Of a stretch of 64,000 nt of DNA, positions 1 to 64,000 are shown in pieces. The notes under the pieces were generated by a model. The model did not search any database. It was given only the letters and a program-made list of their open reading frames with translations, and had not been told where the DNA came from. Position numbers and translations under genes: made by a program. The first letter of the stretch is position 1. The number at the start of each line of letters is the position of its first letter. The DNA is from a virus. The stretch is from positions 32,001 to 96,000 of the IMG/VR virus record IMGVR_UViG_3300042897_000994; one strand, given 5' to 3'.

Positions 1-2
1 AT

Positions 3-764
3 ACTCAACTAGATCCTGCGTTCGTCTATTTTGGAAAAATTAGAAATTATTTCTATCACAAAGTTAATTCTATTAATGCTGGCGGAATCTTGGAATTATC
101 AGGAAGTTCTTCCTTTCAAAGCTTATATCCTCTTATTAATGAGGTGGCTATAAACAAAAGAGATAGTTTTTATATCTTCTCTTCGTCGTGGGATCCTGGA
201 TATTTTACTACAAATCTTACTAAGGCTTCTTCTGTTCTTTCGCCTGGAACTTTTTCATCCCTTGAAAAGAAATCTTTTGCTGGATCTAAATATGTAAAAG
301 TTCCACAGAACTTTTTATTAGAAGAATTTCTAGAAAATGAATATAGAGTTACTGTAACCGGTTCTCAGGTTTCTATTTATTTGGATGTCCAGGGAGCACT
401 TGTTAGATATTTCTACTCAAAAACTTCTGACCTTTTTAGAAAATACGTGAATCCTAATTTTACACTCTTTTCTGATTCTAGCGTAGAAGAATTTGCGAAA
501 TCTTATATTAGAAAAAATATACTTCCTCTCTATAAAATAGAAAATATTAACTTCTATCTAAAGGAATCTCGATCAGTAGAACCCGATAATTACCAACCTT
601 TTCAAATTTCTAACTCCGAAAAATTAGCAGAAGGTTTAAGAATTGTGAAGAATTTCACTGTGAATTTTAAAGATCCGAACCAGTTTAATCTGGATTTGAT
701 ATATATTAAAAAATCAGGCTTCTCAATTTCTGCAGGTGCAAGTTTGACTATAACAAAAAAATGA
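3..764 (+). CDS. C-terminal part of a large, probably structural (baseplate/virion) protein; truncated by the window start
   Basis: The frame of the 90..764 ORF is open back to position 3 with no stop. Ser/Thr/aromatic-rich, and directly upstream of a fibre gene. Confidence 0.6.
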   Translation, partial: TQLDPAFVYFGKIRNYFYHKVNSINAGGILELSGSSSFQSLYPLINEVAINKRDSFYIFSSSWDPGYFTTNLTKASSVLSPGTFSSLEKKSFAGSKYVKVPQNFLLEEFLENEYRVTVTGSQVSIYLDVQGALVRYFYSKTSDLFRKYVNPNFTLFSDSSVEEFAKSYIRKNILPLYKIENINFYLKESRSVEPDNYQPFQISNSEKLAEGLRIVKNFTVNFKDPNQFNLDLIYIKKSGFSISAGASLTITKK

Positions 765-767
765 TAA

Positions 768-3230
768 ATGGCTATAGTAATTAAAGAAATACTGGCTTCT
801 GACACCATTTCACAAGCTTCTGATAAAATTAATTTTAATTTTGATCAGTTTTTAATAAATGGCGGAGGTCCTCCAGGGCCACAGGGACCTTTAGGTCCTA
901 TCGGACCTGCAGGAGTCAGAGGAAGTTTATGGTTTGATGGTAGTGGTGCTCCATCTTCAATAACCGGTGAAGAGGAAGGCGATTATTATCTAGATGTAGA
1001 TAATGGCGATGTTTATTTGTATAATGGAGTAACCTGGTCATTAGAAGGAAATATTCAGGGTCCTCAGGGTCCGGTAGGGCCGCAAGGTCCGGGGAATATT
1101 CTTTTTGAAATAGATGGAACAAATCCAGATGTAAACCCAGCTAACCTTTTTTACAGATATAGATTCATTAATGCGAATTCCGATCTTTATACAAATACAG
1201 GTCTTTATGCTTCTCAGAGTTTACTAGTAGGTGGTTTCCCAATCGGTACTAATTCTGATGAAGGTATTTCTAGCTCGTGGGGAGAAGTAACTGATGTATA
1301 TTCTAATCAAATCAATCCTGCTTCTGGAGTTCTCTTCGTTCATATGCCGGTTGCTACTTCTGGAAAAAATATAATTCTTTCCAGGATATTAGGAGATGGA
1401 ATAAACACGTACAATACTGATGATATTACAGAGATGGGTAGTATCAGCGTTGACGACTATGATTCAGTTTTTATTGAATCAAATAGAATTATCAATAGTG
1501 CAGATTTATATGCCCAAAGCGTAGGACTAAAGATTGCTTCTTATGACAGTGATCTTCAGCTTTTGTCAGGAAGAAATATCAATATTTCTACACAGACTCC
1601 TACTACCCCTTATGGTAGTTCGATATTCGGTGCAGATACTGGGAATGGAATTATTACGATTACTGCTTTAGAATCAATTGCCTCGGGATATACTGGATCT
1701 GCTGTAAGATTACAGAAAGGTTCTGGATCTACTTATGGTCATGCATATATTTCGTTAGGAACAAGTAATCCCGCAGTACAACCTGCATCAGGTGATGGTT
1801 CTATCTTAATTACAAATACAACTGGAGATTCAATTACTGTAGATTCAAGTGGGGCACTATTCTTAGTTTCTACTGATGCTATGGATATTGTTTCTAGCGA
1901 TGATATAACGTTAGATGCTACCGTAGCTCTTAAACTTACTGCACCTACTATAGTTTTAGGTGATGGTGATCTGGAAACAGGTGGAAAGATTATTCTAGGA
2001 GCTGATACTCTTGGTGGTAGCTTTACTACTGGGCAATTATTTCTGGTAAGAGAAACAAGCAATTCGGTGAACACCGTAGTTGCTCAAAGTGGCTATGATT
2101 TTGTATTAAAGTCAATCAATTACACAGGAAATGTTTCAATACCAGAGGGTGCCAGATATGGTAGAATTGTAGGTCAAATTAATACGTCTACTGGTGGAGT
2201 TCTGGATAATTTGGCAGGAATATCTTTCGAAGCCGATTCTGGAGCTTCTTTCTCTGGACAAATAAATTCAAGAATAAGATTCTCTGTTTCTAGAAACACA
2301 GTTGCTGCATTTGAACAGAGGCTTGAACTAAATAAGAATGGTCACCTTAAATTTCTTTGGGATAGTTCTAAGTCTGCAGGCTCTGAAAGAGATGCTAAGA
2401 TCTTTATGCAAAGCGGAGACTCTACCGAAGGTGATGGTGCTCTATTGACTATAAAAGGTTCTGATTCTTATATGCCCGGGAGTGGTTTTAGCGCTTACAA
2501 CGGTGGGGGAATTATTATTGAAGGTGGCGATGGATATGGTGCAGGATTTACTCTGGGCAAGAAAGGTAATATCTATCTAAACCCTTGGCGGTTATCTGGT
2601 GGAAGTAGTCAAGACTCTTATGGTGTTAAAATTGGTGGAGATACTACCACCGGAATTACTGCTTCTCTTGCGATCTATCCAATGAGAAGTGGAGGCACTA
2701 CATATGCAACTGACACACACAGTGTACAGATTTACGATGGTTCGGGTGTAGAAAGATTCGGAATTAAAAATGATGGTAGTCTTTCGGTAGGTTTAAAATT
2801 CCCAGCCACTCAAGTCGCTTCTGCAGACGCTAACACTCTAGATGACTACGAAGAAGGAACATGGACTCCTAGTATGACTACGGGATCTGGATCCGTTACA
2901 TTCAACAGTACTAGCGGTACTTATACGAAAATAGGTAGAATGGTAACTGCTACTGGATATTTGCTTGTTTCAGCTAGCACAGGTAGCGGATTTTTAAGAA
3001 TAACTAACTTACCTTTCGCATGTGCAAACTCTAATTCAGCAGAAAGTGCAGCTGCACTCTATTTTGATGTGGTAAACTACGGTGGAACAGTTACCGGTCT
3101 GATAGGTCATGTAGTTGCTAACACTTCATACATCTTAGTAGAAGCGAATGATACAGGTTCGGGTACCAATGCAGGTGGAATGTTGGCTAATGGAACAACG
3201 ATTAGAGTAACAGTAACATATATAGTATAA
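768..3230 (+). CDS. tail fibre / receptor-binding protein with collagen-like repeats
   Basis: GPxGPQGP triplets flank RGSLWFDGSGAP..GDYYLD..GDVY. Gly/Ser/Thr-rich body. The C-terminal ANTLDDYEEGTWTP..GTYTKIGRMVT motif is typical of phage fibre tips. Confidence 0.75.
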   Translation: MAIVIKEILASDTISQASDKINFNFDQFLINGGGPPGPQGPLGPIGPAGVRGSLWFDGSGAPSSITGEEEGDYYLDVDNGDVYLYNGVTWSLEGNIQGPQGPVGPQGPGNILFEIDGTNPDVNPANLFYRYRFINANSDLYTNTGLYASQSLLVGGFPIGTNSDEGISSSWGEVTDVYSNQINPASGVLFVHMPVATSGKNIILSRILGDGINTYNTDDITEMGSISVDDYDSVFIESNRIINSADLYAQSVGLKIASYDSDLQLLSGRNINISTQTPTTPYGSSIFGADTGNGIITITALESIASGYTGSAVRLQKGSGSTYGHAYISLGTSNPAVQPASGDGSILITNTTGDSITVDSSGALFLVSTDAMDIVSSDDITLDATVALKLTAPTIVLGDGDLETGGKIILGADTLGGSFTTGQLFLVRETSNSVNTVVAQSGYDFVLKSINYTGNVSIPEGARYGRIVGQINTSTGGVLDNLAGISFEADSGASFSGQINSRIRFSVSRNTVAAFEQRLELNKNGHLKFLWDSSKSAGSERDAKIFMQSGDSTEGDGALLTIKGSDSYMPGSGFSAYNGGGIIIEGGDGYGAGFTLGKKGNIYLNPWRLSGGSSQDSYGVKIGGDTTTGITASLAIYPMRSGGTTYATDTHSVQIYDGSGVERFGIKNDGSLSVGLKFPATQVASADANTLDDYEEGTWTPSMTTGSGSVTFNSTSGTYTKIGRMVTATGYLLVSASTGSGFLRITNLPFACANSNSAESAAALYFDVVNYGGTVTGLIGHVVANTSYILVEANDTGSGTNAGGMLANGTTIRVTVTYIV

Positions 3231-3231
3231 G

Positions 3232-3429
3232 ATGACAAATATTGAACTAAAAGAACTAGAAGACAAAACGATAGCCTGTAAAAAGATGGTTATTGAAAAT
3301 GACGATACGATTAGCATCGAAAGATTTTGTGTTGAATACACTGAAGATGCCGAAGAGCTTAATCTTATCAAGCAGAAAGTGGGAGTTAAATCTTATCATG
3401 AAATCATTTCAATTTGGAATAAAATATGA
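3232..3429 (+). CDS. small hypothetical protein
   Basis: 65-aa ORF tightly packed between neighbours. Confidence 0.55.
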   Translation: MTNIELKELEDKTIACKKMVIENDDTISIERFCVEYTEDAEELNLIKQKVGVKSYHEIISIWNKI

Positions 3430-3662
3430 CACAACAAGAAAGAGAACAAGTAATGAGCATTGTCTATGAATATGGATTAGCTTTCAACAAACTTGAAGCT
3501 GCACAAAAACAGATGAAAATGCTTAGTGAAAACGTAACTAACATAGAAGGTGAAATAAATGAAATCAGAAAAAGGGAGCAAGACCTTATTTCTAATTTAA
3601 GAGAAACCTACGGTGAAGATGTAATTACAGCTGATTATCTTTTCAATGAAATAAAAAAATAA
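3426..3662 (+). CDS. small coiled-coil protein
   Basis: 78 aa, heptad pattern, ATGA overlap with the upstream ORF. Confidence 0.6.
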   Translation: MTQQEREQVMSIVYEYGLAFNKLEAAQKQMKMLSENVTNIEGEINEIRKREQDLISNLRETYGEDVITADYLFNEIKK

Positions 3663-3668
3663 AAGCGG

Positions 3669-5051
3669 ATGGCTTTCGATTTATCAAAATATGTTCAACT
3701 GTATGATGGAGTACTTTTAGAGTACATCTACACGAATCATTCGTCTCCAGAGACTTTTAACACTCTGGATCTACCTATTGAGTTGATGCGGGATAGTTAT
3801 ACGGGTGGTACATATCTTTTTAATCCTCCTGCATATCAAAGTCAAACTGGAAATGTAAGAGGAAATAGCTCTGCTGCAATCAATTCAACAAAAACAAGAT
3901 TTGCTTCTCTTATTACAAACCGAAGCATATCATACAACGATGTTGATTCAAATTTAACACCAAGCGCTAATCTTCTTCAAACTTTTTCTCCTAATATTGA
4001 TGTTGAATATGACACAATTAGACTTCATTTCGCATCAGGCTTAGATTTTAGAGGATTTGATGGTTTTGTTATAGCTCTTACAGTACAGAGAAGAGATGGC
4101 TTGGATTTAAACTTAGCTAATATTAATTTTCTAAAAAGCGATACTGCTACATTCAATCCTAATCCCTTTTTGTTAGGTGAGAGAGTATATGCATCTTACT
4201 TAGAGTTTAAAATTCCTTCAGCTTATTATATGCTGGAGAATTTTTATTCAAATCCAAGCAGTACAAACACTCTAGGGTATAAATTTACAGAAGCGAAGGG
4301 GTTTATAAAGACTACTACCATTGATGCAACAATTAATGGAATTTCTTCAACATACACCAAAGACGGATTTCCGGCATATGAAACTCAAGTTCTTAGTAGA
4401 AGCACAATTTCTACTACTGATGAATTTAATTTATTAGCTGCAACTATCGAAGAATCAACTCTGGGTGATTTTTTCGAAATGTACGGAGAGTACAACGGAG
4501 TTATTTATGAAGATTTTATGGCAAGCCTAAACTCTCAACCTAATTCTAGCTGGATAGTATTTCATAGTGTAGTTACTCAAGAACAGATAGGTACTTCTTT
4601 TGTAGAAACTGCAGAACAGACTTTTACTCAATTAGATAATTTTGATGTTCCTATCAGATTTAGACCTATCATATTGAACTCTGCTGTTGCTGTATCTTTT
4701 GCTCTTGATTATACGATGAGGATTTATAATAGAGCGAATGGAACTCAAATTATTAGAAAATCGAGAATAATTTCTACAGATGTCGGAACTTATGGAAGAA
4801 GACTTAGAAGAATTAATCTGGGTACAGTTCCTACGGTGGTAAAAGTTTATAATGAACTGCCTAGAGATAATGGAGAAAATATCATCATAAATGATGTAAT
4901 AAATGTACAGAGAAGTATCACACAGGGTACAAGTCCAGTTGCAAATACACCTGTTCAAACTCAAATAGTTCCAGTAACAGTATTTAGAGATAAAGGAGCA
5001 GTTACTGCTAAAATATCTCCAGTTAAAGTAGAAGTTCGTAATGGCAATTGA
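3669..5051 (+). CDS. putative virion structural protein
   Basis: 460 aa, beta-rich composition, in a structural gene run; no family recognised. Confidence 0.5.
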   Translation: MAFDLSKYVQLYDGVLLEYIYTNHSSPETFNTLDLPIELMRDSYTGGTYLFNPPAYQSQTGNVRGNSSAAINSTKTRFASLITNRSISYNDVDSNLTPSANLLQTFSPNIDVEYDTIRLHFASGLDFRGFDGFVIALTVQRRDGLDLNLANINFLKSDTATFNPNPFLLGERVYASYLEFKIPSAYYMLENFYSNPSSTNTLGYKFTEAKGFIKTTTIDATINGISSTYTKDGFPAYETQVLSRSTISTTDEFNLLAATIEESTLGDFFEMYGEYNGVIYEDFMASLNSQPNSSWIVFHSVVTQEQIGTSFVETAEQTFTQLDNFDVPIRFRPIILNSAVAVSFALDYTMRIYNRANGTQIIRKSRIISTDVGTYGRRLRRINLGTVPTVVKVYNELPRDNGENIIINDVINVQRSITQGTSPVANTPVQTQIVPVTVFRDKGAVTAKISPVKVEVRNGN

Positions 5052-6243
5052 TACTAACATACCGCAAATTAAAACTCCGATTAATTACATTTACACCGCA
5101 AGAAATCTTGCGATAAATGATATTTCTTATTCGGATGGTGATGGAACTCTAACAGTACCTCGGTTTGACAGTTATGTTATGTTTGATTTCGATCAAACTG
5201 ATTTAAATGGTCAAAAATTTGAAGTTGATTTTTCAGGAATGGGGGATGCTTATCTCTGCTTTGTCGATAATAATATCGAAGTAAAGATAAAAAATCTGAA
5301 TAATATTGAGAATATCAATAAGGGATTAGGTCAAGTAGTTTTTAAAATATCGTCTGATGATTCGAGAAAAATATATGGAATGCAGACTAGATATTTCTTT
5401 GTTACTACGAAGATCACTCAATTAAATTCAGTTACTGAAGAAACTGTAGTATATTCAGGCATCTGGCAAAAATCAGGTGAAGGAGAAAGAATTACATTCG
5501 AAAATCTAATAGCTACAAAAAATGCAGAATATAATAACTTGAATGAGACTTATAAATCTGCATATGAATCTTCTGAAAAACAACAGAACATATTAAACAA
5601 TTCTGCTTCGATTCTAGAAGAAGAAAAGAATAAAACTAAGATTTTAACTGATTCAATCGCGAGAGTTCAAGGGGAAATTGAAAAATCTCGCAAAATTGTA
5701 GTAACTACTGGATCAACTACAGGTTCAAATACAGGAACTCCGGGGGGAACTCCAGATCCTAATGCAGTAACTGCTACTGTACAAGGAGTTACTAACGATG
5801 AAGAAAAAGTAGTAGTAATTGATCACACTTTTTTTGGTGACAATGGAACTACATCTAGAAAGCTTGCAAAGCTTAAATTTACGTCGAGTATGAATACTTT
5901 GTTTGCTTTAATCGATAATAGTATTTTAATTCCGAAACCAAGTTTAGATACGAGTATTAAAATTACATCTAGCCAGTATAACAAATATCTTTCTACTTCA
6001 AAACAAACTTCAAAGCTAATGAAATATTATTCAGTAGAATTTACAGATTCAACTTTGAAAGTTACGATAATGAAGAAGTACAAAACTGATTTTCTTCACT
6101 TTGCGGGAATTGAATATCTGACTGCAAATATTGAAGATATTGGTGGCAGCAAGCAAATTAAATGTTCATTAAAAGAAGCATTGGATAATATAGATGAAAT
6201 TCTAACAGATTCCGGTCAAGGTAAGATAAAAATTAACGTATGA
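5041..6243 (+). CDS. putative structural protein (beta domain plus coiled coil); paralog of 6240..6839
   Basis: AYLCFVD..GQVVFKI..DSRKI..TRYF..EETVVYSGIW aligns by eye with the next ORF. Confidence 0.55.
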   Translation: MAIDTNIPQIKTPINYIYTARNLAINDISYSDGDGTLTVPRFDSYVMFDFDQTDLNGQKFEVDFSGMGDAYLCFVDNNIEVKIKNLNNIENINKGLGQVVFKISSDDSRKIYGMQTRYFFVTTKITQLNSVTEETVVYSGIWQKSGEGERITFENLIATKNAEYNNLNETYKSAYESSEKQQNILNNSASILEEEKNKTKILTDSIARVQGEIEKSRKIVVTTGSTTGSNTGTPGGTPDPNAVTATVQGVTNDEEKVVVIDHTFFGDNGTTSRKLAKLKFTSSMNTLFALIDNSILIPKPSLDTSIKITSSQYNKYLSTSKQTSKLMKYYSVEFTDSTLKVTIMKKYKTDFLHFAGIEYLTANIEDIGGSKQIKCSLKEALDNIDEILTDSGQGKIKINV

Positions 6244-6839
6244 TTTTAGCTATTTCTCCATTTTCTAATTTCTTTACTTTCACTATACAGAAAAGTGACG
6301 GTGGGACTCTGTCTTCTATTAATCTAGAAAATATTAAGCAAGCTTATCTTGTTTTTGAAGATGGGCAAAATATAGTAAAGGTCGAGTCATTAATTTTGAA
6401 GAGTAGAGAAGGTTTAAACGAAGGAGTTGTAAGTTTTTTAATTGAACAGACAGATGCTCGTAGAATTAGAAAATTCAATACTAGAAATTACGTCTTAACG
6501 ATTTTAGAACAGAGAATAGATGGAGTATTAGATGAATCTCCCATCTATGAAAACTCTTGGATTCTTTATGAAAAGAAGGCAGAAAACTCATACATCGCTA
6601 AAAATATAAAACTCACTACTCAAATAAACGAATTAACGGTGAAGTTGAATGCCTTGAATACAAATATTGAACAGCTTAAGAATGAAAATTCCTCGATACA
6701 ATCAGAAACTCTGACTGTAAGAGAAAAAAATTCTGGGTTACAAGCTACTTTAAATCAGAGAGAATCTGAGCTAGCGAAACTCTTAGCTTCACCAAATAAT
6801 AAGGGAGCTAATGCTTCTACTAATGCATCAATAAATTAA
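6240..6839 (+). CDS. putative structural protein (beta domain plus coiled coil); paralog of 5041..6243
   Basis: AYLVFED..GVVSFLI..DARRI..TRNY..DESPIYENSW followed by a long coiled coil. Confidence 0.55.
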   Translation: MILAISPFSNFFTFTIQKSDGGTLSSINLENIKQAYLVFEDGQNIVKVESLILKSREGLNEGVVSFLIEQTDARRIRKFNTRNYVLTILEQRIDGVLDESPIYENSWILYEKKAENSYIAKNIKLTTQINELTVKLNALNTNIEQLKNENSSIQSETLTVREKNSGLQATLNQRESELAKLLASPNNKGANASTNASIN

Positions 6840-6844
6840 TAGAA

Positions 6845-7399
6845 ATGATACAGTCAGCTAGAAGTAATCAGTTTAGATTTAATTTTCCAAGAACTTTTGT
6901 TCCGCGGGTTATAGTAGATAAATACAAACCATATTTGCAAAGAATCCCGGGAAATATTGTCTATGAGCCGATCGATTTTATTAATTATTCAATACAGAGT
7001 CTAAGCTTTGTAGGATCTTCCTATGATTCAGTAGAACAAATTGATAATCCGGGAGTTAAAAGACAGTACAGAGGTAGTTTACCTACTGCTGAACTATACG
7101 GAAAAGAAATAACAGTGACATTTCAGTTGTTTGATGGTTTTTTTAATTACTGGATGATGACAGATATCTTTACTTATTACTATAATTTAGGTGGTCAGAC
7201 TCCTTATACACCAGAAGGAACTAGAGTACAATTTTTAGACTCCGAAGGAAATATTATGGTTACTGCAGGATTAGAAAGAGTTTTGTTTTCGAGCATTGCA
7301 GACTTGGAGCTGAATTTTTCTTCTAACACTGCAGAGTTTGTAACATTTGATTGCACATTCATCTATAATAAGCTAGACATTAAGCTTGAACTTCAGTAA
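6845..7399 (+). CDS. tail-tube-fold protein (T4 gp3/gp19-like)
   Basis: 184 aa. The RSNQFRFNF..IQSLSF..ITVTFQL..L.F....EFVTFDCTFIY pattern resembles tube and tail-completion proteins. Confidence 0.5.
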   Translation: MIQSARSNQFRFNFPRTFVPRVIVDKYKPYLQRIPGNIVYEPIDFINYSIQSLSFVGSSYDSVEQIDNPGVKRQYRGSLPTAELYGKEITVTFQLFDGFFNYWMMTDIFTYYYNLGGQTPYTPEGTRVQFLDSEGNIMVTAGLERVLFSSIADLELNFSSNTAEFVTFDCTFIYNKLDIKLELQ

Positions 7400-7422
7400 T
7401 ATATAAAACAAATCAATCTCTT

Positions 7423-7779
7423 ATGAGAACATTTAGCGAATACATCAACGAATCTAACGAAAAAGAATTTAAACTTTTCGAATCTTCGATACATGAAGAA
7501 CTTACTCCTGAACAAGAAGCAAAGATTAACGAAGCTCTTGAGAAATTTATGGAGAAATATGAAGAAGGATATACTTTAGAAGAGCTTTCAGAAGAAATGA
7601 CTAACGAAGGAATCATCGGTTCTATTCTCGGTGGTTTAACTGGATTTGCTCTAGGTAGCACGGTTGGAAAAATGATAGCTAAAATTTTAGGAGTTGAAAA
7701 AGGTATTTTTTACGACATGTTAACCAGTAGACTTGTAGGAGCAGCTCTTGGAGCTTCTTTGGGCAAGCGAATTATATGA
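7423..7779 (+). CDS. putative internal virion protein: capsid-targeting-like N-terminus, glycine-zipper C-terminus
   Basis: Starts MRTFSEYINE. Ends with GIIGSILGGLTGFALG..LVGAALGASLG. Late motif at 7399. Confidence 0.6.
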   Translation: MRTFSEYINESNEKEFKLFESSIHEELTPEQEAKINEALEKFMEKYEEGYTLEELSEEMTNEGIIGSILGGLTGFALGSTVGKMIAKILGVEKGIFYDMLTSRLVGAALGASLGKRII

Positions 7780-8399
7780 GATACGTAGGTATAGATTTTT
7801 CAATTAATAGTCCAGCAATCTGCATTTTAGAAAAAGATGCATATCACTTTGTAGGATTTTACAACGAAGAGGGAAAAAAGTTCGAAAAGAAAGACCCCTC
7901 TGATTATTCATATCACAGAAAGCTTCTTTCTCTCAAAGATGTAGATATCATACATTTCAGCAGAAGAAAAAAGAATGAAAATTATTCTGTCGATCAAAGA
8001 CAAAAAATCGAAGACAGTCACACTTTAGGGAAGCTAATAGCTGAGAATATTGGTTCCGAAAAAAATAAAGTAGGAATCGAAGGTTATAGCTATGGTTCGA
8101 AGGGAAATAGTTTTATAGATCTTATCTCTTTCAATTCTGTAATGAGACATGTATTGTACACGGATACGGATTCAGAGATTTTTGTTAGAACACCTAGTCA
8201 AGTTAAAGGATTAGCTGGAAAAGGAAATGCAAATAAGTCAATGATGTACGAATACTTTTGTCAGAATACAACGAAGGATCCGAATCTAGAAAAGTCTTCT
8301 TTTTGGAAATGGTGTATTGAACAGAAGTTCGTCGGAGAGATTCCGAAACCTATAGATGATCTGATAGACTCTTATTTTATCTCTAGATCTGTTCAGTAG
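7776..8399 (+). CDS. RuvC-like Holliday junction resolvase
   Basis: RNase H-fold catalytic motifs VGIDFS, IEGYSYGS, PSQVK..AGKGNANK, DDLIDS. Confidence 0.8.
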   Translation: MRYVGIDFSINSPAICILEKDAYHFVGFYNEEGKKFEKKDPSDYSYHRKLLSLKDVDIIHFSRRKKNENYSVDQRQKIEDSHTLGKLIAENIGSEKNKVGIEGYSYGSKGNSFIDLISFNSVMRHVLYTDTDSEIFVRTPSQVKGLAGKGNANKSMMYEYFCQNTTKDPNLEKSSFWKWCIEQKFVGEIPKPIDDLIDSYFISRSVQ

Positions 8400-8447
8400 A
8401 GCTCTGTAGCTCTTAGAGTCTTTCCTTCCCAAAACTTCAGATAAATT

Positions 8448-8473
8448 TTATAGTATGCGATCTGAGAAAGTTT
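8448..8473 (-). promoter_or_regulatory. AAAC-N17-TATAA promoter on the minus strand (antisense/divergent)
   Basis: The reverse complement reads AAAC tttctcagatcgcatac TATAA, the same 17-nt spacing as the plus-strand copies. Confidence 0.5.
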
Positions 8474-8510
8474 ACTGATCTCGTAAAAAAAATTTATTCC
8501 CAGAAAAAAT

Positions 8511-8536
8511 AAACTTTTCATCGTTTCCGGATATAT
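8511..8536 (+). promoter_or_regulatory. AAAC-N17-TATA promoter upstream of the SSB gene
   Basis: AAAC 8511-8514, 17 nt, TATAT 8532-8536 (also GATATATA). Confidence 0.55.
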
Positions 8537-8557
8537 ATTATGTAAGGTTTTTTTAAG

Positions 8558-8677
8558 GGCAACTTTTATTTTTTATGGCAATTCGCGGCAAGTCTAAAAT
8601 TTTTTAGGAGCTTTTTTAAACTTCTTACGGCAAATCTTTATTAATTAAACAACAAAAAAGGCAAATTAAAATGGCAA
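8558..8677 (+). repeat. six GGCAA pentamers in the SSB leader and start
   Basis: GGCAA at 8558, 8577, 8587, 8629, 8660 and 8673 in an otherwise A/T-rich stretch. Confidence 0.7.
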
Positions 8678-9591
8678 ATGAATTCGACATTTTCAATCTA
8701 GGGGTCAATGACATTGACACCTACACAAGAGAAGCTTCCGGCGGAAGTGATCTCTTCAAACCCACAGCAGATCAAGGTAAAGACGGAGTCTACAAAGCAT
8801 TAGTTAGATTCGTACCTAATCCAAAGAATCCCCAAAAATCAATTATTAGAAAATTTGTTTATTGGCTGGAAGATGGTGCAGGTAACGGAGGTTACTATGA
8901 TTCACCTTCTACAGTAGGAGAAAAATGTCCTGTACAGGATCTTTTCTTTAAACTGAGAAATTCTGAATCGGCAGTAGACAAAAAGATGTCTGAAAAACTG
9001 AAAAGAAGAGAAATTTTCTATTCTTTAATTCAGATTATCAAAGACTCAAACAGTCCTGATCAAGAGGGTTCTATTAAAATTTTCAAGTACGGTTACAAAA
9101 TTAAAGAAAAAATTGATGCCGAGTTGAATCCAGAGTTTGATGAACCTACACAGGTTTTTGATTTATTCGAAGGTAAAAACTTTGAAATGATCATCACCAA
9201 ACAAGCTGGTTACAACAACTACGACTCATCAAAATTTCAAGGAAAAAGAACTCCAATTTTGGTAAACGGAAAAGCAGTTGAAAAAGATGCAGAAGGTAGA
9301 AAGCAAATTTTAGAATATCTAAATTCTTCTCCTTCTCTAGATTCTTTTGACTACAAACCTTGGGATGATGCAACTCGATCTAAAATTGAAGATATTTTGA
9401 ATCAATATAGATCTCCAGGTTCAGCAATATCCACGGTCTCTTCCAAGAAGAGCCAAACTTCTGAATCCGCATCATTTGATAGTTTTGGTTTTGATGAACC
9501 TAAAGCTTCGGCACCTGCAACTTCAACTTCATCGGCATCTGAAGAAGATTCGGATGATCTAGATGAATTCTTGAAGGGTCTTGACATCTAA
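8671..9591 (+). CDS. gp32: single-stranded DNA-binding protein (T4 gp32-like)
   Basis: G.YKALVRFVP, SPSTVGEKCPV, IFKYGYKIKEKI, VFDLFEGKNF, YNNYDSSKF; acidic tail DDLDEFLKGL. Confidence 0.9.
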   Translation: MANEFDIFNLGVNDIDTYTREASGGSDLFKPTADQGKDGVYKALVRFVPNPKNPQKSIIRKFVYWLEDGAGNGGYYDSPSTVGEKCPVQDLFFKLRNSESAVDKKMSEKLKRREIFYSLIQIIKDSNSPDQEGSIKIFKYGYKIKEKIDAELNPEFDEPTQVFDLFEGKNFEMIITKQAGYNNYDSSKFQGKRTPILVNGKAVEKDAEGRKQILEYLNSSPSLDSFDYKPWDDATRSKIEDILNQYRSPGSAISTVSSKKSQTSESASFDSFGFDEPKASAPATSTSSASEEDSDDLDEFLKGLDI

Positions 9592-9593
9592 AA

Positions 9594-10667
9594 ATGCCAA
9601 CAAAATTGTCTACAGACAAAATAAGTCGGGAAGAGATAACTCTGAAGATTGAGCAGGTCTTAGACAGATGTCACGGCAATTTAGAAAAAAGAAGAGCAAG
9701 AGAATCTCACAGCAGGCTTAATTTTGCTTGTCCATATTGCGGAGATTCTTCTTCAGACATGAGAAAGAAGAGGGGCAACCTATACTGGGAGTCCCTCTCT
9801 TTCCATTGTTTTAATTGTAATAAACATCGAGATCTAGATGCATTTTTACGTGATTTTGATAATGGCTTCGAAGGAGAAAAAAGGCTAAGCTTAGTAAATT
9901 TCTTGAGAGAAAGAGCTACTTACAACATACCTAAAACTCTAGACTTTTATCTTTTTCAGAAAATAGAAGAGCTCGCAATTACCAAAGCAGAATTATTTTC
10001 TGCTCTCAATGTTTATCCGATAAATTCAAATACAAAACGAGCATATCCATATCTACAAAGCAGACTGTTAACTCATCGCCTTGAAAATTTTGGATATGAT
10101 CCAAAGAGAAGAACTCTATATGTATTTAATTTTAATTCTGATAAAACTAAGATCATAGGTTATCAGACTCGTTATTTAGAAGATTCTGCTTCCAAATATT
10201 TGAGTTATAATCTTTTTAGAATGAGAGAAAAATTGAATCAACCTGAAGTAGAAATAAATGATACTGATAAAGATTCAATAAATAGAATATCAATGCTGTT
10301 TGGTATTCTGCAAATAGATCTTTCTCGAATCTTCACCATCTTCGAAGGCCCCATAGATGCAATGTTTATGAAAAATTCTTTGGCTTTAACTGGAGTAAGC
10401 AAAAGCACATTTAACTTTGATGAACTTGATTCTGTAAGGTACATGTTAGATAATGATTATGAAGGAAAGAGAAAAATGGTTGAAAAACTAAAACTTGGAA
10501 AAAAGGTTTTTATGTGGAGAAAGTTTATTGAAGAAAATAGACTCTCTAGACATAAAATTAAGGACTTAAACGATTTAGTTAAAGTTGCATATAAAGAAAA
10601 AAGAGATGTTTTGAGAGAAATCAATCTTTATTTTACAGATAACTCAAAAGATCTAATATATGTATGA
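9594..10667 (+). CDS. gp61: DNA primase (T4 gp61-like)
   Basis: Zn ribbon NFACPYCGDS..FHCFNC; TOPRIM motifs FEGPIDAMF, LDND, KDLND. Confidence 0.9.
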   Translation: MPTKLSTDKISREEITLKIEQVLDRCHGNLEKRRARESHSRLNFACPYCGDSSSDMRKKRGNLYWESLSFHCFNCNKHRDLDAFLRDFDNGFEGEKRLSLVNFLRERATYNIPKTLDFYLFQKIEELAITKAELFSALNVYPINSNTKRAYPYLQSRLLTHRLENFGYDPKRRTLYVFNFNSDKTKIIGYQTRYLEDSASKYLSYNLFRMREKLNQPEVEINDTDKDSINRISMLFGILQIDLSRIFTIFEGPIDAMFMKNSLALTGVSKSTFNFDELDSVRYMLDNDYEGKRKMVEKLKLGKKVFMWRKFIEENRLSRHKIKDLNDLVKVAYKEKRDVLREINLYFTDNSKDLIYV

Positions 10668-10872
10668 CAAGGTAATGGAAGATCTCGATAAATTTTTCGA
10701 TGAAAAAAATAATAGAGATAAAAAATTGAAATTTTTTGTTGAAATCGAGACTTCTGATGTTAATATAGAAGAACACCCCTTTATCTTTCCAGAACCAATC
10801 CAAAAGAAAAAAACTATAGTCAGGGTTGCGACTAAAAGAAAGGGTAAAGATAGCAAAGATAATCTATTCTAA
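10660..10872 (+). CDS. small protein with a C-terminal -NLF tail
   Basis: 70 aa, overlaps both neighbours. Confidence 0.55.
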   Translation: MYDKVMEDLDKFFDEKNNRDKKLKFFVEIETSDVNIEEHPFIFPEPIQKKKTIVRVATKRKGKDSKDNLF

Positions 10873-11312
10873 TGAATCGTGAAGAACTAGAAGCAAAAAC
10901 TCTTGAATTAGAAGAAACTCTAATCCGCGACAGAGATAAATGGAGCAATAAGATTAGAGAACTTATTGCTATGATGAAGAATGTAAATGACATTCCAGAA
11001 GCACAAGTATATATGCTTTCTTATCGTCAAATGCTACTTGATTCTATTTCTTCTTTTCAAACAAGCTTATACAAAAAGAATGTTAGCTTTGATACTTACT
11101 ATAAAAAGAAATTTAGAGAATACACTCTAGATTACGACATAAAATTGAACGGAGGTGAAAAGGAAAAGATGATTAGAGCCGATTTAACCCTCGTTCAAAG
11201 ACAAATACATCTTCTGGAATCTCATATTGATTATTACAGGGAGTGCATCAGAACTCTAGATAATATGGGGTTTGCTATTAGAAATAGAATAAGAGTTGCA
11301 GAAGAGTTTTAA
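10872..11312 (+). CDS. uvsY: recombination mediator UvsY-like
   Basis: Helical 146 aa, C-terminal LDNMGFAIRNRI, directly upstream of UvsW. Confidence 0.7.
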   Translation: MNREELEAKTLELEETLIRDRDKWSNKIRELIAMMKNVNDIPEAQVYMLSYRQMLLDSISSFQTSLYKKNVSFDTYYKKKFREYTLDYDIKLNGGEKEKMIRADLTLVQRQIHLLESHIDYYRECIRTLDNMGFAIRNRIRVAEEF

Positions 11313-11326
11313 AAAAATAAAGAAAA

Positions 11327-12835
11327 ATGGATTTAAGACTTTCTGATGATAAGAGATTTTTAATCATTGAAAGTTGTACTGAAATGGAGTACGAACAGCT
11401 AAAGCTGTCTCTGACTAAAAAGATCGATGGCTGGAGATTTCACCCTCTAGTTAAAAAGAAATTATGGGACGGAAATATCAGTTTCATAAAAGGAAATAAA
11501 ATTCCGGCAGGTCTCTGGAAAGAGGTACTCGACATTGGCCAAGAATATAGTTTCGTGGTTAATATGAAAGGTACAACTATACTTTTTGATTCTGAAATCA
11601 AAGAAGAAGAATTTATTGCATGGGCAACTGAATTCTTCAAAAAACATCCTAAATACAAACCGAGGGACTATCAAATTCAAGCAGCTTATAGAATTTTAAG
11701 ATATAGAAGATGTCTTGCAGAGCTCGCAACATCAGCCGGAAAGACTCTTATATCTTTTATGGTAATTGCGTATTTGTTAGAAGTTTTAAAGAAAAAGAGA
11801 ATACTCTTTATTGTTCCTAACGTATCTCTGGTTCTTCAAGCAACCGAAGATTTTGATGAATATAATTTAAAAGAGAGAGTACCTCTCAAAATTCAGCAAA
11901 TTTACGCAGGTGCAAAAATTAAAGCAAGTTCTAATATTGTAGTTGGAACATATCAATCTCTGGTCAAAAAGCCTGCAGATTATTATGAGAGCTTTGATGT
12001 AGTTATGATCGATGAAACTCACAAAGCAAAATCAAATTCAATAAGATCGATTCTTGATCAGTGCTGGCACTGTGATTATAGATTTGGTCTTTCTGGAACA
12101 ATTCCTAAAAGAGGAACTGTAGACAGATTAACCCTGATGGCATGTACTGGGCCTCTTATCACAAATGTAAGTGCTAATTATCTTCAGCAAGAAGGCCACG
12201 TTTCTCTTTGTAAAGTTCATATTTTTGAAATGGATTATGCTTCTAACGAACAAAAAGAAGCTTTCTATTTCTTGTCAAAAACTCCAGAAGACAGAAAAAA
12301 GCTTTTTTCCCTAGAACAGAATTTTATAGTAGGTTCTTTAAAAAGAAGAGAATTTATCACTAAAGTAATTGCTAGTTCGACGAACAATAGCTTGGTTTTA
12401 TTCTATCGAATTGAACAAGGAGAAGCCTTGTATAATGAGCTAAGACAACTTCCAGACAAAGAAGTCTACTATGTAGACGGCGGAACTGATAAGGATATCA
12501 GAGAAGTTTATAAGAAGAAAATGGAAGGTGGAGATAATGTAATTCTAGTTGCCTCATTTGGAACCTTTTCAACCGGTATCTCTGTACAAAACATTCATAA
12601 TATCTTCTTAACCGAATCTTTTAAATCTGAAGTAATTATCAGGCAGTCTATCGGTAGAGGTTTGAGAAAGCACAGCTCAAAATCAATGTTGAATATCATC
12701 GATTTTGTAGATGATTTTCGCTACAATGAAGGCGGCAAATATTGGACCAATTACTTATATAAACATTCAGAAACTCGAATAGAGATCTACAAAGACCAGA
12801 AGTTTCCGTATGAAGTGAAAAAATTCAAATTCTAA
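11327..12835 (+). CDS. uvsW: SF2 DNA helicase UvsW-like
   Basis: WDGNISF, PRDYQ, ATSAGKT, DETH, GLSGT, FSTGIS, QSIGRGLR. Confidence 0.92.
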   Translation: MDLRLSDDKRFLIIESCTEMEYEQLKLSLTKKIDGWRFHPLVKKKLWDGNISFIKGNKIPAGLWKEVLDIGQEYSFVVNMKGTTILFDSEIKEEEFIAWATEFFKKHPKYKPRDYQIQAAYRILRYRRCLAELATSAGKTLISFMVIAYLLEVLKKKRILFIVPNVSLVLQATEDFDEYNLKERVPLKIQQIYAGAKIKASSNIVVGTYQSLVKKPADYYESFDVVMIDETHKAKSNSIRSILDQCWHCDYRFGLSGTIPKRGTVDRLTLMACTGPLITNVSANYLQQEGHVSLCKVHIFEMDYASNEQKEAFYFLSKTPEDRKKLFSLEQNFIVGSLKRREFITKVIASSTNNSLVLFYRIEQGEALYNELRQLPDKEVYYVDGGTDKDIREVYKKKMEGGDNVILVASFGTFSTGISVQNIHNIFLTESFKSEVIIRQSIGRGLRKHSSKSMLNIIDFVDDFRYNEGGKYWTNYLYKHSETRIEIYKDQKFPYEVKKFKF

Positions 12836-12863
12836 AGATATATAAAAAAAATTATTTTTAAGG

Positions 12864-13697
12864 ATGCAACCAATACAGAAATTTTCTGATTACTTCAAAG
12901 GTTATCAGACTACACAAGAAGCTATTCGCGAAGCAGATCTTCAAAAAGAATACGGTGAAGTTTTCATGTCTCTTTTGAAAAAATATGGAGTTAGTAGTCC
13001 AGCAGAGCTAGACGAAGAAAAGAAGAAAGAATTTTTCGATGAAATCGGAGGTCTTTATAAAAAGGGAGAAGGTCAAACTGCTAAGGGCGAAGAATTAGTA
13101 GACACTGAAAAACCTGAGCCCGTTAAAGAAGAGGAAAATGAAGAAGAGGAAGAAGAAGACGAAGAAGGTGTGAAGATTCCTAAAAAGAAAGACGAAGAAA
13201 CAGCTGCAGAAATAGAAGCAGAAATCGATGATATGGGTGAACCTAAAGATTCTGAAGATAAAGGAGATGAAGTTCCTAAAGACTCAGAAGAAGTCGAGGT
13301 AGAAGTTGAAGAAGAACCTGCAGCACCAGAAGCTGGAACTGAGGTTGATAAAGAAGAAGATAAAGAAACTGACAAAGATATTGAAGCTGAGATTGATGCA
13401 ATGGGTGAACCTAAAGATTCTGAAGATAAAGGAGATGAAGTTCCCGCCGATGCTGAAGAAGTTGAAGTAGAAGTTGAAGAAGAACCTGCAGCACCAGAAG
13501 CTGGAACTGAGGTTGATAAAGAAGAAGATAAAGACACAGCAAAAGAAATCGAAGCTGATAAAGTTGAAATGGGTAAACCAAAGAAAGCTGTTATGAGTTT
13601 TGATGAATTTGTTTCTTCTAAGAATGAGTCTACTACCAAAGGAGAAGAATCCGAATTAGAGGATGAAGATTTGGATGATGTAGACGATCTTGGGTAA
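12864..13697 (+). CDS. highly acidic putative prohead-core/internal protein with 56-aa repeats
   Basis: N-terminal IQKFSDYF and LKKYGVSSPAEL..KKEFFDEI; Glu-rich; late motif at 12837. Confidence 0.6.
   Translation: MQPIQKFSDYFKGYQTTQEAIREADLQKEYGEVFMSLLKKYGVSSPAELDEEKKKEFFDEIGGLYKKGEGQTAKGEELVDTEKPEPVKEEENEEEEEEDEEGVKIPKKKDEETAAEIEAEIDDMGEPKDSEDKGDEVPKDSEEVEVEVEEEPAAPEAGTEVDKEEDKETDKDIEAEIDAMGEPKDSEDKGDEVPADAEEVEVEVEEEPAAPEAGTEVDKEEDKDTAKEIEADKVEMGKPKKAVMSFDEFVSSKNESTTKGEESELEDEDLDDVDDLG
13233..13580 (+). repeat. 168-bp (56-aa) tandem duplication inside the acidic protein
   Basis: ATGGGT(G/A)AACC starts at 13233, 13401 and 13569; the first two units are near-identical. Confidence 0.9.
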
Positions 13698-13712
13698 TCA
13701 CAAAAAAATGAA

Positions 13713-14843
13713 ATGAAGCACATTAAACTATTTGAAGAATTCTCGGCCACATTCGAGGCTCAAACCAAGCTAACACCTGAGCAAGAGAAGTTCTTAAATA
13801 GGTCAGTAGGAGGAACTTGGTCTTTGAATCCTCAGACAGGACTTGTTGATGTAGATGGCTATGTCAACTGTTCTAATGAGGGTCTACAAGATCTTAAAGG
13901 CGTCAGATTCGGGAACGTAAGTGGGAGTTTCTCGTGCAGCTATAATAAGCTCACAAGTCTGGCAGGAGCACCACAGACCGTTGGTAAGGATTTCCATTGT
14001 GATATGAATAAGCTCACCTCACTGGTGGGAGCACCACAGGCTGTTGGGGGGATAAATGCCTTTACTGTATCAGGCACTACGGGGAGTTTCTGGTGTATGA
14101 ACAATCAGCTCACCTCACTGGTGGGAGCACCGCAGGCTGTTGGCGGGGATTTCCGTTGTCATAACAATGTGCTCACCTCTCTAGAGGGAGCACCTCAGAC
14201 CGTTAAATGGGGTTTCCTTTGTAGTAACAATCAGCTCACCTCTCTAGTGGGAGCACCAAAGACCGTTGGTAAGGAATTCGATTGTAGTAACAATCAGCTC
14301 ACCTCACTGGTGGGAGCACCTCAGAAGGTTGGTGACGAATTCGATTGTAGAAATAATCCTCAACTTACCTCATTAGAAGGAGCGCCGAAAGCAAAGAGAA
14401 TTGCTAGTGATATTAATAAAACCACGGTGGCTCCGCGGTCTTTTTCTATTGCCAGCGAATTCGAGGATTATGAAAATGGCAAAACTTATGATCTACAGGG
14501 TGAATGGGAAGATTTTAATTTTTCTGTTAAAGGAGACACCGTAATCTTTTCTGGTAAAGCTTATATAGGTGATGTAAAAGGAAGTTATAGTGATAAAAGG
14601 GGTTTAGAAATGACCATGATGGTTGATATATTCACATTTGCAGATTGGTTTAAAGATAATCCTGTAAAGATCATATATAGAGTCAACAAAATCAAACCTG
14701 AAGATGTAATTGGTGATATTCATAACACCCTTGCCGCAATTAATGACTCTGGGACTGATTGGGAATCAGTAAAAGATGTTAGTAAATTTCTTAGAGATAA
14801 TGGATTAAAAACTACATCTAAAATATTAGAGCCTGAAGATTAA
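13713..14843 (+). CDS. LRR-like 21-aa repeat protein with capsid-targeting-like N-terminus
   Basis: MKHIKLFEEF start; seven FxCxxNxLTSLxGAPxxVGxx units. Confidence 0.75.
   Translation: MKHIKLFEEFSATFEAQTKLTPEQEKFLNRSVGGTWSLNPQTGLVDVDGYVNCSNEGLQDLKGVRFGNVSGSFSCSYNKLTSLAGAPQTVGKDFHCDMNKLTSLVGAPQAVGGINAFTVSGTTGSFWCMNNQLTSLVGAPQAVGGDFRCHNNVLTSLEGAPQTVKWGFLCSNNQLTSLVGAPKTVGKEFDCSNNQLTSLVGAPQKVGDEFDCRNNPQLTSLEGAPKAKRIASDINKTTVAPRSFSIASEFEDYENGKTYDLQGEWEDFNFSVKGDTVIFSGKAYIGDVKGSYSDKRGLEMTMMVDIFTFADWFKDNPVKIIYRVNKIKPEDVIGDIHNTLAAINDSGTDWESVKDVSKFLRDNGLKTTSKILEPED
13928..14388 (+). repeat. 63-bp coding tandem repeat (7 units, one with a 33-bp insertion)
   Basis: GCTCAC core at 13949, 14012, 14108, 14171, 14234 and 14297; degenerate at 14363. 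Confidence 0.9.
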
Positions 14844-14861
14844 TCAAAATTGATTCTAGAT

Positions 14862-14893
14862 AAAAAAGAGGTCACCTATGGCCTCTTTTTTTT
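14862..14893 (+). terminator. intrinsic terminator
   Basis: AAAAAAGAGGTCA-loop-TGGCCTCTTTTTTTT. Confidence 0.8.
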
Positions 14894-14946
14894 GTTTACA
14901 TAATTACTTATTATAATAAAAAAAGAATGCCCTAAAATGCACGAGA

Positions 14947-15402
14947 ATGAATTCGATGATTTTAATTGGTTCCCTGACCATCCCTTCAGTCAGCCCGCTA
15001 AACCTATTACAGGAACTATATCGGGAGAATCCCTGGAAGATGCTGGTATGTTGTCTATTTCTGAATCAGACAACCAGAAAGCAAGTCGACAAGATCCGTG
15101 AAGAATTTTTCTTAAGATATCCGTCTCCTCAAGATCTATTAAAAACTGGAGATGAAGAAATTGAAGATCTGATCAAATCTCTAGGGTTTAAAAGAGTTAG
15201 AACACAAAGACTAAAGAGATTCTCTCTAGAATTTATTTCTAAAGAATGGAAAGAACCTATTGAGTTACATGGAATAGGGAAGTATGCCCAAGAATCTTGG
15301 GAAATATTTCAGAAGCTCAACTTCAATGTTCAACCTACAGATGGAGCTTTAATCGATTATTTGAACTGGTTGGAAATATATAAAACAAATGGCAGGAATT
15401 AG
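14947..15402 (+). CDS. MBD4-like HhH DNA glycosylase (T:G/U:G mismatch type)
   Basis: SPLNLLQE..PWKMLVCCLFLNQT..YPS..LG..WKEPIELHGIGKY..SWEIF..VQPTD..L..YLNWL matches the MBD4 catalytic domain as I recall it; start codon uncertain. Confidence 0.8.
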   Translation: MNSMILIGSLTIPSVSPLNLLQELYRENPWKMLVCCLFLNQTTRKQVDKIREEFFLRYPSPQDLLKTGDEEIEDLIKSLGFKRVRTQRLKRFSLEFISKEWKEPIELHGIGKYAQESWEIFQKLNFNVQPTDGALIDYLNWLEIYKTNGRN

Positions 15403-16540
15403 TACATTAGATTCTTTTTACAAAAAAGAGGGAAAAGAAAAACTAGATAATCTTCTCAAGAATTATGTAGTGATAGTTGAGAAGTTTTCAGCTTGTAATT
15501 TTTACATTCAAAGATCGGGTGATCAGGTTTCTTTTTATAAGAAAGATGATCAAAACATGATAGGACTAATAGATAGAACTTTTACGCAATTATACGAAAA
15601 GGCTATTTCCCATTTTTTGAAATTTGACTCTACGGACTTTCCAGAAAACTATAGATTTGGTTTTGAATATTTTCCAAATAATAAACCCGGAGAGATTGAA
15701 TATATCAGTATTCCTGAAAATTCTTTAGTTCTAACGAGAATAATGATTAAAAATTCAGCAGGTAAAACTGTAAAAGTAATTGATGATGATAAAGTTCTAG
15801 AAAACTGGGCGAGCATTTTAGACGTTTCATACAACACTCCAATTTTTTCTGGTGAGCTTTCTGATAAACAGAGAAATACTCTTGTAGAAATGGTGATTAA
15901 TTCTTCAGACAATGTAAAACGTAAATTTCTTTCTCTTTTTGAATCATATGAAGCACCAGCTCAAAGTGACACTTTCGATTCATATATCTTTAAAATTGTT
16001 TCACCGGGATCTGTTAAAAAATATAAATTTGTAGATGTTTCTGTTCCTCTCACTGAAAAAACTTCACAAGAAGCAAGACGAGGTTCTGTGGATTCCGTTT
16101 CAATTTTAATCTTAGATGTTTTAGATTTTATCGAAAGTGAAGGACTTCCTCAACTGTTATCGGGCTCAAATGACGAGGAAAAATACATTGATCTTATTTC
16201 CCAACTGTACAATAGGTACATGAGTAAATATGAGAGTGGAGTTGCTGGAATGACTTTTGATAAAAAGGACTTTGCAGATTCTCCAGAGTTTGATGTTAAT
16301 TTAAACATGATTAAAAATCCAACAACTCTACGGTTTTTGGAAAAATCGGATACCAACAAGACTATATTTAAAATTCTTCTAAACTCATTTAGAAAGTATA
16401 GAGATACAGAAATGGCAAATGATGTCTTAACCCCACAGGTATTAAAAGACTTTAATCTTAGAGTTGATGAAATCAAATCTCTAAGCAAGAAAATCTCAAA
16501 TGATATAAAGACCTTTTCTGAATTTGTAGGTGATATATAA
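15389..16540 (+). CDS. divergent RNA-ligase-like (nucleotidyltransferase-fold) protein, possibly inactive
   Basis: VIVEKFSACNF occupies the EKxDGxN motif-I position, followed by FGFEYF and PIFSGEL; late motif at 15376. Confidence 0.45.
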   Translation: MAGISTLDSFYKKEGKEKLDNLLKNYVVIVEKFSACNFYIQRSGDQVSFYKKDDQNMIGLIDRTFTQLYEKAISHFLKFDSTDFPENYRFGFEYFPNNKPGEIEYISIPENSLVLTRIMIKNSAGKTVKVIDDDKVLENWASILDVSYNTPIFSGELSDKQRNTLVEMVINSSDNVKRKFLSLFESYEAPAQSDTFDSYIFKIVSPGSVKKYKFVDVSVPLTEKTSQEARRGSVDSVSILILDVLDFIESEGLPQLLSGSNDEEKYIDLISQLYNRYMSKYESGVAGMTFDKKDFADSPEFDVNLNMIKNPTTLRFLEKSDTNKTIFKILLNSFRKYRDTEMANDVLTPQVLKDFNLRVDEIKSLSKKISNDIKTFSEFVGDI

Positions 16541-16556
16541 AAAAATCCTATAAAAT

Positions 16557-18167
16557 ATGATAAGTAGTTTCGACGACTTTTTAGATGAAGGTAAAGTACA
16601 AGTTAAAAGACGGTATACTGAAAACTATCCGTCCAAACATGTTTATAGCGGAGCTAAAATCAGGAATGCAGTTCTTTCTGCAATTAAAGACGGCGTTGTA
16701 ACCGAAGAAGAATTTCAAAAGATTTTAGACGAAGCTGGAGCTTCTAGAATTTGGAAATACAAATACAATCATCTTTTTGACGTCAACGAAGACGGCGTAA
16801 AACTTTCATCAAAAGGTCTTAAACTCTGTCCTGTTGAAAGAATTGAAGAAGCTGATAAGATTGATGAAGTTTCAACTTCAATAGCTCAACAAAGACTAAT
16901 GGGAATGGCCTATGCCTTGAAAACGGGCGAAATGGACCCTGAGGATGCTAGTGATGAAGTAAAAGATTTAGCTAAAAACATGACAGTTAAACAGCTAAAA
17001 GATTTTGCATCTACCAAGCATAAAGGTCTTCCCTATAAAAAAGAAAATGAAAATCTTACATTACCAGATGTCCCCGGCATGGGAGCCGTTAAACTACCCG
17101 GAAACCCAGGAACATCTACACAGTTTGATAATCAAGAAACCGGATCTGGTGATATTCCTTACCCGATACCAAACAAGAAAAAAATGAAAAAAATGAAACT
17201 AATTCCAGAATCTTTTGAAGAGTTTTCAGAATCTCTAATCAATGAAGCATTTGCATCTTCTATTTTACAAAATTTAACTGCAGGAAAGTCAGATCTTAAC
17301 AAGAAATTTTTTGATGCATTGTCAAGAATGGGAATTGCTGCATCCGATATTGAAGATGATCAAATAATTGAATTGAAAACCAGCGATGCCAAAAAATATA
17401 CAAAGCAAAACCCCAATTCCATATTGATTTATTATTCTACTACAGAAAAGCCAAATCCGTTTGCTGGTAGTGGAGCATGGAGTAGTTCTAAAACTATCCC
17501 AGGTGATATGCCTTTAGCCGTTGTAAAAGATAAGATATACATGGGATTAAAATATGACAGATACTCTAGAGGAAGTAAACCAGAGTATTCTTTAGTTCAG
17601 AATCCAGGCGGCACTATAGGAATCGATAAAGCTGGAGGAACTTATGGTTCGGGATTAACGACATTAGATAAAATAGCAGCGGTGTCTGATATTGTGTATG
17701 TAATTGATCCTACTGTAATACCTTCTTCTTCTGCAAAAAGAGCAGAAAGAAAACAGTCTAGATCCGGAGCCACTGCATATGTTAGTGATAAAGATTTTAA
17801 AGCTCAAAATAAAGCAAGATACGATGTTATTCTAGCAGACAGAGCTTCTAAATTGCCACTAGATAAAGAAGTTGGTGAAGCTATCGATATTTTGGCTTCT
17901 CACATCAAAGATGCTATCTCTTCAGGAGCTAAAACTAGATATGGGGAAATCCTTATCGGTACAGATCCAAAAGGAAGAGAAATTAAAATGAGTGATGCCA
18001 GTAGCATCATGAGAAATCTTTTAGATGATTTTGGAAGATATGTAGATTATACAAATAAATCTGCAGAAGAAGGTAGTAGCAGATACTATGAAGCAGAATC
18101 TAAGCAATATGCTAAATCAGTTTCGGATAGACTTCGAAAAATTAAGAATAAAGACTATGCTTGGTAA
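16557..18167 (+). CDS. multidomain putative internal virion protein with a DUF3008-like segment
   Basis: MISSFDDFLDE start; STSIAQQRLMG..MTVKQLKDFASTKHKGLP; internal second tag ESFEEFSESLINE; late motif at 16532. Confidence 0.6.
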   Translation: MISSFDDFLDEGKVQVKRRYTENYPSKHVYSGAKIRNAVLSAIKDGVVTEEEFQKILDEAGASRIWKYKYNHLFDVNEDGVKLSSKGLKLCPVERIEEADKIDEVSTSIAQQRLMGMAYALKTGEMDPEDASDEVKDLAKNMTVKQLKDFASTKHKGLPYKKENENLTLPDVPGMGAVKLPGNPGTSTQFDNQETGSGDIPYPIPNKKKMKKMKLIPESFEEFSESLINEAFASSILQNLTAGKSDLNKKFFDALSRMGIAASDIEDDQIIELKTSDAKKYTKQNPNSILIYYSTTEKPNPFAGSGAWSSSKTIPGDMPLAVVKDKIYMGLKYDRYSRGSKPEYSLVQNPGGTIGIDKAGGTYGSGLTTLDKIAAVSDIVYVIDPTVIPSSSAKRAERKQSRSGATAYVSDKDFKAQNKARYDVILADRASKLPLDKEVGEAIDILASHIKDAISSGAKTRYGEILIGTDPKGREIKMSDASSIMRNLLDDFGRYVDYTNKSAEEGSSRYYEAESKQYAKSVSDRLRKIKNKDYAW

Positions 18168-18204
18168 CTTTATGCCTGTGTAGCATCATACTCTAAATTT
18201 CTTT

Positions 18205-18232
18205 AAGCTCGGTTTAGGCCGAGCTTTTTTTT
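18205..18232 (+). terminator. intrinsic terminator
   Basis: AAGCTCGG-loop-CCGAGCTT followed by a T run. Confidence 0.85.
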
Positions 18233-18252
18233 GTTAATTTCATAATAAGGTT

Positions 18253-18278
18253 AAACAATTGCAAGAGTTGTCATATAA
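18253..18278 (+). promoter_or_regulatory. AAAC-N17-TATAA promoter (dUTPase/polymerase operon)
   Basis: AAAC 18253-18256, TATAA 18274-18278. Confidence 0.6.
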
Positions 18279-18283
18279 ATTTT

Positions 18284-18763
18284 ATGGCAAATCAAGATAA
18301 TACATGTTCGGATCTTCACATCGAAGATTTTTGGGAAAGAAGAACGCAGTTTACAACCGATACCCTTGGTGATATTTTAAATTTACAGGCAGAAACTCAA
18401 AAAAATATTTATGAATATGATTTTGAGAATATGTCTCTTCGCGACATTATGAATTTCTGGCACATGAATACTCATGCTATGATCGATGAAATTCATGAAG
18501 CTACAGATGCTTTAGGTGGAATTAGAGACGGTTCTGGAAATGCGATTTGGAAAAGATGGAAAAAAGACTATAAAAAATTCGAATCTTTGAAGTTTTCCGA
18601 TTTAAGCGAAAATGATCAACTGGAATGTAAATTTGAAATTGTGGACATGCTTCACTTTTTTATGAATTATGCGGCTTCTATTGGAATGACTTCTCAAGAA
18701 ATGTACAATATGTATATGAGTAAGAATAAAGAGAATAGAGAAAGACAAAAGCGAGGATATTAA
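18284..18763 (+). CDS. dimeric all-alpha dUTPase / dNTP pyrophosphatase
   Basis: DEIHEA, WKRWK, FEIVDMLHF, YMSKNKENRERQ..GY. Confidence 0.8.
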   Translation: MANQDNTCSDLHIEDFWERRTQFTTDTLGDILNLQAETQKNIYEYDFENMSLRDIMNFWHMNTHAMIDEIHEATDALGGIRDGSGNAIWKRWKKDYKKFESLKFSDLSENDQLECKFEIVDMLHFFMNYAASIGMTSQEMYNMYMSKNKENRERQKRGY

Positions 18764-20169
18764 TGTTATTAGACATAGAACAGCGTGGTAAAGAACTTAT
18801 CGTTTCTTATTACAACAAAGAAGGAAACACTGCCTTTAAAAAATATAAGCTACCTTCCGTTTCTAACTGGGCCGTATGTAATCCAAAAGACAAAGGAAAG
18901 TCCGAAGAATTTAAAAACTGGGATGGCCGACCAGTAAGACTGGCACCTAGTAAAGCTTATGATAAATATTCTCTAATTCAATTTTTAGAAAATTTACCAG
19001 AAGAAGAATCATTTGAAATTTTTGAATATTGTCTTCCAAAGATTTATTTTGTAGATATTGAGGTTGAAGTTACCGATTCTTTTCCAGAACCAGAAAGAGC
19101 AGAAAATCCAGTTACTACAATAGCAATTGTTACACCGACTGGACAGTCTATTGTTTTAGCAACAAAAGATTTAAAAAGAGAAAATCAAATAGAAATACAA
19201 GAATCTATTAATGACTATTTCTTAGAAGAAGATGTTTCTTTTAACTTTGTTTATAAAGTTTTTTCATCTGAATATGATATGCTTTATACGTTTTTCCACA
19301 CCTTTGTGAAAAAATTTCCAATGATGACAGGTTGGAACTTTATTAATTTTGACTGGAAATATCTCGTAAATAGAGCAATGAAACTTTCTATTGATGTTTC
19401 AATCGCCTCTCCGACCGGTGCAGTTTGGGGAAAAGAACAAATTCCATTTCATGTAGGTGTGATGGACTATTTGGAACTATACCGAAAATGGGATAGAAGC
19501 GTAGATATTAAAGAAAACTTTACTTTAGATTCAGTTGCCGAAGTTGTTACTGGATATAAGAAAATTAAATACAATGGATCTCTACAAGATCTCTATGAAC
19601 AAGACTATCAGAAATATGTTTATTATAACGTAGTCGATACTTGTCTGGTATTTCTCATACACAGAAAAATTAAAACGATGGAGATTGCTTTAACTATTGC
19701 AAATCTTTGTCGAATTTCTATTTATAAAGCAGCATCACCCGTTGCGGTAACCGAGTCTCTCTTGTGCAGGAAATTCTTGGATAAAGGTCAAGTGATGGCC
19801 AAAGACTGGGAAGCCTCACCAAATAAAGTAAATGGACAATATGCCGGAGCTTATGTAAAACAACCAGAAGTCGGAATGCACAGAGGAGTAGCTTGCTTTG
19901 ACTTTGCTTCTCTATATCCATCAATTATGAGACAGTTGAATGTTAGTCCCGATTCGTTCATTAGAAAGGTAGATCCTAACAATGCAGATGCGGAAAAACG
20001 TGATGATAGAATAGTATCTGTGACTGGCGCAGTATATCGAAAAGATGAATCCATACTCAAGAATATTCTCACAGATCTCTATAATCAGAGAAGAACTTAC
20101 AAGAAAAAGTATTTTGAGTTAGAAGTTAAAGCAGATGAGCTTAGGAAAAAAATTAAGGAAATGAGTTAG
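18763..20169 (+). CDS. family B DNA polymerase, N-terminal subunit (exonuclease, motif A and first finger helix)
   Basis: ExoI VDIEV, ExoII GWNFINFD, ExoIII YNVVD, YAGAYVK.P, DFASLYPS; ends in a coiled coil before motif B. Confidence 0.9.
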   Translation: MLLDIEQRGKELIVSYYNKEGNTAFKKYKLPSVSNWAVCNPKDKGKSEEFKNWDGRPVRLAPSKAYDKYSLIQFLENLPEEESFEIFEYCLPKIYFVDIEVEVTDSFPEPERAENPVTTIAIVTPTGQSIVLATKDLKRENQIEIQESINDYFLEEDVSFNFVYKVFSSEYDMLYTFFHTFVKKFPMMTGWNFINFDWKYLVNRAMKLSIDVSIASPTGAVWGKEQIPFHVGVMDYLELYRKWDRSVDIKENFTLDSVAEVVTGYKKIKYNGSLQDLYEQDYQKYVYYNVVDTCLVFLIHRKIKTMEIALTIANLCRISIYKAASPVAVTESLLCRKFLDKGQVMAKDWEASPNKVNGQYAGAYVKQPEVGMHRGVACFDFASLYPSIMRQLNVSPDSFIRKVDPNNADAEKRDDRIVSVTGAVYRKDESILKNILTDLYNQRRTYKKKYFELEVKADELRKKIKEMS

Positions 20170-20252
20170 ATTTTTATGGTTAGGCCCACTTTTTCCAATA
20201 TATAATTTAATAGAATTGCTTATGTCTACTATCTAACATATAAAAGACTAAT

Positions 20253-20281
20253 GAAGGACCTCTTACAAAAAGAGGTCCTTC
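20253..20281 (+). other. perfect 12-bp hairpin in the pol-nrdB intergenic region
   Basis: GAAGGACCTCTT-ACAAA-AAGAGGTCCTTC, with only a weak U-tract after it. Confidence 0.7.
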
Positions 20282-20352
20282 TTGTCTCTAAAACTTTTAA
20301 AACTAATAAGCAGTTTTTAAAAAACAAAAGATAAAAAAACACTAAAATACAC

Positions 20353-21345
20353 ATGGGATTATTTGACAACAGAGTAGCTTTTAAGCCTTTTGAATATCCG
20401 GCTTACTTTACAGATGGATGGCTATTACAGGCTCAAAGTTTCTGGCTTCACACCGAAATTCCAATGCAGGGGGATGTTAAAGATTGGAATGAGAATCTAG
20501 CGCCACACGAAAAGAATCTCGTAGGAAATATTCTCTTGGGCTTTGCTCAAACTGAATGCGCAGTTTCTGATTATTGGACAGGAATGGTAACTAACTGGTT
20601 TCCGAAACATGAAATCAAGCACATGGCTATGATGTTTGGTTCACAAGAAACGATTCATGCCACTGCATATTCATATTTGAACGAAACTCTAGGATTAGAA
20701 GACTTTGAAGCATTCTTGCATGAACCTGCAACATCTGAAAAGTTCGAACTTTTAGTTTCTACCAAAGCAGAGTATAATTATGAAGATCTTAAATGGAATA
20801 AAGACGCTAGAAATGATGTTGCCAAATCTTTAGCTATTTTTTCTGCTTTCGCCGAAGGTGTTTCTTTATATTCATCATTTGCCGTTTTATATTCATTCCA
20901 GATGAGAAATCTTCTCAAAGGAATAGGACAGCAAATGAAGTGGAGTGTTAGAGATGAATCTTTACATTCTAGAATGGGTTGCCAATTATTTCGTCATATG
21001 TGTGATGAATATCCTGATCTAAAAAAGAATGTAATGTATCAGGTTATCGAAGCAGCAGAATTGATTGTAGAGCTTGAACATAAATTTATTGACAAAATGT
21101 TCGAAATGGGAGATTTAGAGAATCTTAAAGCTGAAGATTTAAAGCACTTTATTCTTAAAAGAGCTAATGAAAAACTGGTAGAGCTTGGATATGAACCTCA
21201 TTTTGAATATGATAAAGAATCTGCAGATCAGTTAGAATGGTTTTATCATTTAACGGGAGGATTAACACACACTGACTTTTTTGCATTAAGACCTACCGAC
21301 TATTCAAAAGCCGGCGAAGGAGAAGATTGGGAAGATATATTTTAA
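20353..21345 (+). CDS. nrdB: class Ia ribonucleotide reductase beta subunit
   Basis: FKPFEYP, QETIHATAYS, EGVSLYSSF, RDESLH, DFFA.RPTDYSK. Confidence 0.95.
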   Translation: MGLFDNRVAFKPFEYPAYFTDGWLLQAQSFWLHTEIPMQGDVKDWNENLAPHEKNLVGNILLGFAQTECAVSDYWTGMVTNWFPKHEIKHMAMMFGSQETIHATAYSYLNETLGLEDFEAFLHEPATSEKFELLVSTKAEYNYEDLKWNKDARNDVAKSLAIFSAFAEGVSLYSSFAVLYSFQMRNLLKGIGQQMKWSVRDESLHSRMGCQLFRHMCDEYPDLKKNVMYQVIEAAELIVELEHKFIDKMFEMGDLENLKAEDLKHFILKRANEKLVELGYEPHFEYDKESADQLEWFYHLTGGLTHTDFFALRPTDYSKAGEGEDWEDIF

Positions 21346-21352
21346 AATAGAA

Positions 21353-23131
21353 ATGAAAAATTACGGAGATGATTTAGGCTGGGAATTGGGAGTTGATTTT
21401 CCAGTTTGGGGTAACACAGAAATTTATGTTAAAACAATATCCAAGGGGTATCTTCTAGCCGGAGAAACCCCAAAGGACGCATATTGGAGAGTATCTACAG
21501 CAGTTGCTCGTAGATTAGGAAAGCCGCACATGGCTAGCAAGTTCTTTGATTTTATTTGGAGAGGCTGGCTCAATTTAGCAACTCCTGTTTTGTCTAACAC
21601 TGGCACTGATAGAGGTTTACCTATCTCTTGCTTTGGTATAGATGTAGGAGATTCTATTCAAGAAATTGGATCGAAAAATCTAGAAATGATGCTTTTAGCC
21701 AAACATGGTGGAGGAGTAGGAGTCGGAGTCAACCTGGTTAGATCTGCTGGATCCAGAATTACTGGAAATGGTACTTCAGACGGTGTAGTTCCCTTCTGCA
21801 AAATATATGACTCAACTATTTTAGCTACTAATCAGGGTTCGGTACGTAGAGGAGCCGCCTCAGTTAATCTAAATATTGAACATGGAGACTTTGATGAATG
21901 GATTGAAATCAGAGAACCTAAAGGAGACGTAAATCGCCAATCTTTAAATTTACATCAATGTGTAGTAGTTGGTGATAAATTTATGCGAAGGGTTGAAGAT
22001 GGAGATCCAGAAGCTAGAAGAAAGTGGAGTAAGGTTCTACAAAAGAGAAAAGCCACAGGAGAACCTTATATCATGTTTAAAGGTAATGTGAACAAGCAAA
22101 ATCCAGAGGCTTACAAGCAAAACGGTCTTAAAGTATTTATGACTAATATTTGTAGTGAAATTACTCTACATACAGATGAATCACATTCATTTGTATGCTG
22201 TTTGTCTTCTGTAAATTTAGCTAAGTATGATGAATGGAAAGACACCGATTTAATCTACACTGCTATTTGGTTCTTGGATGGAGTTTTGGAAGAATTCATC
22301 CAAAGAGCTAAAAACATGAGAGGTTTTGAAAACTCAGTTCGTTCAGCTGAAAAGGGTCGAGCATTAGGATTAGGAGTTTTAGGATGGCATACATATCTCC
22401 AACAGAAAGGCATACCATTTGAAGGTCTACCGGCTCAGTTTGAAACTAGAAGAATTTTTTCTCAGATGAAAATTGAAGCAGAAAGAGCTTCTAGGGATAT
22501 GGCTACTGAATGCGGAGAACCTTTATGGTGTGTAGGTACAGGTATGAGAAATACTCACCTGATGGCAATTGCACCTACAGTTTCAAATTCAAAGCTTTCA
22601 GGAAATGTTTCTGCTGGAATTGAACCATGGGCTGCAAATGTATTCACAGAACAAACTGCCAAAGGCACATTTATCAGAAAGAATCCCGAATTAGAAAGAG
22701 TTCTTCGCAAAATAGGAATTAATAATAGAGATACTTGGGACAAAATTCTCGAAGATGGAGGATCCGTTCAAGATATCGGCGAATTAGATAAGTGGGGATT
22801 TATAAACGGAAAACTAACAAATGAGATATCTGAAACCGCAATTCAAAATAAAGAAGTAGATTGGGTTAAAGATGTCTTTAAAACATTTAAAGAAATAAAT
22901 CAGCTAGATCTTATAAAGCAGGCGGGTATTCGCCAGCAATATGTAGATCAGTCAGTTTCTTTAAATTTGGCATTCCCTTCTCAAGCAAATCCGAAGTGGA
23001 TTAATCAAGTTCATTTAGAAGCTTGGAAACAGGGAATAAAAACTCTCTACTATATGAGAACTGAATCTGTATTAAGAGGTGACATAGCAATAAGAGCAAC
23101 AGATCCTGATTGCGTAAGTTGCGACGGTTAA
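21353..23131 (+). CDS. nrdA: class Ia ribonucleotide reductase alpha subunit (short, no ATP cone)
   Basis: PISCF, TNICSEI, CCLSS, AIAPT, KTLYYMR, C-terminal CVSCDG. Confidence 0.95.
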   Translation: MKNYGDDLGWELGVDFPVWGNTEIYVKTISKGYLLAGETPKDAYWRVSTAVARRLGKPHMASKFFDFIWRGWLNLATPVLSNTGTDRGLPISCFGIDVGDSIQEIGSKNLEMMLLAKHGGGVGVGVNLVRSAGSRITGNGTSDGVVPFCKIYDSTILATNQGSVRRGAASVNLNIEHGDFDEWIEIREPKGDVNRQSLNLHQCVVVGDKFMRRVEDGDPEARRKWSKVLQKRKATGEPYIMFKGNVNKQNPEAYKQNGLKVFMTNICSEITLHTDESHSFVCCLSSVNLAKYDEWKDTDLIYTAIWFLDGVLEEFIQRAKNMRGFENSVRSAEKGRALGLGVLGWHTYLQQKGIPFEGLPAQFETRRIFSQMKIEAERASRDMATECGEPLWCVGTGMRNTHLMAIAPTVSNSKLSGNVSAGIEPWAANVFTEQTAKGTFIRKNPELERVLRKIGINNRDTWDKILEDGGSVQDIGELDKWGFINGKLTNEISETAIQNKEVDWVKDVFKTFKEINQLDLIKQAGIRQQYVDQSVSLNLAFPSQANPKWINQVHLEAWKQGIKTLYYMRTESVLRGDIAIRATDPDCVSCDG

Positions 23132-23178
23132 ACTTTTTCTACTTTCACTATAAAATAAAACAAAAAAATAAGAAAAAC

Positions 23179-23355
23179 ATGGAAAAATTCGAAAAAATCA
23201 AAGCATTGATCGCAGAAGCAGAAGCTGATGTAGAAAAATTCTACGAAAAAGGAAACAAATCTGCAGGTACTCGTATCCGTAAGGCTATGCAAGACTTGAA
23301 GAAACTTGCTCAAGAAATGCGTCAAGACGTTCAAGATACTAAGAATACAGCGTAA
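23179..23355 (+). CDS. histone H1-like Hc1-family protein
   Basis: 58 aa from ATG 23179; GNKSAGTRIRKAMQDLK.LAQEMR. Confidence 0.8.
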   Translation: MEKFEKIKALIAEAEADVEKFYEKGNKSAGTRIRKAMQDLKKLAQEMRQDVQDTKNTA

Positions 23356-23380
23356 TTCAGTAATCTATCACATCTGAATT

Positions 23381-23414
23381 AAAAGAGCCTCTGCTAAAGC
23401 AGGGGCTTTTTTTT
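23381..23414 (+). terminator. intrinsic terminator
   Basis: AGCCTCTGC-loop-GCAGGGGCT followed by a T run. Confidence 0.85.
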
Positions 23415-23437
23415 GAAAACTTTATGATTCTATATTG

Positions 23438-23463
23438 AAACTAATGGTTTTTTGACTATATAA
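23438..23463 (+). promoter_or_regulatory. AAAC-N17-TATAA promoter (clamp/polymerase-2/uvsX operon)
   Basis: AAAC 23438-23441, TATAA 23459-23463. Confidence 0.6.
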
Positions 23464-23479
23464 AAAAGAAAAATAATAA

Positions 23480-24232
23480 ATGGAAATCAAAATTAAGAAA
23501 ATAGACACTGCAGAATTTCAGTTGTTTGTTAAGAAATTATTGTCTATCGACAAGTTCATTTTTATGAAAGTTGGAGAAAAGGTTACATCTTCTTCTGTCT
23601 TTCTTCCACAACGGGATGCCGTAAAATTAGTAAACGTTAAGACTTCTGATCTTTTTGATTCTGAAGCTTGGCCTGATCAACCGGTTAAAGTTTCTTTCTT
23701 TAATGGAAATAAGATTATAGAAGCTCTTTCTCATTTCGGTGGAGAATGTTCAGGAAAAATTATCTATGATAAAGTAGGGAATGATTTTGTTGCAAGTGAC
23801 TTTATTATTGAAAATGATAATCTAAAGATCAAACTCTTTTGCGCGGATCCAAGTTTAAACTTTATGGATATGAAAGAAGATGAAACCAAGAGAGCATTTA
23901 CAACTACAGATTCAAAATTCTCTTTTGAACTTTTAACAATCCATGCAGACAAGATGAAGTCTCTTTTCTCTCTCGATAAAGAAAAAGAAACTTATAAGTT
24001 ATATGCAGATTCTAGAGGTGTAAGTATTAAAGGTGAAAATTATGATGCCATCATTACTCACTCTGTTGAAATGGATTCTGAAAATGAAGAAGTTACAATT
24101 TATAAAAAGTATAGTCCTCTTCTAGATAAAGAAAACTACAAAGTAGTAGTATGCGGAAATAAAATTGTATTTAAGTCTCTAGATACTGCAACATATTTAA
24201 CTGTAGCTGTAGCTATCATAGACGAAGAATAA
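23480..24232 (+). CDS. putative sliding clamp (gp45-like)
   Basis: 250 aa with a two-domain alpha/beta pattern (KLFCADPS linker), coupled to the polymerase subunit. Confidence 0.6.
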   Translation: MEIKIKKIDTAEFQLFVKKLLSIDKFIFMKVGEKVTSSSVFLPQRDAVKLVNVKTSDLFDSEAWPDQPVKVSFFNGNKIIEALSHFGGECSGKIIYDKVGNDFVASDFIIENDNLKIKLFCADPSLNFMDMKEDETKRAFTTTDSKFSFELLTIHADKMKSLFSLDKEKETYKLYADSRGVSIKGENYDAIITHSVEMDSENEEVTIYKKYSPLLDKENYKVVVCGNKIVFKSLDTATYLTVAVAIIDEE

Positions 24233-25368
24233 TGAAAGAAGATATAGAAGATCTAAAAAAACAACTTAAAGAAATAGAACAAGAGTCTCAGAAGTATTAC
24301 AACTACGAACAAGCTGTTAAATTAACTCTAAACTCAATTTACGGCGCATTCGGTAATGAGTGGTTCTATTTCTTTAATGTAGACATTGCAGAAACAATTA
24401 CCCTGCAAGGTCAAGACGCAATCTTTTATACCGAAAAACTGATCAATAAGTACTTTCATGATTTTTGGCACAAAGACACGGAAGTACATAAGGAGCTTGG
24501 AATTGAGATTAAAGGCGAAGTAAAGAAGCCTATTGTAATCTACATCGACACAGACTCATGTTATCTTAGATTCGAAGAAGTTCTTGAAAAATGTACTTGG
24601 GATAAATCAGAAAAAGAATTTATTCTCAAGATTTATAATATCAGACTAAAGTCATACATTGAAAATGTTCTTAGTTCCTATGCAAAAAAGAACAACTCTG
24701 ATAACTTTCTTTCATTCGAACTTGAATCGATAGCCAAAAATGCAATCTGGCTAGCAAAAAAGAAATACATGCAAAACATTGTATGGAAAGATCCAGATAT
24801 TCATTTCGAGGCCTTGAGTAAAATAAGTACAAAAGGATTTGAAATCATACAATCAAGTACTCCGCTTTTCGCTCGAAACAAGCTAAAGGAAATCATCAAA
24901 TATATCTTTTCAGTAGATAAAGTAAATTATCCAGATTTGATTGCTCTTTTGAAAAAAATTAAAAGAGAATTTAAACTTGCAAATATCGAGCATATATGTT
25001 TCAATCTAAGAATTGGAAACTATCAGAAATATATTGTTAACGACTATTCTGAATTTGAAATAGCTTCAGGTTGTCCAATGCACGTTAGGGCATCTGGGTA
25101 TTATAATTATTTACTAAATAACAGTACGCACAAAGGAAAATATAAACTTCTTGCCAATTCAGAAAAGGTAAAAATGTATATAAGCAAAGATTCTGCATGT
25201 GACGTATTTGCATTTCCTCCTGGGAATCACCCTTATGAATTTGCACCTTCAGTAGATTATGATGCACAATTCGAAAAAGCAATAATTGATCCTATGAATC
25301 GAGTTATTGCGGCAATGAGCCTTCCTATACTAGATAGAAATTTAATTTATACAACAACGCTCTTTTAA
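24232..25368 (+). CDS. family B DNA polymerase, C-terminal subunit (motifs B and C, thumb)
   Basis: Starts with a coiled coil, then KLTLNSIYG, ITLQGQ, YIDTDS, KKKY, KGFEII.SSTP, PMHVRAS. Confidence 0.9.
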   Translation: MKEDIEDLKKQLKEIEQESQKYYNYEQAVKLTLNSIYGAFGNEWFYFFNVDIAETITLQGQDAIFYTEKLINKYFHDFWHKDTEVHKELGIEIKGEVKKPIVIYIDTDSCYLRFEEVLEKCTWDKSEKEFILKIYNIRLKSYIENVLSSYAKKNNSDNFLSFELESIAKNAIWLAKKKYMQNIVWKDPDIHFEALSKISTKGFEIIQSSTPLFARNKLKEIIKYIFSVDKVNYPDLIALLKKIKREFKLANIEHICFNLRIGNYQKYIVNDYSEFEIASGCPMHVRASGYYNYLLNNSTHKGKYKLLANSEKVKMYISKDSACDVFAFPPGNHPYEFAPSVDYDAQFEKAIIDPMNRVIAAMSLPILDRNLIYTTTLF

Positions 25369-25375
25369 AAAAACT

Positions 25376-26581
25376 ATGGCAAAAACATTTTCATTTGAAG
25401 ACTTAAACAAAGAAATGTCTAAGATCTCAACTTACGGTGATACTCTCGATAAAAGCGAAGTATCTTCTGTAGAACACCACATTCCTACCGGTAATTATGT
25501 ACTGAATGCATGTCTTACTGGATCGCTTTTCGGCGGATATCCAAATAACAGATCTGTATGTATCGCAGGTCCGTCTGGAACAGGAAAAACATTCTTGATT
25601 TTAAATGGCATTAGAGAAGCTCAAAAACTCGGATATTATACAATTTATTATGATTCAGAAAACGCAGTTGATAGAGATCTAGTTGTAAAATTTGGCATTG
25701 ATCCTGCTAGACTAAGATATGAACCTTGTAATACAGTTCAAGAGTTTAGATCAAGTATCACAAATCTTACTAATACTCTTTTAGAACAAAAGAAGAAAGG
25801 AATTGAAATTCCAAGGATCATGGTTATTTTAGACTCTGCTGGTAACTTAGCAACGCAAAAAGAAATCGATGATGCAAAAACTGGATCTGATAAAGCAGAT
25901 ATGACAAGGGCTAAATTGCTCAAATCGACATTTAGAATCCTGATGACTCAAATGGGGCTATGTAAAATTCCATTTTTATTTACTAATCATACATATCAAA
26001 CACAAGATCTTTTTAGCAAACAAGTTGCGGGCGGAGGAACCGGTCCCGAATATGCAGCTTCTATTATATTGTTTTTAGGTAAAGCTAAACTTTCCGAAGG
26101 CAATGCAACAGGAATTATCGTTACCGCTAAACCAAACAAAAATAGATTTGCCAAACCTACACCTGTAAAATTTTGGATTGATTTTAACAAAGGAATGAAT
26201 CAGTACGTAGGTTTACAAGATTTTATTAGTTGGGATAATTGCGGAATTCAAAGAGGCAAATTTATTAATCAAAAAGATTATGAAAAGCTTTCGGCTTCTG
26301 ATAAAGAAAATTGTAGAGAACACACTTACAATACAGAAAAAGGCGAAGTTACTGTATATTTTCAACCTTCAGAAACAGCAAGAGGTTTAGCTGTAAAACA
26401 TCTTAATGATGTTATAAAACTCACAGACTTATTTACGCCTGAAGTTTTAGATCCAGTTCTTAAAGAATTAGATGAAAACGTTATCCAGCAAATATTTCAA
26501 TACGGTGAGAGTGAAGGTATTGAAACGGAGATAGATGATATTATCAATTCAACAGAAGAAATTGATTCTGAAAATGAGTGA
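25376..26581 (+). CDS. uvsX: RecA-like recombinase UvsX
   Basis: PTGNYVLN, GPSGTGKT, YDSENA, LDSAGNL, DMTRAK, FTNHTY, GGG.G..YAAS. Confidence 0.92.
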   Translation: MAKTFSFEDLNKEMSKISTYGDTLDKSEVSSVEHHIPTGNYVLNACLTGSLFGGYPNNRSVCIAGPSGTGKTFLILNGIREAQKLGYYTIYYDSENAVDRDLVVKFGIDPARLRYEPCNTVQEFRSSITNLTNTLLEQKKKGIEIPRIMVILDSAGNLATQKEIDDAKTGSDKADMTRAKLLKSTFRILMTQMGLCKIPFLFTNHTYQTQDLFSKQVAGGGTGPEYAASIILFLGKAKLSEGNATGIIVTAKPNKNRFAKPTPVKFWIDFNKGMNQYVGLQDFISWDNCGIQRGKFINQKDYEKLSASDKENCREHTYNTEKGEVTVYFQPSETARGLAVKHLNDVIKLTDLFTPEVLDPVLKELDENVIQQIFQYGESEGIETEIDDIINSTEEIDSENE

Positions 26582-26879
26582 TTTTATTCCTGGGATTGAT
26601 CTAAATAAGATCAAAGTAAAACATCTTTTAGGTATTTCTAGCACTCTTTCTAGTTTTCCAGACGATAGTGACATTCTGTATTATTTAGTAGACACAATAT
26701 CCTCTAATCCAAAGTCTGACAAAACCTTTACAGATGTTCAATTATCAAAAAAATTCAATAAAGATCGAGAAGAGATTACTTCTCTTCTCGATTCTCTTTC
26801 ATCTCAAGGCTATGTGAAGAAGCTTAAATCTTTAGATAGCAAGTCGGTATATCAAATACTTAAAAATCCATACCGTTAA
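26574..26879 (+). CDS. winged-helix DNA-binding protein
   Basis: ATG 26574 overlaps the uvsX stop; DVQLSKKFNKDREEITSLLDSLSSQGYVKK wHTH pattern. Confidence 0.55.
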   Translation: MSDFIPGIDLNKIKVKHLLGISSTLSSFPDDSDILYYLVDTISSNPKSDKTFTDVQLSKKFNKDREEITSLLDSLSSQGYVKKLKSLDSKSVYQILKNPYR

Positions 26880-26903
26880 ACTTAATACCTTTTTTGTCTA
26901 TAA
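26878..26903 (+). promoter_or_regulatory. AAAC-N17-TATAA promoter (helicase operon)
   Basis: AAAC 26878-26881, TATAA 26899-26903. Confidence 0.6.
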
Positions 26904-26909
26904 TTTATA

Positions 26910-28205
26910 ATGGACAAGTATGGCATAGATTACGAAAAAATCTTTTTTCTTTACTTTCTAAAAAATCCTTTTTTCTTATCTAAAGTATACAAAGGATTTT
27001 TTAGTAATCAGGATCTGGATTTTTTATCTCAAGTTGCAAAGGAGTTTCAAGTAAAGTTTCAAGAAACTCCTTCGAAAGATCAACTTAAGATTCTGATTAA
27101 AAATGTAAAAGAAAAAAGAGAGCTAGATGATGAAATCGTAGAGGCTATCTTCCAAACCGATATCAAGCAATATGATGAAGAATGGCTTGATAGAACTTCC
27201 AAAGCTTGGATAGCTTGGAAGCATTTCGATAAAAAACTTATTTCTACTGTAGAATTTGTAAAGTTTCAGGATGTCACTCCTGAAAATGTAGAAAAAATAG
27301 TCAATCAAGCAATTGGGATTTTATCTGAAGGTAGCTTAACCTTCGATCAAGATCATGGTTTAGACTTTTTTGAACCTGAAGATCACATTCAAAAAGAATC
27401 TTCTAAAATTCCTTCGGGTAGAGATTTTATAGATCGAATTACAGGCGGAGGTTATGATGCTAAATCTCTCGTTGTTTATGCAGGTGAACAAAATATTGGA
27501 AAAAGTATTTGGCTTGCAAATGATGCATGTAGCTTTGTAAGAATGGGTTATAACACTGCATTTATTACTGCAGAAATGGCAGCTCATAAAGTTGTAAAAA
27601 GGATTGGATCAAATCTTTTAGATATTACAATGGCCGAATATTCCAAGAAAACCTCTGATAGATCTTTTATGAAAAGAAAACTAGAAAGAGTGTCAAATGG
27701 AGTAATGCCACCAGGTAGACTTTTTGTAAAAGAATTTCCTACTTCTCAGGCTACTGTTCCTGATATTGAAAAATTCTTAAAGGGATTAGAAGAATCTCAA
27801 TCATTTAAACTGAAGGCAATTGTTCTCGATTATATAAATATCTTAGCCAACTTTAGAAATCCTAACAGCGAAAATACATATATGAAGATTAAGCAAATTG
27901 CAGAAGATCTTCGAGCAATGGCGGTAAGAAATGACTGGTTAATTATCACTGCAACTCAAATCACTAGAGGAGGTTGGGATGCTACAGAGATAAATATGTC
28001 GAATATTGCTGAATCTGCAGGTTTGGCTCATACTGCAGATATGATGTATGCAATTATTCAAGATTCAATGATGCATGCAAACAAAGAATATTGGTTAAAA
28101 GTCTTAAAAATTAGAGACGGAGAAGGCAAAGGATCTAAATGCAGATTTGAAATTAATTATGAGTATATGCGTCTTAGGGAAACTGGCGACGTAATAACAA
28201 ATTAA
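26910..28205 (+). CDS. gp41: replicative DnaB-family helicase (gp41-like)
   Basis: AGEQNIGKS, ITAEM, VKEFPT, LDYINI, IAEDLRAMA, TATQITR, AES.GL.HTAD, LKIRDG. Confidence 0.9.
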   Translation: MDKYGIDYEKIFFLYFLKNPFFLSKVYKGFFSNQDLDFLSQVAKEFQVKFQETPSKDQLKILIKNVKEKRELDDEIVEAIFQTDIKQYDEEWLDRTSKAWIAWKHFDKKLISTVEFVKFQDVTPENVEKIVNQAIGILSEGSLTFDQDHGLDFFEPEDHIQKESSKIPSGRDFIDRITGGGYDAKSLVVYAGEQNIGKSIWLANDACSFVRMGYNTAFITAEMAAHKVVKRIGSNLLDITMAEYSKKTSDRSFMKRKLERVSNGVMPPGRLFVKEFPTSQATVPDIEKFLKGLEESQSFKLKAIVLDYINILANFRNPNSENTYMKIKQIAEDLRAMAVRNDWLIITATQITRGGWDATEINMSNIAESAGLAHTADMMYAIIQDSMMHANKEYWLKVLKIRDGEGKGSKCRFEINYEYMRLRETGDVITN

Positions 28206-28208
28206 AAG

Positions 28209-28775
28209 ATGATGGAAGAAGAAGAATTTGAAGACGAGTCATTGTCCAGGAGGATAGATGATATAGACGAACTGTACAAAGTAGAAAAAGTATCAGATGA
28301 AGAAGAGAACCCAGATATTGAAGAAGAAATCAGCAATGGATTACGGGTAGATAAGATTTTTGATAATTCATTTGGTGAAAGTGAATATGATGGAAGCAAG
28401 TCGAATTTCGCGGTAGATGCGCAATTTCATGATTATGAAGAAGCCGAAGAAAAAATTCATTACAACTTACTGTTCGAAAAGATTCACGCTCTTATAAAAA
28501 GTTCTCAATATTCAGCATTAAATGAAGTTAAAGAGAATGGCAAGATCTCAAAACTAAATAAAATGCAAATTAATCAAGTATATGGATTTGTCTTAAACTC
28601 TCTTCCCGGTACTGAAAGAAAGATTGAAATTTTTTCAATTCTTTCTGATTATTTTGACATTCATCCATCTAAGTTCTATTCTTCACTTTCAAACAAATAC
28701 AAGAATGATCTGATAATAGAGTTAGATCAGTCTATGAATATTTTTGAAAAGAAGAAGATCAGAAGATTATTTTAA
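28209..28775 (+). CDS. probable late-transcription coactivator (gp33-like)
   Basis: Acidic N-terminus; C-terminal IEIFSILSDYFDI..LSNKYKNDLIIEL..MNIF resembles the gp33 core; ends RRLF. Confidence 0.45.
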   Translation: MMEEEEFEDESLSRRIDDIDELYKVEKVSDEEENPDIEEEISNGLRVDKIFDNSFGESEYDGSKSNFAVDAQFHDYEEAEEKIHYNLLFEKIHALIKSSQYSALNEVKENGKISKLNKMQINQVYGFVLNSLPGTERKIEIFSILSDYFDIHPSKFYSSLSNKYKNDLIIELDQSMNIFEKKKIRRLF

Positions 28776-29845
28776 TGTATAAGAGAATTATAATAACTAG
28801 TGACTGGCATTTTGGAATTAGATCCAATAACTTAGATTGGTTTGAAATCATGAAGGACTATCACGAGTCCTTTTTTATTCCTTGGCTAGAAGAGAATGTA
28901 CAAGAAGGTGACGTAATGTATCATCTTGGCGACGTTTTTGATAATCGACAAAATGTTAATTTGTTAATAGCAAGTTATGCAATCGATCTATTTGAAAGAC
29001 TTTCCAGAATTGTACCGATACATATTATCGTGGGTAATCATGATATTTACAGAAAAAACACAAATGAAGTAACTTCTGTAGATATTCTAAAACACATCCC
29101 AAATATCACGATTCATAAAGAACCTATTGTTCATAAATATAAAGAAGCAAAATGTCTTTTGATGCCTTGGAGAAGAGATAAAGAGCATGAACAAGAAACT
29201 CTAGCCGAATATAAAAACGTAGATTATCTTTTTTGTCACTCTGAAGCTAAAGGGGTTAGAACAACATCAAATCCACATATCAAACTTGAAGAAGGGAATG
29301 ATGTGAATCTATTCAAAAGATTCAAAAGAGTTTATTCTGGACATATTCACTATGCTCAAAGATTTTCTAACGTGAATTTCGTTGGTAATCCTCATCATAT
29401 GACCAGATCGGATAGAGGAAATAAGAAAGGTATCTGGCTTCTGGATATGGAGACAGGTACGGAATCATTTTACGAAAATACAAGATCACCCATATTTTTG
29501 AAGTATAAGATGTCATCCATATTAGATGAAACTGTTGAAACTCTTCAAGAAAAGTTTTCTAATAACTTTATTGACTTACAAGTTTCTTCTAAGTTTATCA
29601 CTAGCTGTAATATCAGTACCTTGATAAATCTGCTTGAATCTCATGCTCGAAAGATAGAATTAGACATTCAAGAAGAAGAAAACTTAGATGTTGAAGGCTT
29701 TGAGATAGATGAAAATGTTTCCGGTGAATTCGATATTTTGAATATTTCAAAAACATATATCGATTCAACTTCATATGATGAAGAGTTAAAAGAAAGACTA
29801 TTGAAGTCAATTAAGAGTTTATATTTGAAAGTCAATGAAGATTAA
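28775..29845 (+). CDS. gp47: Mre11/SbcD-like nuclease (gp47)
   Basis: SDWHFG, LGDVFD, VGNHD, SGHIH. Confidence 0.92.
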   Translation: MYKRIIITSDWHFGIRSNNLDWFEIMKDYHESFFIPWLEENVQEGDVMYHLGDVFDNRQNVNLLIASYAIDLFERLSRIVPIHIIVGNHDIYRKNTNEVTSVDILKHIPNITIHKEPIVHKYKEAKCLLMPWRRDKEHEQETLAEYKNVDYLFCHSEAKGVRTTSNPHIKLEEGNDVNLFKRFKRVYSGHIHYAQRFSNVNFVGNPHHMTRSDRGNKKGIWLLDMETGTESFYENTRSPIFLKYKMSSILDETVETLQEKFSNNFIDLQVSSKFITSCNISTLINLLESHARKIELDIQEEENLDVEGFEIDENVSGEFDILNISKTYIDSTSYDEELKERLLKSIKSLYLKVNED

Positions 29846-31499
29846 AAAGGTTATATTTAAAAACTTTGCAAGTTACGGAAATACACTACAAACACTAGAT
29901 TTCGAAGACACAAGTTTGTTTCTAGTTTTAGGAGGTAATGGATTCGGTAAAAGCACACTTGCAAATGTTATCAAATTTCTCTGCTACGGTAAAGTAGAAG
30001 GAGTCAATAACGGAGAATTACCGAACCGCATAAATAAGAATCTCTGGGGTTCAATTGAATTAGAATCAAGAGGAAGACATGTAAAAATAGAAAGAGGTCT
30101 GGCTCCTAATATTTTCAAAATTTATATAAACGGGGTTGAATATGATCAGGCAGGAAAAATGAACACTCAAGAATATCTTGAAGAAGAGATATTCGAAATC
30201 TCATATAATGTTTTCAAAAATGTAATTATTCTTTCTGTTAATGATTTTAAGTCATTTTTGACGATGAGTCCTGGCGACAAAAAGAGTATTGTAGATAAAC
30301 TCTTCGGCTTTAGTGTTATTAATGACATGCGAGAATCGATAAAAAAGGACAGAAGGGAAGTAAGACAAGAATTAAAAACTCTGGAAGATGAATTAAATTC
30401 ATTAACTGAAAGTATTCTTTCTGTTCAGGAAAAGATTATTCAGCTAGAAGAAGCTTCTCAGAAAAAGAACTCAGAAAAAATTAAAGATCTAAAAAATCAG
30501 CTTTTTCAGTTCGATGAAAATAAGAAAAAGTTAAACGAAGCCAACAAGACTCTAAAAGACAGACTTTCTGGAATTGACAAACAGATAAGCGAAAATAGAA
30601 AGATATATGCGGAGTCTTCAGCTGAAGTTAAGACTCTAGATCAGAAGCTTAAGCTTTTCGAAAATAAACAGTGTCCTACTTGTCAGTCAGATTTAAGCGG
30701 AGAATTTCATCAGAATCTAAAGAAAGATCTAGAAGACAAAAAATCTCAACTCTTAGAAAAAGAACAGTCAGTAGAATCTCTAATAAAAGAGAGTAGAGAA
30801 GCTTATAAACAAGTTCAAGATAAACAACATGGGATTATTTCTAAGCTTTCTTCTCTAGAAACGAATATGAATAATCTAAAGAAAGAATTAGTAAAACTCG
30901 CATCGAATTTAGATAATGGAGAGCATACAGAACTTTCTTCTTTGATCAGAGAATTCAGAGATAAAGAAAAAGAGAAAACAGACAAAAAAACAACTGTTGG
31001 TTCAGAAGATCATTACTTGCAGATTTTAGAAAATATTCTCGGAGATGATGGAATTAAGAACTTAGCAATTAAGACTATTTTACCTACGTTAAATAGTCAA
31101 GTCGCTCAGATGGGAAGAAGAATGCACATCCCATTCAGTATTAAGTTTGACGATAAATTTGATTCTATTATTACTCATCTTGGAGAAGAAATTAATCCAA
31201 AGACAATGAGTACTGGAGAAAGAAAGAAAGCTGATTTTGTGATTATTATTGCTCTGATTAGACTTTTAAAGTTGAGATATCCAAGTCTTAATATTCTTTT
31301 TCTCGATGAAATTTTTAGTTCTGTAGACTCTGACGGTGTTTATCATATCATTGGCATCCTACATGATATGGTAAAAGAGATTGAAATGAATACTTTTGTT
31401 ATCAATCACACAGTTCTTCCCAGCGAATTATTTGATAAGAAAATTGAAATACGCAAGGATAGCGGATTTAGTTCTTTTTCAGTAGAGACCATTTCTTGA
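29835..31499 (+). CDS. gp46: Rad50/SbcC-like ATPase (gp46)
   Basis: GGNGFGKS, Zn hook CPTC, MSTGE, FLDEIFSS. Confidence 0.92.
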   Translation: MKIKKVIFKNFASYGNTLQTLDFEDTSLFLVLGGNGFGKSTLANVIKFLCYGKVEGVNNGELPNRINKNLWGSIELESRGRHVKIERGLAPNIFKIYINGVEYDQAGKMNTQEYLEEEIFEISYNVFKNVIILSVNDFKSFLTMSPGDKKSIVDKLFGFSVINDMRESIKKDRREVRQELKTLEDELNSLTESILSVQEKIIQLEEASQKKNSEKIKDLKNQLFQFDENKKKLNEANKTLKDRLSGIDKQISENRKIYAESSAEVKTLDQKLKLFENKQCPTCQSDLSGEFHQNLKKDLEDKKSQLLEKEQSVESLIKESREAYKQVQDKQHGIISKLSSLETNMNNLKKELVKLASNLDNGEHTELSSLIREFRDKEKEKTDKKTTVGSEDHYLQILENILGDDGIKNLAIKTILPTLNSQVAQMGRRMHIPFSIKFDDKFDSIITHLGEEINPKTMSTGERKKADFVIIIALIRLLKLRYPSLNILFLDEIFSSVDSDGVYHIIGILHDMVKEIEMNTFVINHTVLPSELFDKKIEIRKDSGFSSFSVETIS

Positions 31500-31521
31500 T
31501 ATATAAAAAAAATGGCTCTAA

Positions 31522-32451
31522 GTGTCTGCATACAACGCTGAATTTAATACTGATGATGTTTATTTAAGATACATCGTTATAGCTCTACTAGCAGAGTTAA
31601 GAAATAAAGTCTACTTTTACAACTATGTAGACGGTTCAAAGGTTAAAATTGAAGTGCCTTTCTACTATTCAGTAACAGGCCAAGAACGTTTTCTTCTAGA
31701 TAAATTTCTGTTTGAAGCTCTAGACAAAGATAAAGCAGTAGGAGATTATGAAAGAGTCCCCAGAGGGATTATTGAACTTGATTCTGCCGCAATAGATTCA
31801 GGTTCTCTTGTAAATAAATTTGTCAGAGGAGAATTTTTAAGAGAAATTAATGGAGTTCTTAAAACTTTTTCTCTCAACACTCAGCTCATTCCTCTAAATT
31901 TGAATTTTAAAGCTACGATTGTAGCTAACAATAATCTTGAAATGTTCAAAATATTTCAAGGCGTTATTTCAACCCTGTACAAAACGAGCAATTTTTACGT
32001 AGATATGGGAGGATTTAGAGTACAGTCATCGGTGGTAATACCTGAAGATCTAAATCAAACACGACCAGTCGAATTTGGTTTTACTGACAGAAAAGAATAT
32101 CTGATAGATTTTAATCTTGAAGTTAAGAGTTTCACATTTATATTCGAGAACGGAATTCAACTTGCAGATCTTGAATTTATTATTGGAGGTGAAGGCGAAG
32201 GAATAGGACTACTTAGAAGTGATGGTCAAATTTACTTCGGAAATGTTATGGAGACAATTAATGTATCTGTTGATGATATTAAACTTGCTCCTTATGAAGG
32301 AGAAGAAAGCAACCTTGAATACAATAGTCTTCCAGATACTCTTGGCGGAAATCAACTAAGTTCTCTCAAATTTAGTGAAACAAATATAGACCCCGAGTCT
32401 ATAAGTAATGTGGAAAGTAGCCAAAGTAAAGAATATAGAAACGACAAGTAA
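31522..32451 (+). CDS. tail sheath stabiliser / terminator (gp15-like), GTG start
   Basis: KIEVPFYY..QERFL, RVPRG, IPLNLNF; late motif at 31498. Confidence 0.65.
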   Translation: MSAYNAEFNTDDVYLRYIVIALLAELRNKVYFYNYVDGSKVKIEVPFYYSVTGQERFLLDKFLFEALDKDKAVGDYERVPRGIIELDSAAIDSGSLVNKFVRGEFLREINGVLKTFSLNTQLIPLNLNFKATIVANNNLEMFKIFQGVISTLYKTSNFYVDMGGFRVQSSVVIPEDLNQTRPVEFGFTDRKEYLIDFNLEVKSFTFIFENGIQLADLEFIIGGEGEGIGLLRSDGQIYFGNVMETINVSVDDIKLAPYEGEESNLEYNSLPDTLGGNQLSSLKFSETNIDPESISNVESSQSKEYRNDK

Positions 32452-32491
32452 AAAGACACTAACTACTAGATATATAAAAAAAATCTGAATA

Positions 32492-34264
32492 ATGAGTAAT
32501 CTCAATGAAAATTATCTCGTTTACTTAAACGGCGCTTTTCCCAGTACTGCTGATTTGAATAAACAGAGTGATACATTAGCAATACTGGTAGAACAGTTTA
32601 GAAAGAGCGGAAAAAGCGACGCCCAAATCTACTCAATCTTGAGTGGTATGGGAATTGAAAATTTAAAAATTTCTGCGTATTTTGAAGCAGAAAAGATGGG
32701 AAAGTCTCTTCCACCTACACAACCACAAAACGCAACGCCTGCCACTGAATTTATTCAGGTAATCAGCGTAGAAGAAAAAAATACAAACAAAATGAACATA
32801 ACAGAAACTTTAAAGAAGGCTGTATTAGAATCGGTTGAAGCTTTGAAGCCTTTTCAATCTGGAAAGTTTTCATATACTGCCAGCAAAGCCTCTCTTGTTT
32901 TAACCGAATCTCTAACTACAATTAACAGAATCGAAAAGATGATGGCAAATGAAGTAGTTGAAAGAATTAAATCACGAGTTGAGAAAATTGCTGCTGAAAC
33001 TAATGAAAATTTAGAAACTGCAGTAGAAAATATTACAGCTAAAGTTAAAAGTGAAGTTCTAGCTGAAGCAGAATCTCTAAATTCTGAAGTAGGATCTAGA
33101 ATTAGAAATGAAGAATTAAATCTTGTACATTATTTGAGCAATTCTCTTCAGCAAATTAAAGATTTTTCACCAGTCGCAAATCTTTTTAGTCAGGTAAAAG
33201 AAAGTATTGAAAGAAATATGTTTAGCCTAAAGCTTAACTATTACTTGAATTCTGTACCACCTGCTGGTATGTATACCAAAGGGGTGGCTGAAATGAAAAG
33301 CGAATTTAATAAAGGTGAAACTTATCTAAGAGAAAACTTTTCAGATTTTGAAAAGTGGAATTGGGTTCCAGGAATTTCTCAAATGATTAAAGAATTCTCA
33401 GAATATACCAAGTCACTTAGAAGTAATGGGAGTGGAAAGCTGGTTAAAGTATATTCTCCAATCCAGGAAAATGAAGATAAGAGTATTACTTTCTTCTTAG
33501 GGGGTAAATTCTATGCAATTCACGAAGGAAGAGTTGAAGTTGCAAATGAAAATCAACAACCAAATTCAAGAACTTTAGCCGTTCTTGAAGGTCTTTCTTT
33601 GATGAAAGATATGGGAAGCACTTTTTCTTACTTCAAGGGAGATAAAAGTTTCGATATTAACAAAGAAACCGGAGCATTCTCTATCAACGGTAAAGCAGTA
33701 TCAGAATCTGAAGCTCCAAAACTTATCAACTTATTAAGAGAAAATGCAGTAATTGCTCTTCATGAATCTGCAGTAGTTGATAAATTAGCAGTTCTTATTG
33801 AATCAGTAGATTTAGTAAAAGAACTTGATTTTGTAAATTCAATTAACTCAATTATTCACAGAGATGTTGCAGTTAATATGATCAGAATTAACGAAAATGT
33901 TTACATCAACAGAGTAAACAAAGCGATGAATGTAAACGAAATGGTAGAAGTATCAAATCCAAAATTAGCTCAAGAATTAGTAAATGAGTTTGTAAACTTC
34001 GATATTTCTAATCTTGTATACGATCTTTTAGAAAAGAATGAAAAGGATATTCTAAATCTAAATGAAAAGATCGAAGTAGTAAGTAATAACTTAAAATTCC
34101 TACAAGAGAAAAAATCAGATATTGAAAGAGTTTTATCTTTGAAGCCAGATTCAAACGAATTGAAAGAGGCTGTTGAATTTGTTTCTTCAGAAATAACTTC
34201 ACAAGAAAAAAATCTTTCAGATCTGTATGTTCAACTTTCTTCTTTAACAGAAAAAAAAAGTTGA
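32492..34264 (+). CDS. putative prohead core / internal head protein
   Basis: 590 aa, many (L/I/V)xE sites, coiled-coil end, late motif at 32469. Confidence 0.5.
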   Translation: MSNLNENYLVYLNGAFPSTADLNKQSDTLAILVEQFRKSGKSDAQIYSILSGMGIENLKISAYFEAEKMGKSLPPTQPQNATPATEFIQVISVEEKNTNKMNITETLKKAVLESVEALKPFQSGKFSYTASKASLVLTESLTTINRIEKMMANEVVERIKSRVEKIAAETNENLETAVENITAKVKSEVLAEAESLNSEVGSRIRNEELNLVHYLSNSLQQIKDFSPVANLFSQVKESIERNMFSLKLNYYLNSVPPAGMYTKGVAEMKSEFNKGETYLRENFSDFEKWNWVPGISQMIKEFSEYTKSLRSNGSGKLVKVYSPIQENEDKSITFFLGGKFYAIHEGRVEVANENQQPNSRTLAVLEGLSLMKDMGSTFSYFKGDKSFDINKETGAFSINGKAVSESEAPKLINLLRENAVIALHESAVVDKLAVLIESVDLVKELDFVNSINSIIHRDVAVNMIRINENVYINRVNKAMNVNEMVEVSNPKLAQELVNEFVNFDISNLVYDLLEKNEKDILNLNEKIEVVSNNLKFLQEKKSDIERVLSLKPDSNELKEAVEFVSSEITSQEKNLSDLYVQLSSLTEKKS

Positions 34265-34440
34265 GCGATTTAACTAAAGCCGTAGTAATCCAAGATCTTC
34301 CTGGTCTCCAAAAAGACCAGGAAGTTTTTGTTAATGCCCTAGATTACTCGTCAGCTGAAGACGCTAAAGAAATCGAATATCAAGACTCTGAAGGTAACGG
34401 TGGGTATGTTCTCAGAAAATACCTAAAAGTTTTAATTTAA
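34261..34440 (+). CDS. 59-aa SH3-like ORF absent from the ORF track (TTG start, or -1 frameshift extension of 32492..34264)
   Basis: LSDLTKAVVIQDLPGLQKDQEVFVNALDYSSAEDAKEIEYQDSEGNGGYVLRKYLKVLI* exactly fills the gap; its TAA overlaps the gp55 ATG. Confidence 0.7.
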   Translation: MSDLTKAVVIQDLPGLQKDQEVFVNALDYSSAEDAKEIEYQDSEGNGGYVLRKYLKVLI

Positions 34441-34802
34441 TGGAAAAAAAGATATACCTAAAGAATAAAGATTTGTATGAAGAAATCATCAAATCTAAAG
34501 AGCTTGATGAACTGACACCAAGGGCTCAAGCAATGTTAATGTTACTTGCACAAAGAGCATCCAGCAAACTTCCATATAGAAATCCAGATGACAGACAAGA
34601 TTGTATTTCTTCTGCATATTTAGATCTCTGGAGATATTGGAGAAGTTTTAACCCGGAAAAAAGTAAAAATGCATTCGCATATTACACAGAAATTTGTAAA
34701 AAGGGATTTGCTAAGGGATGGAATCAAATTCATCCTAAAAAATACGCAGGAACAATAAGCATTGATGGTGGCCGAGACTCAGACGGAATTTATACCATCT
34801 AA
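34440..34802 (+). CDS. gp55: late sigma factor (T4 gp55-like), minimal 120 aa
   Basis: YLKNKDLYEEI, YRNPDDRQDCIS.A, FNPEKSKNAFAYYTEI. Confidence 0.85.
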   Translation: MEKKIYLKNKDLYEEIIKSKELDELTPRAQAMLMLLAQRASSKLPYRNPDDRQDCISSAYLDLWRYWRSFNPEKSKNAFAYYTEICKKGFAKGWNQIHPKKYAGTISIDGGRDSDGIYTI

Positions 34803-35281
34803 TGAGCGACATTAAGAAGATAAAGCCTACTCATAAATCTGGATTTAAACAGAGTTATTTCGAGCCCAAAAACTTATCAAAGTATTTGGGCTCATTTCCT
34901 ATAATATGCAGATCGAGCTGGGAAAGAAAGTTTGCAATTTTTTGTGATACAAATGACGCAGTGATTAAATGGAGTTCAGAACCTATTGAAATCAAATACT
35001 ACAATATTCTTGACAAAAAATTCCACAAATACTATCCCGATTATTTCGTTCAAATTCAAAAAGAAGGAAATCTTATTAATTATGTGGTAGAAGTTAAACC
35101 TTCTTCTCAACTCAAGAAACCTGAACCTCCGAAGAGAATTACAGAAAAGGTTGTAAATTCTTATAAAAGAGCATATGAAACTTATGTTATGAATCTTTGT
35201 AAATTAGATGCTCTCAGAAAATATGCAGAGCAAAGAAATTGGAAAGTTCTCGTTATAACCGAAAAAAGTAATCTAATCTAA
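34802..35281 (+). CDS. gp4: head completion nuclease (gp4, TnsA-like)
   Basis: RSSWERKF..CD....KWSSEP..I.Y, YYPDY, VEVKP, ITEK. Confidence 0.85.
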   Translation: MSDIKKIKPTHKSGFKQSYFEPKNLSKYLGSFPIICRSSWERKFAIFCDTNDAVIKWSSEPIEIKYYNILDKKFHKYYPDYFVQIQKEGNLINYVVEVKPSSQLKKPEPPKRITEKVVNSYKRAYETYVMNLCKLDALRKYAEQRNWKVLVITEKSNLI

Positions 35282-35282
35282 A

Positions 35283-35951
35283 ATGCCAAGTACTCCCTTA
35301 GATTTTATAATTAAAGGTGTTGGTATTCTTGATCCGATGGAGATCAAGAAGAATAGAGACATGTATATCAAAGAGAGTAAGAGTCTACCAATTGCTTCTA
35401 AAGGAGCAATAGAATGGTATGAAGAATCTGAAACTTTTAAGAATTTTCAAATAAAAAGAATAAGGACAGGTGAAGAATTAAAGCTCGGAAAGCTTTATTT
35501 CTTTGACTATGATCCTCTCGATAGAAATCAAATATATGATATTAAACCATTGATAATCAGTTTAGGTAGAATAGGGGCTAAAGACGGTTCGGTAGAAACT
35601 GGAATTAATCTAAATTATTTTCCAGAGAACGTAAAGTCAGCTATACTAGATTTTTATTTTAGAATCTTTGCAAATAGATTAAGAAGAGAAGTAAGAAGTT
35701 CCAGTGCATATAATGTACAAAAGCAGAACGGGATTGGAATTACTTGGGAAGAATTAGCACCGCTGGAAAAAAGACTTCGTATCAGTTATGGAGTTAAAAA
35801 TTACAAAATAGGTAGAATGACTGATATCAGCGAGTTTACATATGAAAGCTGGTATCAAATGACTACATATCAACCGAATGTAGATTTTAGGAATGCGACA
35901 CTTGCTGAAGTGTATCGTAATTATTTTGAATATATAAAAAATAAAGCATAA
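35283..35951 (+). CDS. gp2: DNA end protector (gp2-like)
   Basis: GKLYFFDYDP, YD.KPLII, GINLNY.P, VKNY. Confidence 0.7.
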   Translation: MPSTPLDFIIKGVGILDPMEIKKNRDMYIKESKSLPIASKGAIEWYEESETFKNFQIKRIRTGEELKLGKLYFFDYDPLDRNQIYDIKPLIISLGRIGAKDGSVETGINLNYFPENVKSAILDFYFRIFANRLRREVRSSSAYNVQKQNGIGITWEELAPLEKRLRISYGVKNYKIGRMTDISEFTYESWYQMTTYQPNVDFRNATLAEVYRNYFEYIKNKA

Positions 35952-35957
35952 TAAAAA

Positions 35958-37619
35958 ATGGCTGGCTTTCAGGACAGAAAAGGACCTCTTACTAGAGGAA
36001 ATCCTATAAGTGATACTCTCAAATCTTTGAGTAAGCTTGGGATGAAGTATGACGACATGGTCATTAGAAACTCTCGAGCTGTCGGTTTTACCGAGAGCAA
36101 GTTAGGTTATACGATGAATCCATCTGGATCTGATGCAGATGATATTTATTATGCATTTGCCGCTCTTTCAATGACGGATACTTCTAGTAAGAAGAATATC
36201 TCATTTTTTGATAAAAGTTATCCAAAGAAAAGAGATGAATTACGTCAGTTTGCAATTCAAGATGAAATTGAAGAGATTCTAGATACTGTTGCTGATGAAG
36301 CAATTGTATATGATGAGTCTAATTATTTTTGTTATCCTACCCTAAGAGGTCCTGTTAGTAAATCTCTAAGAGAAGATCTACAAGATAATTTTAACAAAAT
36401 TTACGAGTATTTTGGCTTTCAAGACGGACTTTCTGCATGGAACTATTTTAGAAAATGGTTAGTAGACGGTTATCTTTGTTTTGAAATTGTCTATAATGAC
36501 GAACAAGATCAGGTAATTGGATTTAAAGAGCTTGATCCAGTTTCTCTTTTTCCCGCAGTTGACAAAGATAGCGGTAAGAAGATTTGGATACAGTATAAAG
36601 GTGGCGGTCCTAAAGAAAGAATATTATGGGATGCTCAAGTAATTTATGTTTCATATTCTTCAGCTAACTCTCCTTCTAGAGTCTCTTACGTTGAAAGATT
36701 AGTTAGATCTTTCAACTTATTGCGAATTATGGAGCACTCCAGAATCATCTGGTCTGTTACCAATGCAAGTTACAAAATGAAATTTGTAATCCCAGTTGGT
36801 GGTAAATCTAAAACAAGAGCAAAACAATCTCTTTCTCAATTGATGCACAATTATCGAGAATTAGTAGATTTTGATTATGAATCAGGAGAATTATCTACTA
36901 ACGGTAAACCGATGATGCAGTTTCACAAAGAATATTGGTTGCCTTCAAAGGATGGAGAATCTCCGGAAATTGACACCCTTTCTAACGACGGCCCCGATCT
37001 TTCAGATGTAGAAACTCTTAAATGGTTTGCTGACAAATTAAAAATGGCTTCTAAGATTCCTTTCAGCAGATTTGACAAAGATAGTCCAGCTACATATGAA
37101 ATGGCAGCTGAAGGGATGCAAAGAGATGAAATAAAATTTGCTAAATTTATTAATAGACTTCGCTCTATATTCCAGGAAATTATTACTAAGCCCCTGTATC
37201 TACAGATGGTTTTAGATAATCCTGAGCTACAAGACGATTTTAACTTTAAAGCTAATCTTAGTGTAGAATATAATAAAGATAACGTATTTGAAGAATTAAA
37301 AGAAATGGAACTTGCTTCTAAAAGAATAGACTTTATCTCTACTATGATGAGTTCTCTCGTTGAACAAGATGCTGATATGAATGAAATACCATATTTCAAT
37401 CTAAGTTACCTAATTAAGAGATATGGTGGATTTAATCAAGAAGATCTCAGAGCCAATGAAAGAGAAAAAACGATTGAATCACTAGAGAAAGAGGGATACA
37501 GCAAAGAAGACTCCGAAAAGATAGTGGCAGGTGAGCCTAAAAAGAATTTCAAAAAACAAGAACCTGAAGGCGAAGAAGATTCGGCCGATGTAGGGGGAGA
37601 AATTGATTTAGGTTTGTAA
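35958..37619 (+). CDS. gp20: portal protein (gp20)
   Basis: FRKWLVDG, SYVERL.R.FN.LR.ME, EYWLP..DG...EIDTL, KIPFSR, RDEIKFAKFI.RLR. Confidence 0.92.
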   Translation: MAGFQDRKGPLTRGNPISDTLKSLSKLGMKYDDMVIRNSRAVGFTESKLGYTMNPSGSDADDIYYAFAALSMTDTSSKKNISFFDKSYPKKRDELRQFAIQDEIEEILDTVADEAIVYDESNYFCYPTLRGPVSKSLREDLQDNFNKIYEYFGFQDGLSAWNYFRKWLVDGYLCFEIVYNDEQDQVIGFKELDPVSLFPAVDKDSGKKIWIQYKGGGPKERILWDAQVIYVSYSSANSPSRVSYVERLVRSFNLLRIMEHSRIIWSVTNASYKMKFVIPVGGKSKTRAKQSLSQLMHNYRELVDFDYESGELSTNGKPMMQFHKEYWLPSKDGESPEIDTLSNDGPDLSDVETLKWFADKLKMASKIPFSRFDKDSPATYEMAAEGMQRDEIKFAKFINRLRSIFQEIITKPLYLQMVLDNPELQDDFNFKANLSVEYNKDNVFEELKEMELASKRIDFISTMMSSLVEQDADMNEIPYFNLSYLIKRYGGFNQEDLRANEREKTIESLEKEGYSKEDSEKIVAGEPKKNFKKQEPEGEEDSADVGGEIDLGL

Positions 37620-37661
37620 AATTTTCGAATTAACAAAGATATATAAAAAAAATTATAGAGC

Positions 37662-39482
37662 ATGGCTCATAAAAAACTTCTTATTTTAGAAAGATCCGGA
37701 GAAACCCTTAAAACGACAGCTGATGACGGTTCGGTTGTTCTAGAAGGCGTTTTCACACAAATTGGAGTTCGTAATAAAAATAACAGAATTTACGAAGAGA
37801 AAGAATTTCTTCCTCATGTTAAAGATCTTCAAGAAAAAATCAAGGGCAAAAAACTTTTAGGTGAATTAGATCACCCAAAGTCTTTCGATATTTCACTTGC
37901 CAACGTATCACACGTAATTGAAAAATTAGAGTACGATCCGTCAACCAAGCAAGTAATGGGAAGAATTAGACTTCTTGATACAGATGCAGGAAAACAAGCC
38001 AAAGCTTTAGTAGAGGCCGGTGTTCCTCTTAATATTTCATCTAGAGCCTCTGGGCGAGTTGATGAAAATGGAAAAGTAAAAATTCAGAAACTATTTACTT
38101 ATGATCTAGTAGCCGATCCAGGATTTGAAGCTGCTGAATTACATAGAGTAAATGAATCTCTAGGGTTTGACGACAGTGATGATCTATTGATTTATGAATT
38201 TGAAGATCTCAATTCAGAAGAAACTAAAGTAGAAGTTAAACCTGAAGAAATTGTTCAAGAGTCAAAACCTGAAATCAAAGAACCAATAAAAGAAAATACA
38301 GAAGAAAATACTCAACCTACTATGAATTATGTTAAAGTTGAAGATTTCGATAAGTACTCAGAATATCTGAAAACCGAAATCACGCAAATTAAAGAAGAGG
38401 CTTCAAAAGAGTCTATAGACTTCGAAACCTTCGAAAAGCTGGTTAAATATACTGAGCATATTGCTGAGAAACTTAATCAAGTTCACGATTATTCTAATTA
38501 CTTAGGAGAAAACTTAGATAAGAGTATTTCTCATGGTGATTATATCGTTGAAAGCGTAAATAAATTGAAAGACTATGCTAATTACTTAGCAGAAAGTTTA
38601 CAAAACGGGATTGGCTACTCTGAATATGTTGCTAATAAGCTCGAAGAGTCTATCAAATATCAAAACTATTTAGCAGAAAACGTTCAAAAGGGTATTGATT
38701 ATACTGAATATGTTGCCGAAAACCTAGACAATAGTATTCAGTACCAAAACTATTTGGCTGAAAATCTTGAAAGCTCTATTAAATACTCCGATTATCTAAA
38801 GGAGAATATCGAGAAGATCGGTAAATATGCAGACTACATTGCTGAAAGTGTTAATAGAATTCAAGAAAACAAACCAGCAGATGAAGAAACTCCAGCAATT
38901 AAAGTTGAAGAATCTGTAGAAACAACTCCAGAAGTTAAAGTTGAAGAGAATGATACTACTGTATCATATCAAGATCAAATTTCTAAGAAATTGAATGCTC
39001 TATTAGAATCAGCAGTAGTACAAAAAGAAGAAGATCACTTCTTTAGATTTTTAGACGCTTCTAAGAGAAATGAATTTTCTTCTCTTAACGAAAGTAAGCA
39101 AAACGAAATCAAAGGTGCATTTGAAATCAATAAATATTTTTCTGTTGCAGATGCAAATAGAATTTGGGAATCTTGCTTTATTCAAAAGCCAACTTCTCTA
39201 GATGTAGTTGGTAATATGCCAGAAAAATATAAAGCAAAGTGGGAATCTTTAAACGAGTCTCAACGAAGCAGTATTCTTGCCCAGTCTAAGTTTTGGCCTT
39301 TGAATACACAGTATCAGATTGATAACTTCTGGCAAACAAGAGACTTAAGAACTGTTAAAGTTAATTCTCCAGTTAATGAATCTTCTGTAGCTCCTTTAGC
39401 ACCAGAAGATAAGAATGCAGCAGTTAACGAACAGCTTGAAAATATCAAAAATGCAATTAAAGCAAGATTTGATAAGTTCTAA
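37662..39482 (+). CDS. gp21: prohead protease (gp21) fused to a scaffold/core (gp22-like) region
   Basis: LEGVF..RNKNNRIY, LGELDHP, NVSH, ISSRASG, TYDLVADPGF, then 14-aa Y.EY.AE.L repeats. Confidence 0.88.
   Translation: MAHKKLLILERSGETLKTTADDGSVVLEGVFTQIGVRNKNNRIYEEKEFLPHVKDLQEKIKGKKLLGELDHPKSFDISLANVSHVIEKLEYDPSTKQVMGRIRLLDTDAGKQAKALVEAGVPLNISSRASGRVDENGKVKIQKLFTYDLVADPGFEAAELHRVNESLGFDDSDDLLIYEFEDLNSEETKVEVKPEEIVQESKPEIKEPIKENTEENTQPTMNYVKVEDFDKYSEYLKTEITQIKEEASKESIDFETFEKLVKYTEHIAEKLNQVHDYSNYLGENLDKSISHGDYIVESVNKLKDYANYLAESLQNGIGYSEYVANKLEESIKYQNYLAENVQKGIDYTEYVAENLDNSIQYQNYLAENLESSIKYSDYLKENIEKIGKYADYIAESVNRIQENKPADEETPAIKVEESVETTPEVKVEENDTTVSYQDQISKKLNALLESAVVQKEEDHFFRFLDASKRNEFSSLNESKQNEIKGAFEINKYFSVADANRIWESCFIQKPTSLDVVGNMPEKYKAKWESLNESQRSSILAQSKFWPLNTQYQIDNFWQTRDLRTVKVNSPVNESSVAPLAPEDKNAAVNEQLENIKNAIKARFDKF
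38448..38855 (+). repeat. about ten 14-aa repeats in the scaffold region
   Basis: YTEHIAEKL / YSNYLGENL / YANYLAESL / YSEYVANKL / YQNYLAENV / YTEYVAENL / YQNYLAENL / YSDYLKENI / YADYIAESV. Confidence 0.8.
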
Positions 39483-39585
39483 AGATATATAAAAAATAAT
39501 AATCACGTAACTCGGATATCAAGAAGCAAAAGGTGTTGGGACCAAACGTGAAATAACAAAAACAACAAAAAAACTCAATCAAAAA

Positions 39586-41271
39586 ATGAATCATTTAATT
39601 AATGAAGCCGAAGTTGTAAGAACTTGGGCGCCCGTGATTGAGGAAGCTACTGGTATTTCAGACAAAGGTAAATTAAACTGGATGTCTAAATACTGCCACT
39701 TCCATCAGTTGAATGAGAATGTGTACAACCAAGTACACTTGAATCCTAACGCCAACGTTTATGGTATGGGTGCAGTTACCTTCCCAGGTGACCCAACCAC
39801 TACTACTGGATTCAATGCTCAAGCAACCGGATCTGGTGACAGACCTTTCAGTCTGCTTCCTCTAGCTATGCAAGTAGCTGCTCAAACAGTAGGTCTTGAC
39901 CTTGTTCCTGTAGTACCAATGTCTGGTCCTCTTGGAATCTTGACTTACTTAGACTTTATCTATGCTGGTGGTAGACTAGATTCTACTGAACCGCCATTGA
40001 TGGTTAAAGTTAACACTACTACCGCTACTTTTGGTAGTTCTTTAACGAATGCTACTGCATGGACTGCTAACACTACATATTATCTATGTTCTGCTGCTGG
40101 TGCTGCTACTTATGCTCTTACTTTTGTAGGTCTATCTCGTATCGACGGATTACCTATCTTTAAAGTAAATGCTTACAATAGTGGTGCAGCTCAGCCTAAC
40201 GGTACTGCAGGTACTGTAACTTTAGCAGCTGCAGCTATTGCTACTGCAACAATTTCAACCAATGCTAATGGTACAGGTGACATCGTTACATTTACCGCAA
40301 GCGGAACTCTTGAACTTGTAAAAGCTCTTGAAGATCATATCCCAGGTTTCTCTGGTGCTGGTTTTGCTCCTGCTGCAGTAACAGGTGGTAACAGTGTTGC
40401 TAACGTTGAACCTTTCTTGAGAGCTGATGGTGAATTAACATCAGATAACCTAATGGGTCTTTCATTGTTCAATAAATCAGTTGCTGCTGAAACTTACCAA
40501 GTTGCAGCTGCTGTAACTAGAGAGCAAGTACAAGACCTTAAGCAATTCGGTATTGATGCAGTAGCTCAAGTAGAAGCTGTATTGGTTAATGAATTGACTC
40601 AGTCAATCAACAAGTTGATTCTTCAGAGAATCTTCAGACTAGGTGCAAGTAACGCAGAAAACGTATTTAACGTTGATGCTACTAACTTAAACCTTTTTGT
40701 AGCTGCAACGGCTACAACCACTTCTATCGATCTTGGTACTAATGCAAATGGAGTAGCCGTAAGTATTCTTACTTCTTCTACTATCCCTACATCAGGTGAC
40801 AACGGTGGTACATTGCAAAGAAAGATTTTATCTAGAATCCTAGCTGCTTCAAACTTGATCGCTATCCGTGGTCGTAGAGGAGCTGCTAACTTTGCAGTAA
40901 CTAACGGTCAACTTGCTACTGCAATCCAAGATATCGCTGGATTTACTCCATACCCAATGGCTAACACCGTTAACCAAAACGGTGGATCTCTATATCCAGT
41001 TGGTTCTGTTGCAGGTGTAACTATCTACGTAGATCCTAACATGTCATGGACTGACACTAGAATCGTAGTAGGTAGAAAAGGTGACGGTAACTCTCCAGGT
41101 CTAGTATTCATGCCTTACTTAATGGCTGAATCTGCCCAGACTATTGCTGAAATGACTATGGCACCTAAAATTGCTGTTAAGTCAAGATTCACTCTAGTTG
41201 ATGCTGGTTTCCACCCAGAAACTATGTACTTCACTCTAGGAGTTAAGTTTACTAGTTACTCAATCGTTTAA
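39586..41271 (+). CDS. gp23: major capsid protein (gp23-like)
   Basis: WAPVIE, DLVPVVPMSGP.G...YLDF.Y, EQVQDLK, L.NEL...INK, G.VFMPY, PKIAVKSR; strongly biased codon usage. Confidence 0.92.
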   Translation: MNHLINEAEVVRTWAPVIEEATGISDKGKLNWMSKYCHFHQLNENVYNQVHLNPNANVYGMGAVTFPGDPTTTTGFNAQATGSGDRPFSLLPLAMQVAAQTVGLDLVPVVPMSGPLGILTYLDFIYAGGRLDSTEPPLMVKVNTTTATFGSSLTNATAWTANTTYYLCSAAGAATYALTFVGLSRIDGLPIFKVNAYNSGAAQPNGTAGTVTLAAAAIATATISTNANGTGDIVTFTASGTLELVKALEDHIPGFSGAGFAPAAVTGGNSVANVEPFLRADGELTSDNLMGLSLFNKSVAAETYQVAAAVTREQVQDLKQFGIDAVAQVEAVLVNELTQSINKLILQRIFRLGASNAENVFNVDATNLNLFVAATATTTSIDLGTNANGVAVSILTSSTIPTSGDNGGTLQRKILSRILAASNLIAIRGRRGAANFAVTNGQLATAIQDIAGFTPYPMANTVNQNGGSLYPVGSVAGVTIYVDPNMSWTDTRIVVGRKGDGNSPGLVFMPYLMAESAQTIAEMTMAPKIAVKSRFTLVDAGFHPETMYFTLGVKFTSYSIV

Positions 41272-41292
41272 TCTAACTTAGATTCGATACCC

Positions 41293-41326
41293 AAAGGGGG
41301 ACTCTTAGGAGTCCCCTTTTTATTTT
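41293..41326 (+). terminator. intrinsic terminator after the capsid gene
   Basis: AAGGGGGACTC-TTAG-GAGTCCCCTTTTT. Confidence 0.9.
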
Positions 41327-41359
41327 CAATAGATATATAATAGGAACAAAATAAATAGT

Positions 41360-42697
41360 ATGATGAAAAAAGTTTTAACTCTTGAAGAATATGATCAAAT
41401 AATAGAAGGCTTAAAGCCTATCAACACGGAAGAATATGATCATGATTTTATCACTTCAGTCATGTACGAAAAATTTGAAGTAGTTGATAAAACGGATAGA
41501 GAAATTAATGAAACCTTTAATCTATATTTAGCAGAAGGGGCTATATCGAATTTTATCGCTCTTTCAACAAATCCTATAACAGGAATCAAACTTGCAAATA
41601 ATGCAAAAAAATTAGCTAAAGCTCACATTCAAAACGCAACAGCTAAAATAGACTTTGAGAAGAAAATACAAGCAGCTGAAAGGGCAAAAGATAAAAATCC
41701 AGAAAAAGCTGATCAAGCTAAAAAGGCTATGGAAATTGCTAAATCGGCTTATGCTACCAAGAAAGAAGTTGCAGCTGATCAAATAGAAGCAATCCAAGAC
41801 AGGATGGGCGAATTGTCTAAAGACGATCCAAAGTTATCTAAAGTTTCCGCTCTTTTGAAAACCAAAGCTAGAGTCGAAGCAAATAAAAAGCTTCTAAGGA
41901 TATTAGATACAGAAGAAAGAAAGCAATTACAACTAACTATTAAAGATCAGGAAGAAAAAGCCAAGAATGCTGAAGCGCAAATGGCTGATTATGTTAGTTC
42001 TGAAAAAGAAAAAGATAATGCAGATAAAGGTGGAGAATCTACAGATCAGAAAGTCAAAGATTTACAAGATAAAATAGACTCAGTTCAGGATAAAATAGGT
42101 AAAACTGAAGATCCTGAAGATAAAGCTAAATTGAGCGTAGATAAAGCTAAATTGAATCAAGAGAAAGCAAAAGAAAAAGGAGAAGATTTAGATAAAGCAA
42201 ATTTTAAAGTAGCAGCTGAAACTGCAAGATTAAAATATGTACAAGATAAAACTCCTCAAAACTACTTAGAATATCTAAAGACAAGTCTTAAATACGACGA
42301 ATCTGCAGAAAATCCTAATAAAGAAGCTATCGATAAAAAGAAAGAAGCGATTAAAGACTGGGAAGAGAAAGTTAAAGCAAAACCTACTGAAAAACCAAAG
42401 GGTGACAAAACTGAACAGGAAATCGCAGATCTTAATAAAAAGAAAGAAGACTTAGCAGCTAAAATCGCAGATCAAAGAGAAGGTGTTGATACTTCTAATA
42501 AGCTTTACACCGATGCTTTGAATAAAAGAGATTCTATTAAAGATACAGAAAGCCCAGAATGGGCCAAAGCTGCTGAAGAATACAGTGCAATCTCCTCAGA
42601 AAGACAAGCAGATCTAGCTAGACTAAGCGGTCTAGAAGCTCAGTTGAAAACTATTTCGCAGAAAATTTCAGATCTCCAGGCTAAGAAGAAAAAATAA
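41360..42697 (+). CDS. Lys/Glu/Ala-rich coiled-coil putative internal virion protein
   Basis: KKVLTLEEY..IIE start, late motif at 41332. Confidence 0.55.
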   Translation: MMKKVLTLEEYDQIIEGLKPINTEEYDHDFITSVMYEKFEVVDKTDREINETFNLYLAEGAISNFIALSTNPITGIKLANNAKKLAKAHIQNATAKIDFEKKIQAAERAKDKNPEKADQAKKAMEIAKSAYATKKEVAADQIEAIQDRMGELSKDDPKLSKVSALLKTKARVEANKKLLRILDTEERKQLQLTIKDQEEKAKNAEAQMADYVSSEKEKDNADKGGESTDQKVKDLQDKIDSVQDKIGKTEDPEDKAKLSVDKAKLNQEKAKEKGEDLDKANFKVAAETARLKYVQDKTPQNYLEYLKTSLKYDESAENPNKEAIDKKKEAIKDWEEKVKAKPTEKPKGDKTEQEIADLNKKKEDLAAKIADQREGVDTSNKLYTDALNKRDSIKDTESPEWAKAAEEYSAISSERQADLARLSGLEAQLKTISQKISDLQAKKKK

Positions 42698-43194
42698 TGA
42701 ATCGATCCAAAGAGCCTAGAATCGTATTTAGAAACTGGGGAAAAACTCCGAGAAAACATCAGGTAGTATTAAAACATCTAACCGAAGATCAAAAGAAGTT
42801 TCTACAAAACAATGAGTTCATAAAATTTCTACCAAAAGAGCATCAACTATTTTCTATTCTTTTCAAGATTAATTATATGGAAAGAATGTTAAAAAGCGAA
42901 AAGATTTTTAAGCCAAATCCGTATACTGGGGAATTTAGCAATGAAAGACAGCTTTTTAAAGATAGCAATCTAGTAGATTGGTATTGCGCAATATGTAAAG
43001 TAGATATTGTTTCTAAGATGAATGACTTCGAACCTCAGAATTTTTTATGTGAGAAATGCAAAGAGAGTCATGGAGATAGAAATACAATAGACTCTCGAAT
43101 AAAAGAAAATTCTATTCTCTTTACTCAAAACTGTAAGAAAGAATTGAAAATAGAGCAGAAGGAATTTCTTAAGTATGTTAAAAGAAATGTTTAG
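42697..43194 (+). CDS. zinc-finger hypothetical protein
   Basis: CAIC..CEKC pair. Confidence 0.55.
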   Translation: MNRSKEPRIVFRNWGKTPRKHQVVLKHLTEDQKKFLQNNEFIKFLPKEHQLFSILFKINYMERMLKSEKIFKPNPYTGEFSNERQLFKDSNLVDWYCAICKVDIVSKMNDFEPQNFLCEKCKESHGDRNTIDSRIKENSILFTQNCKKELKIEQKEFLKYVKRNV

Positions 43195-44027
43195 AGAGCT
43201 AAAGCTTCAGTATAACTAATCTTTTCTATCTCTTTTATTTCGCTAAATTTAGAAGTGTTATAGATTTTAACTCTCCTGCCTTCTAGTGAATTAACTAGTG
43301 AGGAGTAATGGGGTAACCAATTCCTTTGCATCACTTCATCGCTGGCCCCCTTTTTACCGTAACCATCATGCCAGTGCGTATTACCACCAGAACCGTTTTT
43401 ACCATCAAATCCCATTAAAACAATTTTTTTAGCACCTAGATGATATGCAACATTGATTGCGGCATATCCTGAATTTCCACCAGTTCTAATTCCATTGGGT
43501 TCTAATTCTAACCCTTCTCTTCCAGTTTCTACTAAATTGATAATGTCATCAGTTTTTGGAGATGGATTTTTTGTTGCTTTAATTCCTTTGAATAGATGAA
43601 TTTCTTTTTTGAATGTATCATAAAAACTCGAATCACTCCAATAAAGAACCTGAGCAAAGGGCAGATATAAAAATGCTTTGTTTACTGCAATAACTATTTT
43701 GTCTTTTAGAATCTCAAAATCAAAATCTTTTAATGAAGGACCTCCACCGACTATATAAATAGTTTCACCTAGAAATATAGGTTCGAGATCAGAAATTTTT
43801 TCGTATCTGCTATACTTAAATCTGAGACCTTCTTCACTATAGTTTCCTCTAGTCGGCTGATGAACATAAACATTATTAACTCTCTTAGTAGCTACGACAC
43901 CAGATTTTTTGGATTCTATTTGAAGCTCTTTTTTCTCTTCAATCGTGATTTGAACTTGATCCTTCTTTCTGATTATATGTTCTCTTCTTGATGGTAGAAC
44001 ACTAATCTTTTTCTTTCTTACCGCCAT
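43191..44027 (-). CDS. DUF115/Maf-like (MptE/sialyltransferase-like fold) putative glycosyltransferase
   Basis: IVGGGPSL, IAVNKAF, GGNSGYAAINVAYHLGAKKIVLMGFD, HWH. Start ATG 44027 follows a minus-strand ATATATAA at 44033-44040. Confidence 0.7.
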   Translation of the reverse strand: MAVRKKKISVLPSRREHIIRKKDQVQITIEEKKELQIESKKSGVVATKRVNNVYVHQPTRGNYSEEGLRFKYSRYEKISDLEPIFLGETIYIVGGGPSLKDFDFEILKDKIVIAVNKAFLYLPFAQVLYWSDSSFYDTFKKEIHLFKGIKATKNPSPKTDDIINLVETGREGLELEPNGIRTGGNSGYAAINVAYHLGAKKIVLMGFDGKNGSGGNTHWHDGYGKKGASDEVMQRNWLPHYSSLVNSLEGRRVKIYNTSKFSEIKEIEKISYTEALAL

Positions 44028-44048
44028 ATTAATTATATATTTGTAATG

Positions 44049-44075
44049 AAACAATTGTTCATAATCTTCATATAA
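44049..44075 (+). promoter_or_regulatory. AAAC-N18-TATAA promoter (clamp loader)
   Basis: AAAC 44049-44052, TATAA 44071-44075. Confidence 0.5.
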
Positions 44076-44094
44076 CGTATAACGTTAAAAAAAT

Positions 44095-45060
44095 ATGACA
44101 GTGAAAGTAGAAAACTTTTTATTTACAGAAAAGTATCGTCCAAGCACTCTTAAAGATCTTATTGCACCGGCCAGAGTTTTAGAAAAATTAAAAAACGGTG
44201 TTTATCAACACCTTCTTCTATACGGAAGCCCAGGAACTGGAAAGACGAGTAGTGCTAAAGTTTTAGTTAGGGAATTCGGGCATCCTTATTTGTACATCAA
44301 TGCAAGTACTGATACTAGTGTTGATATTGTTAGAAATAGAATTACAGACTTCTGCGCAAACAGAAGTATTATGGATGAACCCGGTAAATTAAAGGTTGTA
44401 ATTCTAGATGAGATAGATGGAGTATCTGATCAGTTTTTCAAAGCTCTAAGAGCTACAATGGATCAGTTTAGTGCAAATGCTCGATTTATCGCAACCTGTA
44501 ACTTTATTAATAAAGTTCCAGATCCTATTCAGTCTAGATTTGAAATGATTAATTTTGATTTTTCAAAAGATGAAGAGAATGAATTAGTAAAACAATACAT
44601 ACTGAGAATAAACCACATCTGTAAAGAAGAAGGCATTACGATAGATAAGCACGCAATTTTAGAATTAGTCAAGAGAAAATTTCCAGATCTTAGAAGTGTT
44701 TTAAATACTATCCAGGGATATTATAGTCAGGGATTAAAAAACATCACTTTAGAAGATATTAAAAAGTTCAATTCTATCTATAAAGATGTTTTTGAACTTG
44801 TATTTCAAAATGTAGATCCTATTAAGAACTATCAGTATTTAGCTTCTGAATATTCAAATCGAGTAGATGATGTTTTAAATTCCCTAGGAAATGATTTTAT
44901 TGACTATATTAAAACTGAACAACCTACTTATGAAAAGGCAGTTCCACAAATAATCATTACAGTGGCCAAATATCAATCGATGAGAAGCCAAGTCATAGAT
45001 CCAGTTATCACAATGTTGGCTTGTGTTTATGAATTACAAACAATAATTAAAGGGGCATAG
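44095..45060 (+). CDS. gp44: clamp loader AAA+ subunit (gp44/RFC-like)
   Basis: EKYRP, GSPGTGKT, INAS, ILDEID, FIATCN, IQSRF. Confidence 0.92.
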   Translation: MTVKVENFLFTEKYRPSTLKDLIAPARVLEKLKNGVYQHLLLYGSPGTGKTSSAKVLVREFGHPYLYINASTDTSVDIVRNRITDFCANRSIMDEPGKLKVVILDEIDGVSDQFFKALRATMDQFSANARFIATCNFINKVPDPIQSRFEMINFDFSKDEENELVKQYILRINHICKEEGITIDKHAILELVKRKFPDLRSVLNTIQGYYSQGLKNITLEDIKKFNSIYKDVFELVFQNVDPIKNYQYLASEYSNRVDDVLNSLGNDFIDYIKTEQPTYEKAVPQIIITVAKYQSMRSQVIDPVITMLACVYELQTIIKGA

Positions 45061-45095
45061 TTTTCAAAAAGTTTTTCGTTTTCGAAAATTTTTAT

Positions 45096-45103
45096 TATAT
45101 TTG
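45096..45103 (+). promoter_or_regulatory. Bacteroidota-type -7 promoter element TAnnTTTG
   Basis: TATATTTG 3 nt before the ATG at 45107. Confidence 0.45.
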
Positions 45104-45106
45104 TAT

Positions 45107-46315
45107 ATGAACAAAAAACACACGTTGGTAATAGATGGAAACTACTTTCTGTTTAGAACCTTATACGTTTTACCGAGAAACAAAGGAAAGATTTTAGAGA
45201 CTAAAGCCGATGTAGGAATTTTCGTAAGAAAACTTGCAACAGATTTCGCATCTGAGATTAGAAAATTTAGAACTATGGTAGATCAAGTGGTCTTTACTAT
45301 AGATTCAAAATCATGGAGAAAAGATTTTTATCCACAAAGCGAATACAAAGGTAATCGAAGTTCTGATGAATCTATCAATTGGGAAAATTTTGTAAAAGGT
45401 GGCGAAGACTTTAAAGAATTTTTAAAATCAAAGGGGGTTATTTTACATAAAGTAAATGGAGCTGAAGGTGATGATCTAATTTTTGCATGGTCAGTAAATG
45501 CTAACTACCGAGAAAAGCCGGTAATTGTTTTTTCTGGTGATAGAGATTTACTTCAGCTTGTAAATTACAATCAATCTACCAGATCTTACACTATCTTCTA
45601 TTCAAACACGCACAAAAAACTCTGTGTATTCAAGGGTTTTTCTGATTGGTTAGAAAGAGAAGAACATCAAGTCACTGATATTTTTGATATGCAAAAATCA
45701 GTTGAAGGAGATAACATCATTCGCAATGGTTTGAAATCTTTGATTAAAGATTCTAAGTTAAATTTAGAAGAAATTCATCCTGGAGAATTCGCATTTAAAA
45801 AGGTTTTAACTGGAGATGCTGGAGATAATGTAAAGCCAGTTTACTACTATCAAGTAACTAAAGATGACAAAACTAGAAATTACGGACTTTCTGACAAGAA
45901 AGCCGAAATGATTTTTAGAGAGTTTGAAAAAAAGTACGGTACCTTTAAGATAGAATACCTGTATGATGAAGAATATCAAAGACAAATCTGCAATTTAATT
46001 GTAAAACACTTAAATGCAGACAAAATGCCTTTCGATAGAATTCTTCAAAATATCAAAGACAACACACATTTAGTTATTTTGCATCAGAGATCAATTCCAG
46101 AAGAAATTACAAATCAAATGTTTGAATTAGTTGATCAAATGCAAGATTTAAAAATTCCAAATTTTGAAGCAATATCTTCTAAAGACGAATTGCTAAAAGG
46201 TTCTTCTTATCTAACTGAAAATTACAGACCGGCCAGTTCTAACTTCTTTGAAGAAGGAGGCGAAGAAGATAGGTCCTTCATCTTGAAGAGTAAACCTTCT
46301 GACTCTTTATTCTAA
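45107..46315 (+). CDS. rnh: 5'-3' exonuclease / RNase H (T4 rnh, FEN-like)
   Basis: VIDGNY, SWRK.FY...YKGNR, EGDD, SGDRD, GDAGDNV. Confidence 0.88.
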   Translation: MNKKHTLVIDGNYFLFRTLYVLPRNKGKILETKADVGIFVRKLATDFASEIRKFRTMVDQVVFTIDSKSWRKDFYPQSEYKGNRSSDESINWENFVKGGEDFKEFLKSKGVILHKVNGAEGDDLIFAWSVNANYREKPVIVFSGDRDLLQLVNYNQSTRSYTIFYSNTHKKLCVFKGFSDWLEREEHQVTDIFDMQKSVEGDNIIRNGLKSLIKDSKLNLEEIHPGEFAFKKVLTGDAGDNVKPVYYYQVTKDDKTRNYGLSDKKAEMIFREFEKKYGTFKIEYLYDEEYQRQICNLIVKHLNADKMPFDRILQNIKDNTHLVILHQRSIPEEITNQMFELVDQMQDLKIPNFEAISSKDELLKGSSYLTENYRPASSNFFEEGGEEDRSFILKSKPSDSLF

Positions 46316-46328
46316 AATATATAAACAG

Positions 46329-46748
46329 ATGGAACTTTTCGATTTTATAAAGGTAATTTTTGAGCAGAACAATAAGTACGAAAGTTTAAAGAGCTACGAT
46401 AAAGTTAAGCACAACTTTATGCTGAATAGATTTATGTCTATTCAATATCCTATTCAAGCTCAAATGTTTAACAGATTGGGAATTTCTTCTCTTGGAGTTT
46501 CTGATTCTTGGAGAAAAGTAGGTCGACAATATAAAAGAACTCCAGGTTGGGTTTTTACTAAGTTGAAGAAGAATCAGAAGAATCAAAAAAATTACTCGCC
46601 TTCACCGGAAGCGCTAAATTTATTTCTTCAAATTAATCAGATAGGAGAAAGAGAATATAAAGAAGCTCTACAGTTTAATCAAGAAGGTGTTGTTGAATCT
46701 TTAAAGTCGATTGAAAAACAATTAACTTCTAATGGAGCTAAAGAATGA
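46329..46748 (+). CDS. clamp loader small subunit (gp62-like)
   Basis: LFDFIK.I, FMLNRFMS, size and proximity to gp44. Confidence 0.55.
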   Translation: MELFDFIKVIFEQNNKYESLKSYDKVKHNFMLNRFMSIQYPIQAQMFNRLGISSLGVSDSWRKVGRQYKRTPGWVFTKLKKNQKNQKNYSPSPEALNLFLQINQIGEREYKEALQFNQEGVVESLKSIEKQLTSNGAKE

Positions 46749-47436
46749 AATTAATCATTGGGAAGTACCTGTTTGGATAGAAATAATTCTGTACAAGTCA
46801 TGTGCATATGATCTGAAGCTAGTTAATGATATTAGAACCAGAGCAGTAAAGACCAAAAACGAATCAAATGGTGAATCTCTCTTCATCTTACCTAAAGATC
46901 TTAAAGAACTAATATCTAAAAGACCTTATTCTACAAGATTAAAGAAACAGTCTAAGATGACTGAATCTGAGATAGCACAAGATGTAGATTCTGTTTATTT
47001 TATCAATAATATTCTGAATGCTCTTCAGAATTTGAGAATAGTTAAGATCTTTCTTTCTAATTCAATTTTTACAGGAAGAGTTTATAGTACTTTAGATGAT
47101 CAAGAAGTCATTATGCTAGAACATTCAGTAGAATATGGGGTTTTAGATCTTCCTAAATTCTTTACAGAAAAAGAACTCGAATCTTTTAATAAAGCGATGA
47201 TGAATTTAGGGTTTTTGAGCAACAAATATCTTCAAAGAGACCCCTATTTTAAAATTGGAACTAGTGAATTTTTACAGAAACTTGAAGATTATATAACTGA
47301 ACTTTTCTTAAAAGACGAAATAGAAGATCAAGATTCTAAAATGATTTTTCTTGATAAATTATACGCCTTAATTGATCCAAAGCTTGAAGAAGACGACACT
47401 TTGTTACTAGTCTTGACCGACTATAAGAATTTGTGA
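46732..47436 (+). CDS. hypothetical protein
   Basis: 234-aa ORF, no motif recognised. Confidence 0.6.
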   Translation: MELKNEINHWEVPVWIEIILYKSCAYDLKLVNDIRTRAVKTKNESNGESLFILPKDLKELISKRPYSTRLKKQSKMTESEIAQDVDSVYFINNILNALQNLRIVKIFLSNSIFTGRVYSTLDDQEVIMLEHSVEYGVLDLPKFFTEKELESFNKAMMNLGFLSNKYLQRDPYFKIGTSEFLQKLEDYITELFLKDEIEDQDSKMIFLDKLYALIDPKLEEDDTLLLVLTDYKNL

Positions 47437-47458
47437 TATATAAAAAAACACAAATGTC

Positions 47459-49405
47459 TTGGCAGTTTCAAGTAATACCGTAAACGAAGTCGGAGAATCA
47501 ATTTTAATTACTCTCATAGCTCCTTATGAAAGGGTAGTTTCAGTCTTGTCATACACAGATTCGGTTATAGGAGAGGATGCTTATAACTACTTCAAAAAAG
47601 AGTTCAGATGGTCCATTGATGATGTTACATATTCAGACTATTTGAATTTAACTGATGAGAATCTGTATTCTCTTAATTTAGATCCTAATAATCCATTTTG
47701 GATTCAGTATAGGTATACCGTTGAATCTTTAGAATCTGGTCATGAACTCACATTTGAAAGCATTTCTTTAGAAGTTTTAACAGAGCAAGGCACTCTCGTA
47801 GTTGTTCCTCAATATGAATGCTGTTCCGGTGATGAAGCTAATGTATGCAACAATCTGGTTTTAGAGTGCTGCGGGAATGAGACCTGGAATCCATATAATA
47901 TCGGAGGAGCAATTTCTACATATAAGTTTTTAAGTAAAGCAGTATCTGATATTTTTGGATTTTGTGTTCAGTATTACAAGACTGAAGCTGATCAAAGAAG
48001 CAAAGACGTTGTTCTAAAAGAATATACACTTTTTAATGTGATTGAATCCGCAGAGGTAAAAATCATGGTCCCAGACAATGAATTACCAACGAGAGAGATT
48101 GCATTTAATCCTTTGATGATGGATTATGCAATGGATGTTTTCGAGATTCATGTAGTAAAGAGTGAATTTGAACAGATATTTGGAAGAAAAAAGAAACCAG
48201 AACAGGGAGATTATCTTTATTTTCCTATTATGCAGAAACTTTATGAAGTTAACAGCGTAGCAAGACCAGATGATTTTATGTATGATTCTAGTTACTGGAG
48301 AGTAGGCTTAGTTACATATCAACAAAGAGGTAATTTTGCATTTAGTGATCAAAACATAGAAGATGAGGTGGAAGCCCTTATTTCTAATCTGGATGACTTT
48401 GAACCAGAAGTTATTAAAGAAGAAAAGATCATAACTAAACCACAAGAATATAAGACTGTAGGAACCGAAGGAAATGATTATGTAAGAAGAATTCTTCTGA
48501 AAAAATTAATCATCAAAGAAGAGAAGATTTACAATAACTGGACTGTAGTAGGAAAATATTATTATAGACTTTCTTCGCTCGCATCAGCTGAAAGAGGAAT
48601 AGTCTATAGATACAATTCCGGAATTTCCGAAGCAGATAGTAGAAGTTTCACGTACTGGTTCAAACCTGGATTTACCAAACCTATCTATTCAAACGTAAGT
48701 ATCACTTCGATATCTAATAACGGCGGATTAGCAGAAATAATCGTTTCCGCTACTGGATATGCAGTAGGAGACTATGTAGTTATTGAAGGCACATCCGATT
48801 ATAATGGTTTAGCAGAGATAGTTGAAGTTTCATCTTCATCGTACACTATTGATAAAGATTATGTAAGCTCTACCATTACACCAACTGCTAGACTGCATAA
48901 AGAAGAAAAATGTAATTTTCTTAATTATGAGTTAAATTCTTCAGTTTTATTCGGGGTAAGCTATACGCAGAATTATTATGTGATAGAGATAAACAGTATG
49001 AAATATGTCTTTAATTTGACGACTAATTCAGCTTCTCTTTCAAATAATCAATGGTATGCAGTAGTAATAAATTTCTCGAATGTTTTCCAACAGCTTTCGT
49101 TATTCTTATGGAAATCACAAACCCTTTTAGGTTCTAGCGATCCTACTCGAAACGTAGAGCTCGAAAACATTTATACGTCTACATATCAGACTTCATCAAA
49201 AGTTACTCTAGCTTCTAACGGGGAGTGGGGAGTTTATGGTTGCAATATGCAATTTACCAATTTTAGAATATTTACTCAGCCTATTGAAGTAGAAGAACAA
49301 TCTCTTGTACTTTCTCAATATGTTGTTAAGAATACAGATCTTGCGGAGCTAGTAGACAATGCTACTCCTCAACTCAGATTAAGCAGAGTTTCTAACCCTA
49401 GATAA
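47459..49405 (+). CDS. neck / head-closure protein (gp14-like) with added beta-sandwich domains, TTG start
   Basis: FG..VQYY..DVVLKEY, PEQGDYLYFP...KLYEV; LamG-like C-terminus (NNQWYAVVI..NFRIF). Confidence 0.6.
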   Translation: MAVSSNTVNEVGESILITLIAPYERVVSVLSYTDSVIGEDAYNYFKKEFRWSIDDVTYSDYLNLTDENLYSLNLDPNNPFWIQYRYTVESLESGHELTFESISLEVLTEQGTLVVVPQYECCSGDEANVCNNLVLECCGNETWNPYNIGGAISTYKFLSKAVSDIFGFCVQYYKTEADQRSKDVVLKEYTLFNVIESAEVKIMVPDNELPTREIAFNPLMMDYAMDVFEIHVVKSEFEQIFGRKKKPEQGDYLYFPIMQKLYEVNSVARPDDFMYDSSYWRVGLVTYQQRGNFAFSDQNIEDEVEALISNLDDFEPEVIKEEKIITKPQEYKTVGTEGNDYVRRILLKKLIIKEEKIYNNWTVVGKYYYRLSSLASAERGIVYRYNSGISEADSRSFTYWFKPGFTKPIYSNVSITSISNNGGLAEIIVSATGYAVGDYVVIEGTSDYNGLAEIVEVSSSSYTIDKDYVSSTITPTARLHKEEKCNFLNYELNSSVLFGVSYTQNYYVIEINSMKYVFNLTTNSASLSNNQWYAVVINFSNVFQQLSLFLWKSQTLLGSSDPTRNVELENIYTSTYQTSSKVTLASNGEWGVYGCNMQFTNFRIFTQPIEVEEQSLVLSQYVVKNTDLAELVDNATPQLRLSRVSNPR

Positions 49406-49413
49406 ATAATTAT

Positions 49414-50061
49414 ATGTCAAAAAGAAAAGAAGAACTTAGATCCCAAATCGATCATCTAATTCACGACGATCTACCACTCGAAGTTCCTGGTTACGATGAA
49501 GAAAATATCGATGATGTAGCCAAGAGAACTACCGATTATGTAGATTATACTGAAACAAAGGCAAGGACTCTTACCAAAGCAAAAAAGCTCATGGACGGTC
49601 TTTTAAAATTGTATCTTTCAGAAGAAATTATTGAAGATCATGAATACATCAAAGCCAAACTTGAACTTGATAAAATGGCTTTAAGCTCTTTGATCTTTCA
49701 AATGGAGGCTGCCGAAAGAGCAATTGTTACAATGCTTCGAAACATAGACGATGGCGAAATGCACCCTCGTATGTTTGAAGTTTTAGGTGGAATGCAGAAG
49801 ACTCTTCTAGATATTATCAAAAGCCAAACTATGTACATGATGGCAGCTGAAGAAAATATTAAAAAGATAGGAAGAGATATTGATGTTTATCATTCAAGTC
49901 CCCAGAAAGCAATAGGTCCTAAAAATACAAACTCTGATGGGGGAATGTCAGTAAGAGGAACAAAGGATTTAATGAAGAGTATACAACAAAAACCGGAAGA
50001 AGAGCTTGATTTTCAACCACCTGAAATAGAAGACGTAACTCCAGAAGAAGACGAAGATTAA
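49414..50061 (+). CDS. terminase small subunit (gp16-like)
   Basis: HPRMFEVL...K..LD and GTKDLMK; directly upstream of the large subunit. Confidence 0.65.
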   Translation: MSKRKEELRSQIDHLIHDDLPLEVPGYDEENIDDVAKRTTDYVDYTETKARTLTKAKKLMDGLLKLYLSEEIIEDHEYIKAKLELDKMALSSLIFQMEAAERAIVTMLRNIDDGEMHPRMFEVLGGMQKTLLDIIKSQTMYMMAAEENIKKIGRDIDVYHSSPQKAIGPKNTNSDGGMSVRGTKDLMKSIQQKPEEELDFQPPEIEDVTPEEDED

Positions 50062-50062
50062 T

Positions 50063-51883
50063 ATGCCAGCACAGTATAAAGATAGCGAAGTACAGCTAGT
50101 AGTCCCAAAGGGAGATCTTGAAGAAAGAATTTCCTGGAGCAGTGAAAAAGTCAGCCAGTTTATGCTTGCTCTCGACGAAGGATATAAACCCAAGGGTGGA
50201 ACTCCTTTCTATGAAGGTAATCCTGATTTGAGAAAGGGAAATATACTTTTTGATTATACTGCACATGAAATTGAAGAAATTAAAAAATGCGCATCAGATA
50301 TATGTTATTTTGCCGATAACTACTGCACTGTAATGACTGATGAAGGTCTTAGAACAATTGTTCTCAGAGATTATCAGCATGAAATGTTGAATCACTTTCA
50401 AGATAATAGATTTTCAATATGTCTCGCAAGTCGTCAGATAGGAAAGACAATATGCTCTTCTATCTATATTGCATGGTATGTCTTATTTAACTATGACAAA
50501 AATGCTTTGATTCTTTCTAACAAAGGCGCAACTACTAGAGAAATTATTGATAAGGCAAAAGTAATTCTTGACAATTTACCTTTCTTTTTGAAACCTGGTG
50601 TCGTAAAGAATGACGTCTTTAATATGAAGTTTGATAATGGCTGTCGTATCATCGGTCAGAGTACAACTAAAAAGGCAGCAATCGGTTTTACCATTCACTT
50701 GTTGTTTATGGACGAGTTTGCACACATCCATTCAAGTTTCTTGGACATATTTTACGAAAACGTTTATCCTACAATTTCATCTTCAAAAATCTCTAGAGTA
50801 ATCATAACGAGTACTCCAAATGGTTTTAACAAATTCTACGATCTCTATACTACTTCGATAAACGGTAAAAATGAATATGCACCCTTCCGAGTAGACTGGT
50901 GGCAAGTTCCCGGCAGGGATGATGCATGGATGAAAAGAGAAGTAGCGAATCTTGGAACAGAAGAAGCTTTCAACAGACAATATGGCAATCAGTTTATCGC
51001 TAGTTCTAATCTACTCTTAGGGCCTTCTACTATTAAACGTTTACAGGCTGGAGAAAAAGCTTTTGTTCATCATGAATTTTATGAGTTAGATGACATTGAT
51101 ACTAATTATAGCAGTCTGGTCTGGCATCCTGAATTCGATATTGATAGAACAAGAGAAGACGGAGAATACTGGGTTCTTTCTGTAGATATCGCAGAAGGAA
51201 ACGGTGGAGACTATTCAGTAATTAATATCTTCAGTATTGATGTTATCCCAACTGAAGACTTTAAGAATATCAAAAATCCTGGTACTTTTATCGACTTTTT
51301 TGGATTGAAGCAGATAGGAGTTTTCAGAAGTAATGAGCACACAATAGAAGAATTTAGTAAAATTCTATATGTTTTAGGATTTAATATTTTTGATCCAGAA
51401 AACGTTAAAATGGTTATTGAGTGGAATATGTTTGGATCCGAATTGATTAGAAGAATGGAAACTATTTTTCCAGCCAAGAATGATTTTGATGAAGAAATGA
51501 TAGTCAAATTTAAACATAGAGCAGATGCCAAACAGCTTAAATTCGGATTAAAACTAAAAAGAGATAACAAATCAATCTTCTGTCAAAATTTTAAAAAATA
51601 TGTTTCGCAAAATAGAATTACAGTAGAACACAAACACACAATTACCGAGTGTATTAGTTTCGGTAAAACACCAACCGGAAGCTACGAAGGAATGTTAGGA
51701 AATGACGATTTAGCAATGTCATGTGTAAACGTTTCTGAATTTTTTCATACCGTTGACTTTTCTGATTTTGTAGAAGAAAAATATGACCTTGTAGATAAAA
51801 GTATTCAAAATGTGATTGATGAATTATTGGCAAGAGATAAAGATGACGGTAATCTTTTTTATGATATTTACGATCTAGTTTGA
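50063..51883 (+). CDS. gp17: terminase large subunit
   Basis: LRDYQ, SRQIGKT, MDEFA, ITSTPNG, WWQVPGRD, VDIAEG.GGDYS, NDDLAM. Confidence 0.95.
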   Translation: MPAQYKDSEVQLVVPKGDLEERISWSSEKVSQFMLALDEGYKPKGGTPFYEGNPDLRKGNILFDYTAHEIEEIKKCASDICYFADNYCTVMTDEGLRTIVLRDYQHEMLNHFQDNRFSICLASRQIGKTICSSIYIAWYVLFNYDKNALILSNKGATTREIIDKAKVILDNLPFFLKPGVVKNDVFNMKFDNGCRIIGQSTTKKAAIGFTIHLLFMDEFAHIHSSFLDIFYENVYPTISSSKISRVIITSTPNGFNKFYDLYTTSINGKNEYAPFRVDWWQVPGRDDAWMKREVANLGTEEAFNRQYGNQFIASSNLLLGPSTIKRLQAGEKAFVHHEFYELDDIDTNYSSLVWHPEFDIDRTREDGEYWVLSVDIAEGNGGDYSVINIFSIDVIPTEDFKNIKNPGTFIDFFGLKQIGVFRSNEHTIEEFSKILYVLGFNIFDPENVKMVIEWNMFGSELIRRMETIFPAKNDFDEEMIVKFKHRADAKQLKFGLKLKRDNKSIFCQNFKKYVSQNRITVEHKHTITECISFGKTPTGSYEGMLGNDDLAMSCVNVSEFFHTVDFSDFVEEKYDLVDKSIQNVIDELLARDKDDGNLFYDIYDLV

Positions 51884-51946
51884 TATATAAATAGAAGAAT
51901 ACAAAAAGCTATTCCGCGAAGATATATAAAAAAAATCTAACTAAAA

Positions 51947-54900
51947 ATGGCATTAAGTCCTCAAATTGCTGCATTCAAATCTTCAGGTGTATATAGACTG
52001 GAGTTTGACAAAAGTCAAACCGTAGCTATTCCAGCTGAACAATTAAGACTTATCGTAGGATTTTCTAGAAAAGGTCCTTTTAATACTCCAGTGTTTTGTC
52101 CAGATTCAGGTTTCTTTAGAAGTGTTTTCGGAGACATCAGCAGAGCTGATGAGAGAAAACAAAGTTACTTCCACAGAAGCTGTTTAACTGCATTGGAGAG
52201 AGGTCCAATTCTAGCTCTTAACCTATTGAGATTAAACAACGCTACCGATGGCACCGGAGACTACGATGAGGCATATATGTTCTCTAGTAGTTCAACTTCG
52301 GCTAACGAAGGTTACACCACAGACGCACTCTACTCTGGTTACTACAATCAAGATAAGTTCTTCTATCCAGAAGAAGCAGCTACTTTAACAAACATTGGAG
52401 CGACAGACTCGGCTCCTTTCAACAAATTATTCAACTTCGTAAATCTTGGTCAGTCAAAGCTAACAGTTCTTGTTAGAAAAGCTGCTCCAGATAACGTAAG
52501 AGGTTTCAACGTTACAGTTCAAGACTGGTACGGATCTGCAAATATTCCAAGCTTTTTAAACCCTGAAAGTTATATTTCAGATTTTATGGTAGATGTGCTT
52601 GTAATGGGTGGAGATTTCGGTGCTGATGCAACTGCAACCTATCCTTACGAAAGATTCTCTTCAGATCCTTCTTTTGCTCAATATTTTGACAAGCAAAGAG
52701 GTTTGGTTAGAAAACTTTCTCCAAGTGATGTAACTGATACTTCAGTTGCTCAATTCTTGAATCTTCCACAAGTTCAATTCCTTTCAACATACACAGGTTG
52801 TTTAATCCCTGAATTTACAGATCTTCAAGGTAATAACTTGTATATTGAAACTCTAATTAACGCAGATACTGCAGCAACCGGTTTATTCTGTGCAATAAAC
52901 ACTGCAATGTTTGATCTTGATCTGGTTATCGATGGAGTAAATGGTGGAATTGACCTAGTAGGCCACGAACTCGAAAGACTTAAACCTGAAACTGTAGACT
53001 TCCTTTCGTATAAAGGAACCATTGTATCAGATCTTAGCTATGCAGGAAACGTAAGTACTGTTAATTCGGTTTCTCTATCTGGGTGCACGATTTTACCAGA
53101 AAGTGCGGGAGATATAGAATTTAGCGTATCTAAAGCAAGTAACCTTGCTCTTTATAATGTAATCACAGGAATGACTGCTAACGTTGATGTTAGCGATAGA
53201 ACAGTAGGTACGTATATTCTAACGGCGACTGGAAGTTATGCAGTACCTGTTATCTTTAAAACTTCTACTTCTACGCAAGCTACTTTTGCAGTATCCAGTG
53301 TAAAAAGCGATACTTCTAGTAATTTTAGTGCTGCAGATTTTCCAAATGCAAGTGGAACCCTTAAATTTATTAATCCTGTTGATATGAATTTTGTAACTCA
53401 AGAAGACGGAGATACTGGTACTATTGTTGCAGGACCCGCTTCTACTCTATATGAAGCTGCACAAGACGGGATTGTTACTGATGGTGATAAAGCAGAATTC
53501 GGAGCAACATATGCAACTTCTGCTACTCTATATCTAGACTTTAACGCAGAGAACAAAGATTATATCTATTCCAACAATAGTGGAATAGATGAAATACCTA
53601 TTTCAGACGAATTATACCCACTCCCAGTATTTACTGTAAATGCTTATGAAGATGCAGCTTTCACTTCACCAGTTACTGATGACGCAGATTTCGGAATTAA
53701 TCAGGGAGGTAAGTTTTTCTTCAATACTGCTGAAGTACCTTATACTAACGGTACATTCGGAGTTCAAACCTTTGCAGGTTCTCTTAACATAACAATGGAT
53801 GTTTTAGAAGATTCTACAAATGCTGGAAGTACTCTAAGAGCAAACCAAGTCATCGTAAGTTCTACATATTCTGCAGATGTTCTGGTAGGAAACTACTTAG
53901 TTCAAAATGTAGGAAACACTGCTTCTGGGATTTCTTCTAGATTAACTAGGATCACCGAAGTAGTCGGTTTAAGTAACTTTACAAATCCTTCACACCCTAC
54001 ACCACAAAATGCTCTTAAAATTACATGTACTGGTGAAATCTTCATCAATACAATAGGCGGACAAGACACTGTAGAATTATACTACCCTGTTACTGAATGG
54101 TTTAACTACTATGAGCTTTTCACTCTAGACGGATTTGCATTAGGTTCTTATAATATGCCTGATGGTACTAATGACCAACAGAATAATATCATATACGATA
54201 CTTTATCTGGAACTAACTTATTTAATGCTCTAATCGATAAAGACAATATTTCTTACAGATATATCGTAGATACATTCGGAAACGGAATCGAAGCTGGAGA
54301 TAAAGCACTATTATTTACTCTTGCAAAAGAAAGACAAAATGCATTCTTACTTGCAAACGCTCCTTCAGTAGCAAACTTTAAGAAGAGCACCGATCCTTCA
54401 TTCTTGAATATATTAGGACAGTTTGATACTTACTTTGTTTCTACTGGTGGTAATCTTTCAAATAACCCAACTGTTAGATATTCATTACCTAGCATAACAC
54501 AAGGTTCTAGCTATGGAGCTTTCTACTTCCCATTCCTAGTGGTTAGAGAAAATGGAAGCAACATTACAGTTCCACCAGCTGCTTATGTTTCTAATAACTA
54601 TATCGACAAATATACTGCAGCTCTTCCTTGGTCAATTGTGGCCGGAACTAGAAGAGGGGTACTTGGGGGTAGAGGTTTAGTTGGAGTTGAATACAACTTA
54701 AGCAAAACTGATAGAGATAACGTTGAACCGTTTGGATTGAATCCAATTGTATTCCAACCAGGAAGTGGATTGGTAATCTTCGGTAACAAAACTGCACAAC
54801 AAAACGTTGTAAGTGCTCTATCATCTGCACACGTTAGAGAAGTTCTAATCTACATTCAAGATGGATTGGCCGCAATCTTGAGGAACTACTTGTTTGAATT

Positions 54901-55144
54901 TAATACTGCTCAGACAAGATTAGAAATCAAGACTTTAGCTGATAACTTCATGACAACCGTACAATCAGAAAATGGTGTATATGCATTTAGAAATATCATG
55001 GACGAAACAAACAATACTCCAGATGTTATTGATAGAAATATCGGTATTCTAGATACATTCATCGAACCAGTAAAAGGTATGGAAATCTTGGTAACAAGAA
55101 CAACTATCTTAAGAACTGGCCAAATTCAATCAGGAAATGCCTAA
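51947..55144 (+). CDS. gp18: tail sheath protein with large insertion domains
   Basis: SSGVYRLEFD, GFSRKGPFN.P, VPPAAYV, PWSIVAG..RG, GLNPI, IFGNKT, FEFN, NNTPDVID. Confidence 0.92.
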   Translation: MALSPQIAAFKSSGVYRLEFDKSQTVAIPAEQLRLIVGFSRKGPFNTPVFCPDSGFFRSVFGDISRADERKQSYFHRSCLTALERGPILALNLLRLNNATDGTGDYDEAYMFSSSSTSANEGYTTDALYSGYYNQDKFFYPEEAATLTNIGATDSAPFNKLFNFVNLGQSKLTVLVRKAAPDNVRGFNVTVQDWYGSANIPSFLNPESYISDFMVDVLVMGGDFGADATATYPYERFSSDPSFAQYFDKQRGLVRKLSPSDVTDTSVAQFLNLPQVQFLSTYTGCLIPEFTDLQGNNLYIETLINADTAATGLFCAINTAMFDLDLVIDGVNGGIDLVGHELERLKPETVDFLSYKGTIVSDLSYAGNVSTVNSVSLSGCTILPESAGDIEFSVSKASNLALYNVITGMTANVDVSDRTVGTYILTATGSYAVPVIFKTSTSTQATFAVSSVKSDTSSNFSAADFPNASGTLKFINPVDMNFVTQEDGDTGTIVAGPASTLYEAAQDGIVTDGDKAEFGATYATSATLYLDFNAENKDYIYSNNSGIDEIPISDELYPLPVFTVNAYEDAAFTSPVTDDADFGINQGGKFFFNTAEVPYTNGTFGVQTFAGSLNITMDVLEDSTNAGSTLRANQVIVSSTYSADVLVGNYLVQNVGNTASGISSRLTRITEVVGLSNFTNPSHPTPQNALKITCTGEIFINTIGGQDTVELYYPVTEWFNYYELFTLDGFALGSYNMPDGTNDQQNNIIYDTLSGTNLFNALIDKDNISYRYIVDTFGNGIEAGDKALLFTLAKERQNAFLLANAPSVANFKKSTDPSFLNILGQFDTYFVSTGGNLSNNPTVRYSLPSITQGSSYGAFYFPFLVVRENGSNITVPPAAYVSNNYIDKYTAALPWSIVAGTRRGVLGGRGLVGVEYNLSKTDRDNVEPFGLNPIVFQPGSGLVIFGNKTAQQNVVSALSSAHVREVLIYIQDGLAAILRNYLFEFNTAQTRLEIKTLADNFMTTVQSENGVYAFRNIMDETNNTPDVIDRNIGILDTFIEPVKGMEILVTRTTILRTGQIQSGNA

Positions 55145-55163
55145 ACAAAATAAATAAAAAAGG

Positions 55164-55718
55164 ATGCCATTACCACACTATACTCAAGCTAAAGCTTCTA
55201 TTCAGAAGTTTGAAACGGTACAACCTAACCTATTTGAAGTTACGATGCTCCCTCCTGCGGGTATTGGATTTGACACAGGTCTGGTTCTTCAACATGTAAT
55301 TAAAATCAGCGGTCTAGATGCTGTAAATCCTGCATTTGAAGCAGTTGGACAGAAATATAAATTTGCTGATAGAAGTTATGCAGGTATGCCAGGACAAACT
55401 TATGTAGATCTAAGTATGGATTTTACTGTTAACTTGAATGATGCTAACGAAGCTTATATTTACAAATCTATGCAAGACTGGTATAAGCTAATCTATGATC
55501 CAGCAACCGGGGAAATGGGATTAAAGAAAGATTATGTTGGAACGATTATCGTTCTTCAATATAACAGAGCAGGAGATGTATTTAGAAAGATAACTTTTAA
55601 AGATGCATTTCCTACTGGAAATCCAACATTTGCCGATGAATTGAATTATGAAACTCAAGACCCAGCAGCGGTATCTATGAGTTATAGAAGCGACTACTGG
55701 ATCGAAGAATTAGTTTAA
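55164..55718 (+). CDS. gp19: tail tube protein
   Basis: PNLFEV, W.KLIYDP.TG.MGLKKDY.G, FKDAFP, DYW; follows the sheath gene. Confidence 0.85.
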   Translation: MPLPHYTQAKASIQKFETVQPNLFEVTMLPPAGIGFDTGLVLQHVIKISGLDAVNPAFEAVGQKYKFADRSYAGMPGQTYVDLSMDFTVNLNDANEAYIYKSMQDWYKLIYDPATGEMGLKKDYVGTIIVLQYNRAGDVFRKITFKDAFPTGNPTFADELNYETQDPAAVSMSYRSDYWIEELV

Positions 55719-55733
55719 TTAAACAAAATTTAT

Positions 55734-55757
55734 AAGGGTCCGAAAGGACCCTTTTTT
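55734..55757 (+). terminator. intrinsic terminator
   Basis: AAGGGTCC-GAAA-GGACCCTTTTTT. Confidence 0.9.
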
Positions 55758-55762
55758 ATGCT

Positions 55763-56725
55763 ATGGCTAAAGCGATGAAGTCCAGATCTGCTTCTTCTAA
55801 AACTTCAAAAGAGAAGCCTAAATTATCTGATCTAAAACAGATTGTGATGGGAGGTGATGAAGACACGAAGAGCAATACAGCGGGAAACGATTCTGCAAAA
55901 TCTGATTATTCTTCGGATTCTAATTCAATGCTTAATGCACCTAATTCACAAGTTCCAAACCGAGAACTTAATTACAAAAAAGATCCAAAGCTTTATAAAG
56001 CTCCAGAATCAATTTCTTTGGATAAATCGGCTGCGGGAAGTGCAAAAGCTGCTAAGTCTTTCGTTAAAACCCCGGTAGATTCTAATTATACTTCACCCTA
56101 TCCAAAAGAAACCCCTCTCAGAGATTTAAAAGCTCCTGATATTGTTAATCAATCTAAGGTTTCTGATCCTATAAGTTCTCTTGGAAATATGAAAGTCCCA
56201 GGACCGAAAGATTCTGATTATAGTGATATAAGAAACAATTCGAATCTTGCTTCGAGCAAAAACTTTGATGCATATTCTCGACAAGAATTAGATCCTTCCG
56301 GGAATTCTTCGCAAGTTAGAAATCAAGTTAATCAATCTTTAGCTAATTCTAACTCATCAGTTACTCAGCAGAATTATAAAGACAATAGTGGTAAAATAGG
56401 TAAGGGTGATTTTAGTGATACGCAAAAGGGAAATCAAGAATTTAAAAAAATCAAAGATTCTGCTGTCAAAGAAGGTAGTCCACAAAGAACTTCTTCGATA
56501 CTTGATCAATCTGTAACTGATACAAAAGCCGTAAGTGTTGTAATGCCTGAAATGCCTAAAGAATCTCCAGGTGGAGATCCCATGAAAGGTTCGGTAGAAC
56601 CTACTAAAGCTAAAGATGATTTTACAAGCAAAACAAAATCACAGACAAAAGAATCTATAATGTCTAAAGTAAATGAATCAGGTCTTCAGGCTGCCGGAAG
56701 TTTATCAATAAACGTTTTTAGATAA
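55763..56725 (+). CDS. Ser/Lys/Asn-rich, probably disordered protein
   Basis: 320-aa low-complexity ORF. Confidence 0.6.
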   Translation: MAKAMKSRSASSKTSKEKPKLSDLKQIVMGGDEDTKSNTAGNDSAKSDYSSDSNSMLNAPNSQVPNRELNYKKDPKLYKAPESISLDKSAAGSAKAAKSFVKTPVDSNYTSPYPKETPLRDLKAPDIVNQSKVSDPISSLGNMKVPGPKDSDYSDIRNNSNLASSKNFDAYSRQELDPSGNSSQVRNQVNQSLANSNSSVTQQNYKDNSGKIGKGDFSDTQKGNQEFKKIKDSAVKEGSPQRTSSILDQSVTDTKAVSVVMPEMPKESPGGDPMKGSVEPTKAKDDFTSKTKSQTKESIMSKVNESGLQAAGSLSINVFR

Positions 56726-56775
56726 CAAAAAAATTTGCATTCAGTTAGATATATAATCTAATAATCTAATAATAT

Positions 56776-57018
56776 ATGCAGAAAGAAACCCTAACTGAAA
56801 AGCTACAGGTTTTGCTTTCCAAAAACGATCTTCGGGCTTTAAATACTATAATTGCAGCCAGGTCTATGGAAACGGGAGAAAAACCAGTGCCGGCTTCTTT
56901 TTATATAAGAGAACTTATAAAAAGAGATATTGAAGAAAATTACCCAGAACAAAAAAGTTTTGTTGGGGATAAAGTAAAACAAATAATCAGTAACTATCAC
57001 GAAAATGGAAAACAATAA
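56776..57018 (+). CDS. ribbon-helix-helix-like DNA-binding protein
   Basis: KLQVLLS..D...L..I......S.YIRELI.RDI. Confidence 0.55.
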   Translation: MQKETLTEKLQVLLSKNDLRALNTIIAARSMETGEKPVPASFYIRELIKRDIEENYPEQKSFVGDKVKQIISNYHENGKQ

Positions 57019-57988
57019 CGATTACAAAGAATCTCTAAAGAAAGAGATTGAAGAATTGGAAAGCTCACCTGTGCAATATGATGCCGAATATGTACAGGAA
57101 ACTGAAGCACCCGAACCTAAACTCGGTAGAGTAACTTCTCACATCAGAGATAAAGAAGAGGAGCTTAAAGAAGTTAACGAAAGAATCGGTTACATTAATC
57201 TTTTAATGACTAATCTCCCATCAAAGGGAAGATTTTATCGTAATGATATGAGAATTTCAATTAGAGCTGCAAGAGTTCTAGAAATTAGAGAATTCTCTAC
57301 AATGGATGAAAATAGTATTCTTGATGTAGATGAAAAACTGAATTCAATCTTGAATTCTTGTTGTAGAATTGAATATGGCGGAAGAAGAGGTAGTCATAAA
57401 GATATTCTAGAAGAAGACAGACTTTTTATTATCTTGTCTATTAGAGAATTAACTTTTGCTACCGGCGAAAACCGGCTTATGATCAATGCCAAATGTAACA
57501 ATTGTAAGAATGATAATTCTTATGAATTGAGAACTAATATTCTACAGTATTATAATACAGATGAGTACGATAAGTACTATGATGAGGAATATAGAGCGTT
57601 TAAATTTGAAACAAAGTCATCAGGAACTATTGTAATGGCTCCTCCTACAATCGGGGTGATGAGAACAGTCACTGAATATATTAAAGAAAAGGAAGAGAAG
57701 AAAGAAAATTGGGATAAGTCATTCCTGCAACTCTTACCTTATCTACAAAGAGATTGGAGAGGTTTTGATAAAAACGGAATCTTTAACGCAAATGTTGAAT
57801 TTAACGGATGGTCAGCCAACAAATATTCAACAGTATATAGACTTGCAGAAAAAATAAGAGTCGGAGTCAAACAAGAGCTAACATGTCAGTGTGGAAACTG
57901 TGACGGGGAGGTCACAGTGCCGATAACCTTTCCCGGAGGCATCAAAGGTCTTTTCGTTATTTCAGATCTCTCTGGAGAACTACTTTAA
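57005..57988 (+). CDS. baseplate hub / tail assembly chaperone (gp26-like)
   Basis: LPSKGRFY, DRLFIILSIRELTF, two CxxC pairs; upstream of the tape measure. Confidence 0.7.
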   Translation: MENNNDYKESLKKEIEELESSPVQYDAEYVQETEAPEPKLGRVTSHIRDKEEELKEVNERIGYINLLMTNLPSKGRFYRNDMRISIRAARVLEIREFSTMDENSILDVDEKLNSILNSCCRIEYGGRRGSHKDILEEDRLFIILSIRELTFATGENRLMINAKCNNCKNDNSYELRTNILQYYNTDEYDKYYDEEYRAFKFETKSSGTIVMAPPTIGVMRTVTEYIKEKEEKKENWDKSFLQLLPYLQRDWRGFDKNGIFNANVEFNGWSANKYSTVYRLAEKIRVGVKQELTCQCGNCDGEVTVPITFPGGIKGLFVISDLSGELL

Positions 57989-58235
57989 AGCAAAGGTGGC
58001 TCTCTATTACCACATCAGGCTTCAGCCTAGTGAAATAGAGAACCTCCCTTTCTATGAGTTTGAAATAACTATGAAAGAATTATCCGAATTGCTTAAACAG
58101 AAGAATGATGCTGAGAGAAAAGCTTATGGCCAGCAACAAGATTCTAGTGGAGGTGACGTAGGTAAATATATGGGAATGGCTAAAAATATGACAAGCGGAC
58201 TTAAAATGCCTAAATTTAGTAGACCTAAATTCTAA
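57927..58235 (+). CDS. gp51-like tail/baseplate assembly chaperone; frame open from 57927, possibly made by +1 frameshift (GTG at 57996 is the alternative start)
   Basis: ..FQISLENYFKAKVALYYHIRLQPSEIENLPFYEFEI..; the SLENYF motif lies upstream of the only nearby start codon. Confidence 0.6.
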   Translation, partial: PFPEASKVFSLFQISLENYFKAKVALYYHIRLQPSEIENLPFYEFEITMKELSELLKQKNDAERKAYGQQQDSSGGDVGKYMGMAKNMTSGLKMPKFSRPKF

Positions 58236-58259
58236 TATATAAAAAAACATCTTTGAAGG

Positions 58260-61109
58260 TTGGCTCTCGATAAAGGATACGAAAAAAAGGCTCTTGAACA
58301 ACAAGCTGCAATACTTGGTGTGATGGAGAAAATAGAAGTCCTTTCAAAGGACACAAATCAAAGTGTAAAACGCATTGAACAGATAGCGATTGGGAGCGTA
58401 GAAGTTGATAGAAAACAACTTGAAGTTGCCAAAGACTCAAACAAAGTTTTACGCGAGATTAAAGCTATTCTTCAGTCATCTTCTAAAGATAAAAAATCAG
58501 ATTCTGGCGTAACTGAAGGGAAGTCAGCCAAAGAAAAAATAGTTGCAGCAGCTTCAAATTTTGGCGAAACTGCAAAGAGTTTAGCATTAATTGCAGGAGC
58601 TTTAATAATCTTCGCGGGTGCTATCGCAGCAATTAATGCAATAGTAACTCCTTTAGATGTTCTGAAATTTTTACCTTTTATCGCAGTAGTAGGCATTACA
58701 TCTTTTGCTTTTGCTGAAATATCAAAAGGCTTCGCAGAAGATGGAGTTACCAAAAAGGACATTCTAAATACGGGACTTTTAATGGTAGTAGTGGCTGGAG
58801 CCATTGTTGCAGTAGGTGCAATTTTTGCAGCCGCTGCTTTCTTAGGCGGTCTTTCTCCGCAAAATGCACCAAACCCCATGTGGGTATTAGCTTCTGGATT
58901 CGCAATACTTGCGTTTAGTTTTTCACTTTCCCTTTTACTAAAGTCATTGCAAGGAAATCCACTAGACACTAAAACTGCTCTAAATGCAGGTTTGCTCATG
59001 GTAATTATAGCAGGAGTTGTTGTAGCAACTGCATATATTTTTATGGCATTACCACAAGTCGGACCTGAACAAGCTCCTAATTTACTATGGGCAGCAGGAT
59101 CTGGTCTAGCCGTACTTGCCTTTAGTTTTGGTATGTATGCCCTGTTAAAGGCTTTAAAAGATCAAGGATTAGCTTTAAAAGATATAGTAATAGCAGGAAT
59201 AGCGATGATAGTAATTGCAGCTTCTATTGTAGCTACTGCATATATTTTTAAGGCATTACCACAAGTAGGACCGGAAAATGCTCCTGATTTACTCTTTGCA
59301 GCTAAAGCAGGACTTTCTCTAGCACTCTTTACTTTTGGTTTTATTATGATATCTAAATACACCAAAGATCTTTCTTTAAAAACTGTGGCTTTGGTAGCTC
59401 TGTCGATGATAGCAATAGCCGGAATAATTTTAGCAACTGCTTTCTTGTTTCAGTATCTTCCAGATGCAATGAAATATCCTAGTATAGAATTTTCTCTAGG
59501 CGCTGGATTAGCTGTAGCTATTTTTGGAATAGGTTTTGCTCTCCTTTCTAAAGTAACCGCAACTATGCAATATGGAGATATTATCAAAACTGTATTGGCG
59601 GCTGTAGCTATAGCAGGAGTTATTCTAGCAGTTTCTTGGATATTTAGTTATCTTCCAGACGAACTTAGAGCTCCTAGTATAGAATTCACATTAGGTGCAG
59701 CGGTAGGCTTAGGAATTATGGGAGTATTGTTGGCAGGCTTAGGATTATTGATGACGACATTAACGCCTGCAGTATTCGGGTTTGGTATACTTGCAGTTCT
59801 TCTTTCTGCTTTAGCTATTGTAGGAGTAGCTTGGATTTTTACACTGCTCCCATCTAGTTTATTTGAACCTGGCGGATTGATTTATAAAGCAACTGATGCA
59901 ATTTATTATTTTGGTTCTAAAATGATTGATTTATTTAGTAAATTAGCTGGAGCTATCATTAATGGAATGGTATCATTCTTTACTGCTATTACTAATTTTG
60001 TAGTTAAACTTGCAGAAGTCGGTCCGGTCAATTTAATAGCACTTGGGGGAGGCCTCGTTTCTTTGGCTGCTGGTATTGCAGCAGTTTCAGCTGCAATCGC
60101 GGGTGGTGGATTAGCTAGTGGAGTTGCATCAGCAGGAACTGCCGTGGCTGGATTTGTATCTAGCGGAATCGGTAAAGTTAGCGATTTTTTATTCGGTGGA
60201 GGAGGAATGAAAGAAGAAGGATCTAAAGCAGTAAGTCCGTATAATGCTATTTTGACTCTAGCTGCACAAGGAAAAAATGTCGACTTCGCAGCTAAAGCGG
60301 TATCTGCTCTCGCAAATGCAGTTAAAGCATTTTCAGGCCCTCTTACTTCTATAAATTCTTCTCTGGGTAGCGCAACTACACAGATGATAGCTTTCATTCA
60401 ATCTGTAAATTCAAATGCTGCTACAAACTTTTTACCTCCATCTAAGTTAATAGAAGCATTGACAGATTCTACTGAGTATCTACACGATGCAATGGAAGAA
60501 TTAGGAGATCAAACTTCTTATGCCAAAAATGAGTTCGATCAGTTTAAGAATATTGCAAGTCAGTATGCAAGTGTTTTTGTAGGAAATGCAAAATCACCCG
60601 GATTCATTAGTGGTCTAATAGGGGGCAGCGGAAGACCCGTTACCGTAATCGACGAGATTGTTTTAGGTATGAAAGGTATGAATGACTTCATATCTAAAAT
60701 TGTATCTCAGCAAAGTCCTCTCCAAAAAATTGCAAGAACTTTTGAAGATATCGCAGAATCAATGGAAGACTATATTGATGCTGTTAACGGCGTTAATGTA
60801 GCTAAAATGACTGCACTTAATGATCAGTTGAAGATCATGCAGAAATTCAATCAACCTGGAATTTCTCAAAGTTTTGAAGCAGTTAAAGGATTAGTTGATA
60901 AGCTTATCGATCTTGAAAAGGAAAAGAGTAGCTCTCTTATTAATATTGAAACCGGCGGTGGTTCATCTAAAGCTACTGAAATTTCAGAAGCAAGCATGAT
61001 TATGTTAGCAAATAGAATAGCACAGTCTATGGGACAGATGAAAGTAATTATAACTGATCCAAATACGGGTAGATCATTAGGGGTAGTAGGTAGGTTAAGC
61101 AGCGAATAA
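58260..61109 (+). CDS. tape measure protein with hydrophobic repeats, TTG start
   Basis: Follows the chaperone pair; Ala/Gly/Ile-rich helical repeats of about 65-69 aa; late motif at 58235. Confidence 0.75.
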   Translation: MALDKGYEKKALEQQAAILGVMEKIEVLSKDTNQSVKRIEQIAIGSVEVDRKQLEVAKDSNKVLREIKAILQSSSKDKKSDSGVTEGKSAKEKIVAAASNFGETAKSLALIAGALIIFAGAIAAINAIVTPLDVLKFLPFIAVVGITSFAFAEISKGFAEDGVTKKDILNTGLLMVVVAGAIVAVGAIFAAAAFLGGLSPQNAPNPMWVLASGFAILAFSFSLSLLLKSLQGNPLDTKTALNAGLLMVIIAGVVVATAYIFMALPQVGPEQAPNLLWAAGSGLAVLAFSFGMYALLKALKDQGLALKDIVIAGIAMIVIAASIVATAYIFKALPQVGPENAPDLLFAAKAGLSLALFTFGFIMISKYTKDLSLKTVALVALSMIAIAGIILATAFLFQYLPDAMKYPSIEFSLGAGLAVAIFGIGFALLSKVTATMQYGDIIKTVLAAVAIAGVILAVSWIFSYLPDELRAPSIEFTLGAAVGLGIMGVLLAGLGLLMTTLTPAVFGFGILAVLLSALAIVGVAWIFTLLPSSLFEPGGLIYKATDAIYYFGSKMIDLFSKLAGAIINGMVSFFTAITNFVVKLAEVGPVNLIALGGGLVSLAAGIAAVSAAIAGGGLASGVASAGTAVAGFVSSGIGKVSDFLFGGGGMKEEGSKAVSPYNAILTLAAQGKNVDFAAKAVSALANAVKAFSGPLTSINSSLGSATTQMIAFIQSVNSNAATNFLPPSKLIEALTDSTEYLHDAMEELGDQTSYAKNEFDQFKNIASQYASVFVGNAKSPGFISGLIGGSGRPVTVIDEIVLGMKGMNDFISKIVSQQSPLQKIARTFEDIAESMEDYIDAVNGVNVAKMTALNDQLKIMQKFNQPGISQSFEAVKGLVDKLIDLEKEKSSSLINIETGGGSSKATEISEASMIMLANRIAQSMGQMKVIITDPNTGRSLGVVGRLSSE

Positions 61110-61241
61110 TCTGTTTAACTCTAATGATAGATCTTAATCTATTATAATACCATATTAAAGATTTATTTGCGTTAAGCAGTCATCATCTATTTAATTTTTT
61201 GGATAATTTTTTCTTCTCATTTTTCTTGTTTATATTGTAAT

Positions 61242-62012
61242 ATGAACTTAGAAAGACCCATCGTATTTTTCGATGTAGAGACTACAGGTCTAGACATTGC
61301 CAAAGACAGAATCATTGAACTGTGTATGATTAAGCTTATGCCAGACGGTGAAAGGAAAATGTGGAAATCTAGATTTAATCCAGAAGGAAGAAAATCTTCA
61401 GAAGGTGCTCTAGGAAAACATGGGATTGAAGATGAAATTCTATTAGATGAAGATACATTTTCATATTTGGGAGTAGAAGTATTCAGTTTTATTTCAGGCT
61501 GTGATATTGGAGGTTATAATGTAACCAAATTTGATCTACCTATTTTAGTCGAAGAACTCTTAAGAGCTGGAATTACTTATAACTACAGAGAAGTTAAAAT
61601 AGTTGATGCATTTTCGATTTATTCTAAAATGGAACCTCGAACTCTCGAAGCAACTTATACCAAATTTACTGGAAAGATTTTGGAGAATGCTCACAGTGCT
61701 CAAAGTGATATTGAAGCAACTATAGAAATTTTCGAAAAGCAGAAAGAAGTTTATTCTTTAGATTCGATAGAAATGATAGATAATCTTTCAATTGAAAGAG
61801 AAACACTTGCAGATTTAGGTGGAAAATTCAAACTCAAAGAAGGAAAAATAATCTATAACTTTGGAAAATATTTCGGAAAAGAAGTTAAAGAAGTTTTTGA
61901 ATATGATTCAGGTTATCTAGAATGGATGAGTAGATCAGATAATTTTCCGCAAGAAACTCGAATCATCGCCGGAAAATTATTTAAAAAAATGCAAGCAGAG
62001 GCAAAAGCCTAA
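61242..62012 (+). CDS. DEDDh 3'-5' exonuclease (DnaQ/PolIII epsilon-like)
   Basis: FFDVETTG, GYN..FDLP, AHSA.SDI.AT, NFGKY.GK. Confidence 0.88.
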   Translation: MNLERPIVFFDVETTGLDIAKDRIIELCMIKLMPDGERKMWKSRFNPEGRKSSEGALGKHGIEDEILLDEDTFSYLGVEVFSFISGCDIGGYNVTKFDLPILVEELLRAGITYNYREVKIVDAFSIYSKMEPRTLEATYTKFTGKILENAHSAQSDIEATIEIFEKQKEVYSLDSIEMIDNLSIERETLADLGGKFKLKEGKIIYNFGKYFGKEVKEVFEYDSGYLEWMSRSDNFPQETRIIAGKLFKKMQAEAKA

Positions 62013-62037
62013 AACTTATTGTCTAACTTTCATATAA
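62012..62037 (+). promoter_or_regulatory. AAAC-N17-TATAA promoter (topoisomerase)
   Basis: AAAC 62012-62015, TATAA 62033-62037. Confidence 0.6.
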
Positions 62038-62057
62038 AAGTAAATTAATAGTGTCTA

Positions 62058-63998
62058 ATGGCTAAGGCGGTAGAACAGAAATATAGAAAACTTACAGACA
62101 TAGAGCACGTCCTCTTAAGGCCAGGTATGTATATCGGCTCGGTAAAACAACACGAGGGTGAAATTTATCTTTTAAATGAAAGTAGAAACTTTGAAACACA
62201 AAAAGTCAGTTACAATCCAGCTTTTTTAAAGATTTTTGATGAAATTATCTCTAACTCAGTAGATGAACATAAAAGAAATCCAAAGCTAAATCAGATTGAA
62301 GTTAAAGTAGACAGAGAAGGCGGTACTATCTCAATTACAGATAACGGAGGAATTCCGGTTCAAAAGCATAAGGAATATGATGAGTGGATTCCAGAATTGA
62401 TTTTTTCAAATCTGAAAACAGGATCAAACTTTGACGATTCAGAAGATAGGACAGTTGCTGGTACTAATGGAGTAGGGGCAACTCTTACAAATATCTTTTC
62501 TAATCATTTCAGAGTTTCAACTTGTGATGGTAGTAAAGAATATGTGCAAGATTTCTACGATAACATGCATCGCAGAAACGAACCTAAAGTTTCTAATAAG
62601 AAAAGAGGCTACACTGAAATATTTTATTCTCCTGATTTTTCCAGATTTTCTGGAATGGATGGAATTGATGAAATTTCATACCAATTAATGAGAAAACGAG
62701 CTTGCGATATTGCAGCATGTAACAACAAGCTCAAAATAACTTTCGACGGAGAAGTATTTCAATTTAAGTCTTTTAAAGAATATTCAGAAATGTATGTTTC
62801 TGAAATCTTCTATGAAGAATCAGAGAACTGGAAAATCGGAGTAGGTCATTCCGGGCAGGGATTTCAATCAGTATCATTCGTAAATTCAGTAGAAACAAAA
62901 GACGGAGGTACTCATGTTGAATATATCTTCTGGCAAATCTGTAATTCTTTAAGAGAAAAAATCAAAAAGAAGTATAAAGTTGAAGTAAAGCCTTCGGAGA
63001 TTAAGAATCACATGTTCTTGTTCATCGATTCTACCGTAATTAATAGTTCATTTTCATCTCAGACAAAGGAAAAGCTGATTACTGAATATAAAGAATTCGG
63101 AACTGAACATGCTGTTACAGAAGCCCTTGTCAAAAAGGTATTTACTTCTGAGGTTGTTAAGTCTCTTTTAGATTGGATAGAACAAAAACAGCTAGCAGAA
63201 GAAAGAAAACAACTCAGAGCTCTAAACAAAAATCTCGATAAAGCAAAAATCATCAAATTGATTGATGCTAAATCTAAAGACAGAGAAAAATGCACTCTTT
63301 CGATATTTGAAGGCGACTCTGCAAGTTCTGCATTTAGACAATATAGAAATCCGCAGTATCAAGGTGCATTTCCGCTACGAGGTAAGTTCATTAATGTAAT
63401 GGAAGTACCTAACACAAAGGTGATTCAAAACCAAGAAGTAAAGAATCTACTTGCTTCTATTGGTTTGAAAATGGGGGAATCTCCAAAGGATTTAAGATAT
63501 GGAAAGATTTTAATCTACACCGATCAAGATCATGATGGAATGAGTATTGCAGGTCTTTTAATGAATTTCTTTGCCAAATATTGGCCTGAACTTTTTGAAG
63601 AAGAAAGAATATGCAAAGTAGAAACTCCTCTACTAGTTGCTAAAAACAAAAAAGAGACCTTTAGTTTTTATACACAAGAAGAATTTGATACTTGGAGTAA
63701 AAAGACAAATACCAACTCCTGGGATATTGAATATAAAAAGGGTTTAGCTTCTTTGGAAAATGATGAATATGAAGAGATCATCAGAAACCCGAGATATTTC
63801 GTGGTAGAAAAAGGAAAGAATTTTAAAGGTGTATTTTCTACTTGGTTTGGTGGTGATTCTCAACCTAGAAAATATAAAATATTAGGAACTTCTCCCGAAC
63901 CTATCGAGGAATTAGAACCAGAGCCAACTCCTTCTAAGCCAAAGGCAGAGAAGAAAGAACCTGAAAAGAAAGAAAAGAAAAGCATTAGTTTATTTTGA
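62058..63998 (+). CDS. type IIA DNA topoisomerase ATPase/TOPRIM subunit (T4 gp39+gp60-like)
   Basis: EHVLLRPGMYIGS, DEIISNSVD, GTNGVG, EGDSA, PLRGK, DQDHDG, YKKGL. Its TGA overlaps an ATG at 63998, probably the start of the next subunit. Confidence 0.93.
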   Translation: MAKAVEQKYRKLTDIEHVLLRPGMYIGSVKQHEGEIYLLNESRNFETQKVSYNPAFLKIFDEIISNSVDEHKRNPKLNQIEVKVDREGGTISITDNGGIPVQKHKEYDEWIPELIFSNLKTGSNFDDSEDRTVAGTNGVGATLTNIFSNHFRVSTCDGSKEYVQDFYDNMHRRNEPKVSNKKRGYTEIFYSPDFSRFSGMDGIDEISYQLMRKRACDIAACNNKLKITFDGEVFQFKSFKEYSEMYVSEIFYEESENWKIGVGHSGQGFQSVSFVNSVETKDGGTHVEYIFWQICNSLREKIKKKYKVEVKPSEIKNHMFLFIDSTVINSSFSSQTKEKLITEYKEFGTEHAVTEALVKKVFTSEVVKSLLDWIEQKQLAEERKQLRALNKNLDKAKIIKLIDAKSKDREKCTLSIFEGDSASSAFRQYRNPQYQGAFPLRGKFINVMEVPNTKVIQNQEVKNLLASIGLKMGESPKDLRYGKILIYTDQDHDGMSIAGLLMNFFAKYWPELFEEERICKVETPLLVAKNKKETFSFYTQEEFDTWSKKTNTNSWDIEYKKGLASLENDEYEEIIRNPRYFVVEKGKNFKGVFSTWFGGDSQPRKYKILGTSPEPIEELEPEPTPSKPKAEKKEPEKKEKKSISLF

Positions 63999-64000
63999 TG

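Follow-up and report, generated by a model that had tools for sequence, protein, structure and literature searches.

The locus raises the question of why otherwise unrelated phage genes should carry one and the same short peptide, resembling the capsid-targeting sequence (CTS) of T4 internal proteins. The stretch of DNA analysed (the window, 64,000 nt) is part of a 161-kb T4-like genome of an uncultured phage, in which ten genes are N-terminally tagged: five in the window (w7423, w12864, w13713, w16557 and w41360) and five outside it (a cupin, two RimK-type ligases and two small ORFs). Besides N-termini, the peptide is found at domain junctions and at or near the C-termini of two proteins, and it forms the repeat unit of the head scaffold. 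The motifs quoted in the first-pass annotation, which had read them as a modular packaging tag, are all present, N-terminal, internal and C-terminal copies alike, in the following features:

7399..7406, + strand, late-promoter-like ATATATAA, 24 nt upstream of w7423
7423..7779, + strand, w7423, tagged candidate cargo, 118 aa; tag MRTFSEYINE followed by S, nt 7423-7452
12838..12845, + strand, late-promoter-like ATATATAA, 26 nt upstream of w12864
12864..13697, + strand, w12864, acidic tagged protein, 277 aa; leader MQPIQKFSDYF...AIRE followed by A, nt 12864-12932
13713..14843, + strand, w13713, tagged LRR-like protein, 376 aa; tag MKHIKLFEEFSATFE followed by A, nt 13713-13757
15376..15383, + strand, late-promoter-like ATATATAA, 13 nt upstream of w15389
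15389..16540, + strand, w15389, RNA-ligase-2-like protein, 383 aa; C-terminal tag copy IKTFSEFVGDI and stop, nt 16502-16540
16533..16540, + strand, late-promoter-like ATATATAA, 24 nt upstream of w16557
16557..18167, + strand, w16557, two-module tagged candidate cargo, 536 aa; N-terminal tag MISSFDDFLDE followed by G, nt 16557-16589
37639..37646, + strand, late-promoter-like ATATATAA, 23 nt upstream of the protease-scaffold gene
37662..39482, + strand, prohead protease (Peptidase_S77, gp21 family) fused to a scaffold-like extension; PHROG match at residues 17-231
39586..41271, + strand, gp23-like major capsid protein (MCP); late motif 101 nt upstream, at 39485
41333..41340, + strand, late-promoter-like ATATATAA, 27 nt upstream of w41360
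41360..42697, + strand, w41360, tagged protein, 445 aa; weaker tag MMKKVLTLEEYDQIIE followed by G, nt 41360-41407

The tag is a short amphipathic leader with the consensus hydrophobic-x-x-F-x-[E/D]-[F/Y]-[I/L]-x-E, and [IL]xE ends 8/10 tags. A search with a 10-residue pattern written from the T4 CTS alone (IPII/IPIII MKTYQEFIAE), with 500 shuffles as the background, gave 8 matches against 0.78 expected; six of them are N-terminal, where 0.04 were expected and the shuffles reached 1 at most. The tag is real. Four further N-termini match a looser form of the pattern, and the two strict matches at other positions (about 0.7 expected) are not significant. The first 15 residues of proteins are 8-fold enriched in the bare 4-residue core F[SDEQ][DE][FY] (8 matches vs 18 in the other ~49,000 residues). 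At internal positions of this one genome the short core occurs at about the chance level, helicase and ribonucleotide reductase genes included, so the case for the internal and C-terminal copies rests on conservation in homologs and not on counts. The tag DNA varies synonymously from gene to gene, which indicates selection on the peptide. As the annotation had claimed, the cargo is varied, with glycine-zipper, acidic, LRR and two-module DUF3008 proteins next to RimK ligases and a cupin. The Pfam/PHROG results (none, LRR, DUF3008, RimK, cupin) do not overlap, and the mature proteins are unrelated, with the leader as their sole common part.

The tag is specific to late genes. The motif ATATATAA occurs 31 times on the + strand, 26 times within 50 nt upstream of a start, and also stands ahead of the portal, protease, MCP and several tail/baseplate-region genes. 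An own late promoter precedes 8/10 tagged genes vs 18/157 untagged ones (Fisher p=4.5e-6), an enrichment that the annotation had proposed as a check, and the remaining two tagged genes directly follow a tagged gene. The earlier observation that, among the window genes bearing the motif, only w13713 lacks a late promoter of its own and instead follows w12864 was borne out. Several tagged late-promoter genes are located among replication genes.

The closest known counterpart is found in T4, where IPII and IPIII start with MKTYQEFIAE followed by A and IPI with MKTFKEFTS..ITE followed by A (read from AF158101). Experiments on the T4 CTS showed that targeting depends on residues 4 and 7 and processing on residues 8 and 10 (PMC9026906), and the phage tags conserve the same four positions; in T4, the prohead protease gp21 cuts the CTS off IPI, IPII and IPIII (Mullaney and Black 1996; PMC3012670, PMC9026906, PMC9958956). 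Both systems have a 10-20-residue N-terminal leader with aromatics at 4 and 7, I/L at 8 and Glu at 10, with Ala/Ser/Gly next, unrelated cargo and an S77 protease alongside. Unlike in T4, the cargo genes of this distant, uncultured phage are scattered, mostly behind their own late promoters, and include enzymes, and tag copies also occur at module junctions and C-termini.

The protease belongs to the gp21 family of S77 peptidases, as shown by the PF03420 match (54.7 bits vs a cut-off of 27), 32% identity to T4 gp21, a match to the solved gp21 structure 5jbl, and the alignment of its ELDHP and ISSRAS segments with the catalytic His and Ser of gp21 (ELDHP/ELNHP and ISSR/VSSR). Its extension consists of ~11 tandem 14-aa repeats, Y-x-x-Y-[LIV]-A-E-[NS], at residues ~229-400 (nt 38346-38861), and the 14-aa period is kept in homologs of 41-95% identity. 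This repeat is the tag motif itself, and the repeat extension of the protease is new in this analysis. The heptapeptide [FY]x[EDNQS][FY][ILV]xE matches 17 times vs 2.6 expected (6 N-terminal tags, 7 scaffold repeats and 4 others), and the best match of the scaffold-repeat profile outside the protease is an N-terminal tag, though the profile scores tags weakly (5.0 and 1.5 bits). T4 gp22 starts with MLKEQLIAE followed by A and has repeated LAES, IAEK, IAEQ and LAEN sites; like the T4 prohead core (gp22, gp67 and gp68, degraded at (L/I)xE), the phage scaffold is dense in [LIV]AE sites, but unlike gp22 it is joined to the protease and repeats the tag motif regularly every 14 residues.

The MCP is ~40% identical to those of Lak phages and 62% identical to that of one uncultured 462-kb record. 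In 15 related loci with scaffold repeats, 29/139 ORFs near the protease gene start with a tag (at most 2.9 expected), many of them between the protease-scaffold and MCP genes, the site of the T4 scaffold gene 22. By contrast, none of 121 neighbouring ORFs is tagged in eight related loci without the repeat, a difference that does not amount to independent co-variation because it reflects a single phylogenetic split and differing neighbourhoods.

The protein w7423 has a second LFE site followed by S and a glycine-zipper-like hydrophobic region at the C-terminus; no Pfam match was found, and its homolog in the near-identical relative L001 has identical N- and C-termini. The gene w13713 is missing from L001, and no canonical (L/I)xE stands directly behind its tag. 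The gene w41360 lies directly after the MCP gene, and its tag is weak (L-E-E-Y); the protein has no similarity to the MCP and no Pfam or PHROG match. An ORF ~50 nt behind the MCP gene in locus L014 and ORFs further downstream in L010 and L044 start with MKKIKLLEQFLEE or MPKVKLLEQFLQE and are likened to w41360 by position and start only.

The annotation had also reported internal and C-terminal copies, and these are real, being kept within the families of w16557, w12864 and w15389. The acidic protein w12864 contains acidic repeats, comparable to the acidic tail of T4 gp67, and a second copy, MSFDEFVSSKNE, at residues 244-255 (nt 13593-13628). About 25 homologs keep both the N-terminal leader with [IV]-x-E followed by ADLQKEY and the C-proximal VVM[SD]FDxF[VI], in many of them within the final 10-20 residues. 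In this genome, KNE comes after the second copy and P3 is not L/I/V; the Glu is missing in most homologs' copies.

In w16557, the order is N-terminal tag, module A with DUF3008, P/G-rich linker, internal tag (MKLIPESFEEFSESLINE followed by A, residues 213-230, nt 17193-17246) and, just behind it, module B (nt 17247-18167). Among 120 of the 210 module-B homologs that were examined, the junction has L/I/V at P3, E at P1 and A/S at P1' in 120/120 each. The N-terminal core motif is found in 116/118. In multi-module homologs, which reach 930 aa with varied N-terminal modules, the internal tag is found in 68/87 and the cut site alone, without the aromatic motif, in 19/87; the internal tag is strongly kept even where module B is merely 38-44% identical. 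Compared with L001, identity is 95% up to the internal tag and 57.5% beyond it, so the tag marks a module boundary. The internal copy is present, as claimed, and conserved, but it equals the leader kept by a domain of which stand-alone versions beginning with the tag are also found, so that w16557 reads as a cleavable two-module cargo. The internal tags retain an initiator-like Met-Lys (MKLIPESF.., MKTKFIYESF..), and with this conserved Met internal translation starts could give ordinary N-tagged proteins. Searches with module B revealed no recognisable fold, function or effector domain. Phage polyvalent proteins, in the account of Iyer et al. 2017 as cited in PMC9503650, are multi-domain and predicted to be packaged in the head and injected; by comparison, w16557 has two modules, and modules here are few, joined by an explicit tag and protease site, each also existing as a stand-alone tagged gene.

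The tag copy of w15389 is C-terminal: the protein ends with DIKTFSEFVGDI and the stop, with Asp at the Glu position, and its final four codons overlap the w16557 late promoter and are constrained by it. The AlphaFold 2 model (pLDDT 85.9) predicts a tail detached from the ligase fold, a short helix (376-382) behind a low-confidence linker (370-374). The top Foldseek match is T4 Rnl2 (2hvr, E 4.6e-8), and the modelled nucleotidyltransferase fold with the motif-I lysine places the protein in the Rnl2 family; E31 and K32 do not vary across the family alignment, distant homologs are annotated with PF09414, and motif I of the predicted ligase reads EKFSAC and not KxDG. The pattern [FI]x[TS][FW]x[ED][FWY] is kept at the tail position in homologs down to 28% identity, and in ligase homologs of 600+ aa the motif is internal, before a cytidylyltransferase domain. 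The N-terminus, MAGISTLDSFY, was considered as a tag and rejected as part of the conserved ligase domain. The tail motif may be no more than a terminal helix that this ligase family conserves.

The novelty of non-N-terminal use, suggested earlier, stands in part. C-terminal trimming of T4 Alt and gp21 (PMC9026906; PMC5694885) is a precedent for processing and shows that T4-type head proteins can have functional C-terminal propeptides; the ends of Alt and gp21 are not described as CTS-like, whereas the phage C-terminal copies have the full aromatic motif. In the giant phages phiKZ and SPN3US, propeptides of head and ejection proteins are cut by a gp21 homolog, likely target the prohead and receive several cuts per protein (PMC5694885). 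They are often longer than 100 residues, unlike the short, T4-like tag, and the sites quoted (ALE, SLE; PMC5694885) share just the x-x-Glu ending with the phage sites.

It is likely that the tag is this clade's version of the T4 CTS, docking cargo on the scaffold by mimicry of the scaffold repeat and being cut by the S77 protease. Late in infection, the tag would dock the protein onto the prohead scaffold core, the gp21-type protease would then cleave behind [L/I/V]-x-Glu, and the mature cargo would be retained in the head and probably enter the host with the DNA. The tag would act as one scaffold repeat, co-assembling with the repeat array, and the same cuts would remove scaffold and tags; with a scaffold joined to the protease and made up of ~11 tag-motif copies, mimicry is the most economical mechanism. 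In w16557, the internal tag and cut site would form the leader of the second module, making a cleavable two-cargo polyprotein. The C-terminal copies without a cleavable Glu (w15389 and most w12864 homologs) may dock unclipped; in the analogous T4 case, Asp at position 10 prevents cutting but leaves targeting intact.

A less probable explanation, to which we give a minor share, is that the N-terminal tags are true head-loading leaders while the other copies target nothing, being retained leaders of fused genes, internal starts or an unrelated ligase helix. The tagged stand-alone module-B proteins, the Met-Lys of the internal tags, the junctions with a cut site alone, the insignificant count of non-N-terminal matches in this one genome, the internal starts annotated in T4 genes 17 and 21, and the retention of the ligase motif even inside longer enzymes all agree with it. 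Against it stand the strong conservation of the internal tag beside a diverged module B, the predicted detachment of the ligase tail and the retention of copies at or near the C-terminus in two unrelated families, a position for which internal starts and downstream modules offer no explanation.

It appears quite unlikely that the motif serves in the interaction or processing of late proteins and has nothing to do with capsid loading, e.g., as a chaperone/late-factor docking helix or a protease recognition/activation signal. The cargo does include enzymes not usually regarded as head proteins, namely an RNA ligase, RimK ligases and a cupin, and T4 RNA ligase 1 acts late in morphogenesis outside the head, which counts for such a peptide. 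However, the motif matches the T4 CTS, as defined by experiment, residue by residue, turns up again as the scaffold repeat, lies in relatives' genes between the protease-scaffold and capsid genes and is followed by an invariant [LIV]xE and [AS] at junctions. Compositional chance in an AT-rich, Glu/Lys/Phe-rich proteome is the least credible explanation; it accounts for the internal occurrences of the 4-residue core, replication proteins included, but is already contradicted by the shuffles and the homolog data, namely the strict N-terminal matches, the late-promoter linkage, the tagged ORFs of related loci and the core motif on nearly all homolog N-termini.

How proteins localise to the core is treated as an open question in T4 reviews (PMC9958956), and the idea of the tag as a scaffold repeat was not found in the literature searched. 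The recurrence of the tag as the scaffold repeat suggests a testable way in which the tag could work.

The window covers bases 32001–96000 of a single contig of 160,937 bp (34% G+C), one strand of which holds nearly all genes. The phage is T4-like; it encodes a gp23-type major capsid protein (62% identity to one uncultured phage record of 462 kb, about 40% to Lak phages), a portal, a gp21-family protease and a gp32-like single-strand-binding protein; the split DNA polymerase, clamp-loader, late sigma factor and sheath are assigned solely by visual inspection of the ORFs. All peptides that the first-pass annotation had read as a packaging tag resembling the T4 capsid-targeting sequence (CTS) are present where it had placed them, and a whole-genome scan revealed five further N-terminal copies outside the window.

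Additional N-terminal tag copies outside the window
MLKRFEEFLNE, N-terminus of a cupin (domain assignment checked in the present study)
MPQIKNLDSFLSE and MNKIKLFEEFIRE, N-termini of two RimK-type ATP-grasp ligases (domain assignments checked in the present study)
MLKKFQEYIKE, N-terminal tag copy
MKHIMLFEEFIGE, N-terminal tag copy

The T4 internal proteins IPII and IPIII begin with MKTYQEFIAE/A and IPI with MKTFKEFTS...ITE/A (read from AF158101; here and below, slashes mark known or predicted cut positions). The scan pattern, [MILVF]xx[FY]x[ED][FY][ILVF]x[ED], was derived from T4 alone to avoid circularity, and the expectation was taken from 500 within-protein shuffles; the pattern matched eight times against 0.78 expected, and six of the matches were N-terminal (0.04 expected). 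Targeting by the T4 CTS depends mainly on residues 4 and 7 and processing on residues 8 and 10 (PMC9026906, a review of Black's work), and exactly these four positions are conserved in the tags of this phage.

There are 31 coding-strand copies of ATATATAA, usually GATATATAAAAAA, and 26 of these lie no more than 50 nt ahead of a start; because the genes they precede include those for portal, protease and capsid as well as several from the tail and baseplate region, the sequence behaves as the late promoter of the phage. Of the ten tagged genes, eight are preceded by a late motif of their own at a distance of 19–27 nt, compared with 18/157 untagged genes that have such a motif (p = 4.5e-6); the remaining two lie directly downstream of a tagged gene. 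This linkage is not a by-product of position, because the tagged genes of the window sit among replication genes, and a promoter-plus-tag cassette that was recently duplicated as DNA is ruled out by synonymous codon differences between the tags of different genes. With high confidence, we regard the tag as genuine and associated with head assembly; this part of the packaging-tag reading stands, and the interpretation as a whole is partly supported.

Several tagged genes deserve separate mention. The two RimK-type ligases (PF08443, E 5e-38 and 3e-26) are neighbours at genome positions 106101–108552 (L004:202-2653 in the set of related loci), both N-tagged, with one late promoter ahead of the pair; their packaging, if it occurs, would make them peptide ligases delivered by injection. 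The tagged LRR-like gene w13713 (window 13713–14843) is missing in L001 (8289–8392), a relative that is otherwise near-identical, and is a presence/absence polymorphism of a single cargo gene. The product of w41360, the tagged ORF starting at window position 41360, was considered as a gp24-like paralog of the major capsid protein and rejected; no similarity was found, and the Atlas search was also empty.

The product of the protease gene w37662 scores above the cut-off of Peptidase_S77 (54.7 bits, cut-off 27), also matches the solved gp21 structure, and aligns to T4 gp21 at the catalytic His and Ser (ELDHP and ISSR, corresponding to ELNHP and VSSR). It runs on into a 375-residue extension, and residues ~229–400 comprise about 11 tandem 14-residue units, e.g., YQNYLAEN, YTEYVAEN and YADYIAES, whose exact spacing is kept in protease-scaffold homologs of 41–95% identity. 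For the heptapeptide pattern [FY]x[EDNQS][FY][ILV]xE, 17 proteome matches were counted where 2.6 were expected; they comprise six N-terminal tags, seven scaffold repeats and four others. A profile of the scaffold repeats placed two N-terminal tags in the top three outside the protease, at 5.0 and 1.5 bits, a ranking that is suggestive and not proof. In T4, the scaffold is a separate protein, gp22, which begins with MLKEQLIAE/A and contains LAES, IAEK, IAEQ and LAEN sites. In the region 39485–39610 of the window, the capsid gene has an unusually long leader, with 101 nt from late motif to ATG, and its product begins with M-x-x-LINE-[A/T/N]-E both here and in the related loci L009, L014, L017, L022 and L034 (MNHLINEAEV, MNQLINETEV, MKLINEAEV, MNLINENEI); the conserved [L/I]-N-E site lies within residues 1–8 and precedes the gp23-like delta region.

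Among 15 related loci with repeat-keeping scaffolds, the strict tag stands at the start of 29 of 139 distinct ORFs of at least 60 aa, the chance expectation being at most 2.9 tagged ORFs over all 23 loci together (260 ORFs). Many of these tagged ORFs occupy the stretch between the protease-scaffold gene and the capsid gene, which in T4 holds scaffold gene 22. Distant protease-scaffold homologs (30–35% identity) have a 14-residue repeat of another type (..LNEW..), and no F-x-x-F tag was found among the ORFs neighbouring them; in the eight loci with this repeat, the tag was found in 0/121 ORFs (p = 4e-9, reflecting one phylogenetic split and not independent events). The distribution hints that tag and scaffold-repeat type co-vary across this single split. 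The homologs of loci L036, L039 and L045, which represent a more distant clade, are 780–815 aa long, with ..[LI]NEW.. repeats such as LNNLNEW, ALNEW and GIHEW, and small neighbouring paralogs in L039 begin with MKIVKEYLNE/I, which may represent a different tag dialect.

Copies away from the N-terminus were found in three proteins. The two-module protein w16557 consists of a tag, module A (DUF3008), a P/G-rich linker, the internal copy MKLIPESFEEFSESLINE and module B (residues 231–536), which has 210 homologs at E ≤ 0.001. In the 120 of these homologs examined, the junction before module B has L, I or V at P3, E at P1 and A or S at P1' without exception (120/120 each). The aromatic core motif is present at residues 2–14 in 116/118 full-length module-B proteins; stand-alone forms (328–342 aa) carry the tag at their start, e.g., MKLLNFNEFVDHVNE and MKHIKLFEEFLSE, and in 68 of 87 multi-module forms an internal tag is retained immediately before the junction. 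Identity between w16557 and its L001 counterpart is 95% through the internal tag and 57.5% beyond it. The conserved junction, the tagged stand-alone forms and the drop in identity therefore identify the internal copy, as judged from sequence comparison, as the leader, with a conserved predicted cut site, of an exchangeable second cargo module. An in-frame internal start may be an alternative route to the module-B product, given the conserved Met-Lys at the start of the internal tag. The AF2 model of module B (pLDDT 78.9) had no PDB match in Foldseek at E ≤ 0.001, and its VIA-align matches were all of a generic helical-bundle kind (Z ≤ 8.5, residues ~190–306); a tblastn search of module B against 50,697 GenBank phage records found no match.

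In about 25 homologs of the acidic tagged protein w12864, both the N-terminal leader MQPIQKFSDF ... [IV]-x-E/ADLQKEY and a C-proximal VVM[SD]FDxF[VI] are conserved around a variable acidic middle, and in many of them the second copy lies inside the last 10–20 residues with no Glu after it. The acidic body is reminiscent of the T4 core protein gp67.

The third protein, w15389, is RNA-ligase-2-like (AF2 pLDDT 85.9; best Foldseek match T4 Rnl2, E 4.6e-8), and its tail IKTFSEFVGDI was modelled as a short helix past a low-confidence linker. Homologs with identity as low as 28% keep the motif [FI]x[TS][FW]x[ED][FWY] at this position; those of 600+ aa continue after it with a linker, a further tag-like motif and a cytidylyltransferase domain. 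This conservation, together with the different reading frames of w15389 and w16557 (16 nt from stop to next ATG), rules out a recombination scar or read-through into w16557. At the counterpart of CTS residue 10 there is Asp or Asn; in T4, Asp at this position blocks processing and leaves targeting intact, and Asn is absent from the substitutions described (PMC9026906). The final four codons double as the promoter of the next gene. The C-terminal copy is conserved and tag-like, but could be a family-specific terminal helix, and the chances that it is a working tag appear about even. The N-terminus MAGISTLDSFY was rejected as a second tag, as MAGI.HL.D.Y is conserved in distant ligase homologs as part of the domain. 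Here and in close relatives, motif I has the sequence EKFSAC, and in distant homologs the canonical EKxDG[SA]; ligase activity is uncertain because the Asp-Gly is lost, the lysine being retained.

Other C-termini were also noted. The gp32-like protein (window 8671–9591) ends in DLDEFLKGLDI, superficially like the w15389 tail; more likely, this is the counterpart of the acidic tail at the C-terminus of T4 gp32. An end in [A/S/T]LF is shared by many replication-type proteins, namely the C-terminal half of the polymerase (TTTLF), an RNase H/FEN-like protein (DSLF), a topoisomerase-like protein (SISLF) and the products of two genes outside the window (VIALF, NIALF); these ends look like a sliding-clamp docking tail.

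Proteins with C-terminal [A/S/T]LF
window 24232–25368
window 45101–46315
window 62058–63998
window 10660–10872
window 28209–28775
genome 101611–103877

Since the scaffold repeats share the tag motif and T4 gp22 is rich in similar sites, the tag is proposed to be a single scaffold repeat. Cargo would then co-assemble with the repeat array, and the cuts dismantling the array would also free the cargo. A tentative and rather doubtful extension is that the 14-residue unit acts at the N-terminus, between modules or at the C-terminus, and that the residue at the cut position sets the fate of the cargo: Glu would lead to release after cleavage, and Asp, Asn or Lys to permanent docking until the scaffold is degraded. 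If true, such a position-independent tag would answer the long-standing question of how the T4 CTS acts and provide a general, sequence-readable rule for head loading of enzymes (RNA ligase, RimK-type ligases) by T4-type phages.

For 30 years the T4 CTS has served to package foreign proteins. Its presence on diverse internal proteins is textbook knowledge (PMC3012670, PMC9026906); C-terminal trimming of T4 Alt and gp21 (PMC9026906), long propeptides of giant-phage ejection proteins (PMC5694885) and multi-domain packaged "polyvalent" proteins (PMC9503650) are also already described, and reviews still call the localisation of proteins to the scaffold core mysterious (PMC9958956). In the literature searched, we found no T4-like CTS in so distant a clade, no tag copies at junctions and C-termini, and no scaffold built from the tag motif. 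The motif as a regular repeat in the clade's own scaffold offers a concrete, testable binding model, and the clade supplies natural tags at module junctions and C-termini, which, if functional, would widen the design rules for phage-based protein delivery. As tag and late promoter can be read from sequence, they mark likely injected proteins in uncultured phages, here the two RimK-type ligases, the Rnl2-like ligase, the LRR protein, the cupin and a widespread 300-residue domain; proteins marked in this way are candidates for host-takeover or anti-defence roles.
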